From: Mobula hypostoma
Lineage: Eukaryota
Length of the DNA: 64,000 nt
Direction: 5' to 3'
Assembly: GCF_963921235.1 (NCBI RefSeq)
Contig: NC_086097.1
Coordinates: 15,128,001-15,192,000 of the forward strand
Shown: one piece after another, positions 1 to 64,000 of the stretch
Layout of the letters: the number at the start of each line of letters is the position of its first letter
How positions within the stretch are numbered: the stretch's first letter is position 1
The notes under the pieces: model-generated
Database searches by the model: none
What the model saw: the letters and a program-made list of their open reading frames with translations, nothing else
What the model was told of the DNA's origin: nothing
Position numbers and translations under genes: made by a program

Positions 1-1068
1 GAGATGTCAAAACTTCTGTTATTATGTATGGAGAAACTGAGGAAATAGTTACTTCTGTTTGTGGACAGGGCCACAGATTTAACATTTGGGTGTCAGCCAT
101 GGCTATAAGCAGCACTGGGGCCCCACAGGGGACTGTGTTGGCTCCCTTCCTGTTTACCTTGCATACATTAGACTTTAGATACAACACTGAGTCATGTCAT
201 CTGCAGAAATTCTCTGATGACTCTGCAATAGTTCGGTGTATAAAGGGAGGACAGGAGGATGAATACAGGGCCCCGGTGGAGGACTTTGTCAAATGGTGCA
301 AACTGAATCATCTGCAGCTCAACATCACATAGCAAAGGAGATGGTGATGGACTTTAGGAAGACCAAGCCTGCACTGCTCCGTTACTATTGATGGTGAGGA
401 CGTGGATGTGGTGAGGACCTACAAGTACCTGGGGGGCACCTAGATTGCAGACTTGACTGCAGCACCAACATAGAAGCTGTGTACAAAAGAGTCACCTCTA
501 CTTCTTGAGGAGACTGAGGTCCTTTGGATTATGCAGGCCTCTCCTTCACACATTCTAACAATCTGTTGTTGCCAGTATAATCTTCTATGTGGTGGTGTGC
601 TGGGGCAGTGGCATCAACATGGGTGATGCCAACAGGCTCAATAAACTGATTAGAAAGGCTGGCTTTGTTATAGGAGTCAAACCGAACACACTGAAGACTG
701 TGGTAGAACGAAGGACCCTAAGAAAATCCTGGCAATTCTGGACAATGTTTCTCACCCTCTGCATGCAATCCTAGCTGAACAGGGGAGCACTTTTAGTAAT
801 AGACTAAGGTAACTGTGCTACTCCCAAGAGTGCTATATGAGGTTATTCTTACCTTCAGCCATTAGGCTCTATAATGAATCAACCTATAGCTGGAGAAGTG
901 ATGGCCCCGTCCTGTTAGGACTGTTTGTGGTAACTTATTTTTTATTCTTTCTACTTCTCTTCTAATATTTGTATATCTGTGCACTTGTAATGCTACTGTG
1001 ACACTGCAACACACATCAAAGTTGCTGGTGAATGCAGCAGGCCAGGCAGCATCTCTAGGAAGAGGTAC

Positions 1069-1104
1069 AGTCGACGTTTCGGGCCGAGACCCTTCGTCAG
1101 GACT
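1069..1104 (-). ncRNA. Minimal type I hammerhead ribozyme, intact core, in the Penelope terminal repeat
   Basis: Minus strand reads AGUC CUGACGA A GGGU CUCG GCCC GAAA CG UC GACU. This gives stem I AGUC/GACU, the conserved CUGANGA and GAAA boxes, a 4-bp stem II, a palindromic ACGU in place of stem III, and a GUC cleavage triplet. Confidence 0.85.
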
Positions 1105-1797
1105 AACTGAAGGAAGAGCTAGTAAGAGATTTGAAAGTGGGGGGGGGGAGATCCAAAATGATAGGAGAAGACAGGAGGGGGAGGGATGGAGCCAAGAGCT
1201 GGACAGGTGATTGGCAAAAGGGATATGAGAGGATCATGGGACAGGAGGCCCAGGGAGAAGGAAAAGGGGGAAGGGGGGGGAACCCAGAGGATGGGCAAGG
1301 GGTATAGTCAGAGGGACAGAGGGAGAAAAAGGAGAGTGAGAGAAAGAATGTGTGTATATAAATAAATAACGGATGGGGTACGAGGGGGAGGTGGGGCATT
1401 AGTGGACATTAGAGAAAGATGAAGCCACAATCACGTTGGAGGAACAACACCTTATATTCCGTCTGGGTAGCCTCCAACCTGATGGCATGAACATTGACTT
1501 CTCTAACTTCCGCTAATGCCCCACCTCCCCCTCGTACCCCATCTTTTATTTTTATACACACATTCTTTCTCTCACTCTCCTTTTTCTCCCTCTGTCCCTT
1601 TTTCTATACACCCTTTGCCCATCCTCTGGGTTCCCCCCCCCTTTTCCTTCTCCCTGGGCCTCCTGTCCCATGATCCTCTCATATCCCTTTTGCCAATCAC
1701 CTGTCCAGCTTTTGGCTCCATCCCTCCCCCTCCTGTCTTCTCCTATCACTTTGGATCTCCCCCTCTCCCTCCCACTTTCAAAGCTCTTCCTTCAGTT

Positions 1798-1836
1798 AGT
1801 CCCGACGAAGAAGAGTCTCGGCCCGAAACGTCGACT
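1798..1836 (+). ncRNA. Hammerhead ribozyme copy with a mutated core (probably inactive)
   Basis: agtc CCGACGA agaagagtctcggccc GAAACGTC gact: U4 is changed to C and there is an insertion before stem II. Confidence 0.7.
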
Positions 1837-2009
1837 GTACCTCTTCCTAGAGATGCTGCCTGGCCTGCTGCGTTCACCAGCAACTTTGATGTGTGTTGCT
1901 TGAATTTCCAGCATCTGCAGAATTCCTCGTGTTTACATTGTGACACTGTAATTTCCTTTGGGATCAGTAAAGTATCTATCTATCTATCTACAGCTACAAG
2001 GTGGATGTG

Positions 2010-2660
2010 AAACAGAAGAAAGACTGCTCGTGCTGGAAGTCCAGAGCAACACACAAAGTGCAGAGTAATACAACAGATCAGGTAGCGTCGGTGGAAGGAA
2101 TAGAACATTCAAGAATGTGTGGTGAGATCCTTCATCAGGACTGGAAAGAAAAAGGGGAGATTACGGGTATATAAAGGTGGGGGGAAGGGGTTGATCAAAA
2201 GCTTGCTGGTGATAGGAAGAGTTGATAGGCAAATGAGGGAGGGGGAGAGCAAGAATGATGTACAAAGCTGGTAGGTCATAGGTGGTAGGAACAAAGAGCT
2301 GAAGAAGATGGAATCTGGTAGGAGAGGACAGTTGACCATGGAATAAAGTGAGAGGTCAGGAAGGTGGAAGGTGTGTGTGGCAGGCAGATCAAGAGGATGA
2401 GGGAAGGAAAAAAACAAAGGGTTGATGGGATAGAGGAAAACCTGGGGACAGGGGTTGTTTACTGGAAGTTAAAGAAATTGGTGCTCATGCCATCTGATGA
2501 AGACTACCAAGGCAGAATATGAAGTTCTGTTTCTCTGTTCTGCATCGAGCCTCCACTTGGTCATGAACAGACATGTCAGTGTGAGAATGGGAAATGGAGT
2601 TAAAAGGACTGGCCACCAGGAGACGCTGGATGCAACGACAGATGGAAGATAGATGTGAAC
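2010..2660 (-). mobile_element. Old Penelope-like element 3' fragment
   Basis: Degenerate hammerhead box (ccttcatcaggact at about 2129-2142), purine-rich UTR and decayed GIY-YIG C-terminal sequence homologous to 1418-1516. Confidence 0.7.
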
Positions 2661-2828
2661 ATACGAGCGAATAGGATCAGGAGCTTGTGATTCTAGATGT
2701 ATCGAAATAGAATCAACCAACACCTTCAGTAGGTACTTGAAGAGGCACTTTAGGTGAATAATTTGGATGACTACAGGGAAAGAAATGGGGAATTGTAAGA
2801 TGCTATTGATCTACCAGGGGCTGATATA

Positions 2829-3019
2829 CACTCAATGGCCACTTTATTAAGTAGAGCATAGAATAGTACAGCACAGTACAGGCCCTTCCGCCCACAATGT
2901 TGTGCCGACCCTCAAACCCTGCCTCCCATATAAGCCCCCACCTTAGATTCCTCCATATACCTGTCTAGTAGTCTCTTAAACTTCACTACATGAGGTATTT
3001 AGTAAATGGCCTCTCAGTG
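2829..3019. mobile_element. Tc1/mariner-type MITE remnant containing a CR1 3' tail
   Basis: TA-cactcaatggccactttattaagta ... tatttagtaaatggcctctcagtg-TA forms imperfect TIRs with TA flanks. Confidence 0.55.
2853..2989 (-). mobile_element. Young CR1 LINE extreme 3' end
   Basis: Reverse complement is nearly identical to the 3' ends at about 18075-18212, 22310-22452 and 52550-52688. Confidence 0.9.
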
Positions 3020-3235
3020 TATTCTTCCCCTGCTGAAACACCACATTGAGAGCTCCAGATTACTATACACATTCTCACAGATTGGTGAGTACTTTGCAGA
3101 AAACATCTGTTCAATTGGCACGAGTGATCCTAAACTTCCAGTTGGCTACATCTTCAATTCTCCGTCTCACTCTCACTGTCTTTGGCCTCTTACCCTGCTA
3201 CAACAAACAACATCGTAAACTTTGGCAACCATGTA

Positions 3236-3970
3236 TCGAAGTTCCAAGTAAATTGTATTATCAGAGTACATTCGTATATGTCACCAGATACAACCCTGAG
3301 ATACATTCTCCTGCTGGCTTACTCAGCAAATCTATAGCATACTAACCGTAACAGATTCAATGAAAGATCAACCAGAAGACAAGAAACTGTGCAAATGCAA
3401 ATATAAATAAATAATAATAAATAATGAGAACATCAAATAACAAGATAAGGAGTCTTTAAAATGAGATTCTTGGTTGTGGGAACATCTCAATGGATGGGCA
3501 TGTGAGTGTAGTTACCCCCTTTTGTTCAAGAGCCTGATGGTTGAGGGGTAGTAACTGTTCCTGAACCTGGTGGTGTGAGTCCTGAGGCTCTTGTATCTTC
3601 TACCTGATGGCAGCAGCAAGTAAAGAGCATGACCTCAGTGGTGAGGTCTCTAATGATGGATGCTGCTTTCCTACAACAGCATTTCATGTAGATGTGCTCA
3701 ATGGTTAGGAGGGCTTTGCTTGTGAAGTACTGGGGCAAATCCACTACCTTTTGCAGGATTTTCCTTTCAAATGGTGCCCCACACAGACTTCCAATCTGCG
3801 CCTTGTGAGGCATGAAAATGCCCGACGCAGGCCTCTCATGGTCTGAGTCGACGTTCCCTCCCCTTCCTTTCAAAGACATTGGTGTTTCCATACCAGGCCA
3901 TGATGCAGCCAGTCGATACACTCTCCATTACACAGCTATAGAAATTTTGATGACACGCCGAATCTCTGCA
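3236..3970 (-). mobile_element. Rex/Babar-like LINE 3' fragment (GCIxAWYGN...KAASIIxD...LLPSGRRY family)
   Basis: ORFs 3836..4018 and 3526..3921 carry MESVSTGCIMAWYGNT and CCRKAASIIRD. The 3' UTR is shared with many copies in the window. Confidence 0.8.
3772..3863 (+). mobile_element. 5'-truncated tRNA-SINE copy (3' part only) with an 11-bp TSD
   Basis: TTCCTTTCAAA at 3761-3771 and 3864-3874. The insert matches the 3' end of the full SINE at 39296-39535. Confidence 0.85.
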
Positions 3971-4567
3971 GACTCCATGTATCATCTTCAAATGAGGCTT
4001 TTGGGACTCAAAATTCATTCAAAAGTTTCAGATTACCATCCTCTCCAGTTTATATCACTTCTGATGAAAGATCACACTTAATTTCAAAACGTGTAGATGA
4101 ACAATCTGCATTGTAGCTCAGTGTATGTAAATAATCTCAGGAGACACACTAGTCCTTTCACATCTTATGGGTGTGGGAAATGGGCCCAACATAAGCAAGC
4201 AGGGCTATCTCAGATAGACACCTTGGCCAACATGCACAAGTTGGGCCAAAGGGCCTGCTAGGCTGCTGTCTGTCTCGATGACTCCTCTGTTCTGAGCAAT
4301 TAGGGATCCAAACCTGAGGGGCAATGATTATTTCACTGAAATGTACTATGTTCAGCATTCACAACTGTCATGGTCCCGACAGAACAGCCACAGGCATCCA
4401 AGTTTTGGTGCTCCAACTCCCCAGAGTATGGTTAGCCACCAGTATCCGTTTAAGACTCAGACTGCCAATTATTGCCTATCATGTTACTTCATGGAAAAAA
4501 TGAATTTAAAGGCCTCATAGCTGAGCACTCTGCTCAGTGAGTTCTATTTCTGTTTGTGATTTTGCCT

Positions 4568-5330
4568 TCAGATTTCCATAAGATACAGGAGCAGAATTAA
4601 GCCATTTGGCTCCTTGAGTCCACTCTCCCATTTCATCATGAGGATCCAAATATCCTCTCCGCTCCAATCTCCTGCCTTCTCCCCATATCCCTTCGTGCCC
4701 TGACCAATCAAGAATCTATCAACCTCTGCCTTAAGTACACATAAAGACTTGGCCTCCACAGCTGTCTGTAGCAAAGAATTCCACAGATTCACCGCTCTCT
4801 GACTAAAATTCCTCCTCATCTCCATTCTAAAAGGATGCCCCTCTATTCTAAGGCTGTCCTCTGGTCTTAAGACTCTCCCATCACAGGAAACATCCTCTCC
4901 ACATCCACTCTATGAAGGCCTTTCACCATTAAATAGATTTCAATGAGGTCACCCCTTATCCTTCTGAATTCTCGTGAATACAGACCCAGGGCCATAAATG
5001 TTCTTCATATGACAAGCCATTGAATCCCAGAATCATTTTCATCAACCTCCCTTGAACCCTCTGCAGTTTCAGTACATCCTTTCTAAGATCAGGGGCCCCA
5101 AACTGCTCACAATACTCCAAGTGAGGCCTCACCAGACCCTCAACATTACATCCTTGCTTTTATATTCTAGTTCTTGAAATGAATGCTAACATCCTATTTG
5201 CCTTCCTCACCACTGTCTCAACCTGTAAATTACCCTTTAGGGAATCCTGCACAAGGACTCCTAACTCCCCTTGTGCCTCAGACTTTTGTATTTTATCTCC
5301 ATTTAGAAAATAGTCAACCCTTTCATTTCT
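4568..5330 (-). mobile_element. CR1 LINE 3' fragment
   Basis: ORF 4568..4825 EMRRNFSQRAVNLWNSL...FKAEVDRFL-like CR1 ORF2 C-terminus, with upstream decayed LVRPHLEYC. Confidence 0.85.
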
Positions 5331-5794
5331 TGTTTGTGTGGTCTTGTTTATCTTGAGTCTGATTTAATTCTAGACTTTACTCTGCAGTTGGTTCATCACC
5401 ATCCACAGCTATCTCATTACAACAATGTGTTCTCCTCTGCATTAGGTAAGTACAACACAGTTGGGGAACCTCAGTGAAGTGTCTGCACCCAATCCACAGG
5501 AGAGGCCCTAAGTGCCCACTTATCTGCATCCCATTCCCACTCTGACCAATCAGTCAGAGCTACTTGCACTGTTGTAATGAGGCCCAATGTAAATTTGTGA
5601 ACAGTTCCTTATTTTCCTTTTGGGAATGCTGTTAGCATTCCGAATTCATTATTTAATGCTGCAATCCTAGGCAACTTACTTTCTTGCTTTGGATCAGAAA
5701 TTATCATTTATGCTTGAAGTCATCCACTTGTGAAACTGTTTTTCTCTCTCGAACCTGCTGAGAATGTTCTAAGTCTTACATTTTTCTGTCCCTT

Positions 5795-6082
5795 TGTGCG
5801 GTTGCGTAGCAGTTAACGCGACACTATTCCAGCCCGGTGCATTGGATTCAGAGTTCAATTCCAGTGCTTTCTATAAGGACTTTGTACGTCCTCCCCGTGA
5901 ACATGTGGGTTTCCTCCGGGTGCTCTGGTTTCCTCCCACAGTCGTAAGATGTACTGGTTATTGGGTTAATTGGTCATTGCAAATTGTCCTGTGATTAGGC
6001 TAGTATTAAATAGGTAGGTTGCTGGTTGGTGTGGCTTATTGGTCCAGAAGGGCCTGTTGTGAGCTGTATCTCTAAATAAAAT
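5795..6082 (+). mobile_element. tRNA-derived V-type SINE
   Basis: Degenerate A box (gcgtagcagtt) and B box (gagttcaattcc), V-domain tgggtttcctccgggtgctctggtttcctcccacagtc, and a CR1-like 3' end. Confidence 0.8.
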
Positions 6083-7002
6083 TAGTACAATAATCTCACT
6101 CTCACATTGCACAGTTTCTGTTCATGATCCCTTGATCTAACTCTCCTCATGAATGCATCAATAGGATAAGCTCGCAAATGAAACCTCACTGAACCCCTGG
6201 TCTCACCCCAATGAAGTATTCCCTTTGTCCCTATCCATAGAAGAGTCACACTTCTGAAACATTCATTCTGTTCCTCGGTCCCCGGATGCCACTTTACCTC
6301 TTGAGTATTTGTGCATTTTCTGTTTTTATTTCATATTCTGTTATTTTTTATTCCCAGCACCTGCTTCTTTTTGTTTGGATTTCATTTGCAGTTTGTGGCC
6401 TTGTGTCCGACTCGTGCTGAAATCTATTCACCCTGGGATACTAATGACGATAGGGGAGAAGGCCAAACAGAATACAAAGGGTGCCGGCCGGTTTTGTAGA
6501 TGTGCAGTTAGACATATGCAGTTGTCAGCTTTCTGTCAGTGAAAAGACAGGCCTCCCTTCTATGAAACCCACACACACTCGAAAGCAACAGTCACAATAC
6601 ATCACTGAGAAAGCTGCTCTTCATAGTTCAATGTCAAACGTAACCTTGATAGTTATTCCCGGACAACATCTCCTCTTACTAGCAGAGGAAACATTTCGGT
6701 TGGCCAAGACTCTGAGAGACACTTCAGAGAAACTATTCATTCAGTCTTCAAGAAGGAGCCTAGCAGCTGGTGAGGTGCAAGGTCATGCAGTCTGTGAAGA
6801 CTTCTGACTGTGCTGAGTTAACTCACTTGAACCAAGGAGATGTTGCAGGCACTGGCAGTGGGATGGAGGAGTCAGTCAGTATGACTTCTGTTAGAGTCTG
6901 GAATGAGCTGCTTTCATAGAGTCACAGAGCACGACTGCACAGGGACAGGCCCTTCAGCCCTTTTAGTCTGTGCCAGCCTGGTCTTCTGCCTAGTCCCATT
7001 TA

Positions 7003-7335
7003 ATTACAAACACAGGTGTGTAAAAAGGGCCTGTAGGATCACTGGGGACCTGAGTCACCCCAACCACAATCTATTCCAGCTGCTACCATCCAGGAAACGG
7101 TACCGTAGCATAAAAGCCAGGACCAACAGGCTCCCACACAGCTTCTTCCACCAGGCCATCAGACTGATGAACTCACGCTGATTTGAGTGTATTTCTATGT
7201 TACATTGACTGTTCTATTTATTATAAATTATTATAAATTACTATTATTGCACATTGCACATTTAGATGGAGACGTATTGTAAAGATTTTTACTCTTCATG
7301 TATGTGAAGGATGTAAGAAATGAAGGCAAATCAAT
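7003..7335 (+). mobile_element. Rex/Babar-like LINE 3' fragment
   Basis: ORF 6903..7181 ends HPNHNLFQLLPSRKRYRSIKARTNRLxxSFFHQAIRLMNS. Confidence 0.8.
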
Positions 7336-7339
7336 TCCA

Positions 7340-7705
7340 CACCTCTCTCATCCACTTAACTATCCGAACTCTCTCAATTGTTACAGTTAAACCCACATCC
7401 ACCACTTGAGCTGACAGCTCGTTCCACACTCACACCACCCTCTAATTGAAGAATTTTTGCCTCAGATTCTCCTTAAATATTTCACCTTTCACCCTAAACC
7501 TATGACCTCTAGTTCTAGTCTCACCCAACCGGATGAGAAAAAGCTTGCTTGCATTCACCCTGTCATTACCCCTCATAATTGTGTATACCTCTATAACCAA
7601 GGGGTCCCTACGGGTGCCTTGCTGAATGGTATTGGTGCACGGCATAAAAAAGTTTGGAAATACCTGATCTATAAGATCTCCCCTCATTCTCCTGCACTCC
7701 AGTGC
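7340..7705 (-). mobile_element. CR1 LINE fragment hosting a MITE
   Basis: MRGDLI...EVYTIMRGNDRV...TRTRGHRFRVKGE in ORF 7442..7687. Confidence 0.8.
7597..7666. mobile_element. About 70-80 bp hAT-type MITE
   Basis: Degenerate TIRs caaggggtccc / ggaaatacctg with (c/a)tctataa on both sides. Homologous to 21764-21842 and 59949-60028. Confidence 0.65.
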
Positions 7706-8239
7706 ATGGGTGGCAGCAACGGCTCCAACACAACCATCAAAAGCTTAACAGAACATGTACTTGAAAAGTGGGGGAGAAAAAACAATCCCAAAATTCTTCA
7801 AAGGCATTCAAAAATGAACCGGACAGGCCAAGGAAAATTAATTTGTAGGGCTTTGGGGAATGAACAGAGGAACAGAACTGACTGGATTGTCACACCAAAG
7901 AGCTAGCACAACCTTTGTCACTGCCAGGATACTTCTATAAGGTGTGAGGAAAGGGCAGAGGAAGAGGGGTTGATTGGATAGATTATTCAGAGCTGCTCAG
8001 TAAATTAGGCAAGTATGCCTTCAGCGCCTTCATCCAGATCATTTATATAAATTGTAAAAGGTTGAGGCCCCAGCACAGATCCTGTGGTATCTCATTTATT
8101 AAATGATGCCAGCTGATGAGGTACCCATTAGCAGTTCCTCACTGTTTCCTGTTAACTGATCTATCCATCCATGCCAAATGTGTTACGTCAAACATCATTA
8201 GCTTTTATTTCCCATAATAATCGTTGATTTCCCACCATA

Positions 8240-8780
8240 GTCACGGTCTGGTATGGAAACACTAATGCCCAAGAAGAGAGAAGCCTACAGAAATTGGTAG
8301 ACACAGCCCAGCCCATCACAGGCCTCCTCTCCACTGAGCACTTCTACAAGGAGCACTGCCACAAGAAAGCAGCGTCCATCGTCAAGGGTCCCCACAATCC
8401 AGGCCTCGATGTCTTTTCGCTGCTGCCATTGGGAAGAAAGTCCCACACCACCAGCTTCAGGAAACAGTTATCCTTCAAGCATCAGGCTCCTGAACCAGCG
8501 TGGATAACTTCACTCACCTCAACTCTCAACTGACTACACAGTCTATGGACTCACTGTCAAGGACCCTACAACTTATGTTCTCAGTATTATTTATTTACTT
8601 TTTTTTTCTTTTCACAGTTTATCTTCTTTTGCACATTGGTTGTTTGCCAGTCTCATTCGTATATATGCTTCATTGATTTTATTGTATTTCTCTGTTCCTC
8701 TGTGAATGCCCATAAGAGAATGAATCTCAGGGTAGTATATACATACGTACATTGATAATAAATTAGTTTAGAACTTTGTA
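8240..8780 (+). mobile_element. Rex/Babar-like LINE 3' fragment
   Basis: WYGNT...HKKAASIVKGPHNPG..FSLLPLGR followed by the family 3' UTR. Confidence 0.8.
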
Positions 8781-9221
8781 CTTGGAAGTTGATGTGTCAC
8801 CTCATCAAATGCTCCTGTGTATTTAGTTATAGTACATCCACTGGGCCGCCCTTATCTATAGCTCTGGCTGCTTCTTCAAAGGACTCGAATGAGTTGATCA
8901 AACAGGAATTCCTCTCACAAACCATAATGACTTTGCCTGACTGTTTTGATTTTCAAGTGCCCTGCAATAACACCTCTCATAATAACTTCTAACATTTTCC
9001 CTGTGACAATGTTAGCCTAAACCAGAGGACATATGTTTGAGGTAAGCGGAGGAAAGTCCAAGGGGAGATGTCGGAGTTAAGTTGTTTACACACACAGAGT
9101 GGTATGTGCTTAAAACACACTGTAGTAGAGGTTGATACAATAGGGACACTTACAGACTCTTAGACAGGCAGATGAATGTACGAAAAATGAAAGGTTATGG
9201 GCTGTGTAGGAGGGAAGGGTT

Positions 9222-9690
9222 AGATGGATTTTAACTCTGATTCCCATTCCTGTTCCAACGTGTCAGTCCATGGACTCCTCTTGTGCCATGATGAAGCCAC
9301 CCTCAGGGTGGAGGAGCAACACCTTATATTCTGTCTAGGCATCCTCCAACCTGATGGCATGAACATCAAATTCGCCTTCCAGTAAACAAGTTCCACTGCC
9401 TCCCTTCCTCTATTCCTCACTCTGACCTTTTACTTCTTCACACCTGCCTATTGCTTCCCCAGGGTCTCGTCCTCCTCCTTTTCCTCCTACGGTCCACTTT
9501 CCTCTCCTATTAGATTCCTTCTTCTCCAGCCCTTGACCTGTCCCACCCACCTGGCTTCACCTGTCACCTTCCAGCTAGCCTCCTTCCCCTCCCCCACCCC
9601 ACCCATCTTTTTATTCTGGCAGTTCCCCCTTCCTCCTCAGTCATGATGAAGGGTTTACTCTTTCCCATAGATGCTGCCTGACCTACTTTC
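9222..9690 (+). mobile_element. Penelope-like element 3' fragment
   Basis: Encodes DEATLRVEEQHLIFCLGILQPDGMNI, followed by a pyrimidine-rich UTR and a partial hammerhead (agtcatgatgaaggg). Confidence 0.8.
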
Positions 9691-10159
9691 TGTTTCAGTC
9701 CCAATTGAATATAAGAGTTACAATTGCTATTTACAAACAAATGGCATCCTTCCCAATTCTTAGCAGTTTTGGAAAATAAAAACCAACAGATCAGCTGTGT
9801 AACTGTCCACATCATGTTTTTTTTTCACCCCCAAGTGGCATCACCTGAGTTCTGCTCAGCTGCTGAGGACTGGGGTGAAACATGGGACTTCTTTCCTTCT
9901 CTGAAGCATTATTTGCACTCACAGTTAGAATGATGACATGCCCAAGAGGATGTGAATCTATTATGACTTGGCAATCTTTGAGAGCCAGAAGAAATATTAA
10001 GTTTGAGGAAAAATAATCATCTAAACAACCCTCGCCTTTTGCCTCAACTGTCACAGCAGTACACAAAACCTGGCCCTTGAAGAACTTGAACACCATTGTG
10101 TCAGAGCAAGTTGGCAGAGAAGTGTTAAAGTGCTCAGTTACGCTGATGACTTCCAAGAG

Positions 10160-10470
10160 GACCTGGTCATGGTTTGGAGGCTTGCGTGCCTCAATGACCT
10201 GGAGAACTATGTTGGCTGGAGATAGGGCTTCATGCTTTATGGTCACTCATGCCAAGCAGGTCAAAGGGTAGAGGCCAGACTAAGAGAGGTCTACTTGTCC
10301 TCCAGGTTCGGGGGTTCATCTCAGGGCTACAACCCTGACTAGTAAAACAAAATTGTTATGGAAACCGCAATGAAGAATCCTTCCACATCTGAGTGTCCAA
10401 GGACAGAGAGATGGAGGACCTTCATTGCTACCCTCAACACCAGCAGGCATAATGGGCAGTAAGTAAGTCA
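10160..10470 (+). mobile_element. Short non-autonomous RTE-type element (5' leader joined to 3' end, (TAAG)n tail)
   Basis: Homologous to 12318-12645. The leader tgtcatggtttggaggcttgcgtgcctcaatgac...ctatgttg resembles RTE-clade 5' UTRs. It ends gggcagtaagtaagt. Confidence 0.65.
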
Positions 10471-10884
10471 AACTGGCACCCCAGGATAAATTTCCAAGCA
10501 GAGATTATCCAAACTATAAACAACAAACGATGTGCTGGAGGAAGTCAGTGACTTTATCAGCATCTTCATGAGTAAAGGAATCGTTGATGTTTCATGCTGA
10601 TATTTTGCAGGACTCCTGTGTCTCCATTATCCAAATTATGATTTAATCCTTGAAGCCCAAGAGTTAAGTGGTGTCGTGATTGAAGTTTTCAGTAGTATGT
10701 TAAGAGGCATTGATTGCTGAGGAGACGGTGGGTGGAGAGCATAGTATGATCATCACAGTTGGTGTTGGTAAGGGGGCTTATTATTGCCACAAGTAACAAG
10801 ATAAAATGTAAAACTTAGTTTTTCAAGCCATCCAAAATATTGAGGTAGGACAAGGGAAAAGCCATAAACAGTGCAGAAACATAA

Positions 10885-11445
10885 ACAGGAGAAATTCTTT
10901 GGATGCTGGAAATTCAGATTAACACACACAAAATACTGGAGGAACTCAGCAGATCAGGCAGCATCCATGGAACTGAATAAAAATCAACTTTTTGGACCGA
11001 GACCCTTCTTCAGGACTGGAAAGAAAGGTGGAAGACGCCAGAATAAAAAGGTGGGGGGTGGGGAAGGAGGATAGATCGGAGGTGATAGGTGAAGCCAGGT
11101 GGGTAGGAGAGATAAAAGGCTGGAGAGGAAGGAGTCTGATTGGAGAGTGGACCATAGGAGAAAGGGAAGGAGGAGGAGGACGAGGTAAGAGGCCAGAGTG
11201 GGGAATAGCAGAAGAGGGGAGGATGGAGAAAATTTTTTTTACTGGAAGGATAAATCAATATTCATACCATCAGGGTGGAGACTACCCAGGTGAAATACAA
11301 GGTGTTGCTCCTTCACCCTGAGGGTGGCCTCCTCTTGGCAAAAGAAGAGGCCAGGGACTGGCATGTCATAATGGGAATGGGAATTCAATTTAAAATGTCT
11401 GGCCACCAGAAAGTTCCTCTTTAGGCAGATGAGAGGAGGTGCAGA
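10885..11445 (-). mobile_element. Penelope-like element 3' fragment
   Basis: ORF 11239..11484 ...VARHFKLNSHSH...EEATLRVKEQHLVFHLGSLHPDGMNID, with a decayed hammerhead at 10982-11017. Confidence 0.85.
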
Positions 11446-11499
11446 ATACACTGTTACAGTTTCAGAGAAAGAGGCAAAGAACATGTAGATAGCCAGGGA

Positions 11500-11780
11500 C
11501 TTTTCCCCAGGCTACAAATGGCGAATATGAGGCTGCATTAATTTTAAGGTGATGGAGGAAAGCATAGGGAGATGTCAGGGGTAAGAATTTTAGACAATGT
11601 GGGTGCGTGAAATTTTCTGTCAGGGTGGTAGAGGCATTTCAGGAACAGTTAAATAGGAATATGGATGATAAAAAATGGAGGGCCATGTTGGAGGAATGGG
11701 TTAGGTTGATCTTAGAGTAGGCTGGCACAACATCATGGGCTGAAGGGCCTGTGCTGTACTGTAGTATTCTATTCTCTGTC
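11500..11780 (+). mobile_element. CR1 LINE 3' fragment
   Basis: Decayed LFPR...RGH.FKV segment and the CR1 3' hairpin/tail gggctgaagggcctgtgctgtactgtagtattctattct. Confidence 0.7.
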
Positions 11781-11789
11781 TTCTAAAGT

Positions 11790-12182
11790 GTAGTGCATAG
11801 GTAGTGGGGTGGAGACACGTCTGTACCAAAGGAGATGTAAGTGCTCCGTCCCTCTGCTCACCTGCAGGTCACCCTTGGGCAAGGGGTAGCACCTGCTCAG
11901 CCCCCGATCAGGGTCACGTGAAGCTATGGGAGAAGGTGGTGGATAATCGTATGAACAGCTGGTGCATATCACAAGTCCTGGTTATGCCACCACTGAGGCC
12001 AGGCAGACAATCTCTGACGAGTATTGATAATGGCTGGAGTCACCTGTCTAAATTTTAAAGACACTACCCAGAAGAAGGCAATGACAAACCACTTCTGTAG
12101 AAAAATTTGCCTAGAACAATTATGGTCATGGAGGACCATGATCGTCTACATCATACAACACAGCACCTAATGATGATGATGA
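11790..12182 (+). mobile_element. Non-autonomous RTE-related repeat with a (TGA)n tail
   Basis: Homologous copies at 31221-31600 (-) and 36190-36445 (+). Contains g(g/a)caaaccacttctgta and ends atgatgatgatga. Confidence 0.65.
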
Positions 12183-12317
12183 AAGTGTGGCGCAGGTAGA
12201 TCAAAACGTGCAAGGGCATGACGAGGATGTTTTCAGACGTTTTTATCCTGTGTCTGCTCACAGGAGGGAGGACAGAGAGTATCTGGTGTGGAAAGGTTTT
12301 TCACCAAGCGGACCACA

Positions 12318-12645
12318 GCCTTGTCATAGGGTTTGGAGGCTCGCATGCCTCAATGAAGCAGAAAGCTATGTTGGCTGGATTCAGGGCCTTGTGCTTTGAG
12401 TCTTGGCAGGGTCACCCATGCCAAACAGGTCAAAGGGTAGAGGCCGGATTAAGAGTGGTCTACCAGTCCTCCAGGTTTAGGTGTTCAGTTCAGAGCTAAT
12501 AACCGTAACTGGTCAAAAAAAATTGCAAGGGAAACAGCAAAGAATCCTTCCATATCTGCGTGCGATGGTAAACCAATGACAGAAAGAGATGGAGGACCTT
12601 CATTGTTGCCCTAAGCACCAACAGTGCAGCAGTAGGGAAGTAAGG
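12318..12645 (+). mobile_element. Short non-autonomous RTE-type element
   Basis: Colinear with 10160-10470. Confidence 0.65.
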
Positions 12646-13584
12646 AAGGGCTTTTGATGGCTGGTGCTCTGAATGTAGTGGGAAGTGTAGACTGAAGACT
12701 TCCAGCCTTTCAGAAAGTTAGGAAAAATTTAAACTGTGGAGTTTATGAATTTTAAATATGAGATGTTTTTTCGTTGGACGTTGTTATTCATGGTTGGTGG
12801 GTAAAACAAATGTACAAAGTGAATCACTAATTAACCATGATCTAATTGAATGGTGGAACAAGTTCAAGAGGTAAATGGCTTCATTGTCTTTCTACGTATC
12901 TGTTGGTCCCCTGTTTTACAGCAGGTCACTCTCAGTCTTCTACAGACTTAATGGATTCAAGGTCAGACATCCCACACATGGTCCAGATGCCCAAGAAGTG
13001 GGTCTCCATTAGTGCTAGATTAAGGTAGACTGGATTATAAACATGCTTTTCATCAACAAGGCAAACGCTCTACAAGAGTCAACCATACTGCTATACTGCA
13101 ACCATAAAAGCAACCTATAATTATAAGTTTATTTATCCACAAGCCTTTGACTTGAGCCTTTGTTGAAACTTTCCTGGGACCAGCCTTTATTTGACAGTTC
13201 ATGTCACACGAACACAAGACGTATTGGCATTGCGCATGAGTGATTTTCATTTTGTGCTGTGTGCTGGGTTGGGAAATTAGAGGGCTCAGGTTTTGTTACT
13301 GTGCCATTTGCTGTCAAATAGACAGACTCGGACATCTTCACAGTTTCAAACTGCCTGTCAGATTCGGTCCCAGCCCTGTCATAATAAATAGTGGCTGCAC
13401 ATGTAATTCTGACTAAAGAGCCAAGCAAGAAAGAAATCAATTTCAAATTTTTAATATAAGTTTTAATTCCAAACTGAATTCATGGAAAGAAATGATCCAA
13501 ACATATAATGTACTCAGGATATAGTAGAATAGAGCATACTGTCTAGCATGGGCTACCAATACAGCTACAATTTTATTTTTTTTA

Positions 13585-13840
13585 AATTTCGATATAGATT
13601 GTGGTCTTCCGAGCCACTATGCCCAGCAACCCACCTATGTAACCCTAGCCTAATCACAGGATAATTTACAATGACCGATTAATCTACTAACTAGTATGTC
13701 TTTGGACTGAGGGAGGAAATTGGAGCACCGGAGGAAACCCACACACTTATGGGAAGAACATACAAACTTTCTTACAGAGAACACTCGAATTGAACTTGGA
13801 GCTCTTGCACCCTCGACTGTAACAGTGTAGGTTACCTCCT
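13585..13840 (-). mobile_element. V-type tRNA SINE
   Basis: Reverse complement of the V-domain (gggaggaaattggagcaccggaggaaaccc) and B box (cgaattgaac). Confidence 0.75.
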
Positions 13841-14037
13841 CTCCCAAGTATGATCCCACTTCTAATGGCACTGCTGGCTGGTGGAATTACTGTTAAGACT
13901 TGCCCAAAATAAGGTGCAGACTCAAATAAAGCAAGGACAAAAACCAACAAGTACAATCCCACAGGACCACAAACAAGAGACATGATGGGAAAATACTTTT
14001 TCTTAATCTCCTTCATTTGAGGAGGTGCAACAAGAAA

Positions 14038-14895
14038 GTTCAGATTCAGATTAATTTATTTATCTCACATGCATGGAAGCATACAGTGAAATATACAATG
14101 TGTGTATTGAGTGAAATGGGTCATTTGCATTAGCAACCAACACAATCTAAGGATGTGCTGAGGGCAGCCTGTAAGTGTCGCCACACATTCCAGCACCAAT
14201 ATACACAAACAACAACAACAACAGAACACAACAATTAACAAAACAACATCAGCAAAACAAGTCGCTTTCTCCCTCCCACCCACTCACACACAGACTTATC
14301 TCCAACCCCAGGACAGGCCTCTGCATGCTCAGCCTCCAGTGGACTTGCAGACTCGCAGACAACAGTTCTCCGACTTCTCCAGTGGACTCGGACTCTTAGA
14401 CCCAGAGTTACAACCATTGGGCTTCAGCTTCTGGACTTCCAATCAATCGTTGGACTTCAGTCTTCGGTATCAAACCCAGAACTGGCCCATGACAGGATCC
14501 CAAACTCCAGGCCTTGAACTCTAGGCTCACCAACTTGTGTACCTAGGGAGTTACCAATCGTTGTGCTTCCTGCTCACACAAACATCTGATCCTGGGATTC
14601 ACCAGCCTGGGGAAACTCACTGGTCCTCCTTCACAGATATCCTTTGTCACAGGTCCACGTTGCTGGTTTTGAGCACAGAGCAGTAGCTTGGACTCCAGGT
14701 GTCCACGTTGCTGGTCTTCAAACATGGGAGTGTAAAGCAGAAGCCCGGACTCTGGCCTGATCTCTAATTCCTCCATATCCCTGTCCATAAACCCTGATAT
14801 GACTTCTAACTCCCCCAAAACCCTACCTGCAAACTTAAGAAATGGCTAAGTCTAAGCCACAACCTCGATGGAGACTGCAGCTTGGCGCCACCACA
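14038..14895 (-). mobile_element. Non-autonomous LINE-tailed repeat with internal short degenerate repeats
   Basis: (ttcaga)n tail at 14038-14052. The 3' part is homologous to about 47775-47950. Internal duplication aggt(gt)ccacgttgctggt. Confidence 0.5.
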
Positions 14896-15624
14896 TAGAG
14901 GAGACATCTTTTTTTAACCAGCTGAGGAATTGAATACAAGAAGAGCAGGACGGCTCTGCTAGAAATATGCTAACGGAGATTCACAGGGGTACCGCTAGAT
15001 ACTTCCCTGAAACCTGAGACACAGGTCGACAAAATGGCGGAGAAGGCACTGGGCATCAGTAAGAGCAAAGAGTACAAAAGTTGGGATGTCTTGTTACAAC
15101 TGTACAGGACATTGGAGAGACCACACATAGAGTATTGTGTACCATTCTAGCCACAGAGCGATAGGCAGAATGTGGTTACATTGGAAAGGGTGCAGAGATA
15201 ATTCGCAAGGATATTATCGGGGCTGGGGGGGCTTTAGTTATAAAGAGAGACTTGGTTAGGCTGGGGCTGTATCCAGACCAGTTCAAGAGCCTGGTGGTTG
15301 TTGGGTAATAACCTGGTGGTGTGGGAGCTAAGGCTCCTGCATCTCCTGCCCAATGGTAATAATGAGAAGAGAGCATGGCCTGGATGATGGATGCTGCTTT
15401 TATATCTAATACAGTAGGAAACTAAGAGCCCCAGTACGTATAAAAAACCCAGCATCACAATGCAGAAGAACAGGGAATTTATGTCCATTGTCCTGACCAA
15501 TACCCATCCCTCAATCAACAGCACTATAGTAGAATAATTAGCCTTGCTTTGTAGGAGATTGCTATGAGTAACCTAGTTGCTGCGGTTGCCACGTTGCCAT
15601 CATGACCTTTGGTTGTAAAACTGT

Positions 15625-15905
15625 GACTACAACCAGAGGTCATAGGCTAAGGGTGAGAGGTGAAAAGTTTAAGGGGAACATGAGGGGAAACTTCTTCACT
15701 CAGAGGGTGTGGAATGACGTGCCAGCACAAGTGGTGCACACGAGTTCTATTTCAACGTTTAAGAGAAGTTTTGATAGGTGTATGGATGGGCGGGGTAAGG
15801 AGGGTTATGGCCCCAGTGCAGGTCAATGGGAGTAGGCAGTTTAAAAGGTTCACCCTAGCTAGCTATGCCAAAGGTCCAGTTTCTGTGCTGTACTTTTCTA
15901 TGACT
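15625..15905 (+). mobile_element. CR1 LINE 3' fragment
   Basis: TTTRGHRLRVRGEKFKGNMRGNFFTQRVWN...FKRSFDRCM. Confidence 0.85.
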
Positions 15906-17459
15906 CCATGCTTTGGAAATATGAAAAGCACGCAACTCTCTTTTACATAATGCAATCGCAATATTCCATGGCTCCTCTAAGAAGGGCTTTGGGACCTGAT
16001 TTTTATCATTGCAATTGTAAAACTAAACTGATTTGCATGTTTCCCAGACAGATTTTTTTTTCCATTTCAACCCACCTAACGCAGCAAAAGTGAGTGGGTG
16101 GTTCTTGACCTACCTGCTCGAATTCATGAACTCCAAGAGTAATCGGAGGGTGAAATAGCTTTAGTTTTGTGCACGGGCTGCACTAGGGAGGTTTCTACAC
16201 AAAGATGAATGGCAGGCTCCCACTCTGACTCCAATATAACTCAGCTACATGGCCCCCTGAGCCTTGCCCAGATTGCTGCTGCTTCAGTCCCGATCGCTGA
16301 TGGAATTTATCACACCGCACGCTGCTGCCAATTACACAGAAAGCATTGCTTTTACCTCCACAAGAACCAGCCTGAGTGGCCTAATGTAGACAAATCACCT
16401 TGTGGTTATCATGGATTCACAGAGCCCTTCATCACTATTCCTGTCACTGTGGGCCACACTGGTCATTAGTGATGAGACTGTACACGTGCAAGTGCAATTA
16501 GGTGTGGAATAATGCCTGACATGATAGGATTACATATTTCTCATTGCAGTCGTGCGTAAAGGGCACAACTTACTGAGCCAGACCAGCAGAGGGACAATTG
16601 AAAACCTTGCCCTGCGAGCTCTGCTCCTCGAATTATCCGCTTGGCTGAAGAACTTTGCAGGAGAGTCATCGCTCTCACTGATTTTGCCCCTTTTGTGTTC
16701 CGTCAGCCGCAATAATCTTTTAATGCACTCACAATCTTTCCTGATTGTCTCCACGGGCATGTGACCAGAAGTGGTTTGAGTTAATCTGATGGTCTCTGCT
16801 GCTGTAACTGTTTCATCACTTTGCACTGATTTCAAATGAACTTCATGAAGTTTATGGCCGAGCTGACTCGATGGGCCAAATGGCCTAATTCTGCTCCAGT
16901 ATCTTATAGTCTTATGGTCTAAGATTATGGCATGGGAGTAAGCCATTTGGCCTAGCTGATCCAAGCTCCAACATCATAATCCTCCTGTCAACATTACCTA
17001 TGTCTTCTCTCCCCCAACACATTTCGCTGGCTTCCCACTCAGTGCATCCCAACTTTGGCTTCAGCACTTCAATGTAATCTAAACATTGTCTAGATAAAGA
17101 AGCTTCTCCTGAATTCCCCGCCTTACACACAGGCACAGCCTCTGGAGACAGACCCTCATGCATGGGGAAGTATATTTATTTCTTCTATCAAACTATTATT
17201 TAATCTCTGGACTGGTTCTCGATTCTGATTCTAATTCAATCATGATCACGCACAGTTGGCCACTAACACGGTGATCACGCTGCCTGTGTCAAAGGGCTTG
17301 AGTGATGTCACACACACACACACACACTCACTATTCAAGATGTCAAGGTGACCACCACCCACCCTGAGGGAATTTGAGCAGGACATTTGATGCAGTATTT
17401 GGATTTGTGTTTTGTACAGACCCAGGAGCTCGTCAAAATGTCCTGCTATGATTTCCTGC

Positions 17460-18213
17460 TACAAAGTAAATGGCAGGATACTTGGTAGTACAAAGTAAAT
17501 GGCAGGATAATTGGTTGTGTGGAGGAGCAGAGGGATCTCGGGGTACATGTCCATAGATCCCTGAAAGTTGCCTCACAGGTGGATAGGGTAGTTAAGAAAG
17601 CTTATGGGGTGTTAGCTTTCATAAGTCGAGGGATAGAGTTTAAGAGTCGCAATGTAATGATGCAGCTCTATAAAACTCTGGTTAGGCCACACTTGGAGTA
17701 TTGTGTCCAGTTCTGGTCACCTCACTATAGGAAGGATGTGGAAGCATTGGAAAGGATACAGAGGAGATTTACCAGGATGCTGCCTGGTTTAGAGAGTATG
17801 CATTATGATCAGAGATTAAGGGAGCTAGGGCTTTACTCTTTGGAGAGAAGGAGGATGAGAGGAGACATGATAGAGGTGTACAAGATAATAAGAGGAATAG
17901 ATAGAGTGGATAGCCAGTGCCTCTTCCCCAGGGCACCACTGCTCAATACAAGAGGACGTGGCTTTAAGGTGAGGGGTGGGAAGTTCAAGGGGGATATTAG
18001 AGGAAGGTTTTTTACTCGGAGAGTGGTTGGTGCGTGGAATGCACTGCCTGAGTCAGTGGTGGAGGCAGATAAACTAGTGAAGTTTAAGAGACTACTAGAC
18101 AGGTATATGGAGGAATTTAAGGTGGGGGCTTATATGGGAGGCAGGGTTTGAGGGTCAGCACAACATTGTGGGCCGAAGGGCCTGTACTGTGCTGTACTGT
18201 TCTATGTTCTATG
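17460..18213 (+). mobile_element. Young 5'-truncated CR1 LINE, open ORF2 C-terminus (17519-18151)
   Basis: 210-aa uninterrupted EEQRDLGV...LVRPHLEYCVQFWSP...FFTRRVVGAWNALP, a (ttctatg)n tail, and CTATGATTTC at 17446-17455 and 18209-18218. Confidence 0.95.
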
Positions 18214-18248
18214 ATTTCAAAGACAAGGCGATCCTGTACTCTACTCAC

Positions 18249-18362
18249 ATTTTGTGTTGGCTCTTGAAACGGCGGCGGCAGCGGTGACGAATGTGGAGAC
18301 TCGGACTTGTGCGGCGCAGGATACGCCTTACGGATGGCCTTCAGATCACTGGCACTTGACTG
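18249..18362 (-). CDS. Probable internal coding exon (114 nt, phase 0-0) of an unidentified host gene: QSSASDLKAIRKAYPAPHKSESPHSSPLPPPFQEPTQN
   Basis: Acceptor tgtgttcccctctgcag with a tttaac branch-like motif upstream, donor AAT/gtgagt. Length is a multiple of 3, only one of three frames is open, CpG is locally retained, and the sequence is not repeat-derived. Confidence 0.6.
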
Positions 18363-18454
18363 CTGCAGAGGGGAACACATTGCACATGGTTAAAGGAAAG
18401 ACGTTTCCCCCTCCAATGATCCTAACAAATTTATGCAGATAAGCATTTTAACTT

Positions 18455-18917
18455 GTTCCATCACCGCCTAGTATGGAGGGGCTAACTGGAAAGAGCTGCA
18501 GAGACTTGTAAGCTCAGCTGGCTTCATCATGGGCACTAGCCTCCTCACCATCCTCACCATCCTTACCATCCTCACAAGGTGATGCCTTAGAAAAGCGGCA
18601 TCCATCATTAAAGACTCCCACCACCTAGGACATGACCTCTTCTCAACACTACCATCAGAGAGGAGATACACAAGCCTGAAGACACACACTCAGTGTTTTC
18701 AGAACAGCGTCTTCCCCTTCGCCATCAGATTTCTGCACAGTCCATGAATCCACGAACACCACCCCACTACTTTCGCTCTTGTTTTGCACTACCTATTTTT
18801 AATGCATATATATATTTATTATTGTAATTTGTGTTATATTTTATGTACTGCAGCCACAAAGCAACACATTTCATGACACGTCAGCAATAATAAACCTGAT
18901 TATTATTCTTATTCTGA
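18455..18917 (+). mobile_element. Rex/Babar-like LINE 3' fragment
   Basis: CLRKAASIIKDSHHLGHDLFSTLPSERRYTSLKTHTQ and an (attctg)-like tail. Confidence 0.8.
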
Positions 18918-19648
18918 CAGTGTTGGTTATTTGGAGAGGTCTGAATTATGTAATGCCTTCCAAATCACACAATATTTGCAAAACGATATACAACTAATAA
19001 AGTGTTTTTGTAGCATATTCATTTTTATAATGCCTGACACTGAGCTTCTGGTGAATACCATCTGTATTAAGCCTATGTGCTTCAATATTGCGTGAAATTT
19101 GTCGAGAAATATTTGTAATTTATAATTTATGGTGCATGAAATTCTTTTCTATTTTCCTGTAAATGTCTGCAAGGAAATGAATCTCAAAGTAGTATACTAT
19201 AATATATATGTATTTTGACAATAAATTTACTTCGAACTTTAAACTTCAGGCTTTTAATTTTTTTTGTAATTTATAGTAATTTTTATGACTTTGCACTGCA
19301 CTGCTGCCACAAAATAGCAAATTTCATATCATATAAATCAGTGATAATAAATCTGACTCTAATTCTGAAAAGAAGAGTGGTATCTTTTAAAACCCTTAGA
19401 CAGAAAAGAGATAGCACCTTCAGCAGTTCAGCATTCTCTCAGTAAGGCAATGACTGTAGTGGGATTCGAACCATCAACCTGCCAGCCCAGACGGAAGTAG
19501 TATTCTTCCAGCTGACACCAATTGTTCCTGTTTTATTTATTTCAATATTTGTTAATGGTCATTGAATATTCTGATCATGTCTTCAGGAGTCCTGACCTGG
19601 AGTACTTTCCAGGTCAGACATGTGCAAGGAAGCTGTATTAATGTAGAG

Positions 19649-20453
19649 TGTTATGTTTTGTGACTTCAAAACACTGAACTAATTCAAAGAAAGACATGGG
19701 AGTCTGAGATGCAGGTTTAACTTCCAGCTTACTTTAAGCGAGGTATGCACATATCACGTGGTAGCATGATGATGTATGCAATTCATGTATTTAGACCTTA
19801 AGACCATAAGATTTAGGGGCAGAATTAGGCCATTCGGACCATCAAGTCTGTTCCACCATTTCATCATGACTGATCCATTTTCTCTCTCAGCCCCAATCTC
19901 CTGCCTTCTCCCTGTATTCCTTCATGCCCTGACTAATCAAGAATCTATCAACCTCTGCCTTAAATATACCCAATGACTTGGCTTTCACAGCCACCTGTGG
20001 CAATGAATTCTACAGATTCACCACTCTCTGGCTAAAGAAATTCTTCCTCATCTCTGTTCTAAAAGGATGCCCCTCTATACTGAAACTGTGTCTGCTAGTC
20101 TTAGACTCCCCCACCATAGGAAACATCCTCCCAACATCCATCCTATCGAGGCCTTTCAACATTCAATAGGTTTCAATGAAGTCACCCCTCATTCTTCTGA
20201 ATTCCAGTGAGTTCAGGCCCAGAGCCATCAAAAACTCTTATATGATACGCTTTTCAATCTTGGAATCATTTTTGTGAACCTCCTTTGAACCCTCTCCAAT
20301 GTCAGCACATGCTTTCCTAGTTAAGGGGCCCAAAACTGCTCACAGTACTTACACGTATAACCTGAAATGAATTATTTAAACAAACAAATATGCTGAATCA
20401 AACTATATTATTTAAGATTACTCAGATATTATTGAAATATTAAATACACAACA
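19649..20453. mobile_element. Probable solo LTR (TGTTAT...ACAACA) interrupted by a CR1
   Basis: 19649-19793 plus 20350-20453 are colinear with 48028-48237 and have TG...CA ends. Confidence 0.6.
19794..20349 (-). mobile_element. CR1 LINE 3' fragment
   Basis: (taagacca) tail; homologous to 4568-5330. Confidence 0.85.
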
Positions 20454-21763
20454 CAGAACTTTGAGCTGGTCAAGGGGAAGGGCCCAGATTCGCCCAGTTT
20501 AGAATGAACCAGCTTTGCAGTAGCATTTTGGTGAGCATCGTAGATTCCTTGTTGAGTTTATGCATAAGCATTTCCAAAGAACCGCACAGAGCGTTTCCTG
20601 TTCCCTCATAATGCCCATTAGATCAGTGTATCTTCTACATCAATAAAAGGGAATGTGAAGACTAAATTCGATACGATCATGTGCACACACTCACGCATAA
20701 ACACTTGGTTACTCACAGGTACACACTTCCATATTGACACAGACTTTCTTTCAATCATATACATAAACAATCACACACACAAGTAACAGATTCACATACA
20801 ACCAGCCAGACGTTCTCATACCAGCATGCACGTTCTCTCATTCACACAAAGACATTTGGACTCTGATACACTCTTCTTCAGACAATGCACCTGCATTGAT
20901 ACATAGAAAGTGTGACACGAACATATATCTATAGACATGTCCCCATCTCCCTCACTTGGTTCCATGTTCCACCTTCCTCTCTTTTCAATTCCATCATCGG
21001 CAACCGTTTATCACCTCCACCTATCACCTCACAGCCTCTGTCGCTATTTTCCTCCTTCCCTCCTCCATCTGCCTCTCACCTCTCCTCACCTAGATCCACC
21101 TATCACTTGCCAGCTCTTGATGCAGCACATTGCATTGTTTAGTACTAAATATAGATTTCTTAGAGGAACCATCAATTTAAAAAAGAGGGATTTGTTGTTC
21201 TGTTGGTCCATTAGAGAACTAGAATCTCTGCTTCTTTTGAGATTCTGATTACGAAGTTGTGGAACTTGGGATTTAAAGGTCTAACCTGTCAGATACTATC
21301 ATCCCAAAGAACATGAACTGGGTGGTATCATTTCATAACAGCTCACTGAACTTTTAAACAAAGCTCTTCAGATGACACAAGAATGGCCCTGGATCAGCAC
21401 CTTCAAGCAGCACTGCCCTGACATGGTACACAAGTGCAGCCCTTCACCTACATCACCTACAGTCACGTGGTGTCTGTGAATTCCACTGTGGGGTCCGAGT
21501 GCAGTACTAAAAGAAAGACGTGTTTTATACTGCATTTCATATACCTTTCTGGGAGTGCTAGAGAACTTGGCAGCCAATGAACAATGTTTATTGGACAGTT
21601 GCTGTTGGAGTCAACTCATCCTTGCCTACCTGCCCCTCAAGTCCTCTTTAATTTTTTCTCACCTTAAATCTGTGCATTCTAGTTTTACACTTTCATGCCC
21701 TTGGGAAAAGACTGCGACCATTCACCCTATCTAGGTCTCCCATGATTTTATAAACCTCTATAA

Positions 21764-21842
21764 CGGGAGTTCCCAATCTGAGGTCCACGGACCCCGCAGT
21801 TAATGGTAAGCCTCCATGGCATAAAAAGATTGGGAACCCCTG
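21764..21842. mobile_element. 79-bp hAT-type MITE
   Basis: TIRs cgggagttcccaa / ttgggaacccctg, preceded by ctctataa. Confidence 0.7.
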
Positions 21843-21893
21843 CTTTTTTCACTTCTCATCCCTCTATCTTCCAGGGGAAAAAAGCTCCAGCCT

Positions 21894-22452
21894 ATGATGC
21901 AGCTCTATAAAACTCTGGTTAAGCCACACTTGGAGTACTGTGTCCAGTTCTGGTCGCCTCACTATAGGAAGGATGTGGAAGCATTGGAAAGGGTACAGAG
22001 GAAATTTACTAGGATGCTGCCTGGTTTAGAGAGTATGCATTATGATCAGAGATTAAGGGAGCTAGGGCTTTACTCTCTGGAAAGAAGGAGGATGAGAGGA
22101 GACATAATAGAGGTATACAAGATACTAAGAGGAATAGATAGAGTGGACAGCCCGCACCTCTTCCCCAGGGCACCACTGCTCAATACAAGAGGACATGGCT
22201 TTAAGGTAAGGGGTGGGAAGTTCAAGGGGGATATTAGAGGAAGGTTTTTCACTCAAGAGAGTGGTTGGTGCGTGGAATGCACTGCCTGAGTCAGTGGTGG
22301 AGTCAGATACACTAGTGAAGTTTAAGAGACTACTGGACAGGTATATGGAGGAATTTAAGGTGGGGTGTTATATGGGAGGCAGGGTTTAAGGGTCGGCACA
22401 ACATTGTGGGCTGAAGGGCCTGTACTGTGCTGTACTATTCTATGTTCTATGC
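21894..22452 (+). mobile_element. Young 5'-truncated CR1 LINE
   Basis: Near-identical to the corresponding part of 17460-18213, with a 1-nt frameshift near 22256. Confidence 0.95.
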
Positions 22453-22634
22453 TCTATCCAGGATTTCTTCATAACTCAGGCATTCCAATCCTGCTAAAAT
22501 CCTTGCGTGATGTTTTCTGTACTCTTTCCCTGTAAATGGCTCATGATTAATAACTTTTGCTTCCCCTTCCAACGGCTGGGTGAGCAGAACAGAACTGCAC
22601 ACAATACTCCAAGTGCAGTCTCACCAAGTCCAAG

Positions 22635-24050
22635 TTCATTGTCCTCTGACTGTACAAATAAACAATCAAACAGAACAACATTCCACTGGACCATGGGGCA
22701 GCCAGAAAACATAAATCACACACAGCACATAAACCAAAATATTACCATGAAGAGTTCATAGAATATAATTCAAAATGCATGTGAAGTCTGCAGAACAAGT
22801 AAACAGTAAACAGTACAGTAAACGATGTCTTGGTGACGAGACCTTGGAGGAGGCAGGGTATTCATCAGTCTCACAGCTTGGGGAAAGAAGCTGTGACCCA
22901 GTCTGGCAGTCCTAGTGCTGATGCTCCTGTACCTCCTTCCAGAAGGTAGAGGATCAAAGAAACAGTGTGATGGGAGGTAGGGATCCTCACAGTGCTTTGG
23001 GCCCTTCACCTGCAATGGCTCCTGGTAAAATGTTACAAATAGGAGGGATAACCCGGTCATCCTCTCAGTCTTATAACTATCCTTTGTAGGGTACTGAGGT
23101 CCAATGCCTTGCAGTTTCCAGACCACACAGTGATGCAGCCTGACAGGGCACTGTCGATGATGCTCCTGCAGAAAGTTGTTAGAATGGGGGCAGGGAGCCT
23201 TATAGGCCACACTCACAACACGCTGGAGGAACTCAGCAGGTCGGGCAGCGTCCGTGGAAACGATCAGTCAACGTTTTGGGCCGGAACCCTTTGTCAGGAC
23301 TGAAGGGGGAAGCGGCAGAGGCCCTATAAAGAAGGTAGGGGGAGGGTGGGAAGGAGAAGGCTGGTAGGTTCCAGGTGAAAAACCAGCAAGGGGAAAGATA
23401 AAGGAGTGGGGGAAGGGAGGCGGGGAGGGGATAGGCAGGAAAAGTGAAGAAGGAATAGGGGAAAGCACAATGGGTAGTAGAAGGAGGTGGAACCATGAGG
23501 GAGGTGATAGGCAGCTGGGGGAGGGGGCAGAGTGAAACTGGGATAGAGGAAGGGAGGGGGAGGGAATTATCAGAAGTTGGAGAATTCAATGTTCATACCA
23601 AGGGACTGGAGACTACCTAGACGATATATAAGGTGTTGCTCCTCCAACCTGAGTTTAGCCTCATCATGGCAGTAGAGGAGGCCATGTATGGACATATCCG
23701 AATGGGAATGGGAAGCAGAGCTGAAGTGGGTGGCAACCGGGAGATCCTGTCTGTTGTGGCGGACGGAGCAGAGGCCTCCATCTCCTCAGGAAGTGTAGGT
23801 GCTGCGGCGCCTTCTTGACTAGTGAGGAGGTGTTGTGAGCTCATCCATTATGTGCAAACCAAGGAACTCTGTGCTCTTCACTCTCTCCACATTGATGTAC
23901 AATGGAGAGTGGTCGACCTGTGCCTTCCTGAAGTCCACAATCATCTCTCATTGAGACTCAGGATGTTGTGATTGCACCACTTGACGAGCCTCTCTACCTC
24001 CTCTCTATAGGCCGACTCATTATCAGTGAGCTTGATGATGCAGTGGAAAC
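22635..24050 (-). mobile_element. Rex/Babar-like LINE fragment split by a Penelope insertion
   Basis: ORF 22770..23216 ...DPLPSGRRYRSISTRTARLGHSFFPQAVRLMN. The sequence resumes upstream at 23772-24050. Confidence 0.75.
23209..23771 (-). mobile_element. Penelope-like element 3' fragment
   Basis: GIY-YIG-like C-terminus (DEAKLRLEEQHLIYRLGSLQSLGMNIEFSNF) on the minus strand, decayed hammerhead at 23266-23301. Confidence 0.85.
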
Positions 24051-24079
24051 CGTGAGCAGTTTCTAACACCTACGGGTGA

Positions 24080-24710
24080 ACATCACACACAACCGTTCAT
24101 GGTCCCAGAACACATCTAGACAGTCAAGAATGCTCACCAATACCTCTACATTCTGAAGGAGTCTGAAGAGATCTGGACTTTGCATATCTATAGCTACATC
24201 ATTCTACAGAATCACAGTAGAGAGCATCTCAACAAGCTACATCACTGCTTGGTATGGAAACTGCACTGCAGTGGACTCTACAACAGGTTGTCAAAACTGC
24301 CCAATGCCTCACAGGCATCATCCTACTTGCCATCAGACAGATATGTACAGTCAGGTGCTGGAAAAAGGCCAGTAACATCATCCATCCTGCCCATCAGGGA
24401 GGAGGCTACATAGCATCCACGCCAGGACCACCAGACTAAAAACCAGTTACTTTCCCTGAGCAGTGAGGCTGATCAACACCCCCACCCACTAACTCCACCA
24501 CTATTTTGTTATTTCCCGTCAGTCACTTTATGGACATACAATCAATCTATGTATATAAACTATCTTACGTGTTTATATTTATTGTGTGCTTTTTATAATT
24601 GTTATTGTGTTCTTTATCTTTTGTGGGTTTTTTGTGTTGCATCAGATCCGGAGTAACAATTATTTTGTTCTCCGTACACTTGTGTACAGAAAATGACATT
24701 AAACAATTTT
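24080..24710 (+). mobile_element. Rex/Babar-like LINE 3' fragment
   Basis: Decayed ESI...ITAWYGNC...RCWKKASNII motifs. Confidence 0.7.
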
Positions 24711-25021
24711 GAAGCAGCACTGAGGTGTCAAGCTGAGATTTCCACAGTCGAGTTTTTGAAGAACTTAAATCCGAAGCCTCCTGATTCAGAGTTTTATGGA
24801 TTAGTCACAGATGAAGCAAATATAAACAGGCATAACCAGCCAGAAGAGGGGAAGTGAAGCTACTGAGGCATTCAAAGTGTAAATGCCATTGATAATGTCT
24901 ACACTCACTCAACCATCTTGGCATTTTGGATTCACGTAGCTGTTAGATTGGTTTAGAATGACAGATTTCTTTCCCTGAAGAAGAATAGAAAACCAGGTGA
25001 GTTTTTACAATAATCTGGAGG

Positions 25022-25460
25022 TTTCAAAGTTCAAAGTAAATTCCATTATCAAAGTACATATATGTCACCATATACCACCCTGAGATTCTTTTTCCTGTGG
25101 GCATACTCAGCAAATCTGTAGAATGGTAACTGTAACAGGATCACTGAAAGATCAACCAGAGTGATGGAAATGTAAATAGATGGCAATAAATAACGAGAAC
25201 ATGAGATAATGAGATAATAAGTCCTTAAAGTGAGATCATTGGTTGTGGGAACATTTCAACGATGAGGCAAGTGAGTGGAGTTATCCCCTTTTATTTAAGA
25301 GGCGGATGGCTGAGGGGTAGTAGCTGTTCCTGAACCTGGTGGTACAGATCCTGAAGCTCTTGTACCTGCTACCGGATGGCAGCAGCGAGAAGAGAGCAGG
25401 ACCTGGGTGATGAGGATCTCTGATGATGGATGCTGCTTTCCTATGACAGCGTTTCATGTG
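25022..25460 (-). mobile_element. Rex/Babar-like LINE 3' fragment
   Basis: (ttcaaag)n tail; homologous to 3236-3700. Confidence 0.8.
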
Positions 25461-26344
25461 GATTCATAGTTTACCACAGTTAACAAAACAAACTGAGGTT
25501 TCTTTTGATAAAATCTCTGATTTAACTGACTCAGATTCTTCAGCTGCTATGGTGGGATTCGAACTCTCTCACTGAATAAACGTCCGGAATTCTGGTTTTA
25601 AGTTTTATATTGAATTGACCACATTGAGTCAACGATGTTTAACTCTCTTGGCGTGGGATTTGCCTTTTAGCTGCTGCTGACATCACTGCGGTTGGCAAGG
25701 ACAACCTGACCTCAAGGCCTGTTTCCAAGCTCTATTACTCTTTGACTCCGTCCAGCTTTCCAGCACATCCCCCCCACCCCCCGTTTACACCTTACATGGC
25801 AACAGAACTTACAGCTGTTCTCCGACACGAAAGACACTCAATCCATCTCCCTGGTACTTTTTAATCCTTGCAGTCGGGATCAGGGCATCCCACGCTGCAG
25901 GGTCAGCACCTTGCCTGGCCCACGACCCCTGAGGGGACACAGAGGGATCCTTCATCTGTGCAGCTGTCAACCGCTCTCAGATCTGGAACAGGCATCTCAC
26001 TCCCAAGAGCTCCACTCTCTGACCTCCCTCACGCCTGCCGCCGCCTAAGTACTGTGCATCTAATAAACTTAGCAATCCCAAAGGCGGCTCTGTGTTGGAA
26101 CTAGTGTGAGCTAGCATTAAATGGTTCAAAGCCAGTGTAAACCTGACACCTTTTTTATAATGCTGTCTCATTGAACCGATAATATACTTTCCCTTTTCCA
26201 AATACTCCAGTATTATGCAAGGTATTTTTTTTTAAATAAGACTTTTGCCGAAAAGATATATTTTGAATTTAAGAATTAAAAATGGACATAATCCCCTGCA
26301 GGTCCATAACTTGCGGGGAGTCTGGGGTAAGTGCTTCTTCCTGT

Positions 26345-27100
26345 AGGTCAAATACGATGGCAGAATATAGTATTAATGGCAAGACTCTTGGCAGTGTGGA
26401 GGATCAGAGGGATCTTTGGGTCCGAGTCCACAGGACACTCAAAGCTGCTGTGCAGGTTGACTGTGTGGTTAAGAAGGCATACGGTGCATTGGCCTTCATC
26501 AACCGTAGGATTGAGTTCAAGAGCCGACAGGTAATGTTGCAGCCATATAGGACCCAGGTCAGGCCCCACTTGGAGTACTGTGCTCAATTCTGGTCGCCTC
26601 ACTACAGGAAGGACGTGGAAACTATAGAAAGGGTGGCAGAGGAGATGTTGCCTGGATTGGGGAGCATGCCTTATGAGAAAAGGTTGAGTGAACGCGGCCT
26701 TTTCTCCTTGGAATGGCGGAGGATGACAGATGACCTGAAAGAGGTGTAGAAGATGATGAGAGGCGTTGATCGTGTGGATAGTCAGAGGCTTTTCCCCAGG
26801 GCTAAAATAGCTAGCATGAGAGGGCACAGTTTTAAGGTGCTTGGAAGTATGTACAGAGGAGATATCAGGGATAAGTTTTTTACACAGAGAGTGGTGAGTG
26901 TGTGGAATGGGCTGCCGGCAATGGTGGTGGAGGCAGATATGATAGGGTCTTTTAAGACACTCCTGGATAGGTACATGGAGCTTAGAAAAATAGAGGGCTA
27001 TGGGTAACTCTAGGTAATTTCTAAAGTAAGTACATGTTCGGCACAGCGTTGTGAGCCAAAGAGCCTGTATTGTGCTGTAGGTTTTCTATTTATGTTTCTA
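26345..27100 (+). mobile_element. CR1 LINE 3' fragment
   Basis: ORFs 26282..26749 and 26753..27007: EYSINGKTLGSVEDQRDL...VRPHLEYCAQFWSP...FFTQRVVSVWNGLP. Confidence 0.9.
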
Positions 27101-27769
27101 TCTATCTGTGCGATACGGTGTGGAATACTGGTAAGAAATTTGAAGATTAGTTCAAATGGTCAAATAGCAATACTATTGATGAGTGCACGGTTAATAAAAT
27201 AATAATAACAATAATAAAGAAAAGGTAAATAATTAAGTGGGGAATAATTGGGCAGTGCTTTCAGAAACAGGGAGCTCATACTCCAGATGGGGTGAATGGC
27301 CTCTCTCTATGTGGTGCGAAACTTTTGCGATACCGTACTCTGCATTCAGAGCAGCAGATATACTGGAAGTCCAATCGCAGCTCACCCCCTCACCCTTCGA
27401 TGGATAACTGGGGTTTGGTTCACTGCTCCAGCAACGTGAATGTAGAGAGCGGACGACGGGAAACCTAAAGCAACACACACAATATGCTGGAGAAACTCGG
27501 CAGGTCAGACAGCAACTATGGAAATAAACAGATAGTCGACATTTTGGGCCGAGAGTCTTCTCAGGAAACCCCTAACCTCTTGCAGACCTGTTATCTCCAG
27601 GACAGGGGCAGGGGAAAGAAAGCTCAGGGGTGGCTGAAACTGGCTAAGGCTAATATTTGTGCCTCGCTTAAAGTAAACTCAAAGTTATACCTGTATTTGC
27701 AGACTCTCGTGTCTTCCTTTGAATTAATTTACTGTTTTGAGGTTACAAAACATAACATGTACATGTTTA

Positions 27770-27961
27770 TCTGTGTGTGTGTAATGTGTTTAGCAGTCTG
27801 TGTATGTGTTTAACAATGTGTGTGTGTGTGTCTGTGTATGTTTAACAATGTGTGTGTATGTGTGTGTGTGTGTCTTTAGCAATGTGTGTGTATGTTTGAC
27901 AATGTGTGTGTATGTGTGTGTTTAGCAATGTGTGTGTGTGTCTGTGTGTTTAGCAATGTGT

Positions 27962-28000
<39 letters not shown>

Positions 28001-28332
28001 TGTGTATGTTTAGCAATGTGTGTGTGTCCGTGTGTGTTTAGCAATGTGTGTGTGTGTGTGTGTTTGAAAATGTGTGTGTATGTGTGTGTGTGTCTGTGTA
28101 TGTTTAGCAATGTGTGTGTATGTGTGTGTGTGTCCGTGTGTGTTTAGCAATGTGTGTGTGTGTGTTTGAAAATGTGTGTGTATGTGTGTGTGTGTCTGTG
28201 TATGTTTAGCAATGTGTGTGTGTGTGTATGATAATGTGTGTGTCTGTGTCTGTGTGTGTTTAGCAATGTGTGTGTGTGTATGATAATGTGTGTGTCTGTG
28301 TCTGTGTGTGTTTGACAATGTGTGTGTATGTT
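27770..28332. repeat. Compound (TG)n microsatellite punctuated by TTTAGCAATG-like motifs
   Basis: Seen directly; roughly 15-20 (TG)n tracts separated by tttagcaa/tttaacaa/tttgacaa/tttgaaaa/tatgataa. Confidence 0.95.
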
Positions 28333-28429
28333 TCTGAGATCCCGGTTCTAAATGCCATTGTTTATGGAGGAGGGGAGCAGTCCTGCAGCTTGCTAGAACC
28401 CGTGCCTGTGAATCAGACCTAAACGCAGT

Positions 28430-28713
28430 CAGCAGATCCATTACAGAGAGTGGCTGAGGAGATCAGCGGATCCATTACAGAGAGTGGCTGAGGAGATCAG
28501 CAGATCCATTACAGAGAGTGACTGAGCAGATCAGCAGATCCATTACAGAGAGTGGCTGAGGAGATCAGCAGATCCATTACAGAGAGTGGCTGAGCAGATC
28601 AGCAGATCCATTACAGAGAGTGGCTGAGGAGATCAGCAGATCCATTACAGAGAGTGGCTGAGGAGATCAGCAGATCCATTACAGAGAGTGGCTGAGGAGA
28701 TCAGCAGATCCAT
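28430..28713. repeat. 34-bp minisatellite, 8 full units plus 12 bp
   Basis: Unit CAGCAGATCCATTACAGAGAGTGGCTGAGGAGAT starting at 28430, 28464 ... 28668, 28702, with few substitutions. Confidence 0.95.
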
Positions 28714-29051
28714 GGCTGTACTACAGGGACACCAATGCTTCCATCATGATTGCACTGTGGGGATGGGAATTGAAAGAAGGAATCGGGAGCCATTCCTGAA
28801 ACCTGTGGTGATTGTCTGTTGGGTGTACCCATAACAGGAAGCATGTCCGAGAGAGAGTTTACAGTGGAAAAGCCATTGCTCTGGGGTAGTCCCACTCCAC
28901 CGACCCCAGTCCCCAGTGGTACCCTAGTAAGTTCAATCCTCAGGCCTTTCATGGAAGTTTTGTTTGCCACTGATACCCAAGATCAGATTTCACCCCATAG
29001 CACGGTTTGAGTAAATAATTCCACCAAAGATGAGAAGAAGAAAACCAGGGA

Positions 29052-29308
29052 TACCACAGTAGCCAAGCAGTTAGCACGATGCTATTACAGCTTAGGGTGC
29101 CAGAGTTCAATTCTGATGCCGTCTGTAAGAATTTTGTACATTCCTTCCCCTGAGCACAGGGGTTTTCTCTGGGTGCTCTGGTTTCCTCCCACAGACGTTA
29201 GGCGTATTGGTCCCTGTGATTATACCAGTGTTAAATAGGCGGGTTGCTGGACGGTATGGCCCATTGGGCCGGAATGGCCTGTTCCGCGCTGTAAAAATAA
29301 GTAAGTAA
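29052..29308 (+). mobile_element. V-type tRNA SINE
   Basis: B box gagttcaattc and V-domain gggtgctctggtttcctcccacag. Confidence 0.75.
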
Positions 29309-30352
29309 AACACGACAGACGCTGGGTATCTGAAACAAAAGCAGAAAATGCTGAAGCATGCTGCAAAGCTGCTGAATTTTTGCAGCAGTCTCTGCTACTG
29401 TTCCAACATTACTAACCTTCATGCTTCACTTCTGCTAACAGAAGGAAGCTGAATGGGTCCTTAGGAGGGTTATGAGATTTAACCAGTCAACTTTTAAGGA
29501 AGATTATATAATCTCATTTCATGTAAACTGGAGCCACTAAAGTACTGACAATTCGGCACTAATTGATAGTAAATATCAACGTGAAACCAGCAGAGAGAAT
29601 CCTTCAATTAATGAGTTGTGTGAAGATTGCCCAGGCAAATGTTTGTTCTCAGAGAAGGGTATCATATTCAATGCCCCCAACCCAAGCCACTCAGCTGGCT
29701 TACATCAGATACCAAAATACCATCTGAAACTAACAGCAACTCCAGGAGTCACGGTACCTTCTGTAAACTGTGCTTGCATTACAGCATCAGTATAGCAAGC
29801 CAAGTTTGACATGTCTTTTCATCTAACTATTATTTCCTATATGTTTCTACTTGACTGCACCAGCAGGTTCACAAATATCTATTAGGCCTCAATCATCTGG
29901 CTCCTGAAGCAGAGGGGATAACTTCATTCAATTTCACTCTCCCCAACACTGAATTATTTCCACAACTTATGGGCTCAATTTCAAGGACTCTTCATCTCAT
30001 GTTCTTACTATTTGCTACCTATCTATCTATTTATTTATTTATTTATTTATTAATTATTCATTTGTTTGGTTTCTTTGTAATTACTGTGAATGCCTGCAAG
30101 AAAATGAGTCTCCAGGTTGTACATGTTGACAGATGCACTTTGATAATAAATTTACTTTCAACTATTTACCCTTTGCGGGTGAATACCAATCAGAATCAGC
30201 CCACTCACAACTGCAAAAGGAACCAAACACAAGAGGGTAAAGGTTTAAGGATGTTTTAGAATGAGAATCAGGATCACATTTATTATCACTGATATATGTC
30301 ATGAAATTTGTCATTTCATGGTAGCACTACCGTCGTCATTATCATCATGAGA

Positions 30353-31220
30353 CTTGGATAGATTGGGAGAATGGGCAGAGAAGTGGCAAATGAAATACAA
30401 TGTTGGAAAGTGTACGGTTATGCACTTTGGCAGAAGAAATAAACGGGCAGACTATTATTTAAATGGGGAGAGAATTCAAAGTTCTGAGATGCAACGGGAC
30501 TTGGGAGCCCTCGTGCAGGATACCCTTAAGGTTAACCTCCAGGTTGAGTCGGTAGTGAAGACGGTGAATGCAATGTTGGCATTCATTTCTAGAGGAATAG
30601 AGTATAGCAGCAGGGATGTGATGTTGAGGTTCTATAAGGCACTGGTAAGACCTCACTTGGAGTACTGTGGGCAGATTTGGGCTCCTTATTTAAGAAAGGA
30701 TGTGCTGACTTTGGAGAGGGTACAAAAAAGATTCACTAGAATGATTCCGGGAATGAGAGGGTTAACATATGAGGAACATTTGTCCGTTCTTGGACTGTAC
30801 TGCTTGGAGTTTAGAAGAATGAGGGGGGAACTCATAGAAACATTTCGAATGTTGAAAGGCATGGACAGAGTGGATGTGGCAAAGTTGTTTCCCATGATGG
30901 GAGAGTCTAGTACGAGAGGGCATGACGTAAGGATTGAAGGGCACCCATTCAGAGCAGAGATGCAAAGAAATTTTTTTCGCCAGAGGGTGGTGAATCTGTG
31001 GAATTTGTTGCCACGGGCGGCAGTGGAGGCCAAGTCATTGGGTGTATTTAAGGCAAAGATTGATAGGTATCTGAGTAGCCAGGGTATCAAAGGTTATGAT
31101 GAGAAGGCGGGGGAGTGGGACTAAATGGGAGAATGGATCAGCTCATGATAAAATGGCGGAGCAGACTCGATGGGCCAAATGGCTGACTTCTGCTCCTTTG
31201 TCTTATGGTCTTATGGTCTT
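30353..31220 (+). mobile_element. CR1 LINE 3' fragment with an open 256-codon frame
   Basis: LDRLGEWAEKWQMKYNVGKC...LVRPHLEYC...VVNLWNLLP and a (tcttatgg)n tail. Confidence 0.95.
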
Positions 31221-31600
31221 ATCATTATGTGCCGTGTCGTATGACATGGGTAATCATAGTCTTGACCATGATTGTTCTTGACAATTTTTCTACAGAAGTG
31301 GTTCACCATTGCCTTCTCCTGGGCAGTGTCTCTACAAGACAGGTGACCTCAACCATTATCAATGCTACTCAGAGATTGTCTGACGGGCGTCAGTGGTCCC
31401 ATAGCCAGGACCTTGTGATATGCACCAGCTGCTCGTATGACCATCCACCACCTGCTCCCATGGCTTCATGTGACTCTGATCAGGGGTGGGGTAGGGGGCT
31501 AAGCAGGTGCTACACCTTGCCCAAGGGTGGCCTGCATGCTAGTGGAGAGAAGGTGCATCTTATGCGTTCTTTGTTAGAGACATATCTCTCCCTTGCCACC
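31221..31600 (-). mobile_element. Non-autonomous RTE-related repeat
   Basis: Reverse complement of 11790-12182. Its tail continues at about 30332-30349 on the other side of the CR1. Confidence 0.65.
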
Positions 31601-32229
31601 AGAAGCAATACAATACATTAAAAATGCTAAAAGTTGCAATAAATATATAAAAATATATTTAAAAAATAAATAGTGCATAGGAATAGTACATTAGTGAGGT
31701 AGAGTTCATGGTTTCTTGGATCTTACAGATATCTGATAGCAGAGGGGAAGAAGCTGTTCCTAAAATGTTGAGTGTGCATCCTCAGGTTCCTGTACCTCCC
31801 TGATGGTGGCAATGAGAAGGGAACATGCCCTACTTGGCGAGGGTCCTTAAAGATGCCATCTTCTTAAGGCATGGTCAGTTGAGGATGTCCTTGATGGTGG
31901 AGAGGCTGGTGCCCATGATGGAGTTCGTTGAATATACAAATCTCTGCAGCTTTTTTTTCAATCCTTTGCACTGGACCCTCCCTGCTAGGTGGTAATGGTA
32001 AGGTAGCTTTGATCATGTTTCCTGACTATGAACATATTGCACCGCAGGAGACAGAAGGGGTACCCATTTCTTCAACAGCTGGGGCATCATTGACTCAATA
32101 AACCTCCTGAACAATGGATGGTCCACCTTTCAATGGTAAGGTACCCCATCCACCAGACCAACTCATTTGGTCCCACCATACCAGATATTCCCTTTTTCTA
32201 ATCCATCCCTCTCCTACCTTCCCTGCAAA

Positions 32230-32445
32230 TGAAAATGCAAAAGATTCTGCAGATGCTGTAAATAATGAGTAACACACACAAAATGCTGGAGGAATTCAGC
32301 AAGTTAGGCAGCATCGATGCAGCAGAATAAACAGTCGTCTTTTCTGGCTGAGACCCTTCATCAGGACTGGAGAGGAAGGGGGCTGAGACAGAATAAGATG
32401 GTGCAAGAGGGAAGGAAGTACAAAAAGGCAGGTGAAACCAGAAGA
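32230..32445 (-). mobile_element. Penelope-like terminal repeat fragment
   Basis: acacacaaaatgctggaggaattcagcaag... and a decayed hammerhead at 32333-32368. Confidence 0.75.
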
Positions 32446-33204
32446 GGGGGTTCAATTCTTCCAGTATTGGTGCACGGTACAGCAGTTTCTAACTCATGCT
32501 ACTAGCAGCACCCCTCAAATCCACAACCGCCAAACACTAAGAAGACTCAGGTACACGAGAACATCACTGCCTCTGATTTCTCCTCAAAATCACATGCCAA
32601 TCTGACTTGGAAGTATATTGTTGGTTCTTCACCGTTGCTGGATCTAAATCCTGGAACTCCTCACAGAGCACAGCTGAGGGAATCCCTTCTCCAGAAGGGA
32701 TACAGCTAGTCAAGAAGGTGGCTTATCTTATAATGGGAAATTAAAGATCAGAGATAAAAGCTGGACCTCCTGGTAACATCCAGATCCCAAAAGCTGATCA
32801 CGGAAAGCAATTCAATTTACTGGAAAGGCTGACATTAGTATAGTCAGAAGGTGATTTCAACTTCTAGTGTGGGTGGAATAAGACAGAATCAGATCCCGGT
32901 ATGAAGAAGAGATTCAATCCCTGCCCATTATACACCATGCAAATGCCAACGGCTTAACCCTTCCAGTACATTCCATTTCTGCTCAAGAAAACTAAATTCA
33001 CCTTAACAAAGAACATAGAACAAAAGTCCAAATACACCATAACATCCGCCCTTATCGACTCTGCTAGTTACAGTCAAAGACCATATGTCAAACACCATTT
33101 CCATCTCATAGGTCCACGTTGCCTCTGGATAATCCAGTTACTATTTTCTAAATGTCCTATTACAAACTCCTTAAAAATAGAGTTCAACATTTTCCCTACC
33201 GCTG

Positions 33205-33690
33205 ATAAACACGGAACTTAGCAGAGTACAGGACAGGAACAGGCTCTTCAGTGCACAATGAGTAATCAAGTGGCCAACTAAACTAATCCTCTCCGCCTAC
33301 ACAATGTCCATATCCTTCCATTTTCCTCACATTCACCTGCCTACCTAAATGTCTCTTAAAACTCTTAAATGTATCTGTCTCTACCACCACCTCAGGCAGT
33401 GCATTCCTGATACCCACCACTGTGTAAAAAAAACTTACCCCTCACATCTCCTTTGAAATTACCCCCTCTCATCTTAAATGCATGCCCTCTGGTATTAGAT
33501 GTATCAACCCTGGTGGGGGGAAGATACTGTCTGTCCACTCTATCTATGCCTCTCATAGATCTTGTAAACCTCTATCAGATCCGCCCTCAACCTCTGCTGC
33601 TCTAGAGAAAACAACCCAAATTTGCCCAGGATCTCGTTATAGCACATGTCCTCTAATCCAGGCAGCATCTTGGTAAACCTCTTCAACCTA
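33205..33690 (-). mobile_element. CR1 LINE 3' fragment
   Basis: Reverse-strand TRGHAFKMRGGNFKGDVRGKFF-like coding remnant and CR1 3' UTR. Confidence 0.75.
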
Positions 33691-33982
33691 CAACCTTATT
33701 ACTTTGCAATCACTGCATGCGTCTTTAAGACAGAAACACAGATGGTATTCTTAAAGTGGATGAGACAGCAGAACATAAAAATACTCTGCAATATTACAAC
33801 ACTACACCCGGCTCTCGGAAATGAGCTGCTATTGAACATCTGTCCATGATGTGCCCGAACTAGAATTGGGCGTGAATCTTTCACCCATCCCACATCCGTA
33901 TGGATTGCTCATTCCTTGTACACACCTTTGGAATCGGGAGCCTACTCCCCACTGACCATTTTGAGGGCCCACATTGCAGGCT

Positions 33983-35240
33983 GTTCAAAGTTCAAAGCTC
34001 AAAGTAAGTTCATGATCAATGTACATATATGTCATTCTGGGATTCATTTTCTAGCGGGTATACTCAGTAAATCCAAGAACCATAACAGAATCAATGAAAG
34101 ACTGCACCCAACAGACTGGACAAACAACCAATGTGCAAAAGACAGCAAACTGTGCAAATACAAAAAGAAAAAAATAATAATACATAAATAAGCAATAAAT
34201 ATTGATAACATGAAATGAAGTCCTTGAAAGTGAGTCCATAGGTTGTGGGAAGAGTTCAGGTTGTGGGAAGAGTTCAGTGATGGGGTGAGTGAAGTTATCC
34301 CCTCTGGTTCAAGAGCCTGATGGTTGACAGGTAATAACTGTTCCTAAATCCGGCAGTGTGAGTCCAGCGGCTCCTCTACCTTCTTCCTGATGGCAGCAAC
34401 GAGAACAGAGAATGACCTGAGTGGTGGGTCCTCTGATGATGGATGCTGCTTTCCTGCGACAGCGCAACATGTAGATGTGCTCAATGGTGGGGAGGGCTTT
34501 AACCATGATGGACTGGGCCATATCCAAAGTTTGAAAGTTCAAAGTTCGAAGTACATTTATTATCAAAGTATACTTGATCTCCTTACAGGAAGCCATGAAG
34601 CAAAGAACCCCGATAGAACCCATTAGAAAAAGATCGCCAAACACCCAACGTGCAGAGAGAAAAAAAAATACAAATCATGCAAACAATAAAGCAAGCAAAC
34701 AACATTAAGAACTGAAATTCACAATGTCAGGCATCACTGCAACTGATTCAGAAGTCCGCAGAAGCCAATTCAGAAAGCCTCAGTCCAGCACAGAGTCAAG
34801 CAAACCCCGCAGAGCAGTGAGCCAAACTCGCCTCTGACCCTGACACCCCGACCATTTCAATCCGGCCCAGCTCTTAGTTCGTCCAAACCTCAGGTCATTC
34901 CTTGTCACCAGAGTATTAGATGTCATCCCAAATCTTTGCAAAGTTCTAAGGAAATAGAGGCACTGCCGTGCCTTCTTCACAATTGCACTTATGAGGTAGA
35001 CCCAGGGCAGGGCCTCTGAAAATGATAACATTGAGGAATTTTAAATTGCTGACTCCCTCCACCTTTGATCCCTCATGAGGACTGGCTCATAGACCTCCGC
35101 TTTCCTCCCCCTGAAATCAATAATCAGCTCCTTGGTCTTGCTGACATTGAGTGAGCAGTTGTTGTTGTGACACCACTCAGCCAGGTTTTCAATCTCTCAC
35201 CTAAATGCTGATCAGTCACCTCTTTTGACTTGGCTAAAGT
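33983..35240 (-). mobile_element. Two adjacent or nested Rex/Babar-like LINE 3' fragments
   Basis: Tails (aaagttc)n at about 33985 and 34526; RCRRKAASII and VKKARQCLYFLRTLQRFGM peptides. Confidence 0.75.
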
Positions 35241-35689
35241 TTCATGACAACATCGATATATTGAAAGCATCCATGTATGAGCCCTGTTTGACTCGTCATT
35301 CGGAGAATGGTTCATATTCTAATTCACTGAGACAGATGCACAAGCTTACTTTCCACTGCTAAACCCGGTCACATCAAAGAAGTGAGCAACAGACCAAAAA
35401 CAGCTACTTAAACATATGGTGTATTCATTCCTTTTACTGATGCCATGTGCCAAAACAGGAATCACTCTGAGGGGTGGGGTGAAGGGTAGCTGAACAATAT
35501 GAAATATGCTTTCTTTCGATGAGAGGCCCTGTGGTGTACTACAGAACCCCAGCCACTGAATTCAAAATAGAAACTTGCACAGCTGAATAGATTCCAGCAC
35601 AAGCCAGCTTTATACATCAGTATATGTACTGTATATGAACTGATGGTGAAAAGACAGCTTGTCCAGTCCTTTGACCTCTCTCATTAACA

Positions 35690-36015
35690 CTGAGTATTCA
35701 CCCACAGAACTGCAGCTCACTGGATGATTTTTGTTCCTTGCACCATTCTCCGTAAACTCTCGAGACTGTTATGCATGAAAATATCAGGAGTTTCCGATAT
35801 ACTCAAGCCATCTCATCCGACACCAATAATTATTTCACGATCAAAGTCACTTAGATCACATTGCTTCCCCTTTCTGAAGTTTAGTCTGAACAACAGCTGA
35901 ACCTTTTGACCACGCATGCATGCTCTTATGCATTAAGATGCTGCCACATGATTGGCTGATTAGATGTTTGCATTAACAAGCAGGAGTACGGGTGTACCTA
36001 GTAAAGTGGCGACAG
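35690..36015. mobile_element. Tc1/mariner non-autonomous element, right-end fragment
   Basis: Ends ggtgtacctagtaaagtggc..., matching the TIR type at 2829 (gccactttatta). Confidence 0.6.
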
Positions 36016-36189
36016 TATATTTTCCAAATCCTTGAGCATCTTTCGCCAGCACCCATGGTAAATGAAGACACCTGGCTCGTCCATCAGATTTCTGAATAGA
36101 CCATGAACCCATGAGCACTAGCTCACTATTTTTGCTTTCTTCTTACCCTACTTATTTAATGTTTTAAATATATTTCTTATGGTAATTTA

Positions 36190-36445
36190 ATGGGAGCAGG
36201 TGGTGGATGGTCCTATGAGCAGCTGGTGCATATCACAAGCCCTGGTTAGTCATTCACTTGATGCCAGGCATACAATCTCTGAAGACTATTGATAATGGCT
36301 GGGGTCACCCATCTTGTAAATACACTGCACAGAAGAAGACAATGGCAAGCCACTTCTGTAGAAAACTTTGCCAAGAACAATCATGGTCATGGAAAAAACA
36401 TTATTGCCCATGTCACATGAAACATTACCTAATAAATGAATGATG
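36190..36445 (+). mobile_element. Non-autonomous RTE-related repeat, 5'-truncated
   Basis: Colinear with about 11925-12182. Confidence 0.65.
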
Positions 36446-37059
36446 TCATTGATAATGAACCTGATCCTGGTTTGAATTCTGCTTATTGAGGTGACGTGAC
36501 TCTTGGTTGAAGTCACAGTGTTTGCTTGTATGAAGGTACAGACCTTAAGTCTGTGGGGACACAGTGCCCGTCTCTTTGAAGGGGACGATTTAATTCCTGC
36601 AAGTATGGGGACATATTTACCTGTATGAGATGGGGAGGGAGGGGAAAATATTTCTTACTTGTGTGCAAGCTCAGAACTGTAGGCTGAACAAGTCAGTTTG
36701 AATGCTGTACCTGATTTACTCTGTTTGAAATTCACTTACAATGAAAATAAATGGGGCCAGCTGATTATGCTTCTGATCCGTAGCATTTCTGAAGACTTTG
36801 CTCACACACTGCCTTGGTTCAAAACCAGCTAAATAGAGGAAAATCAGCTGCATAGTGCAGACCGAGCAGCTTCAGTCAGGAACTGCAGGGTTCCTGTGAT
36901 CTATCCATCTCTGGGAGAACGTGGTAATGTTGAAGAGTGTAAACGTTATAAAATCAAATACAAAGGAGAGCAATGCAATGCTGGTGCATCTAACAATTCA
37001 GAGAGTACACAAGACGAAAAGTGGCTTCAGTAAGGGCAAAAAGAACAGTAGGGTGCCAC

Positions 37060-37335
37060 AGGAGCACAGCAGTTATCGTGTTGCTATTACGGATTTAGAG
37101 TTCAATTCTGGCGTCATCTCTAAGAACTTTCTACATTCTTCCTGTGAGCATTTGGCTTTTGCTCCGGGTTCTCGTTTCCTTCCACAGTCCAAAGGTGTCT
37201 AAAGCCCACAGTGCAAAGACGGACTGGTTAGTAGGTTAATTGGTCATTGTAAATGTTCCTGGTGTTAAATCGTGGGTTGTTGGGCAGCACAGCTCTTTGG
37301 ACCAGAAGGGTCTGTTCCACACCGTATCTCTAACA
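37060..37335 (+). mobile_element. V-type tRNA SINE
   Basis: gagttcaattc B box and ctccgggttctcgtttccttccacagtccaaag V-domain. Confidence 0.7.
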
Positions 37336-37529
37336 GAGAAATAGGAAACAGGAGTGGGAGTGGGCTATTCCAGACCACAAAACTGCCTTCGGATACTGTC
37401 TGATCTCCTACCATTAAACCACCCACTGGCCTTTCACTGGTCAGAAATCTCTTACCGTCACTGAATGTTTCCACAATGAATAAACACATTGAAACGAGGA
37501 AAGGGGACTGCGTAGAATCAACAGAGACT

Positions 37530-38100
37530 TATGGAAAAGAGGAGTTTGGTGTGTGATAAAATGGACGAGTTCACAGCGCTAGCCAGGCATCAGAGAACAT
37601 TTCGGGAGTGCAGTGTTATGTGTTTTACTGAAACGGGGCTGCATGAGGATCAAAACTTCTCCATGGACGGCTTCCAGACCATTCGGGCTGACCGGAAGTG
37701 CACTGAGAGCGGTAAGCGTAAAGGAATTGGGTGTCTACTGTTCTGGTTAACAACAGATGGTGCAATCCAGGTCATATTATGATCGAGGAACGTGTTTGTA
37801 GACCGGATTTTGAACTTTTTACTGTTGGACTTCGGCCATATTCCACCAAGATATAACAGTGGGTGGCACGGGAGGTCGTTCCTGCCTGTGGCCATCGAAC
37901 TTGCAGCTCCTCCCATGGAGGGTCAGACACCCTGAGCCAATAGACTGGTCTTGGACCTTTTTCCATCTGGCATAGTTTGCATTTTGTTGTTTGATTGTTT
38001 GTGGTTTTTGTATTGCTATATTTATGCTCTATTCTTGGTTGGTGCGGCTGTAACGAAACCCAATTTCCCTTGGGATTAATAAAGTATATCTATCTATCTC
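37530..38100 (+). mobile_element. Internally deleted Rex1-type LINE (APE endonuclease N-terminus fused to the 3' end)
   Basis: KMDEFTALARHQRTFRECSVMCFTET...DGFQTIRADR...GKRKG, then at about 37843 a jump to sequence matching 58895-59120, ending in a (tatc)n tail. Confidence 0.8.
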
Positions 38101-38264
38101 TGAGTGTGAACTCAGAGGTAATAATTTCTCACTGGCAATGGGGATCAAAGCCTGGGTTCAGTCACAATAATAGTTTTCCTGCCGTTGTTCTGCTAGCCCA
38201 CTCACAAAAGCAACGGGGGACCAAAAGCAAGAGGGCAAAGGTTTAAGGTGAGAGAAAAACATTT

Positions 38265-38865
38265 TAGAATCAGAATCAAAATTATTATCAGTGGTGTATG
38301 TTGTTTTGTTTCAGCAGTACAGTTCAATACATAAAAATTACTATAAAATGACAATACAAGTAAGCATAAAAAATAAATAGCACAAGAAGAGAGCAAAATA
38401 TTGAGGTGGGTTCATGGACCATTCAGAGATCAGGTAAAATCATGAAATGGTTCGGGTGGAGGGGAAGAAGCTGTTATTAAACTGTTAAGTGTGTGTCTTC
38501 ACACTCCTGAATGTCTTCCCTGATGGTAGGAATGAGAAGAGGGCATGGATTGTGAGGGTCTCTTGTGCTGGATGTCATCTTCTTAACCCATCTCCTTTCG
38601 AAGATGTCCATGATGTTGGGGAGGCTAGTGTTCATGATGGAGATGGCTGAGTCTACAGATCTCTGCAGCTCCTTTGGAACCTGTGCATTGACACCTCCAT
38701 ATCAGATGGTGATGCAACCAGTCAGAATGCTCTCCATAGTACAATTGTAGAAATTCGCTGGAGTCTTTGGTGACACACCAAACCTCCTCAAACTCCTAAT
38801 GAAATATAATCACTGATGTGCCTTCTTCATAATGCATCAATAAGCTGGGCCCAGAATAGTTGACA
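38265..38865 (-). mobile_element. Rex/Babar-like LINE 3' fragment
   Basis: (agaatc)n tail and reverse-strand MESILTGCITIWYG. Confidence 0.75.
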
Positions 38866-39295
38866 TACCTCTGAAAGCGGAGCTAAAGGAACTTTTTTTA
38901 CACATGTGATATCTGGAATTTGTTTCCAGAGGAGGTGGTGAAATCAGATTTATCACTACATTCAAGAGACATGAATAGGCAAGACTGTTACTAAGCTGTG
39001 TGTGATTGGAACCAGTGATTTACATTTTGATGGTGTGTTTTGGAGCCAATTGAGTGATGTGGTGCTTTGCTGTCTCTGAAGGTGTTCAATGAGGTTAGGA
39101 GCAGAGTGGGCAGCCTAAAGCTCCGGAAAAGGGTGCAAGCGCATGATCGACTCCATTGCCTCTCACCGCTTTGAAGTCAACAAGGACGAGAGCGGAGGAC
39201 GGGCAGGTGTTCGGTGCTGTCTATCTGCATTTGACTCGCCTTCCTTTCCCTCGCAGTAACTGTTGGAGGAAAGTCTAGGGTTCCACGTTGCAAGG

Positions 39296-39535
39296 GGAGG
39301 GAGAGAACGTCGACTCAGACCATGAGAAGCCTGCGTCGGGCATTTTCATGCCTTACAAGGCGCAGATTGGAAGTGTGTGTGGGGCGCCACTCCTTGCACA
39401 GACACTACAGCAATGTGTGGTTAAGTGTCTTGCTCAAGGACACAAACATGCTGCCACAGCTGAGACTTGAACTAGCGACCTTCAGATCACTAGACAAACA
39501 CCTTAACCACTTGGCCACATGCCCAACACTTGCAA
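39296..39535 (-). mobile_element. Full-length tRNA-derived SINE with a CORE/Meta-like central domain and a 12-bp TSD
   Basis: Minus strand: A box TGGCCAAGTGG, B box GTTCAAGTC, central GTGTCCTTGAGCAAGACACTTAACC. CACGTTGCAAGG at 39284-39295 and 39536-39547. Confidence 0.85.
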
Positions 39536-40917
39536 CACGTTGCAAGGCTTGATCAGTAAGGCTCATGGCTGTAGACTCATTTTGGGTGACTTTGGGATAC
39601 AATTTGCATGTGTTTCTGGATTCTGGTTACTTGACTTTTTAGTAGTTTTTGAGCTGTTTGATCGGGGCAATCAGTGAAGACTGGCTCTGCGGCCTACAGT
39701 CCGCTAGCTGTATGGAGTTAAATGGAGCTGAACTAAATGTAAAACTCCTGGACTCCAGGTTTGATGTTGATATTCTATATGTTGTTTGCTTGTTTTGTGC
39801 TGTTTGTGCAATTTATTCCGTTTTTCGCACGTTGGGTGTTTGAACATGTTCCATGGTGTTTCTTTGTTTAGTGGCTACCTGCGGGGGCGGGGGGGGGGTG
39901 GTGGTTGAATCTCAGAGTTGCATTCTGTATATATACTTTGAACTTACTGAAGGGTATGGTCCTTATGCAGGCAAGTAAGCTCAGTGCAGAGGGGCAAAAG
40001 GATCAGCACAGATGTGATGGGTCAAGGGGATAGTTTCTGTGCTGTACAACTGTAATGGATTCAAACTCAAAAACGCCAATAGAGTTTGGGATGTTGTGTT
40101 CAGAGGGGGTGAGCTTCGAATTGGAGAAAGGAATGCCGAATTTGAAATGGTTGATATCTCGTCGGCAGTAAGAGATAAAGAGAACTAGATCTAACAGGGT
40201 TTCCTAGAGCAGGAAGACAGTTGAGGACGGAAGCAGGGGTAATCGGTGGGGGGCTGGGGGATCCTTGCCAAAGTATTCCATGTGTGTCTTGATGAAAGGT
40301 CTCAGTCTGAAATGTTGACTGCTTATTTCCCTCCATATATCCTGCCTGACTTGCTGAATTAATCCAGCATTTTGCATGCGTTGCTCAAGACTTCCAGTAT
40401 CTGCAGGATCTTGTGTGTTCAAAAAAAGTGAATATTCTACATGTAAAGTAATTAAGATCACTTGCAAGCTTTAACAGGAGGCTAAGCCCCACTTCCAGCT
40501 TTGTTGCTGGCTGGGGTGGGGTAATCACAGTTCTCCCGCCCCTCATTGCCCAAATTGAAGGTGTGGGAGGGCAGTGAAACTTGCCTGGCTAACTGTGGTC
40601 TTGGAAGGTGGGACCTCAGCAGGCGGTGATTTGAAGTGGGCTGTCGAGGTCCGGTGAAAATTGACCCCCTATTTCAACAACCAGACTGAAAAGTTTGAAC
40701 TCCTTGCCTTGGTTCAAACTCAAAATTTACATTGTGGTCTGCCAGGCAGAGACTGATTGAGCAGTGACTGTCTAAGTGTGTAATATGATCTAACCTCAGG
40801 GTTCATCATACACAGATCTTCACTAAAGCAACACTTTAATTGTTTCTTTCCCTGGGGCGACTCAACAACAACCACTTGTATTTACATCACACCTCTCAAG
40901 TAGTAAAATTCCCAAAT

Positions 40918-41606
40918 GGAACTCAGCAGGTCAGGCAGCATCTATGGAGAGGAATAAATAGTCAGCATTCAGGGTCGAGACACTTCGTCAGGACAGGAGA
41001 AGACGGGGGCAGAAGCCAGAAAAATGAGGTGGGTGGAGGGGAAGGAGTTCATGCTGGTAGGTGATAGGTGGAACCTGAATGAGGAATGGAAAAAGAGAGA
41101 AGTTGCGGGGTGTGGGGGTGAAGGAGAAATTACCGGAAATTAGAGAATTCATTGTTCATGCCATCAGGTTGGAGACTACCCAGACCTCTAACTTCTGACA
41201 ATTTCTCCCTATCCCCCTTCTCCCATTCCCCATCCTGGTTCCCCTGTCATCCCTTCCCTTCTTCTCACCTGCCCATCACCTCACTCCTGTGCACCCTCTC
41301 CTTCCCTTTCTCCCATCTCATCTCCTACCAGATACCTTCTTCAGCCCTTTTTGCTTCCACCCAGCTTCTCATTTCATTTCATCTCCCCTCCCCCTCACCT
41401 GGTCTCTCCTATCACCTGCTGTTTCGTACTCCTTCACCTCCCACCACCTTCTTATTCTGGCTCCTGGCCCCGCCCCCCCACCCTTTCTAGTCCTGCTGAA
41501 GAGTCCTGGTCCGAAACACCAACTGTTTATTCCTTTCCATAGATGCTACCTGACTTGCAGAGTTCCTCCGCCATTTTGTGTGCGCTGCTCTGCTGAATCT
41601 CTTGTG
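40918..41606. mobile_element. Older Penelope-like element with inverted arms
   Basis: 40918-41184 is minus-oriented (hammerhead remnant about 40960-40995, GIY-YIG end). 41185-41606 is plus-oriented (hammerhead remnant about 41489-41524). Confidence 0.75.
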
Positions 41607-41892
41607 ATTATAAGATTCCCAGGATGCTCCACAGCAGTGCTACGTTAAAAATGGGCACAAAGAGACATCAGATGACCTGAGGACTGGTGAGTGACAGCTG
41701 GCACAAAGTAGTAGGTTAAAAGGAATGGCCTAGGGAGGACTGGGAGTGAAGACACAATCCCGAAGGAGACACAACTGACGGCAGATGCTGGAATCTGGAG
41801 CAACAAATGGGAACTCAGTGGGTCGAGCAGAATCTATGCAGAGAAGGGAAGTGTCAAAGTTTTGGGCCTAAATCTTAAATCAAGGCTCACAA

Positions 41893-42098
41893 ATGACTCG
41901 GGTTCAATTCCATCCACTGTTTTGTACGGAGCTTGTACGTTTTCCCCATGACTGTGTGGGTTTCCACCAGGTGCTCCACTTCCTCCCGCACACCAAAGGC
42001 ACACGAGTTAGTAGGTTATTTGGTCTCATGGGTGTAATTGGGCAGTGCAGGCTTGTTAGGCCGGAAGGGCCTTTTAATGTGCTGTGTCTGTAAATAAT
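41893..42098 (+). mobile_element. V-type tRNA SINE, 5'-truncated
   Basis: gggttcaattc B box and V-domain. Confidence 0.7.
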
Positions 42099-42234
42099 GA
42101 TGCAAGGCTCCTTTCCTCTCCAACACCCACACCCCCAACACACAAATAAACTTCCAGGTTTGAGCCATTGAACTGCAGAATCTTTGAGGGTTGCAGGGCT
42201 GGAAGAGGCCTAAAAAAAAGGAGGTATTTTAAAA

Positions 42235-42600
42235 GCAACACATACAAAATACTGGAAGAACTCAGCAGCATCTATGGAAATGAATAAAGAGCCGATGTTT
42301 TGGGCTGAGACCCTTCATCGGGACAGGAATGGAGGGGGGAAGAAAGCAGAATAAGAAGTGGGGGAGGGGGAGGAGTATAATCTGGGAGGTGATAGGTGAA
42401 GCCTGGTGGGTGGGAGAGCGGGATGAAGTGAGAAACTGGAAGGTCATTGCTGGAGAAAAAGGAATCTGATGAGATGGCAGTGTGCTGTAGCAGAAAGGGA
42501 AGGAGGAGCGGCATTAGGGGGGAAATGATAGATAGATGAAGGGAAGAGGTAAGAAGAGGGCCAGAGTGGGGAAATTGAAGAAGAGGGAAGGAGGGATTTT
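42235..42600 (-). mobile_element. Penelope-like terminal repeat fragment
   Basis: Decayed hammerhead at about 42290-42325 and a purine-rich UTR. Confidence 0.75.
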
Positions 42601-43934
42601 AAACAAGGGTGAGAATTTTAAAGCCAAGTATCACGGATCACAATGAGAGCTGCTGAGAGTTCAAAAATAGGCAGCAAAGTTTTGAATGGGTTAACCTCCT
42701 AGAGGGCAGGGCATATTAGAAAAGTGACGTCTCGGGAGCTAAAGATTGTGGACTACAGAAAGCACATGCACTAATGTCACAGCAGAGCACAAACTATTTG
42801 ATGTTTCGGTAATGGGGTGTATAAGAGAAGGGAAAAAGAACAACTCAAAGACGAAACCGACTGCTGTTCAGTCCACCACAGCCTGTGGAGTGAAGCCTGC
42901 TTGCAAGGAGATCAGCTTTACCTCAGTCATTATTGTAGGACCCTGTCAGCTCATACGTAAACCGTCTCTACACTCTTAGTAGCACAGGGTTCCTGTTTGT
43001 GTTGGCTGATATAACACTTTATCCAAACTCATCATCAATCATTTGAAGACCAGCCAGGTCAACATCCATCACATGCATGAGTGATCTTGATTTGCTGTCA
43101 GGCCATTTCTTGGATATTCAAGAGAAGAAGTAAGATTGAAGAGACAGCTATCATGATGAAATGCCAGTCCATATGAGTGCTCCCATTCAGCTTTGAATCA
43201 TGGCTCTGTCACAATAGTAACAGGGAGCCCAGACAGGTAACAGGTCTGGTTCTGTGTTTTGACAAAGCGTTCTGCAATGAGGCAGAGATTTCCAAATTTC
43301 TGCACTCCTGGGCACTCAATCCAACACAAGGCAGGTTGAATCTGGTGTTAGAACAATCTGAATATGTTCCTACGGGAGGAGGACTAGGAAAGATGGAGAA
43401 TGAGCGTGAGGTGTCTTTTCGGTATTCTAGGTCAATCATGTCCCTGTCATCAATTCAGAGGACACAGCCAGCTATGCCAAAGGCAAAATAGTCTATCTGA
43501 CACTTTCAATTTACACATCAGAACCCTGATGTAGAATAAAATTCTCTGTCTTGTACAGGCGACCCACAAGTTACTCGAAAATAATCCACATCCCATCGTG
43601 GAGACACACCATCTGCACATGCATCAAAAAGTGTGAGTTGAACGGTTCTCTATGTGCATGTATTTACATTTTTTATCACAAAAATTTCAAAAGAGCAAAG
43701 TTTGATTCTGCACGCCAGATGTTCTGATAGCGATTGTGTGAATTCCGTGAGGGTACATTTCCAGTACTCGAACTGCCAACACGGGGGTTGCTTGCTTCCC
43801 AAAAGCCAACAGCAGAACTTAGCAGAAATCACAGTGCAGATTGCCAACAATGAACAAACATTACAGTTTAAAGCATGCTCCTCTTGGCAAAGCGCAAGCT
43901 GAATTCCATTACATTTGCAACATTCTGTTGCTTT

Positions 43935-44170
43935 CATTTAGAGATGCAGCATGGTAACAGGCCCTTCTGTCCCACACTGCTCCATCACACCCACGTGACC
44001 ATTGAACTTGTCAACCCGTACATCTTTGGAACATAGGAGGACTTCAGAGCACCTGGAGGAAACCCACATCACAGGAAGAACATATGAACTCCTTGTAGAC
44101 CACGTCAGAATTGAATTTGGGTCAATGGTGCTGTAATAGTGTTACACTAACTGCTACACCATTATGTCAC
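43935..44170 (-). mobile_element. V-type tRNA SINE
   Basis: cagagcacctggaggaaaccca and gaattgaa on the plus strand. Confidence 0.65.
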
Positions 44171-44631
44171 CCAAGATAAAGCTGAAATGTATTCATACCA
44201 GGTGTCTGATTATAGCTGCAGGGTATGGTGTACTGGGGAACTGGCACAGAAGAGGAGTTGATGCCAACAGAGATCACCCACGACTATAATAAAACACAGG
44301 CTTGATGGGCCAAGTTGCCTGCTCCTGGTTCCATTTTCCGATGTCCTTGCAGAGAACTTTGTTTCATCTGATTTCAGTTTGAAGCATTAACTGTTTCCAC
44401 AGAAGCTGCTTGAGCATTGAGAATCTCTGGCATTCACTATTTTTTATTTTGATCTAATTTATTGCTTGAGACACTGCTCAGCTCTGTATAGCCATGTCTC
44501 TCCAGAATGCATGATCTATCAACAGAACAGTGCAGCACAGTACAAGCCCCACCGCCCATGATATGCTGATCTTTTAACCTACTCCAAGATCAATCTAATG
44601 CTTCACTTCCACATCATCCTGCATTTTTGTT

Positions 44632-45361
44632 TCCATGTGCACTTTGGTAGAAGAAATAAAAGTATAGACTTCTCTCTAGTTTCAAAATGGAGAGAAAATC
44701 CAAAAATCTGAGGTTTTGAATTTTGGAGCCCTCGTGCAGAATTCCCTAAAGGTTAATTTGCAGGTTGAGTCAGTGGTGAAGAAGTCAAATGTAATCTGAG
44801 CATCCATTTCAAGAGGACTAAAATATAAAAGCAAAGATGTAATGTTGAGGCTTTATAAGACACAGGTGAGGCCTCACTTGGAGAATTGTGAGCATTTTTG
44901 GGCCCCTTATCTAAGAAACAACATGCTGACATTGAGAGGGTCCTGAAAATGATTCCAGGATTGTAAGGCACGTTATATAAGGAGCATTTGATGGCTGTGG
45001 GCCTCTACTCACTGGAATTCAAAAGAATGAAGGGGGGGGGATGGGATCTCATTGAAATCTATCATATGTTGAAAGGCCTCGATCGAGTGGGTGAGGAGAG
45101 GATGTTTCCTATGGTAGGGAATCTAAGACCCGAGGACACAGCCTCAGAAAAGAGGGACATCCATTTAGAACGGAGGAGAGGAGGAATTTCTTTAGACAGG
45201 AAGTGGTGAATTTGTGGAAGTCGTTGATACAGATGGCTATGGAGGCCAAGTCTTTATGTATATTTAAGGCAGAAGTTGATTGGTTCTTGATTAGTCAGGG
45301 CATAAAGGGTTACGGGGAGAAAGCAAGAGATTGGGCTGAGAGGAAAATGGATCAGCCATGA
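44632..45361 (+). mobile_element. Decayed CR1 LINE fragment
   Basis: Colinear with 30415-31150, with many indels. Confidence 0.8.
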
Positions 45362-45635
45362 CCTGCCTCTACCTTCACTCCCGGCAGTGTAATCCACACA
45401 CCCACCACTCCCTGTGTGAAAAAGTACCTCTGACATCTCACCTATACTTTCCTCCAATCACCTTAAAATTATACCCCTCATATTCGCTATTTCTGCTCTG
45501 GCCAAAGGCCTCTGGATGTCCACTCTATCATTGCCTCCCATCATCTCATGCACCTCTATCAAGTCAACTCTCATCCTCCTTTGCTCCAATGAGTAAAGCC
45601 TTGGCTTGCTCAACCTTCCCTCATAAGACATGCTC
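45362..45635 (-). mobile_element. CR1 LINE fragment
   Basis: MSYEGRLSKPRLYSLEQRRMRVDLIEVHEMM in ORF 45458..45712. Confidence 0.75.
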
Positions 45636-45785
45636 CTTTCCTGTAAGAGAACCCAACTTACTAGACTTGGGCCTCTGTTACTGATTTTCTTGATGCCTTC
45701 TGCAGTTCCCACTGAACCACGGATGATTGTCTAGCTTGACACTACTGGTACAGTGATGGATATGTTAGGCTCTGAGATTGCAAAT

Positions 45786-46936
45786 CAAAAGTGGAAAGGG
45801 TCAGCAATTTCAAGCTTGTGGGTGTCAACATCTCTGAGGATCTTTCCTGAGCCCAACATATCAATGCACGACAACGGCTATGTTTTATTAGGAGCTTGAG
45901 GAGATTTGGTACATCACCAAAGACACTTGCAAATTTCTACAGATGTACCATGGAGAGCATTCTAACTGGCTGCATCATTGTCTGGTATGGTTGGGTGGTG
46001 GGGTGCTACTGCGAAGGATCGAAGCAAGTTGCATAGAGATGTAAACTCAGTCAGCTCCATCATGGCACTAGCCTCCATGGTTATCTTCAAGATGCAATGC
46101 CTCAAAAAGGTGGCATCCATCATTAAGGAACCCCATCACACAGGACATGCCCTCTTCTCATTGCGACCTTCAGGGAAGAGATACAGGAGCCTAAAGACAC
46201 ACACTCAACAATTCAGGAACAACTTCTTCCCCTCTGCCATCAGAATTCTGAATGGACATTGAACCCTTGAACACTAACTCACTACTTCTTTATTTCTAAT
46301 TTTGCACTACTTATTTAATTTAACTGGTTAATGTAAACATACTTACAGTAATTCACATTTTTTCTGTTATTATGTATTGCAATGTACTGCTGCCACAAAG
46401 TCATCAAATTTCATCAAAGTTCACCAGATTGATTCCTGGGATGGCAGGACTTTCATATGATGAAAGACAGAATCGACTAGGCTTATACTCATTGAAATTT
46501 AGAAGATTGAGGGGGAATTTTATTGAAACGTATAAAATTCTAAAGGGATTGGACAGGCTAGATGTAGGAAGATTGTTCCCGATGTTGGGGAAGTCCAGAA
46601 CGAGGGGTCACAGTTTGAGGATAAAGGGGAAGCCTTTTAGGACTGAGATGAGGAAAAACTTCTTCACACAGAGAGTGGTGAATCTGTGGAATTCTCTGCC
46701 ACAGGAAACAGTTGAGGCCAGTTCATTGGCTATATTTAAGAGGGAGTTAGATATGGCCCTTGTGGCTAAAGGGATCAGGGGGTATGGAGGGAAGGCTGGT
46801 ACAGGGTTCTGAGTTGGATGATCAGCCATGATCATACTGAATGGCGGTGCAGGCTCGAAGGGCCGAATGGCCTACTCCTGCACCTATTTTCTATGTTTCT
46901 ATGGGCCGGGGATATTGAATCTGATTCTGATTCTGA
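45786..46936 (+). mobile_element. Rex/Babar-like LINE 3' fragment flanked by a roughly 180-bp direct duplication and hosting a CR1
   Basis: VERVSNFKLVGVNI...MESILTGCII...KVASIIKEPHHTGHALFSLRPSGKRYRSL and an (attctg)n tail at 46917-46936. Confidence 0.85.
46415..46902 (+). mobile_element. CR1 LINE 3' fragment nested in a Rex-like 3' UTR
   Basis: KFTRLIPGMAGLSYDER...FFTQRVVNLWNSLP open frame and a (tttctatg)n tail. Confidence 0.9.
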
Positions 46937-47224
46937 TTGCTCAGCCTTTCCTGATAAGACATGCTCCTTTCCTGTAAGAGATCACAACTCACGGGATTTG
47001 GGCCTCAGTTACTGATTTTCTCGATGCCACTCCTAGCATGACCTTCTGCTGTTCCCAGTGAACTAGGGTTGATCCTCTGGCCTGACACTACTGGTACAGT
47101 GATGGATGTGCTGGGCACTGGGATTGCAAATTGAGATGCTGCACATTTATTTCTGCAAATGATAATCCATAGCACCCTGCTTTGGGTTGGCAATTCTGTT
47201 TTAAGTATCAGATCTACAACCAAA

Positions 47225-47540
47225 GAGTCATTGAAAAGTCCAGGACAGAAGCAGGCCATTTGACCTTTCTGCTCCATGCTAAACTTTTTAAACTACCTAC
47301 TCCTGTCGACCTGCACTGGGCCATCACCCTCCATACTCCTACCATCCACGTACCTACCCAAACTTCTCTTAAACGTTGAAATCGAGCTCACATGCACCAC
47401 TTGAGCTGTTAGCTCATTCCACCCTCTCACCACTCTCTGAGTGAAGAAGTTTCCCTTCATGTTCCTCTTAAATGTTTCACCTTTCACCCCAACATATGAC
47501 CTCTAGTTGTAGTCCCGCCCAAATTCAGTGGAAAAAGCCA
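47225..47540 (-). mobile_element. CR1 LINE 3' fragment
   Basis: KGETFKRNMKGNFFTQRVVRGWNEL; same subfamily as 15625-15905. Confidence 0.8.
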
Positions 47541-48027
47541 CTGTGGAATTTGTTGGTTTGCAGCAGCAGTACAGTGCAAAGACATTAAAATTACTATAAA
47601 TTACAAAATAAAGAAATAATGCAAAGAAAAATAATGAGGTAGTGTACATTAAGCTAATAGACTGTTCAGAAACCCGAACCAAAATATCAGAAGTCTAACC
47701 CCATCGGGTCTGATTACAGTACAAATAACACAATGGAGGGAAGATGGGACATTGCCTCCAAAGTAAAGAAAAGATTAGCTTTAGTTGTCAGATTTACATT
47801 AAAATATTGAAATATACAGAGAAACGTGTTCTTTTGCATCAATGTCCAACATCACAACATACAGTGAAATGCATCGTTTTGCATCTGAGGATATCGCTGG
47901 GCAGCCCACTACAGTTGCCTTGCTTTTGGCACCAACACAGCATAGCCACACTCATTAACCCTAACCGTACACCTCTGGAATGAGGGAGGGAACCAGAGAA
48001 ACCCCCATGGTCACAACAAGAACATAC

Positions 48028-48237
48028 TGTTATGTTTTGTAACTTCAGAGCATTAAACAAATCCAAAGGAAAACAGGAGGGTCCAAAATACAGGTGTAAC
48101 TTCATCTCACGCGGTACCAATTAACGTGTTTATATCGGTAACCCATAATGAATTGTTTAAACAAACAGGAATGCTTAATCAACCAACTTATATATGCAGG
48201 ATTACTCAAATGCTATTGAAGTATGAAGTACACAACG
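48028..48237. mobile_element. Probable solo LTR with a 5-bp TSD inside a V-SINE
   Basis: TGTTAT...ACAACG flanked by CATAC at 48023-48027 and 48238-48242. The host SINE resumes on both sides. Confidence 0.7.
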
Positions 48238-48874
48238 CATACGAACACCTTACAGACAGCAGTGGGAATCGAACACTCATCGGTGTTTGCTGCCACTCTA
48301 AAGTGATAGTGCTAATCGCTATGCTACTGCGCTGTCTATAACTATGTGGTGATCGCTTCAACCAATGAGTTAATGGACTGGTGAACACAAGCTTAAGGTG
48401 GATTATTCCTAATGTTGGTTCACTCAGCACGTGCCACAGACTCCTCTCAGAACTCAGCCAGCTCTATCAGTGGTAGAACTGCCAAGCTATTTTCGATGAT
48501 GAACATTAGGTGGTAGTCATCGTCAACTATGGTAGTCATACAGCACCAAAGCAGGTTCTTTGGCCCAACATGCTCTGGTCACCCATCTTACGCATCTCCA
48601 TTAATCCCAATTACTCCATCAGATCTGCAATCTTTTAAACAAGGAGGTGCTTTCATTACTCATATTCAACTGGACACTATGAGACTTTATGGAGTTAATA
48701 TTGAAGGCACCAATGGGCTCCCGCCTCCCCTATGTACACCACTAAATTGCCCCGACTTTGTGCCTGCCCTACCAATGAGACAAGATGTATCCGTTCATTG
48801 TGATAGAGAAGTACAGTACATTACCTGTGATATTTAGTTTAACGTTCAAAATAAATTTATTATCAAAGTACATA

Positions 48875-49421
48875 CAATTCTGTGCAAAATTCTTAGGCAA
48901 ATATATATATATATATATAGCTAGGGTGCATAAGACTTTTGCACAGTACTGCATTTATCAATGTGGAGTATAAAGCAAGTTTGTATATCTGGCGGGACGC
49001 GGAGCAAAGTATGCTGGGAATGACGAGGGTGGTATGCCGTGGGACAGGTGGCAGAGAAGGATGCCAGAGGCAGAGGTTGACACAGGTGCAGACACACCCA
49101 GCCCTGAGAAACCAGGCAAGGTCACTTGATTCCAAATAATTGGTTTTATTAATTATTACAGAATTCTTTCTGGTGCTTCCCACTCCTTTCCCTCTCCCTT
49201 CTCTTTTTCCCAGCTATGATTCCCCTCTCCCTGCTCCCTTCCCACTTAGAGACTTAGAGACTCATATCAGAATCAGGTTTATCATCACTCACATCTGTCA
49301 TGAAATTTGTTATTTTTTTGTGGCAGCAGGACAGAGCAAAACATAAAATTACTAAGGTACCATGCAAAAGTTTTAGGCAGCCTAGCTATATATATGTGCC
49401 TAAGACTTTTGCACTGTACTG
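48875..49421. mobile_element. Composite Tc1/mariner-type element: two inverted palindromic MITEs (48875-48951, 49355-49421) flanking about 400 bp of cargo
   Basis: TA TSD at 48873-48874 and 49422-49423. The host LINE tail aaagtaca-TA-tatgtcacc rejoins perfectly (compare about 25051-25069). Confidence 0.8.
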
Positions 49422-50029
49422 TATATGTCACCGTATACTACCCTGAGATTCATTTTCTTGTGGGCATTCTTAGTAATTACAAAGCAGCACAATAGAATCA
49501 GTGAAAAGCCAGAGACAAGATGAACAAACAACCAATGTGCAAAAGATAACAAACTGTGCAAACACAAATAAAAAAGTAAACCACAAAATAATAATAAATA
49601 AATAAGCAATAAATATCAAGAACAGGAGCTGTAGAGTCCTTGAGAGTGAGAATTAATTCATTGTTGAAGTGAGTGAAGTTCTCTGAGGATGAGCTTGTCA
49701 GGGCCTGAGGAACCGTTCATCCACAGACTCCAGCCCCAGATGCTAGTGAGAAGACTTCATACGTTTGACAGGGCTGGAAGTGGTTTTTCTGAATTCAGAG
49801 TTGGGTCGATTCGAAATGGTTAATCTGGTTTTCTTATTTCCTTGTTTCAGAGTAGCAAGGAAGGTACAAATGGATGATTGCTGGGTGATTTCACATAAGC
49901 ATTTAGGAATGAATCCTGTCTGTCAGAAAATACAGACGATGGGTCCAATCCTCACATTGTGGGTTAAGTTTTCATTTTGGTGTTTCACCCTGGCAAGCAC
50001 TTGCATTACAAGTTGGATGGAATTGATCG

Positions 50030-50500
50030 AAAGCAACGCACACACATAAAATGCTGGAGGAGCTCAGCAGGTCAGGCAGCATCCATGGAAATTAATAAAC
50101 AGTCAACATTTCAGGCCGAGACCCTCAGTCAGGACTGGAAAGGAAGGGGGAAGACGCCAGAATACAAAATGTGGGGGAGTACAAGGAGTACAAGTTAGAA
50201 GATGATAGGTGAAGCCAGGTGAAGGGGGGGGGGCAGGTTGTTGAAGTAAGAAGCTAGGAGGTAATAGGTGGGAAAAGTAAAGGGCTGGAGAAGAAGAAAT
50301 CAGATAGAGGGAGGTGATAGGCAAGTGAGAAGAAGAGGTGGGGGGGTGGCAGAGTGAGGAATTGAAGAAGAGGGAAAAGGAAGGGGCAACAAATTACCGG
50401 AAGTTGGAGAAATCGATGTTCATGCTATCATGTTGGAGGCAACTTTGACGGAATATGAGGTATTGCTTCTCCAATCTGACAATGGCCACATTGTGGTAGG
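50030..50500 (-). mobile_element. Penelope-like element 3' fragment
   Basis: Decayed hammerhead at 50101-50136 and a GIY-YIG C-terminal remnant at about 50395-50495. Confidence 0.8.
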
Positions 50501-51547
50501 ACGCCAAGTAACTATGGAAATAATTGAGTTTTAAATTACCCAGAGGCCTAGCCCATTATTCACCCCCACTGCCCTCTGTGCATAGGAAGCTCTCACAAAA
50601 TACAGTGGCTACTGCTGAGTAGCCAACCAGCATAAAGCTGCATGAGATTCCTGCTTCTTCTTCAAATGAGACCACTATACCGGCTAGAGTTTGGGATTAA
50701 TCAGAGCAGGGATTCCCATCTCCACAAAGACAGATTACCCCCTACCTCCTTAACCCAGCGCCCCAACATGGCCAGTCAGTCCACAACCAGGAGCCCCATC
50801 ACCAGGCACTAACACACCTCACCTTGATCACATAGGACGGTCTGACACATCTCCCCGAGTTTAAACCAGAAAGGAACGAGTAGTGCTCTGAAGAACAGTC
50901 CTTAAAAGAAATTAGGAAAAGTTAAAGATGGAAGTGAGAGAACATGTAAAGAACTGAGACAGACAACAAGATAAGCAAAAGGTTTAGGAAAACCAAAAAC
51001 ACCCAGAGACATTTAAAGGGAAACTACTGAAGATGAAATGTAAGGCAAAAAGGGATTAAAACTATAAGAAACAACGATTAATCTACACTGCTGGTATGCT
51101 GAAACCTGGGTTATTAACTTGGCCAAAGGGAGGTGCAGCCTACCTATGTAATTTAAACTGGCATGAAAAAGCTTGTGTTGACAATGGTGGCATTGATATG
51201 GTTGGACTGCCGATACTTGAAATATGAATTAAAAACTCTAAATACTGGTGAAACTCAGAAGGTCAGGAAACAGAGTTAGTTGTCTCAGGTGGAAGAACTG
51301 GGCTGATCAAAGTTCAAAGTAAATTCATTATCAAAGAATGTATATGTCACATGAGTTTCATTTTCTTTCAGGCATTCACAGGAGAACAAAGACATACAAT
51401 GAAAGACTACACACCAAGACTGACAAGGAACCAATGTGCAAAAGACAAACTGTGCAAATACAAAAAACACAAATAATAATAATGAATAAATAAGTGGGTT
51501 TTTGACAAATACTATTTGTGTTTCTCTTTCCATAGATGCTGACTGTA

Positions 51548-52688
51548 CTGCATTTGACAAGGCTCCACATGGTAGGCTTATTCAGAAAGTTAGAAGGCAT
51601 GGGATCCAGGGAAGTTTGGCCAGGTGGATTCAGAATTGGCTTGCCTGCAGAAGGCAGAGGGTGGTGGTGGAGGGAGTACATTCAGATTGGAGGATTGTGA
51701 CTATTGGTGTCCCACAAGGATCTGTTCTGGGACCTCTACTTTTCGTGATTTTTATTAACGACCTGGATGTGGGGGTAGAAGGGTGGGTTGGCAAGTTTGC
51801 AGACAACACAAAGGTTGGTGGTGTTGTAGATAGTGTAGAGGATTGTCAAAGATTGCAGAGAGACATTGATAGGATGCAGAACTGAGCTGAGAAGTGGCAG
51901 ATGGAGTTCAACCCGGAGAAGTGTGAGGTGGTACACTTTGGAAGGACAAACTCCAAGGCAGAGTACAAAGTAAATGGCAGGATACTTGGTAGTGTGGAGG
52001 AGCAGAGGGATCTCGGGGTACATGTCCACAGATCCCTGAAAGTTGCCTCACAGGTGGATAGGGTAGTTAAGAAAGCTTATGGGGTGTTAGCTTTCATAAG
52101 TCGAGGGATAGAATTTAAGAGTCGCAATGTAATGATGCAGCTCTATAAAACTCTGGTTAGGCCACACTTGGAGTACTGTGTCCAGTTCTGGTCACCTCAC
52201 TATAGGAAGGATGTGGAAGCATTGGAAAGGGTACAGAGGAGATTTACCAGGATGCTGCCTGGTTTAGAGAGTATGCATTATGATCAGAGATTAAGGGAGC
52301 TAGGGCTTTACTCTTTGGAGAGAAGAAGGACGAGAGGAGACATGATAGAGGTGTACAAGATAATAAGAGGAATAGATAGAGTGGATAGCCAGTGCCTCTT
52401 CCCCAGGGCACCACTGCTCAATACAAGAGGACATGGCTTTAAGGTAAGGGGTGGGAAGTTCAAGGGGGATATTAGAGGAAGGTTTTTTACTCGGAGAGTG
52501 GTTGATGCGTGGAATACACTGCCTGAGTCAGTGGTCGAGGCAAATACACTAGTGAAGTTTAAGAGACTACTAGACAGGTATATGGAGGAATTTAAGGTGG
52601 GAGCTTATATGGGAGGCAGGGTTTGAGGGGCGGCACAATATTGTGGGCCGAAGGGCCTGTACTGTGCTGTACTATTCTATGTTCTATG
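51548..52688 (+). mobile_element. Young CR1 LINE, longest copy (RT core to 3' tail), one in-frame stop at 51883-51885
   Basis: AFDKAPH...GVPQGSVLGPLLFVIFINDL...KFADNTK, followed by the 241-aa ORF 51901..52626, near-identical to 17519..18151. Confidence 0.95.
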
Positions 52689-54177
52689 GTCTACTGTTGA
52701 ATGTTACTAGCATTTTATATTTCCAATTCATTAATGTTCTTTCAGAGGGGACGTTTGCTGCAGCGGCCTTGGCAACCAAATATCACTCCAGACCTAGTTT
52801 ACTTCACACCCCTCACTCCCACCACCACTGTAACCACAAGCTACTCTTCTCTAATGGATGGCCATTAAACATAGCAGTTACTGTGTCCCTTTTACAAAGT
52901 TCAAAGCATAGTTATTATCAAAGTATGTAGACATTATACAACCTTGTGATTCGTCTCCTTACAGGCAGTCACAAATTAAAAAGCCCAGAAGAACCTATCA
53001 AAAAGAAGTGTGACAAACACCCAATGTGCAGAGAAAGAAAAAAAAACAAATTGTACAAACAAGAAAAGTAAGCAAAGAGCATTTATAATCTAGGTAGTCC
53101 TCAGACACGAAGCCTGGACCTGGACAGCTTGAGGCATCGGAGTAAGTCTATAAAGAATACAATTGTACATTCTCCCTGTGACTGCATACTACATTCCCCC
53201 ATAAGCTCCCACAGTCCAAAGATGTACCAGTTAGTAGGTTAATTGGTGATTATAAATTCTCCTGTGATTAATCTAGGGTTAAGTAGGTGGGTCCCTGGGT
53301 TGCAAGGTCCTGTCCTGCACGGTATCTCTAAATAAATTAATAAATATTGGCCCCAGCGGTGACACATATATCGTGGGCACAGATATAAAATACTTTGTTT
53401 GAACTTCACGGCTCAAAGAGTCTCTTTTGTTACAAGGATCTTCAATGTACCACATCCTGCCTTAACTACATACAGCCCTGCGTGGCACCAATCTATTTGC
53501 TTTAAGGAGGAGAGCGATCAGCTCAAAGAATGCAGGAAATAAAGTCTGCTCTTTACATCATTGTTCAGTGTCGCAGGCAACACTCTCCTCTCATGAAGGT
53601 GTGGCCACTTTCAAGGATCAAGGATCAACTTCACCATTTACATTTACATGTGTTAGGAATTCGCTGTGGTGTGGTGGTGCGACGTGCAACGAAAAACATC
53701 ATTCAGAAATTATTTTTAAAAATCAACAAGTATATAAAAAAATAAACTAAGAAGTTAAAGTACAGATATGGAAAAAATTGAATAAGTACATAAATACCAA
53801 CATGTTTTAACAATGTAACACAGATAGAGGGGCAATGGGGGGAGCTAACTAGAATGGTTGATCAGATTAACTACCTCCCACCCAATCTGCATGGATGAAT
53901 GAGAATTACATCTGCTAGCTGGGTCTATCTGAATGATAGCAGGCTGATTTAAGCTCCTGGCAAAATAATGTTTGAAGCTTTACATGGAAGGATTTCTATT
54001 TCTGTTCAATGCATCCAAAGTCAACACAATTTCCTCCCTGATCGATCAGAACGGACAGGACATATGGGGTTCTTTAGACTAATGACAGCTGAGAGGTGAC
54101 CATGATAAAAGCACTATAACAACGTAGATTCAAGGATAGATAAAAAGAAACTAGCTAGATTTACGATAGATAAAAAG

Positions 54178-54795
54178 GGGACTTGGGGATTGGATTGTCT
54201 AAAGATTAATTTGCAGGTTGAATCAGTGATGAGGAAGGCAAATGCAATGTTGGGATTCATTTCACGAGGATTAGAATATAAAGACAAGAATGTAATGCTG
54301 AGGTTTTATAAGGCGCTGGTGAGGCATCACTTGGAATATTATGAGCTGTTTTGGGTCCCTCATCAAAGAAAAAATGTGCTGACATTGGAGAGGGTTCAAA
54401 GGAGGTTCACGAAAATGATTCCAGAATTGAAAGGCTTCTCATTGAAACCAATTGAATGTTGAAAGGTCTTGATAAGGTGGATGTGAAGAGGATGTTTCCT
54501 ATGGAGAGGGAACCTAAGACTAGATGACAGAGCCTCAGAATAGAGGGGCATCTACTTACAGAAATTTCTCTAGCCAGAGAGTAGTTAATCAGTGGAATTT
54601 GTTGCCATAGGTGGCTGTGGATGCCAATTCATTGGCTATATTTAAGGCAGAAGTTGATAAATTTTTGATTAGTTAGGGCACGAAGGGTTACGGGGAGATT
54701 GGGGCTGAGAGGGAAATGGATCAGCGATGATGAAATGGTGGAGCAGACTCGATGGGCCAAATGATCTAATTCCACTCCTATATCTTATGGTCTAA
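54178..54795 (+). mobile_element. Decayed CR1 LINE fragment
   Basis: LQVESVMRKANAMLGFISRGLEYK...LERVQRRFTKMIP. Confidence 0.85.
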
Positions 54796-55395
54796 ATTAG
54801 ATTAGATTATGAGGACACTCAGTCCTCGTTTATTGTCATTTAGGAAAGCATACATGCATTAAGAAATGATACAATGTTCCTCCAGAGTGATAACACAAAA
54901 AAAAGGACAAACCAAAGACTAACACTGACAAGACTACATAATTATAACATATAGTTACAGCAGTGCAAAGCAATTCCATAATTTAATAAAGAACAGACCA
55001 TGGGAATGGTAAAAAAAAGTCTCAAAGTTCCGATCGACTCCCGATAGTCCCCGATAACAGGCGGCAGAAGGGAGAAACTCTCTCTGCCATAAACCTCCAG
55101 GCACCGACAACTGTTGATGCGTTGAAAGCACCCGACCACAGCCAACTCTGAGTCTGTCCGAAAACTTCAAGCCTCCGACCACCCCTTCGACACCAAGTAC
55201 CGAGGACCATCTCTGCTGAGCACTTCAACTCCGTCCCGGCCGCCGAGCAACAAGCAAAGCCGAGGACTCTGGGCCTTCCCCTCCGGAGATTCTGGATCAC
55301 ACAGTAACAGCAGCAGCCATAAAGGCATTTCAGAAGTTTCTCCAGATGTTCTTCTGTTCTCTCATGTCTGTCTCCATCAAATCAGGATTGTTTGC
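54796..55395 (-). mobile_element. Non-coding interspersed repeat with a LINE-like (tctaa)n tail
   Basis: attagattagatt tail followed by tttattgtcatt (reverse aataaa) and a CpG-rich body. Confidence 0.5.
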
Positions 55396-55985
55396 ACATT
55401 AGTCAGGGGAATTGAGTTCAAGCGCTGTAAGGTAATGTTGCAGATCTATAAAACTCTGGCTAGATCACTCTTGAAGTATTGTCTGATCACCTCAGTATAG
55501 GAAGGATGTGGGAGCTTTAGAGAGGGTGCAGAAGGGATTTACCAGGATGCTACCTAGACTAGAGAACATGTCTTATGAGGATAGGTTGAGTGAGCTAGGT
55601 CTTATCTCTTTGGAGTAAAGGAGGATAAGAGGTGACTTTATAGAAGTGTACAAGTTGATTGAGCGGACAGCCAGAGACTTTTCCCAGGGCAGAAATAGGC
55701 TAACATGAAGGGACATAATTTTATGGTGATTGGAAGTAAGTATTGGGGGGTTGTCAGAAGTAAGTTTTTCACACAGGGAGTGGTGGGTGTGTAGAATGCC
55801 CTGCTGGTGGCAGATTCATTGGGAGTATTTAAGAAACTCTTAGATATGCACATGGATGATAAAAAATGGAGTGCTATGTAGAAGGGAAGGGTTAGATTGA
55901 TCTTAGATTAGGTTTAATGGTCAGCACAACATTGTGTAGGATGAAGGGCCTTCAGTGTGCTGTAACATTCTATGTTCTATGTTTG
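55396..55985 (+). mobile_element. CR1 LINE 3' fragment
   Basis: Decayed GIEFK..VMLQIYKTL...ERVQKGFTRMLP and a (ttctatg)n tail. Confidence 0.8.
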
Positions 55986-57773
55986 ACATGTGGGAGAAAC
56001 CGGAATCAAGGGCTGAAATAGAGGACAGTCACTAATAAGTGCAGCAAGGAATGCGGGAGGAACTGCTGCGGTCAGTGAACAGTGTGGAATGCTCCACTGG
56101 GAGCCAAATAGCCCAGGTGCTTGTAAAGGGAAGCCAGATAACCACAAGAGGGAGGAAGGAATAGAAGGTCAAGTTGATGGGGTGAGAAGAAGGAGGGTGG
56201 GAGGAGGCCAGTATGCAGGATAAACACCAGCAGGCACCCATGATCAAATGGCCCATTTCTGTGCTGTTTGTGCTGTGTAATCAGACTGGAAACTTTCTCG
56301 TTTTTGTTTTAGGCTCCCACCCAATGCTAAAGAAAAGCCATGCTTTTTCTTTCTTGAACAATTTACCACATGGATTCGCTCATCCCCACCTACGCTGGAT
56401 CCCATTCTCCTAATCTCACCCAGAGCTCCACAGAGCTGTTTCTTCATGGAGTATTCCTGCAATATCTTCCAGAAAGACATTATCAAATCAGTTTTCCACT
56501 GCCGTCATAGCAATGGCTTCTGGATTGATAATTCTAGACAACAAAGATTTTGCTTGTTGAATATTTTTGGGTATATCTTATGGATTTTGGACTGCTGTTC
56601 GTGAAAATCGCCATGAGATTCCCTATCACACACCATTGTTTTGAAATTGCTTATATTTGTTATTTCAATTCATAATTCATGCCTCACACCCACTAATACC
56701 TTGCTGCCTTCCAAACGAGTATGCTTTCCAGGAAAGCCTTTAGGGGGCGATAAATTCAAGTCATACTTCTAGGGGTACTGAGACCATAAGACATAAGAGC
56801 AGGATTAAGCTATTCGGCCCATCACATCTGCTCTGCCATGCCATCTGGGCTGATTTATTATCCCTCTCATTCTGAGGCTGAACCCAGTTCATTTCAATCT
56901 CGAGTGAATGATCAAACTTGACCTTACTGATTTACATGGAATGAGTGGGAGCAGCAGAAAATGTTTCCTCAACATCCACCCAGATATTTCAGGGTTATAT
57001 CTGTATATCTGCAGAAGAATGAGGGGGGGATCTCATTGAAAATATTGAAAGGCTGAGATAGAGTGGATGTGGACAGGATGTTTCCCATAGTGGATGAGTG
57101 TAGGAGCAGAAGGCACAGTCTCAAAATAGAGGGATGATGAGAAATTTCTTTAGCTAGTGAGTAGTAAATCTGAGGAATTCATTTTCAGGGCATCAAAGAT
57201 TTTGGGGAGAAAGCAGAATGGGGTTGAAAGAGATAATAAATCAGCCATGATGGATTGACAGAAAACCCGATGGGACAAATAGCCTAATTCTGCTCCAATG
57301 TCTTATGGTCTTTATGGTCTTACAAAGCTCTTCACTGAGTGTTGAACAAAGAACCACGGGTTGTCTCATTTCTCCACAAACCCAGAACTTGATGGTTAAG
57401 TCCACAACCCCTTGAATTAGCATCCACTTGCTCCACAACCACTGATGCAAGTGACCCAAGTTTTTTCCTAATTCTCATGCAACACACAATGCATAAAAGA
57501 TAGCTGCGTACATTGATGGATGACCGTCGTTAAGCAGATGAAATGCCAAGCAGTCACACGCTTAATTGAATGACTTGACCCAGGCTGCATTCTGATAGTT
57601 GGGTAATTGCTTACCCTGGGAAAGAAGTAAAAAAAAACAAAACAATAGATACCAAGACTGTAGGAAGCCAGCAGATCATAGCAGTAAAAACCATAAAAGC
57701 AGTAACACTGAGCAGCAGTCTATAAACATTACCCACAGATTTACGTTAAAGAGCTAAAACAATTTCACTACGT

Positions 57774-57871
57774 GAGTCCTGACGAAGGGTCTCGGCCTGA
57801 AACGTCGACTGTACCTCTTCCTAGAGATGCTGCCTGGCCTGCTGCGTTCACCAGCAACTTTGAGGTGTGTT
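57774..57871 (+). mobile_element. 98-bp Penelope-derived mini insertion (hammerhead plus short 3' tail) with a 7-bp TSD
   Basis: ACTACGT at 57767-57773 and 57872-57878. The insert matches about 1798-1897. Confidence 0.8.
57775..57810 (+). ncRNA. Minimal type I hammerhead ribozyme, intact core
   Basis: AGUC CUGACGA A GGGU CUCG GCCU GAAA CG UC GACU; the closing pair of stem II is G-U. Confidence 0.8.
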
Positions 57872-57894
57872 ACTACGTTGACTATGCAGATTGT

Positions 57895-59508
57895 ATTATA
57901 TTGCCTGGTTGCATCACAGCCTGGTATGGAAACACTAATGCTCTTGAATGGAATATCCTACAAAAAGTAGCGGGTATGGCCCCAGTCCATCATGGGTAAA
58001 GCCCTCACCACCATTGACCACATCTACATGAAATGCCGTCGCAGGAAAGCAGCAACCATCAACAGGGACCTCCAACACCCAGGACAAGCTCTCTTCTCAC
58101 TGCTGCCATCAGGAAGAAGGTACAAGAGCCTCAGGTATCACAGTACGTGTGCTTGCAACACTGTGTGTCCGCCAGAGTGATCAGCAGCACTGGGGCTCCA
58201 CAGGGGACTGTCTTGTCTCCCTTTCTCTTCACCATTTACACCTCGGACTTCAACTACTGCACAGAGTCTTGTCATCGTCAGAAGTTTCTGATGACTCTGC
58301 CATAGTTGGATGCATCAGCAAGGGAGATGAGACTGAGTACAGGGCTACGGTAGGAAACTTTGTCACATGGTGTGAGCAGAATTATCTACAGCTTAATGTG
58401 AACAAGACTAAGGAGCTGGTGGTAGACCTGAGGAGACTAAGGTACCGGTGACCCCTGTTTCCATCCAGGGGGGTCAGTGTGGACATGGTAGAGGATTACA
58501 AATACCTGGGGATACGAATTGACAATAAACTGGACTGGTCAAAGAACACTGAGGCTGTCTACAAGAAGGGTCAGAGCCATCTCTATTTCCTGAGGAGACT
58601 GAGGTCCTTTAACATCTGCTGGACGATGCTGAGGATGTTCTACGAGTCGGTGGTGGCCAGTGCTATCATGTTTGCTGTTGTGTGCTCGGGCAGCAGGCTG
58701 AGGGTAGCAGACACCAACAGAATGAACAAACTCATTCGTAAGGCCAGAGATGTTGTGGGGATGGAACTGGACTCGCTGACGGTGGTGTCTGAAAAGAGGA
58801 TGCTGTCCAAGTTGCATGCCATCTTGGATGATGTTTCCCATCCACTACATAATGTTCTGGTTGGGCACAGGAGTACATTCAGCCAGAGACTCATTCCACT
58901 GAGATGCAACACAGAGCGTCATAGGAAGTCATTCCTGCCTGTGGCCATCAAACTTTACAACTCCTCCCTTGGAGGGTCAGACACCCTGAGCCAATAGGCT
59001 GGTTCTGGACTTATTTCCTGGCATAATTCACATATTATTGTTTAACTATTTATGGTTTTATTACTATTTATTGTTTATGGTGCAACTGTAATGAAAACCA
59101 ATTTCCCCCGGGATCAATGAAGTATGACTATGACTATGAAGATTCACACCACCAGGTTCAGGAACAGTTATTACCCCCGAGCCATCAGGTTCTTGAACCA
59201 ACGGGGATAACTTCACTCAACTTCTCCTGCCCCATCACTGAAATGATTTGACAACCAATGGACTCACTTTCGAGGACTCCTCATCTCATGTTCTCAATAC
59301 TTATTGTTTATTTATTTATTATTATTATTTCTTCTTTTTGTATTTGCACAGTTTGTTGTCTTCTACCCTCTGGTTGACTGCCCCAGTCTTTCACTGATTC
59401 TGTTATGGTTATTATTCTATAGGTTTATTGAGTATGCCCCCAAGGAAAATGAATTTCAGGGTTGTTTATGGTGACATATATGTACTTTGATAATAAAATT
59501 TACTTTGG
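57895..59508 (+). mobile_element. Rex/Babar-like LINE 3' fragment split by a Rex1 insertion
   Basis: ILPGCITAWYGNT...LLPSGRRYKSLR up to about 58135, resuming at about 59141 with ttcacaccaccaggttcaggaacag. Confidence 0.8.
58165..59140 (+). mobile_element. 5'-truncated Rex1-type LINE
   Basis: SSTGAPQGTVLSPFLFTIYTSDF, SDDSAIVGCI, YKYLGIRIDNKLDW...SFLPVAIKLYNSS; two frameshifts and a (tatgac)n tail. Confidence 0.92.
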
Positions 59509-59569
59509 ATTGAGAAGCACAGAATAAGAAGAAGTTGGTAAAGCCACATATGGAGATTGCATGCAGTTC

Positions 59570-60090
59570 TGGCCAGTCTGTTTTTGGAAACTAAACTGCA
59601 GAAGAGTGCAAAAAGATTTAAGAAGATCTTACAGGACTGGAGGGTTTGAGTCATAAGGAAAGGCTGGATAGGTTTGGGTTTTTCTCCCTGGATCACAGGA
59701 GGCTGAGGAGTGACTTAAGAGTTTTATACAATCTCAAGGGCATGGATAAAGTGAATAGTCATGGTCTTTCCCCCTGGGTATGGGAGTCCAGAGCTAATGA
59801 GTGCATAGGTTTAAGGTGAGAGGGGAAAGATTTAAAGGGGACCTGAAGGGCAACTTAGGTGGCCCATACATGGAATAAGCTGCCAGAGGAAGTTCAAGAG
59901 GCACTTTTACATGTAAAAAGATATTTGGACAGGTACGTGAATATAGAGCAGAGGTTTCCAGCCTTTTTTAAGCCTTGTACTCCTACCATTAACTAAGGAG
60001 TTTGTGGACCCCAGGTTGAGAACCCCTGGTTTAGAGGGATATGGGCCAAAAGCAGGCAAATGGGACAATGGCTACTTGGTTGGCATGGTC
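59570..60090 (+). mobile_element. Decayed CR1 fragment hosting a hAT MITE
   Basis: RVQKRF...GLEGLSHKERLDRFG.FSL remnant. Confidence 0.7.
59949..60028. mobile_element. 80-bp hAT-type MITE
   Basis: TIRs cagaggtttcca / tgagaacccctg with 8-bp flanks ATATAGAG / GTTTAGAG. Confidence 0.7.
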
Positions 60091-60094
60091 AAAG

Positions 60095-60280
60095 TAATAC
60101 ACACAAAATGCTGGAAGAACTGAGCAGATCAGGCAGCATTTATAGAACTGAGTAAACTGCTGATGTTTCAGGCTGAGACCCTTCTTCAGGACTGAGAAGG
60201 AAGGGGGGAAATGCCAGAATGAAAAGACGGGTGTAGGGGGAAAGAGGCTAGCTGGAAGGTGGTAGATGAAGCCAGGTGGT
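60095..60280 (-). mobile_element. Penelope-like terminal repeat fragment
   Basis: The hammerhead at 60158-60193 keeps CUGAAGA, GAAA and AUC but has lost stem I pairing. Confidence 0.75.
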
Positions 60281-62336
60281 TGTTGGACCAGAGGGCCTGC
60301 TGTCATGCTGTATGATTCTATGACATATGACTTCAATACCAAAAAAATTAATATTTTTGAGACATGATTCCCTGAGCCATGTTTTTATGCTGTAGTCATG
60401 CTACACTAGATCACGTAGCAAAAATGCTGAGGAAAAGCTAAATGCTGACTCCTAAAGAAGGGTCTCAGCACAAAACGTCCTCTACTTATTCATCTCCATA
60501 GATGCTGCCTGACCTGCTGGGATCCTCCAGCATTTTGTGGGTGCTGCTTTGTGGAAAAACTGAGTTGCATCTGACTCAACAGATGTTTTATAACTGTTCA
60601 GTGATTCTTGATTCTTTTGTTTTTTTAAATTTTGTATTCCCAGCAGCCACAGCATTTCAGTTCTGGAATTTTCCTTTGGGGCTGGACATCCTTATCCAAA
60701 ACAACGTGTAAAAATTGAAAATAACAAAAGCATAGAATTCCACCGCAGCAAGTGCCAGTCCACACAGCAAACAGCAATACCAACTTGTCAGGCCCATGCA
60801 TAAACTGCTCTATGGTTTGGAAGTACCAGCGTGCAATTCCTTGATGAATTACATTGCTTTGCAAGCTAAGGAGGGAGAAGAGAAGGCAAATTATTTAATC
60901 GCCATCAGGGAATCTGTCACCTTTACCTTCAAGTTTGAGACTCTGGCCCCCAAAACCGTGCCGCCCTATGCTATGGAGGAATCTTTACTGATGTATATGC
61001 AGAAAATGTTTCCTCTGTGAAGGACCATTTTTTAAAAATTAGTGGTGGCCCATTTAACACAGACTTTTTTGCTTGGAGGTTAATTCCATTTTCTGTACAT
61101 TCATGTGCCCATCCAAGACCCTCTTGAATGCTCCTATAATATCTGCCTCTACCAGCACCCCCAGCAGTGCATTCTCGGCACCCACCACCCTCAGTATAAA
61201 AAAACTTGCTCTGCACATCTTCCCCTGAACATACCCCTTCTCACTTCAAGTGCACGTCCTCTGGTATTCGGCATTTCAGTCCAAGATTGAAAAACAGATT
61301 GTTGATAGGCCAAGAAGCGAAAGGTTACGGGGGTAGGTGGGAATGCAGAGATGTGGTTACAATTGGGTCAACTGTGATGGCATTGAATGGTAGAACAAGC
61401 CTGAGGGGCCAAATGGCCTGGTCCTGTTGCCAATTTTTACATTTCCATGTTTCTGTTGAGAGAATTGTGTTCAGCATCATTGCTGTGAGGCCATTCTCGT
61501 CTTCCAGCCCAAGCCTCCTTATTAACATAAGGGAAAGGTTGGAGACGGAGACTAAAAGTGCTCGGCTTTAAAAGTAACTTTTACCTTAAGAACTGTATCC
61601 TATCACAGATATTCCCTCTGTTCTCTTGACTCTGCCTTTCTCTTCAACACAGAATGCAGCGTCTACAGTTTTTTTTGCATCAGGAGGAACAACTGCTCCC
61701 ATGACAAAATTGTCAGCTGCTAAAGTTGCTTTCTTTGGCTTGGATGGGGAACACCCAATTAGCCTACCAAGGCTGTATGAGAATCTAAGAGCAACACTCA
61801 CCCTCTCTGCTCTCTGAGCATATAAGAAAATAAGGAGCAGAACCAGGAGAAGGCCATTCAGCCCCTTGTACTGTTCCATCATTCAATATGGTGGCTGATC
61901 TCTTGCTACAGAACCACCTCCAAGCACTAACCTTAATATCATGCAATCAAATCATAACTGTCTTGAAAGTACTTGGTGACTGAGCATCTACAGAGTAAAG
62001 AATTCCAAAGACCCCCCCCCCCCCTGGGAAGAGATCTTCGGTCATCCCAGTCCTGAATTCCTGACCCCTTCATTTGTGACCATTACTCCTGCTTCCGGGC
62101 ACCCCAGGGAAAACAACACCCCTACATCTACCATCTCCATTACTCCCCTTAATAATTACACACAAGCTCATAAACACACACTCACTACACACACACACAC
62201 ACACAAAACACATGACTATGCACAATTAGATACAAACACACAAAACTACGCACATCATTAAGAATATGCAAAACCATAAACAGGTAGAAGTAGACACACA
62301 GATCACGTTACATACACACAGATCACATGCATATAC

Positions 62337-62675
62337 AGAATCAGATTTAGTATCACCAGCACATGTCAAGAAATTTGTTGTCTTTGCAGCAGCAGTACAA
62401 TGCATACATAATATATGGGAAAACATCATTTTCAGTAATATATATTAAATAGTTAAATTAAGTAAGTATTTGAAAAATAGAAATAAAATAGTAGTGAGGT
62501 AGTGTTCATGGCTTCAATGTCCATTTAGGAATCGGATGGCAGAAGGAAAGAAGCTGTTCCTGAATTGGTGAATATGTGCCTTCAGACTCCTGCACCTTCT
62601 TCCTGATGGTAGCAATGAGAAGAGGGCATGTCCTGGGTGATGGGGGTCCTTAATGATGGATGCAGCTTTTTTGAG

Positions 62676-62678
<3 letters not shown>
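62337..62678 (-). mobile_element. Rex/Babar-like LINE 3' fragment inside a CA-rich tract
   Basis: YLKKAASIIKDPHHPGHALFSLLPSGRRCRSLKAHIHQFRNSFFPSAIRFLNGH. Confidence 0.85.

Positions 62679-62715
<37 letters not shown>
62679..62715. repeat. (CA)n microsatellite within a degenerate CA-rich region (62158-62865)
   Basis: Seen directly. Confidence 0.95.
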
Positions 62716-62718
<3 letters not shown>

Positions 62719-63479
62719 AATACACAAAAATGCAAACACAAACACAAAACATATATGGACACATATACACAAATATAATCAAACACACATAAACACACAC
62801 AACCAGACTACAGAAATACAATTGCACGCAAACCAACCCCCAAACACCTATGACCACACACAATCACAAGCAGATGAACAGAGAAGTGAATTACTATTTT
62901 TATGCAAATATTTTCTCATTTTGCCTCAGGTTCTTTAGCCAGATCTGATTTTTGCAACAGATGACAAGCTGGAAGGGGAACATCTTAGTTTACTGCCTCA
63001 GACAGTTGTTGAAGATTCCTCGTCCTCATCACTCTGCTTCTCTACCATGAGAAGTGACAATCCATTTTGGAAGAAAACCAATTTGCCTTTCTCTCACAAA
63101 CAAAACAGCCTTTCTATTCATTGGATGCTTTCTCTTCTTTCAAAAATGTTGTTCAATAGGACATCCATTGTTCATGGTCACACCACAATATTGGCACATT
63201 CACAATCCTGTCAGTGGTGAGGTGTCCAAATATTTGCCTGCAATTAATGTCAGTCATTCTAAAATCAAATTGAAAGATGGATGCATTTTTAAATTAGAAA
63301 CTAAAGCATCCGCGATTATTAATGAAAAATCCTCACTGCACTGAGCAAGCTCCCTTCTGATGTGAAGTGACAGCTATGTTCAGAATATTATTAGGCATAC
63401 AATGAGCGAACTGCTTATGGTGGTGCAGATTAGACACCAGCTCTGAAGTTGGTTAAAAAGAGTATTGTTCGAAGGCTGG

Positions 63480-63561
63480 TGACCTCGTGGTCATGCACAA
63501 CAATAATTAAACTCCAGACAGACAATGGGTGCCTTCACAATGGGGACTTTCATCAATTGTT
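63480..63561. promoter_or_regulatory. Candidate enhancer motif cluster (4 SOX-type ACAAT sites, TAATTA, nuclear-receptor everted repeat, kB-like site)
   Basis: TGACCTcgTGGTCA 63480-63493, AACAAT 63499, TAATTA 63504, GACAATGG 63521, CACAATGG 63536, GGGGACTTTC 63542 and ATTGTT 63556, all in a repeat-free block. Confidence 0.35.
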
Positions 63562-64000
63562 TGCTGAAGAGGAATTTTTTTTGTGTTTATGATGCTAGAT
63601 ATTGCATTGCAGAATGAATCAAATTCACATTTCTTTTGGGAAAAGTGTGCAAATGGCCTCCTGTGGAAGGGCGGCCTAGCAGGTAGGCTTCCCTGGCAGC
63701 TAGCTCACAAACTGCACTCCTCGAAATGCCAGCTTGCTTTTAGCCTCGCAAGGACAAAGAGTCAAAGTGGAATTGCCAGGAAGCTGATCCAGGAGGTCTG
63801 ACTGCGAGCAGTTTCAGAGAGCATGAGGGCGCTGTCATGGCAACAGCCTACATTGGTCCGAAAGAGAATGTAAAACTGTCAACATTCCTACTTGGGGGAT
63901 TTACGTGCGTGATATTCAGTCACACGCCATGTACGGCAGCTAATGCTGTGGACCATAAATATAAGTACAACTTTAAATACGAGGGCAGCTACATGCAGCA

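Follow-up and report, generated by a model that had tools for sequence, protein, structure and literature searches.

What was inserted near the left end of this stretch of DNA, how was it placed there, and does it matter to the gene around it? The window, i.e., the whole stretch analyzed, comprises 64,000 nt of Mobula hypostoma (GCF_963921235.1, NC_086097.1:15,128,001-15,192,000, forward strand). A sequence-only reading had described at 997-1948 a Penelope-like element (PLE) with inverted arms, each ending in a hammerhead ribozyme, and had proposed that transcripts through it fold into a long hairpin. Our analysis confirmed that this insert structure is real and had been correctly described. 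The features are collected in Table 1.

Table 1. Features of the insert, its target, and the host exon in the window
Feature	Position	Strand	Remarks
Decayed 3' part of LINE	1-996	+	ORF end at ~960, then 3' UTR; 50-60% tblastn identity to RVT_1+ALKBH8_N ORF
Left TSD, TGTGACACTG	997-1006	+	Single copy in 274 paralogous LINE ends
Inverted 5'-truncated PLE copy (pLTR/3' UTR)	1006-1417	-	Ends at short, tail-less end, the equivalent of 1899
Minimal type I hammerhead, intact core	1068-1104 (1104-1068)	-	Left arm
Last 32 codons and stop of PLE GIY-YIG endonuclease	1418-1516	+	Includes the 82-bp spacer
Right arm, PLE 3' UTR/pLTR of forward copy	1499-1899	+	
Mutated hammerhead	1798-1836	+	U4C at 1803; 3-nt insertion in stem II
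PLE tail	1900-1938	+	At right end only; family end at ~1934, plus 4 nt
Right TSD, TGTGACACTG	1939-1948	+	
Remaining LINE 3' UTR and (TATC)n tail	1949-1990	+	91-98% identity to 10/10 empty-site loci
CCDC85C exon upstream of the 34-kb intron with the insert	18249-18365	-	100% protein identity to ray CCDC85C

Structure of the insert and its target

The insert occupies positions 1007-1938 (932 bp), and the perfect 10-bp target-site duplication (TSD) claimed for it was found as TGTGACACTG at 997-1006 and 1939-1948. Base 1006 (G) fits the TSD and the arm alike, which amounts to 1-nt microhomology. The two arms aligned as reverse complements; the local alignment, which entered the spacer by about 25 columns, counted 400 matched and 13 mismatched positions and 40 columns with gaps. 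In the stretch that corresponds to 1507-1899, 368/381 aligned bases (96.6%) were identical between the arms, and several short indels were present. The spacer measures 82 bp and lies between the arm parts 1338-1416 and 1499-1577. The arms had been given as about 400 bp long; their inverted arrangement stood, and the length needed correction on the right side, where the arm runs 35-39 bp past the mirror point with a PLE tail that the inverted copy does not have. The insert consists of a forward 5'-truncated copy (1418-1938) preceded by the inverted truncated copy (1006-1417). The ends of copies of this family form two clusters, at ~1889-1907 and ~1927-1938, and since the left arm ends in the former and the right arm in the latter, positions 1900-1938 were identified as the PLE tail.

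The flanks agreed with the reported location inside a LINE 3' UTR, as a decayed LINE reverse transcriptase (RT) ORF precedes the insert, and a (TATC)n tail that begins at ~1973 follows it. This LINE is putatively of the Rex1/Babar type, from the RT plus ALKBH8_N/DUF1891 domain pair of a related ORF and from its microsatellite tail. The part at 1-996 showed 78-94% identity to 10/10 empty-site loci. Moreover, a string representing the empty site, with only one 10-mer, occurred 274 times genome-wide, with 0 occurrences of the reversed control; these single-copy paralogous sites indicate that the 10-bp duplication was made by the insertion. Contigs from four runs contained joints and loose ends that skip the insert (region 880-2060), and these were rejected as an orthologous empty site because they are paralogous LINE ends. 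Paralogous copies dominated the contigs in this region, so that the lack of any listed piece across the locus and of any listed A>G site carries no information on editing or expression.

Identity of the element

The spacer had been read as holding a GIY-YIG-like C-terminus. Taken alone, the 32-aa spacer peptide gave no match in Pfam. The peptide (1418-1513) was identical at 30/32 positions to the C-terminus of a 679-aa ORF with RT and GIY-YIG domains in another copy (L032:2018-4054), which upheld both this claim and the PLE identity of the insert. Within the 679-aa frame, RVT_1 was matched with an E value of 2.5e-5 and GIY-YIG with 6e-4, both below the Pfam gathering score. This RT-EN frame is uninterrupted, and the arms of the same copy are 98% identical, suggesting recent activity of the family.

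Three features of EN+ PLEs were found, i.e., a single ORF with RT and C-terminal GIY-YIG, an inverted pLTR with a tail, and a short TSD. In addition, L032, L038, and L040 carry a CX4CX2C linker that precedes the GIY-YIG motif. An RT-EN linker of the form CX2-5CxxC is described as a mark of Neptune or Nematis PLEs (PMC8557442), and Neptune PLEs are among those reported from fishes (PMC4209133). The insert is thus probably a Neptune-type PLE, with the choice between Neptune and Nematis made by known host range, as the linker is common to both. A literature search limited to titles and the opening of abstracts returned no paper on this ray PLE family, and the family may already be catalogued.

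Hammerhead motifs

The hammerheads of both arms are minimal motifs without helix III. The left one was intact on the minus strand, as had been claimed, with its core at 1104-1068. From stem I (4 bp) it continues through CUGACGA, one additional A, stem II (also 4 bp), and GAAA to a palindromic ACGU, and its GUC site is at 1075-1073. The right one, on the plus strand, showed the U4C change at 1803 and the 3-nt stem II insertion already noted for it. The left motif carries the CUGANGA/GAAA/NUH core, whereas the U4C change takes the right motif outside it. Both core boxes are kept in 25 of 30 other copies. The right hammerhead is a decayed copy.

An Rfam scan of positions 1-5000 (E ≤ 5) matched no hammerhead family. 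The only matches at this threshold were the miRNA hairpins MIR408 and MIR2118, below the gathering score, and these were attributed to the inverted repeat. As Rfam was silent, the hammerheads were called from the motif itself and from the description of minimal hammerheads (min-HHRs) of metazoan PLEs by Cervera and de la Pena 2014 (PMC4209133), which includes traits as found in the left hammerhead and pairs on opposite strands 100-700 bp apart. Folded in isolation, the hammerheads had minimum free energies no better than those of shuffles (z -0.74, -0.84, and 0.09), and a covariation scan of the window and all loci gave only near-identical variants and no covariation. Helix II has 4 bp here versus the 7-8 bp given for Schistosoma in PMC4209133, and the right copy here is mutated. 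In the experiments described there, a single min-HHR motif showed no detectable cleavage, and dimers showed low cleavage.

Predicted hairpin and burial of the ribozyme

The predicted folds agreed with the long hairpin proposed from the sequence. The element folded with -804 kcal/mol, compared with -304 to -325 for eight dinucleotide shuffles. We then considered the minus-strand RNA from 2100 to 850 by MFE and pair probabilities, an equilibrium prediction in which 382/411 left-arm bases were paired with the right arm in the MFE structure. The predicted duplex contained uninterrupted helices of 74, 60, 51, and 47 bp. All bases of the hammerhead were paired with the antisense arm (P 0.99-1.0); the helices of the ribozyme, at 0.70-0.78 in isolation, dropped to a probability of 0.0 in this context. 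The antisense arm precedes the intact hammerhead in the order of CCDC85C transcription, and the fold predicts that the arm duplex completely hides this hammerhead in the CCDC85C pre-mRNA. Given this predicted burial and the inactivity of the min-HHR monomer published in PMC4209133, cleavage of the host transcript by the intact hammerhead seems unlikely. The hairpin, once formed, would leave no folded ribozyme, so that the two suggestions of the sequence-only reading, a hairpin and a ribozyme in the host transcript, oppose each other. Processing of the predicted hairpin by ADAR or into siRNAs is plausible from established dsRNA biology.

Abundance of the family and structure of other copies

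Exact matches in the 3.48-Gb genome numbered 9,136 for a 62-mer from the spacer and 5,694 for a 27-mer from the tail, figures that are to be read as 'thousands' because the strand counts were exactly equal (4568/4568 and 2847/2847), possibly as an effect of the tool. Large inverted pairs came from a non-random set: ten regions with closely paired matches were taken from the first 100 listed on contig 1, L029 was added, and L022 was excluded, as its forward arm is interrupted. In each of the 11 other large pairs of this set with both ends visible, a tailed end was combined with a short one, and the flank repeats, read by eye, measured about 9-14 nt. The outer-arm identity, measured in eight large pairs, ranged from 96.4 to 99.5%.

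A second sample consisted of 30 tail-anchored loci, and 16 of them had a reversed end within 1.5 kb. In 13 of the 16, a 12-15-nt flank repeat (TSD plus microhomology) was found together with a short end at 1889-1905, and the three remaining flagged loci had no TSD. Random flank pairs reached 12 nt in only 0.3% of 2,000 draws. Ten of the 13 were small palindromes of at most 240 bp with the center at the 5' edge of the hammerhead. In another set of 30 loci, to which a simple boundary caller was applied, 22 gave no flank repeat of at least 7 nt, and among these the 5' end lay beyond the locus in three, and the 3' end was missing in one. Short ends with a TSD and no inverted partner were present in L004, L023, L025, and L026.

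The small TSD-bounded palindromes, 136-238 bp long, are L056, L058, L059, L063, L066, L068, L070, L080, L081, and L082 (G000:C1), and the hammerhead edge at which their inversion centers fall lies 5' of the cleavage site. Truncation at that same edge was also seen in solo copies (L075 and the one at window position 57775). Stalling of the RT at a structure and the 5' end of the RNA are candidate causes of this truncation hotspot. Hammerhead cleavage was discarded as a cause, as the breaks lie ~20-35 nt upstream of the GUC site. The family includes at least two subfamilies, which differ in the tail end and the 3' UTR, and paired arms were always of one subfamily. Several bases in common with the target are frequent at the short end, and at the tailed end a few additional bases frequently precede the TSD.

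Insertion mechanism

The locus is very probably the product of one insertion event of a high-copy Neptune-type PLE, truncated at the 5' end, in which an inverted copy without the tail stands beside a forward copy that has it; the insert is likely neutral and decaying. The mechanism that we propose draws on PLE biochemistry and on the other copies. The GIY-YIG endonuclease would introduce staggered nicks 10 bp apart in the LINE 3' UTR, and each 3'-OH would prime a cDNA with the element RNA as template, starting in one case at the distal (tail) site and in the other in the proximal start region at ~1890-1905. Both cDNAs would stop early and join head to head, and repair would fill in the TSD. 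The hammerheads would be passengers of the pLTR, and the hairpin would be incidental dsRNA, one of probably thousands in the genome.

Within this scheme, priming from both nicked target strands is the step we favor on the basis of the other copies, and we regard it as reasonably probable. The inverted arm could instead have been generated by fold-back (self-priming) of one cDNA, with later asymmetric deletions at the center accounting for the spacer and for the unequal arm lengths. Palindromes are known to lose central sequence, and at this locus the tailed copy contains the full extent of the tail-less arm. The tailed arm is also the longer arm in 6/11 of the large pairs, which, like this locus, fold-back explains equally well, and the ten inverted inserts of at most 240 bp centered at the hammerhead 5' edge, some with short shared junction words, point in the same direction. 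Self-priming has been proposed for PLEs (PMC3846280). However, in the other 5/11 large pairs, it is the tail-less arm that extends further in the 5' direction, by 112 to ~1,800 nt. Both arms of these pairs thus have private sequence, and neither is a plain copy of the other; fold-back would need an extra deletion in every one of them. The short-ended copies that stand alone with a TSD also argue against fold-back, as they make it likely that cDNA synthesis has an independent start at the short end. In agreement, purified PLE protein is described as nicking and extending both strands in vitro, with reverse transcription starting at two sites that bound the tail (PMC11167929); for PLE integration, that paper leaves the choice between fold-back and double priming open. 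Collectively, these observations make fold-back rather unlikely, and double priming remains our preferred route.

A further possibility, that the insert is one member of an amplified family of non-autonomous palindromes mobilized as a whole (MITE-like or retrozyme-like), is hardly credible. Inverted inserts are frequent, at 13/30 of the tail-anchored loci, but the inner junction of this locus, searched exactly apart from three degenerate positions, had one match in 3.48 Gb, the locus itself, and the junctions differed between all pairs examined. The uniqueness of the inner junction points to a single insertion event. Furthermore, the two hammerheads are inverted here, with no tandem array as described for non-LTR retrozymes (bioRxiv 10.64898/2026.07.22.740005). 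A wider version of the double-priming account can be put forward tentatively, at slightly less than even chances: the copies would record double priming, and the antisense arm would lock the hammerhead and seed thousands of intronic dsRNA hairpins, possibly feeding editing or small-RNA silencing of the family.

The host gene CCDC85C

The exon at 18249-18365 was 100% identical at the protein level to CCDC85C of Mobula and Hypanus, and contigs from 4/4 putative RNA runs covered it with 0-1 differences. The gene spans G000:C1:15105864-15394138, and its next exon is at G000:C1:15112177-15112281, starting at 15112281. The insert lies mid-way in the 34-kb intron between both exons, its distances to the two splice sites being 16.3 and 16.7 kb. 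The earlier statement that a putative host exon lies on the strand of the intact ribozyme was right as to the strand, and the gene is CCDC85C; the exon ends at 18365 and not at 18362.

The insert might act on its host if the hairpin were edited by ADAR or diced, or if the hammerhead cleaved the transcript, altering CCDC85C splicing or level. The intron is transcribed on the strand of the intact ribozyme, the four predicted helices are long, and ADAR editing of such long duplexes is expected from dsRNA biology. Nevertheless, we consider an action on the host very improbable, as the distance to either splice site exceeds 16 kb, and the ribozyme is predicted to be buried and belongs to a type whose monomer did not cleave in the assays of PMC4209133. 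Another copy with an intact core is found in a neighboring intron, along with several more remnants. In addition, the arms show no special conservation, as the left arm is up to 96.7% identical to unrelated copies, versus the 96.6% between the arms. The downstream exon is also skipped in skate and horn-shark isoforms, species that are unlikely to share so young an insert, and for this reason a link between the insert and exon skipping was rejected. Given the unremarkable arm identity and the skipping in skates and a shark, there was no sign of a host role. The special significance that had been implied for the locus was likewise not supported, as its layout is the published PLE pattern and recurs throughout the genome, and the hammerhead is predicted to be buried.

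Other sequences of interest were observed in the gene. At 57772-57874 of the window, there is a solo short-ended stub of the PLE family of the insert that begins with stem I of a hammerhead; its core, on the plus strand, is intact, and the stub has a flank repeat of 7 nt. Older, diverged PLE remnants occur in CCDC85C in both orientations, at 2010-2661 (minus strand), 9230-9376, 10882-11421, 23554-23773, 32244-32362, 40078-41185, 50040-50486, and 60450-60549, one of which begins ~60 bp to the right of the insert. An alternative CCDC85C exon was recognized at 50823-50900 (minus strand), identical at 22/26 positions to a segment of sawfish isoform X1.

Comparison with known systems

An inverted pLTR with a 31-bp tail on one arm and TSDs of 8-10 bp has been described by Arkhipova et al. 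2013 (PMC3846280), and the layout of an inverted copy plus tail is given as typical in Figure 2 of Craig et al. 2021 (PMC8557442). The canonical EN+ PLE insertions outlined in such accounts share with this locus the head-to-head pLTRs, the 30-40-bp tail at one end, and the 5' truncation; the TSD is 8-10 bp there and 10 bp here, and entry into another non-LTR element, as observed here, is also among the features given for them. Unlike them, this insertion is found in a ray, belongs to another family, and retains only 32 codons of the ORF. The locus is an ordinary further copy of the published PLE insertion pattern, which is common in this genome. By itself it carries little weight, being one among thousands of copies. 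The many young TSD-bounded inverted inserts could help to decide between fold-back and double priming, and the family could show the amount of repeat-derived dsRNA in the ray transcriptome.

A second likeness is with the twin priming of LINE-1, reportedly described by Ostertag and Kazazian in 2001. In both systems, the two target strands likely prime cDNA, and an inverted 5' segment lies within the TSD. The difference is in what is inverted: LINE-1 inversions are non-overlapping pieces of one RNA, whereas here both arms duplicate one sequence.

Follow-up and report, generated by a model that had tools for sequence, protein, structure and literature searches.

Candidate Minimal Hammerhead Ribozymes in the Introns of a Mobula hypostoma Gene as Putative 3' Ends of an Abundant Penelope-Like Retrotransposon

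Hammerhead ribozymes in the pseudo-LTRs of Penelope-like retrotransposons (PLEs) are already known. An extra nucleotide, a palindrome, a distribution as dispersed single copies, and weak cleavage that occurs only in the dimer were reported for them in 2014, in the portion of that paper considered here (Cervera and De la Pena 2014, PMC4209133). The motif analyzed in this work has the same CUGANGA, one extra nucleotide, a stem II that starts with G, the GAAA, a palindrome at positions 15.2-16.2, and NUH. The location in both pseudo-LTRs, the prevalence of dispersed single copies, and the pairs on opposite strands (100-700 bp apart in the published set) are also shared, and many rows of the published alignment contain ACGU and the extra A (PMC4209133). 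The extra A between A9 and position 10.1 and the ACGU palindrome noted in the initial annotation of this DNA agree with the published PLE consensus. Stem II of the present motif is short (4 bp), and the dominant form is closed by a G-U pair; G-U closures also occur in the published alignment. In the examined part of that alignment, cartilaginous fish are absent. The literature searched, which covered few subscription papers, contained nothing specific on this PLE family in cartilaginous fish, and supplements may list one.

The endonuclease-bearing (EN+) PLEs of the Neptune/Nematis type, as described in the sections of the source considered (Craig et al. 2021, PMC8557442), resemble the carrier of the present motif in many respects. 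They have the same single ORF with the RT before a C-terminal GIY-YIG, the same DKG motif, CX2-5CxxC linker and CCHH-type residues, and the same direct pseudo-LTRs, inverted 5'-truncated partners, and 3' ends approximately 30 nt apart. Type-I hammerheads from PLE pseudo-LTRs, many of them solitary, are also reported for the non-LTR retrozymes (Li, Clavereau and Pollet 2026, bioRxiv 10.64898/2026.07.22.740005), but these are tandem arrays of short noncoding units, whereas the copies described below are dispersed truncated ends of a coding element. The intronic hammerheads of amniotes (RECK and others, PMC6155905, in the part considered) share the type-I motif inside an intron. They are single conserved loci, whereas the present copies were inserted as repeats, and their catalytic bases decay as fast as CpG sites do.

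The window is the whole stretch of DNA analyzed, 64,000 nucleotides of the Mobula hypostoma genome (NC_086097.1, positions 15,128,001 to 15,192,000), and falls within the introns of a minus-strand CCDC85-family gene. A candidate cyclin K exon upstream was not recognized using Pfam. The initial annotation had listed about 15 dispersed hammerheads at a density of one per 4 kb. A profile made from 8 of the listed copies gave matches at 16 of the 16 listed sites (E of 1e-7 to 1e-38) and at two unlisted sites, 41810-41887(-) and 10519-10614(-), the latter being weak (E 0.01). The listed density is correct. The 17 scored copies are the 16 listed ones and 41852-41887(-), with 10519-10614(-) left unscored. 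The features are as follows.

1069-1104, minus strand: intact minimal hammerhead motif of a young subfamily, with G10.1-C11.1; same orientation as the host gene (sense); forms part of the left arm in an inverted PLE insertion
1798-1836, plus strand: motif broken by U4>C and by 3 inserted nt; in the right arm of this inverted insertion
2107-2142, minus strand: half motif, 5' half only, ending after the 5' side of stem II; GIY-YIG remnant upstream, 2655-2497(-)
9639-9674, plus strand: motif with an internal deletion, lacking GAAA and cleavage site; GIY-YIG remnant 9230-9376(+)
10519-10614, minus strand: strongly decayed, previously unlisted tail copy
10982-11017, minus strand: broken motif, G12>A, C15.2>A; GIY-YIG remnant 11421-11248(-)
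18249-18362, minus strand: likely exon 3 of the CCDC85-family host gene, 38 codons with AG/GT ends; intron 3 to the left, intron 2 to the right
23266-23301, minus strand: broken motif, G8>A, G12>A; GIY-YIG remnant 23773-23576(-)
27533-27568, minus strand: broken motif, G12>A, C15.2>U, damaged stems
32333-32368, minus strand: broken motif, C15.2>A, U16.1>A
40285-40320, plus strand: broken motif, C3>U, C15.2>U
40960-40995, minus strand: broken motif, damaged GAAA and cleavage site; GIY-YIG remnant 41183-41133(-)
41489-41524, plus strand: broken motif, A6>C, G16.2>A, U16.1>C
41852-41887, minus strand: heavily decayed, previously unlisted motif
42290-42325, minus strand: broken motif, U4>C, G12>A, G16.2>A
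50101-50136, minus strand: broken motif, G8>U, A9>G, C15.2>U; GIY-YIG remnant 50486-50397(-)
57775-57810, plus strand: intact motif, G10.1-U11.1 wobble; antisense to the host gene
60158-60193, minus strand: motif with intact core, palindrome lost (G16.2>A), stem I broken
60448-60483, plus strand: broken motif, G5>A, G12>A, stem I lost

The motif is real at every listed site, but 15 of the 17 scored copies are broken. The core bases, both stems, and the palindrome are complete only in 1069-1104(-) and 57775-57810(+). The core CUGANGA ... GAAA ... NUH is complete in these two copies and in full-length elements, and is broken in most window copies. The ACGU palindrome is kept in 5 of the 17, and the intact copies contain it at 15.2-16.2 with no real helix III. 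The column scores of the copies at 2110 and 9639 are forced alignments. A search with a strict minimal type-I descriptor, as suggested in the initial annotation, gave 2 matches in the window, compared with a mean of 0.01 (maximum of 1) in 100 dinucleotide shuffles. The Rfam scan of the window provided 9 matches at E<=1 with no hammerhead family among them, so that the motif is called from its core sequence and fold and from its agreement with the published PLE consensus. The MIR408 and MIR2118 Rfam matches at 1357-1557 are below the gathering score, derive from inverted PLE arms, and were rejected. Most copies had been assigned to the minus strand. The count of 10 minus to 6 plus holds as listed, but the excess is attributed to chance (binomial p 0.45; 11:6 with the extra copy, p 0.33).

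The window copies are very probably 3' ends of a very abundant endonuclease-bearing PLE. Full-length copies contain a 1043-aa stop-to-stop RT and GIY-YIG frame with one motif in each direct pseudo-LTR, and the two identical motifs that flank this frame are 3,514 nt apart. Direct pseudo-LTRs with the motif in both were found at 3 of the 6 long-ORF loci that were fetched (L051, L052, and L053); the arrangement is inverted at L054 and L056, and at L055 only the 3' motif is present. The RVT_1 and GIY-YIG Pfam matches in the 1043-aa frame occur in the expected order with scores below the curated cutoffs. DKG and YIDD motifs are present in this frame, as are CCHH-type residues and a CX2-5CxxC linker between the RT and the endonuclease (residues 910-918 of the L051 frame). 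The linker suggests a Neptune- or Nematis-like carrier, a placement based on sequence features. The full-length elements are young and nearly identical. Pfam searches with short PLE fragments gave nothing significant, and the single match of the full PLE ORF in a PDB sequence search was attributed to chance. When a 159-aa RT piece was compared with the genome, 67,921 first-look candidates were obtained, of which 150 were scored. Of the 17 window copies, 7 have a remnant of the GIY-YIG C-terminus immediately upstream on their own strand. The carrier and the natural partner of the motif, namely the second pseudo-LTR of a full-length element, are absent from the initial annotation.

The motifs at 1069 and 1798 are the arms of one inverted insertion, for which two features were located.

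1007-1938, no strand assigned: a single PLE insertion composed of two 5'-truncated 3' ends in inverted orientation; 10-bp target-site duplication 997-1006 / 1939-1948
1415-1513, plus strand: the last 33 codons (C-terminus) of the GIY-YIG endonuclease of the PLE, with 91% identity to the full-length ORF

The region from 980 to 1960 is predicted to fold as one long hairpin of 428 pairs. The motif at 57775 opens a mini-insertion of approximately 100 nt with a 7-bp duplication (57767-57773 / 57872-57878). Inverted partners and target-site duplications are present at PLE copies. Measured on the full-length element, the 5' ends of the copies are spread over positions from -4 to 1,364 nt upstream, and GIY-YIG and RT coding sequence is included. 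Among 43 mapped copies, a sample conditioned on containing the whole motif, 13 have a 5' end within 10 nt of the 5' edge of the motif and 9 within the next 90 nt. All 43 continue for 47-137 nt past the first position of the 36-nt motif, which implies a template that had stayed uncut at this site or had been religated. Two 3' end positions approximately 30 nt apart appear near +100 and +132.

The expectation of a very large number of ribozymes in this genome is borne out at the level of putative motifs, since 65,699 descriptor-intact copies were found, or one per 53 kb. A 28-nt pattern with the G-C closure at 10.1-11.1 has 9,516 exact matches in the genome, compared with 0 for the reversed control. 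The G-U form is found in 46,653 copies and in the full-length elements and is the dominant young form. An alternative A-U register is possible for the U11.1 form, and the predicted fold retains the G-U pair. The extra nucleotide is A in 101 of the 106 copies having a base there. A subfamily with U-A in stem II (ACCC) was rejected as a young family because its 295 exact copies amount to about 3% of the number for GCCC. A general hammerhead descriptor applied to 464 kb gave 13 matches, all from the PLE motif family, and no unrelated hammerhead families.

The subfamily majorities differ at 2 of the 36 motif columns, namely N7 and C11.1/U11.1, where the pair is kept. In the flanks they differ at 40 of 83 columns (20/58 in the tail and 20/25 upstream; Fisher p 2.5e-6 versus the motif). 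The conservation of stems I and II, which had been proposed as a check together with covariation, is seen between subfamilies, but covariation is almost absent. Compensatory stem changes are rare (0 to 5 per pair among approximately 105 copies), and the pair-keeping changes between subfamilies are one-sided only, so that it is conservation, together with the known consensus, that supports the fold. After insertion the motif decays neutrally, and the catalytic CpG mutates as often as the loop CpG. G12>A was found in 2,442 copies and loop G>A in 2,153; in 464 kb, 44 of 107 copies have an altered G12 and 39 of 106 an altered loop G. The non-CpG core positions are slightly less changed than the others (97/961 versus 227/1807, p 0.055).

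The motifs, which lie in the 3' pseudo-LTR of 5'-truncated PLE copies, very probably act only in the RNA of the element itself, with the intronic copies being decaying by-products. By analogy with published work, the two motifs of an RNA that runs through both pseudo-LTRs would pair via ACGU and form helix III as a double hammerhead. This would cut slowly after GUC, probably with the help of a protein, and release a unit-length RNA with the whole ORF. Lunse, Weinberg and Breaker reportedly worked on the dimer cleavage of PLE hammerheads in 2016/2017. A lone motif is predicted to form a stable inactive rod (-12.9 kcal/mol) in which G5-G8 are paired with C15.2-C17. In the model, the active dimer reaches -16.7 kcal/mol and is outweighed by a pair of misfolded monomers (2 x -12.9), so that even a cut at the level of the element would need help beyond nearest-neighbor energies. 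In read-through RNA, copies in inverted pairs are predicted to be masked by their own antisense arm. The modelled dimer energy, the rarity of compensatory changes, and the extension of all mapped copies past the motif start are counterpoints to this explanation, as are the slightly lower rate of change at non-CpG core positions and the report, in the part of the source considered, that Naiad PLEs amplify without canonical hammerheads (PMC8557442).

The initial annotation had proposed that two copies in one intron dimerize in cis and cut host pre-mRNA. That intact intronic copies pair in cis or trans to cut host pre-mRNA, with the element load shaping host RNA processing, is very unlikely. The number of intact motifs favors it, as do the conserved intronic hammerheads known in amniote genes (PMC6155905, in the part considered) and a pair of intact sense copies located 5.4 kb apart in intron 3, 1069(-) and G000:C1:15123690-15123725(-), the latter lying just left of the window. 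However, the antisense 1798 arm is transcribed before 1069(-), and this motif is predicted to pair with it completely (mean pairing probability of 1.0 from a partition function). The copy at 57775 is antisense; 1069(-) and 57775(+) differ in both strand and intron, and no single pre-mRNA has both in sense. Across the host gene (approximately 290 kb), 41 sense and 36 antisense copies were found (p 0.65), so that sense copies are not depleted. Of the intact copies, 4 are sense and 7 antisense; counting one copy that the filter had dropped brings the sense number to 5. The core decays neutrally, and published minimal hammerheads are uncut as monomers and weak as dimers, in the portion of the paper considered (PMC4209133). 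The proposal of cis dimers is therefore unsupported at this locus. The two intact window copies likely do not cut the host gene RNA, and the evidence points to the motif copies in the host gene being passenger sequence.

It is unlikely that the motif never cuts efficiently and is kept in the PLE for a noncatalytic role, for example as a structure marking the stop of reverse transcription or template switching, a protein-binding site, or a promoter element. The clustering of 5' ends at the motif edge, the stable monomer rod, and the dominance of G-U over G-C would fit such a role, and functions besides self-cleavage were left open by the original paper (PMC4209133, in the part considered). The breakpoint sample is, however, conditioned on the whole motif, and the conserved positions are exactly the catalytic ones, with subfamily differences at N7 and at a pair-preserving change. 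In the same part of that paper, the hammerheads at this place in PLEs of plants, fungi, and protists are reported to be canonical or stable as monomers, and a fungal one was shown to cut. It is highly improbable that the copies form a separate nonautonomous family (a retrozyme or SINE) with amplification from a short RNA of its own, even though many copies are very short and begin at the motif and non-LTR retrozymes are reported to be PLE derivatives, in one chondrichthyan as well (bioRxiv 10.64898/2026.07.22.740005, in the part considered). The wide spread of 5' ends into GIY-YIG and RT coding sequence, the inverted partners, and the target-site duplications argue for truncated PLE ends. No tandem array of motif-bearing units appears in the repeat listing of the window, and tandem units define retrozymes in that preprint.

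The useful aspect of this genome is its scale. With tens of thousands of intact motifs and with full-length elements that are young and almost identical, it is well suited to asking whether PLE minimal hammerheads cut in vivo and what role they have in retrotransposition. Published counts are approximately 4,000 for coelacanth and 9,000 for Xenopus, obtained with differing descriptors (PMC4209133, in the part considered). With one intact motif per 53 kb, long pre-mRNAs would often contain at least two sense copies. It is quite improbable that the load of at least 65,000 intact motifs, in excess of the published counts compared, includes sense pairs that cut nascent host RNA and is tolerated with inverted insertions as a built-in antisense silencer. 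If true, this would make PLE hammerhead activity in vivo testable by RNA-end sequencing. Assembled contigs of four of the 24 sequencing runs, which are uninformative on ends, strand, and level, cover 30 of the 30 bins of a full-length PLE.

The sequence was inspected at all 16 coordinates at which the initial annotation had placed a minimal hammerhead motif, and a profile made from 8 of those copies matched every one. Two unlisted copies, 41810-41887(-) and a weak 10519-10614(-), were also matched. A common tail of 60-130 nt extends downstream of the motif in every profile match, and the motif is therefore part of a longer repeat. Using intact copy 1069-1104(-) as the reference, 17 window copies were scored. 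Two are complete, 1069-1104(-) and 57775-57810(+); the palindrome ACGU is retained in 5 of the 17, and the remaining 15 have core, palindrome or stem changes, or are truncated. The proposed search with a strict minimal type-I descriptor matched the window twice, whereas 100 shuffles averaged 0.01 matches. An Rfam scan of the window reported no hammerhead family. The suggested minus-strand preponderance (11 minus and 6 plus among the 17) is not significant.

The window motif fits the consensus for Penelope-like element (PLE) minimal hammerheads in the 2014 paper (PMC4209133), in agreement with its first reading as such a hammerhead with an extra nucleotide and a palindrome. These two features, the dispersed single copies and the opposite-strand pairs are shared with the published motifs, for which the same text gives weak, dimer-only activity. 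The hallmarks of the motif, and this kind of element, are already known from that source. The literature search, to which most subscription papers, Repbase and Dfam were external, returned no paper on this PLE family in cartilaginous fish.

Coding sequence is reached upstream of the motif in many copies, and a GIY-YIG C-terminal remnant lies directly upstream on the same strand in 7 of the 17 window copies. A search with a 159-aa RT piece yielded 67,921 candidates at first look, of which 150 were scored; open frames among those 150 reach 1,054 aa. In three of six fetched long-frame loci (L051-L053), direct pseudo-LTRs of 451-1,189 nt surround a 1043-aa frame, and each contains an identical motif; the other three have an inverted or 3'-only arrangement. 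Judged from sequence, the carrier falls, under the definitions in PMC8557442, among endonuclease-bearing PLEs of the Neptune/Nematis type. At L056:243-1764, a copy from an older subfamily, with about 70% identity to the young element, adjoins an inverted pair of long-frame copies.

The copies at 1069 and 1798 are the two arms of a single inverted insertion (1007-1938) bounded by a 10-bp target-site duplication; the insertion appears to be located in the 3' end of a LINE-type fragment at 1-900. A mini-insertion with a 7-bp duplication begins at 57775. Among 43 mapped intact copies, drawn from L001-L030 and a 464-kb region around the window and conditioned on presence of the whole motif, 13 start at most 10 nt from the motif 5' edge and 9 in the next 90 nt.

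Full-length elements have an identical motif on either side of the ORF, with a separation of 3,514 nt in L051. Going by PMC4209133 and a review (PMC6765202), the two motifs would join by their ACGU palindromes into a double hammerhead and be cleaved slowly after GUC, possibly aided by protein. The cut would release a unit-length RNA, which may become circular and act as template. All 43 mapped copies run beyond the cut site, which is consistent with an uncut or re-ligated template.

Copy number is a notable aspect of this family. In the 3.48-Gb genome, a 28-nt core pattern matched exactly at 9,516 sites when position 11.1 was C and at 46,653 when it was U; the reversed control patterns gave 0. 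A looser descriptor, still requiring the core, both stems and the palindrome, found 65,699 motifs, bearing out the very large number that had been anticipated. The dominant form, also present in fetched full-length copies, has G10.1-U11.1 and not the usual G-C pair; CpG decay of the C form may be the source of part of the U11.1 excess. The 464-kb region holds 154 tail matches, of which 107 have the whole motif and 47 partial ones were excluded; extrapolation gives about 0.8 million copies genome-wide, provided that the local density is typical.

Clustering of the 107 copies on the tail alone separated 16 young copies (4% from the column majority) from an older, larger group (73 copies, 15%) and a diffuse one (18 copies, 33%). 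Comparison of the young with the older majority shows differences in 2 of 36 motif columns (N7 and C11.1/U11.1), versus 20 of 58 tail and 20 of 25 upstream columns (motif vs flanks, Fisher p 2.5e-6), so the motif has been kept in source elements. The initial annotation had looked to conservation or covariation of stems I and II; conservation is found between subfamilies. After insertion, the compared copies indicate, the motif is not maintained. Genome-wide, 2,442 copies have the inactivating CpG change G12>A, at a base that PMC6155905 gives as the proposed general base, and 2,153 have G>A in the loop, a harmless change. Local changes in the 464 kb affect G12 in 44/107, G16.2 in 44/107 and the loop G in 39/106. 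Two observations count against this account: non-CpG core positions are changed slightly less than other positions (97/961 vs 227/1807, p 0.055), and compensatory double changes are rare in the 107 copies.

On the minus strand, contig positions 15393548-15394108 match the CCDC85 Pfam family at 309.7 bits, and short probes gave candidate exons with AG/GT ends:
near window +87 kb, minus strand, candidate exon
18249-18362, minus strand, candidate exon
near -15.8 kb (L065:4178-4281), minus strand, candidate exon
near -19.7 kb, minus strand, candidate exon
near -22.1 kb, minus strand, candidate exon

The second is probably the third exon of a CCDC85-family gene about 290 kb long, and the acceptor of this exon contains two AG sites 3 nt apart; we take CCDC85C to be the paralogue. 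The -15.8 kb exon is covered without differences by contigs from 3 of 4 runs, possibly of RNA origin, and these continue with different letters at both exon ends, as expected of a spliced exon. We infer that the window is wholly intronic except for 18249-18362. Minus-strand motif copies are sense, since the host gene is on that strand. Exon-like plus-strand frames (L058-L062), which we assume to be cyclin K-like, were observed to the left of the window at a distance of about 48-83 kb; the one frame tested had no Pfam match.

Two copies in one intron had been suggested to dimerise in cis and cut the host pre-mRNA. Because 57775-57810(+) is antisense and lies in a different intron, it cannot pair with 1069-1104(-) in that transcript. 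The best case for the idea is another intact sense copy, which shares the intron of 1069-1104(-) and lies 5.4 kb from it, left of the window (contig positions 15123690-15123725). This copy (L066:5690-5725(-)), sense to the host gene, is a mini-insertion of an inverted tail piece and an intact motif with a 13-bp duplication on either side, and is unmasked. In the minus-strand transcript the 1798 arm is copied, as antisense, ahead of the 1069 motif, and in the predicted fold of 980-1960 this antisense arm pairs with all 36 motif bases (428 pairs, probability 1.0). An adjoining inverted piece spans the whole motif in 9 of the 43 mapped intact copies. The lone motif is predicted to form an inactive rod of -12.9 kcal/mol; two such rods are more stable than the active dimer, modelled at -16.7 kcal/mol, in energies that exclude the core tertiary contribution. 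Across the host gene, 41 copies are sense and 36 antisense (p 0.65; one gene, low power); intact copies number 4 and 7, or 5 and 7 counting one filtered-out copy, with the same low power of a single gene. With 1069 predicted to be masked, 57775 antisense and the orientations near balance, the suggestion is not upheld; cutting of host pre-mRNA by PLE motifs is possible but unsupported, and we consider it very improbable.

Among other repeats, young LINE 3' fragments, 94-99% alike, are located at 17487-18213, 21894-22451 and 51886-52688; they are presumably CR1-like, and had no Pfam match. Fragments of another LINE-type element occupy 58452-58997, which matches Pfam ALKBH8_N, and 1-900. A tandem array rich in dinucleotides extends over 27763-28770, its right part having a period of 34 bp.
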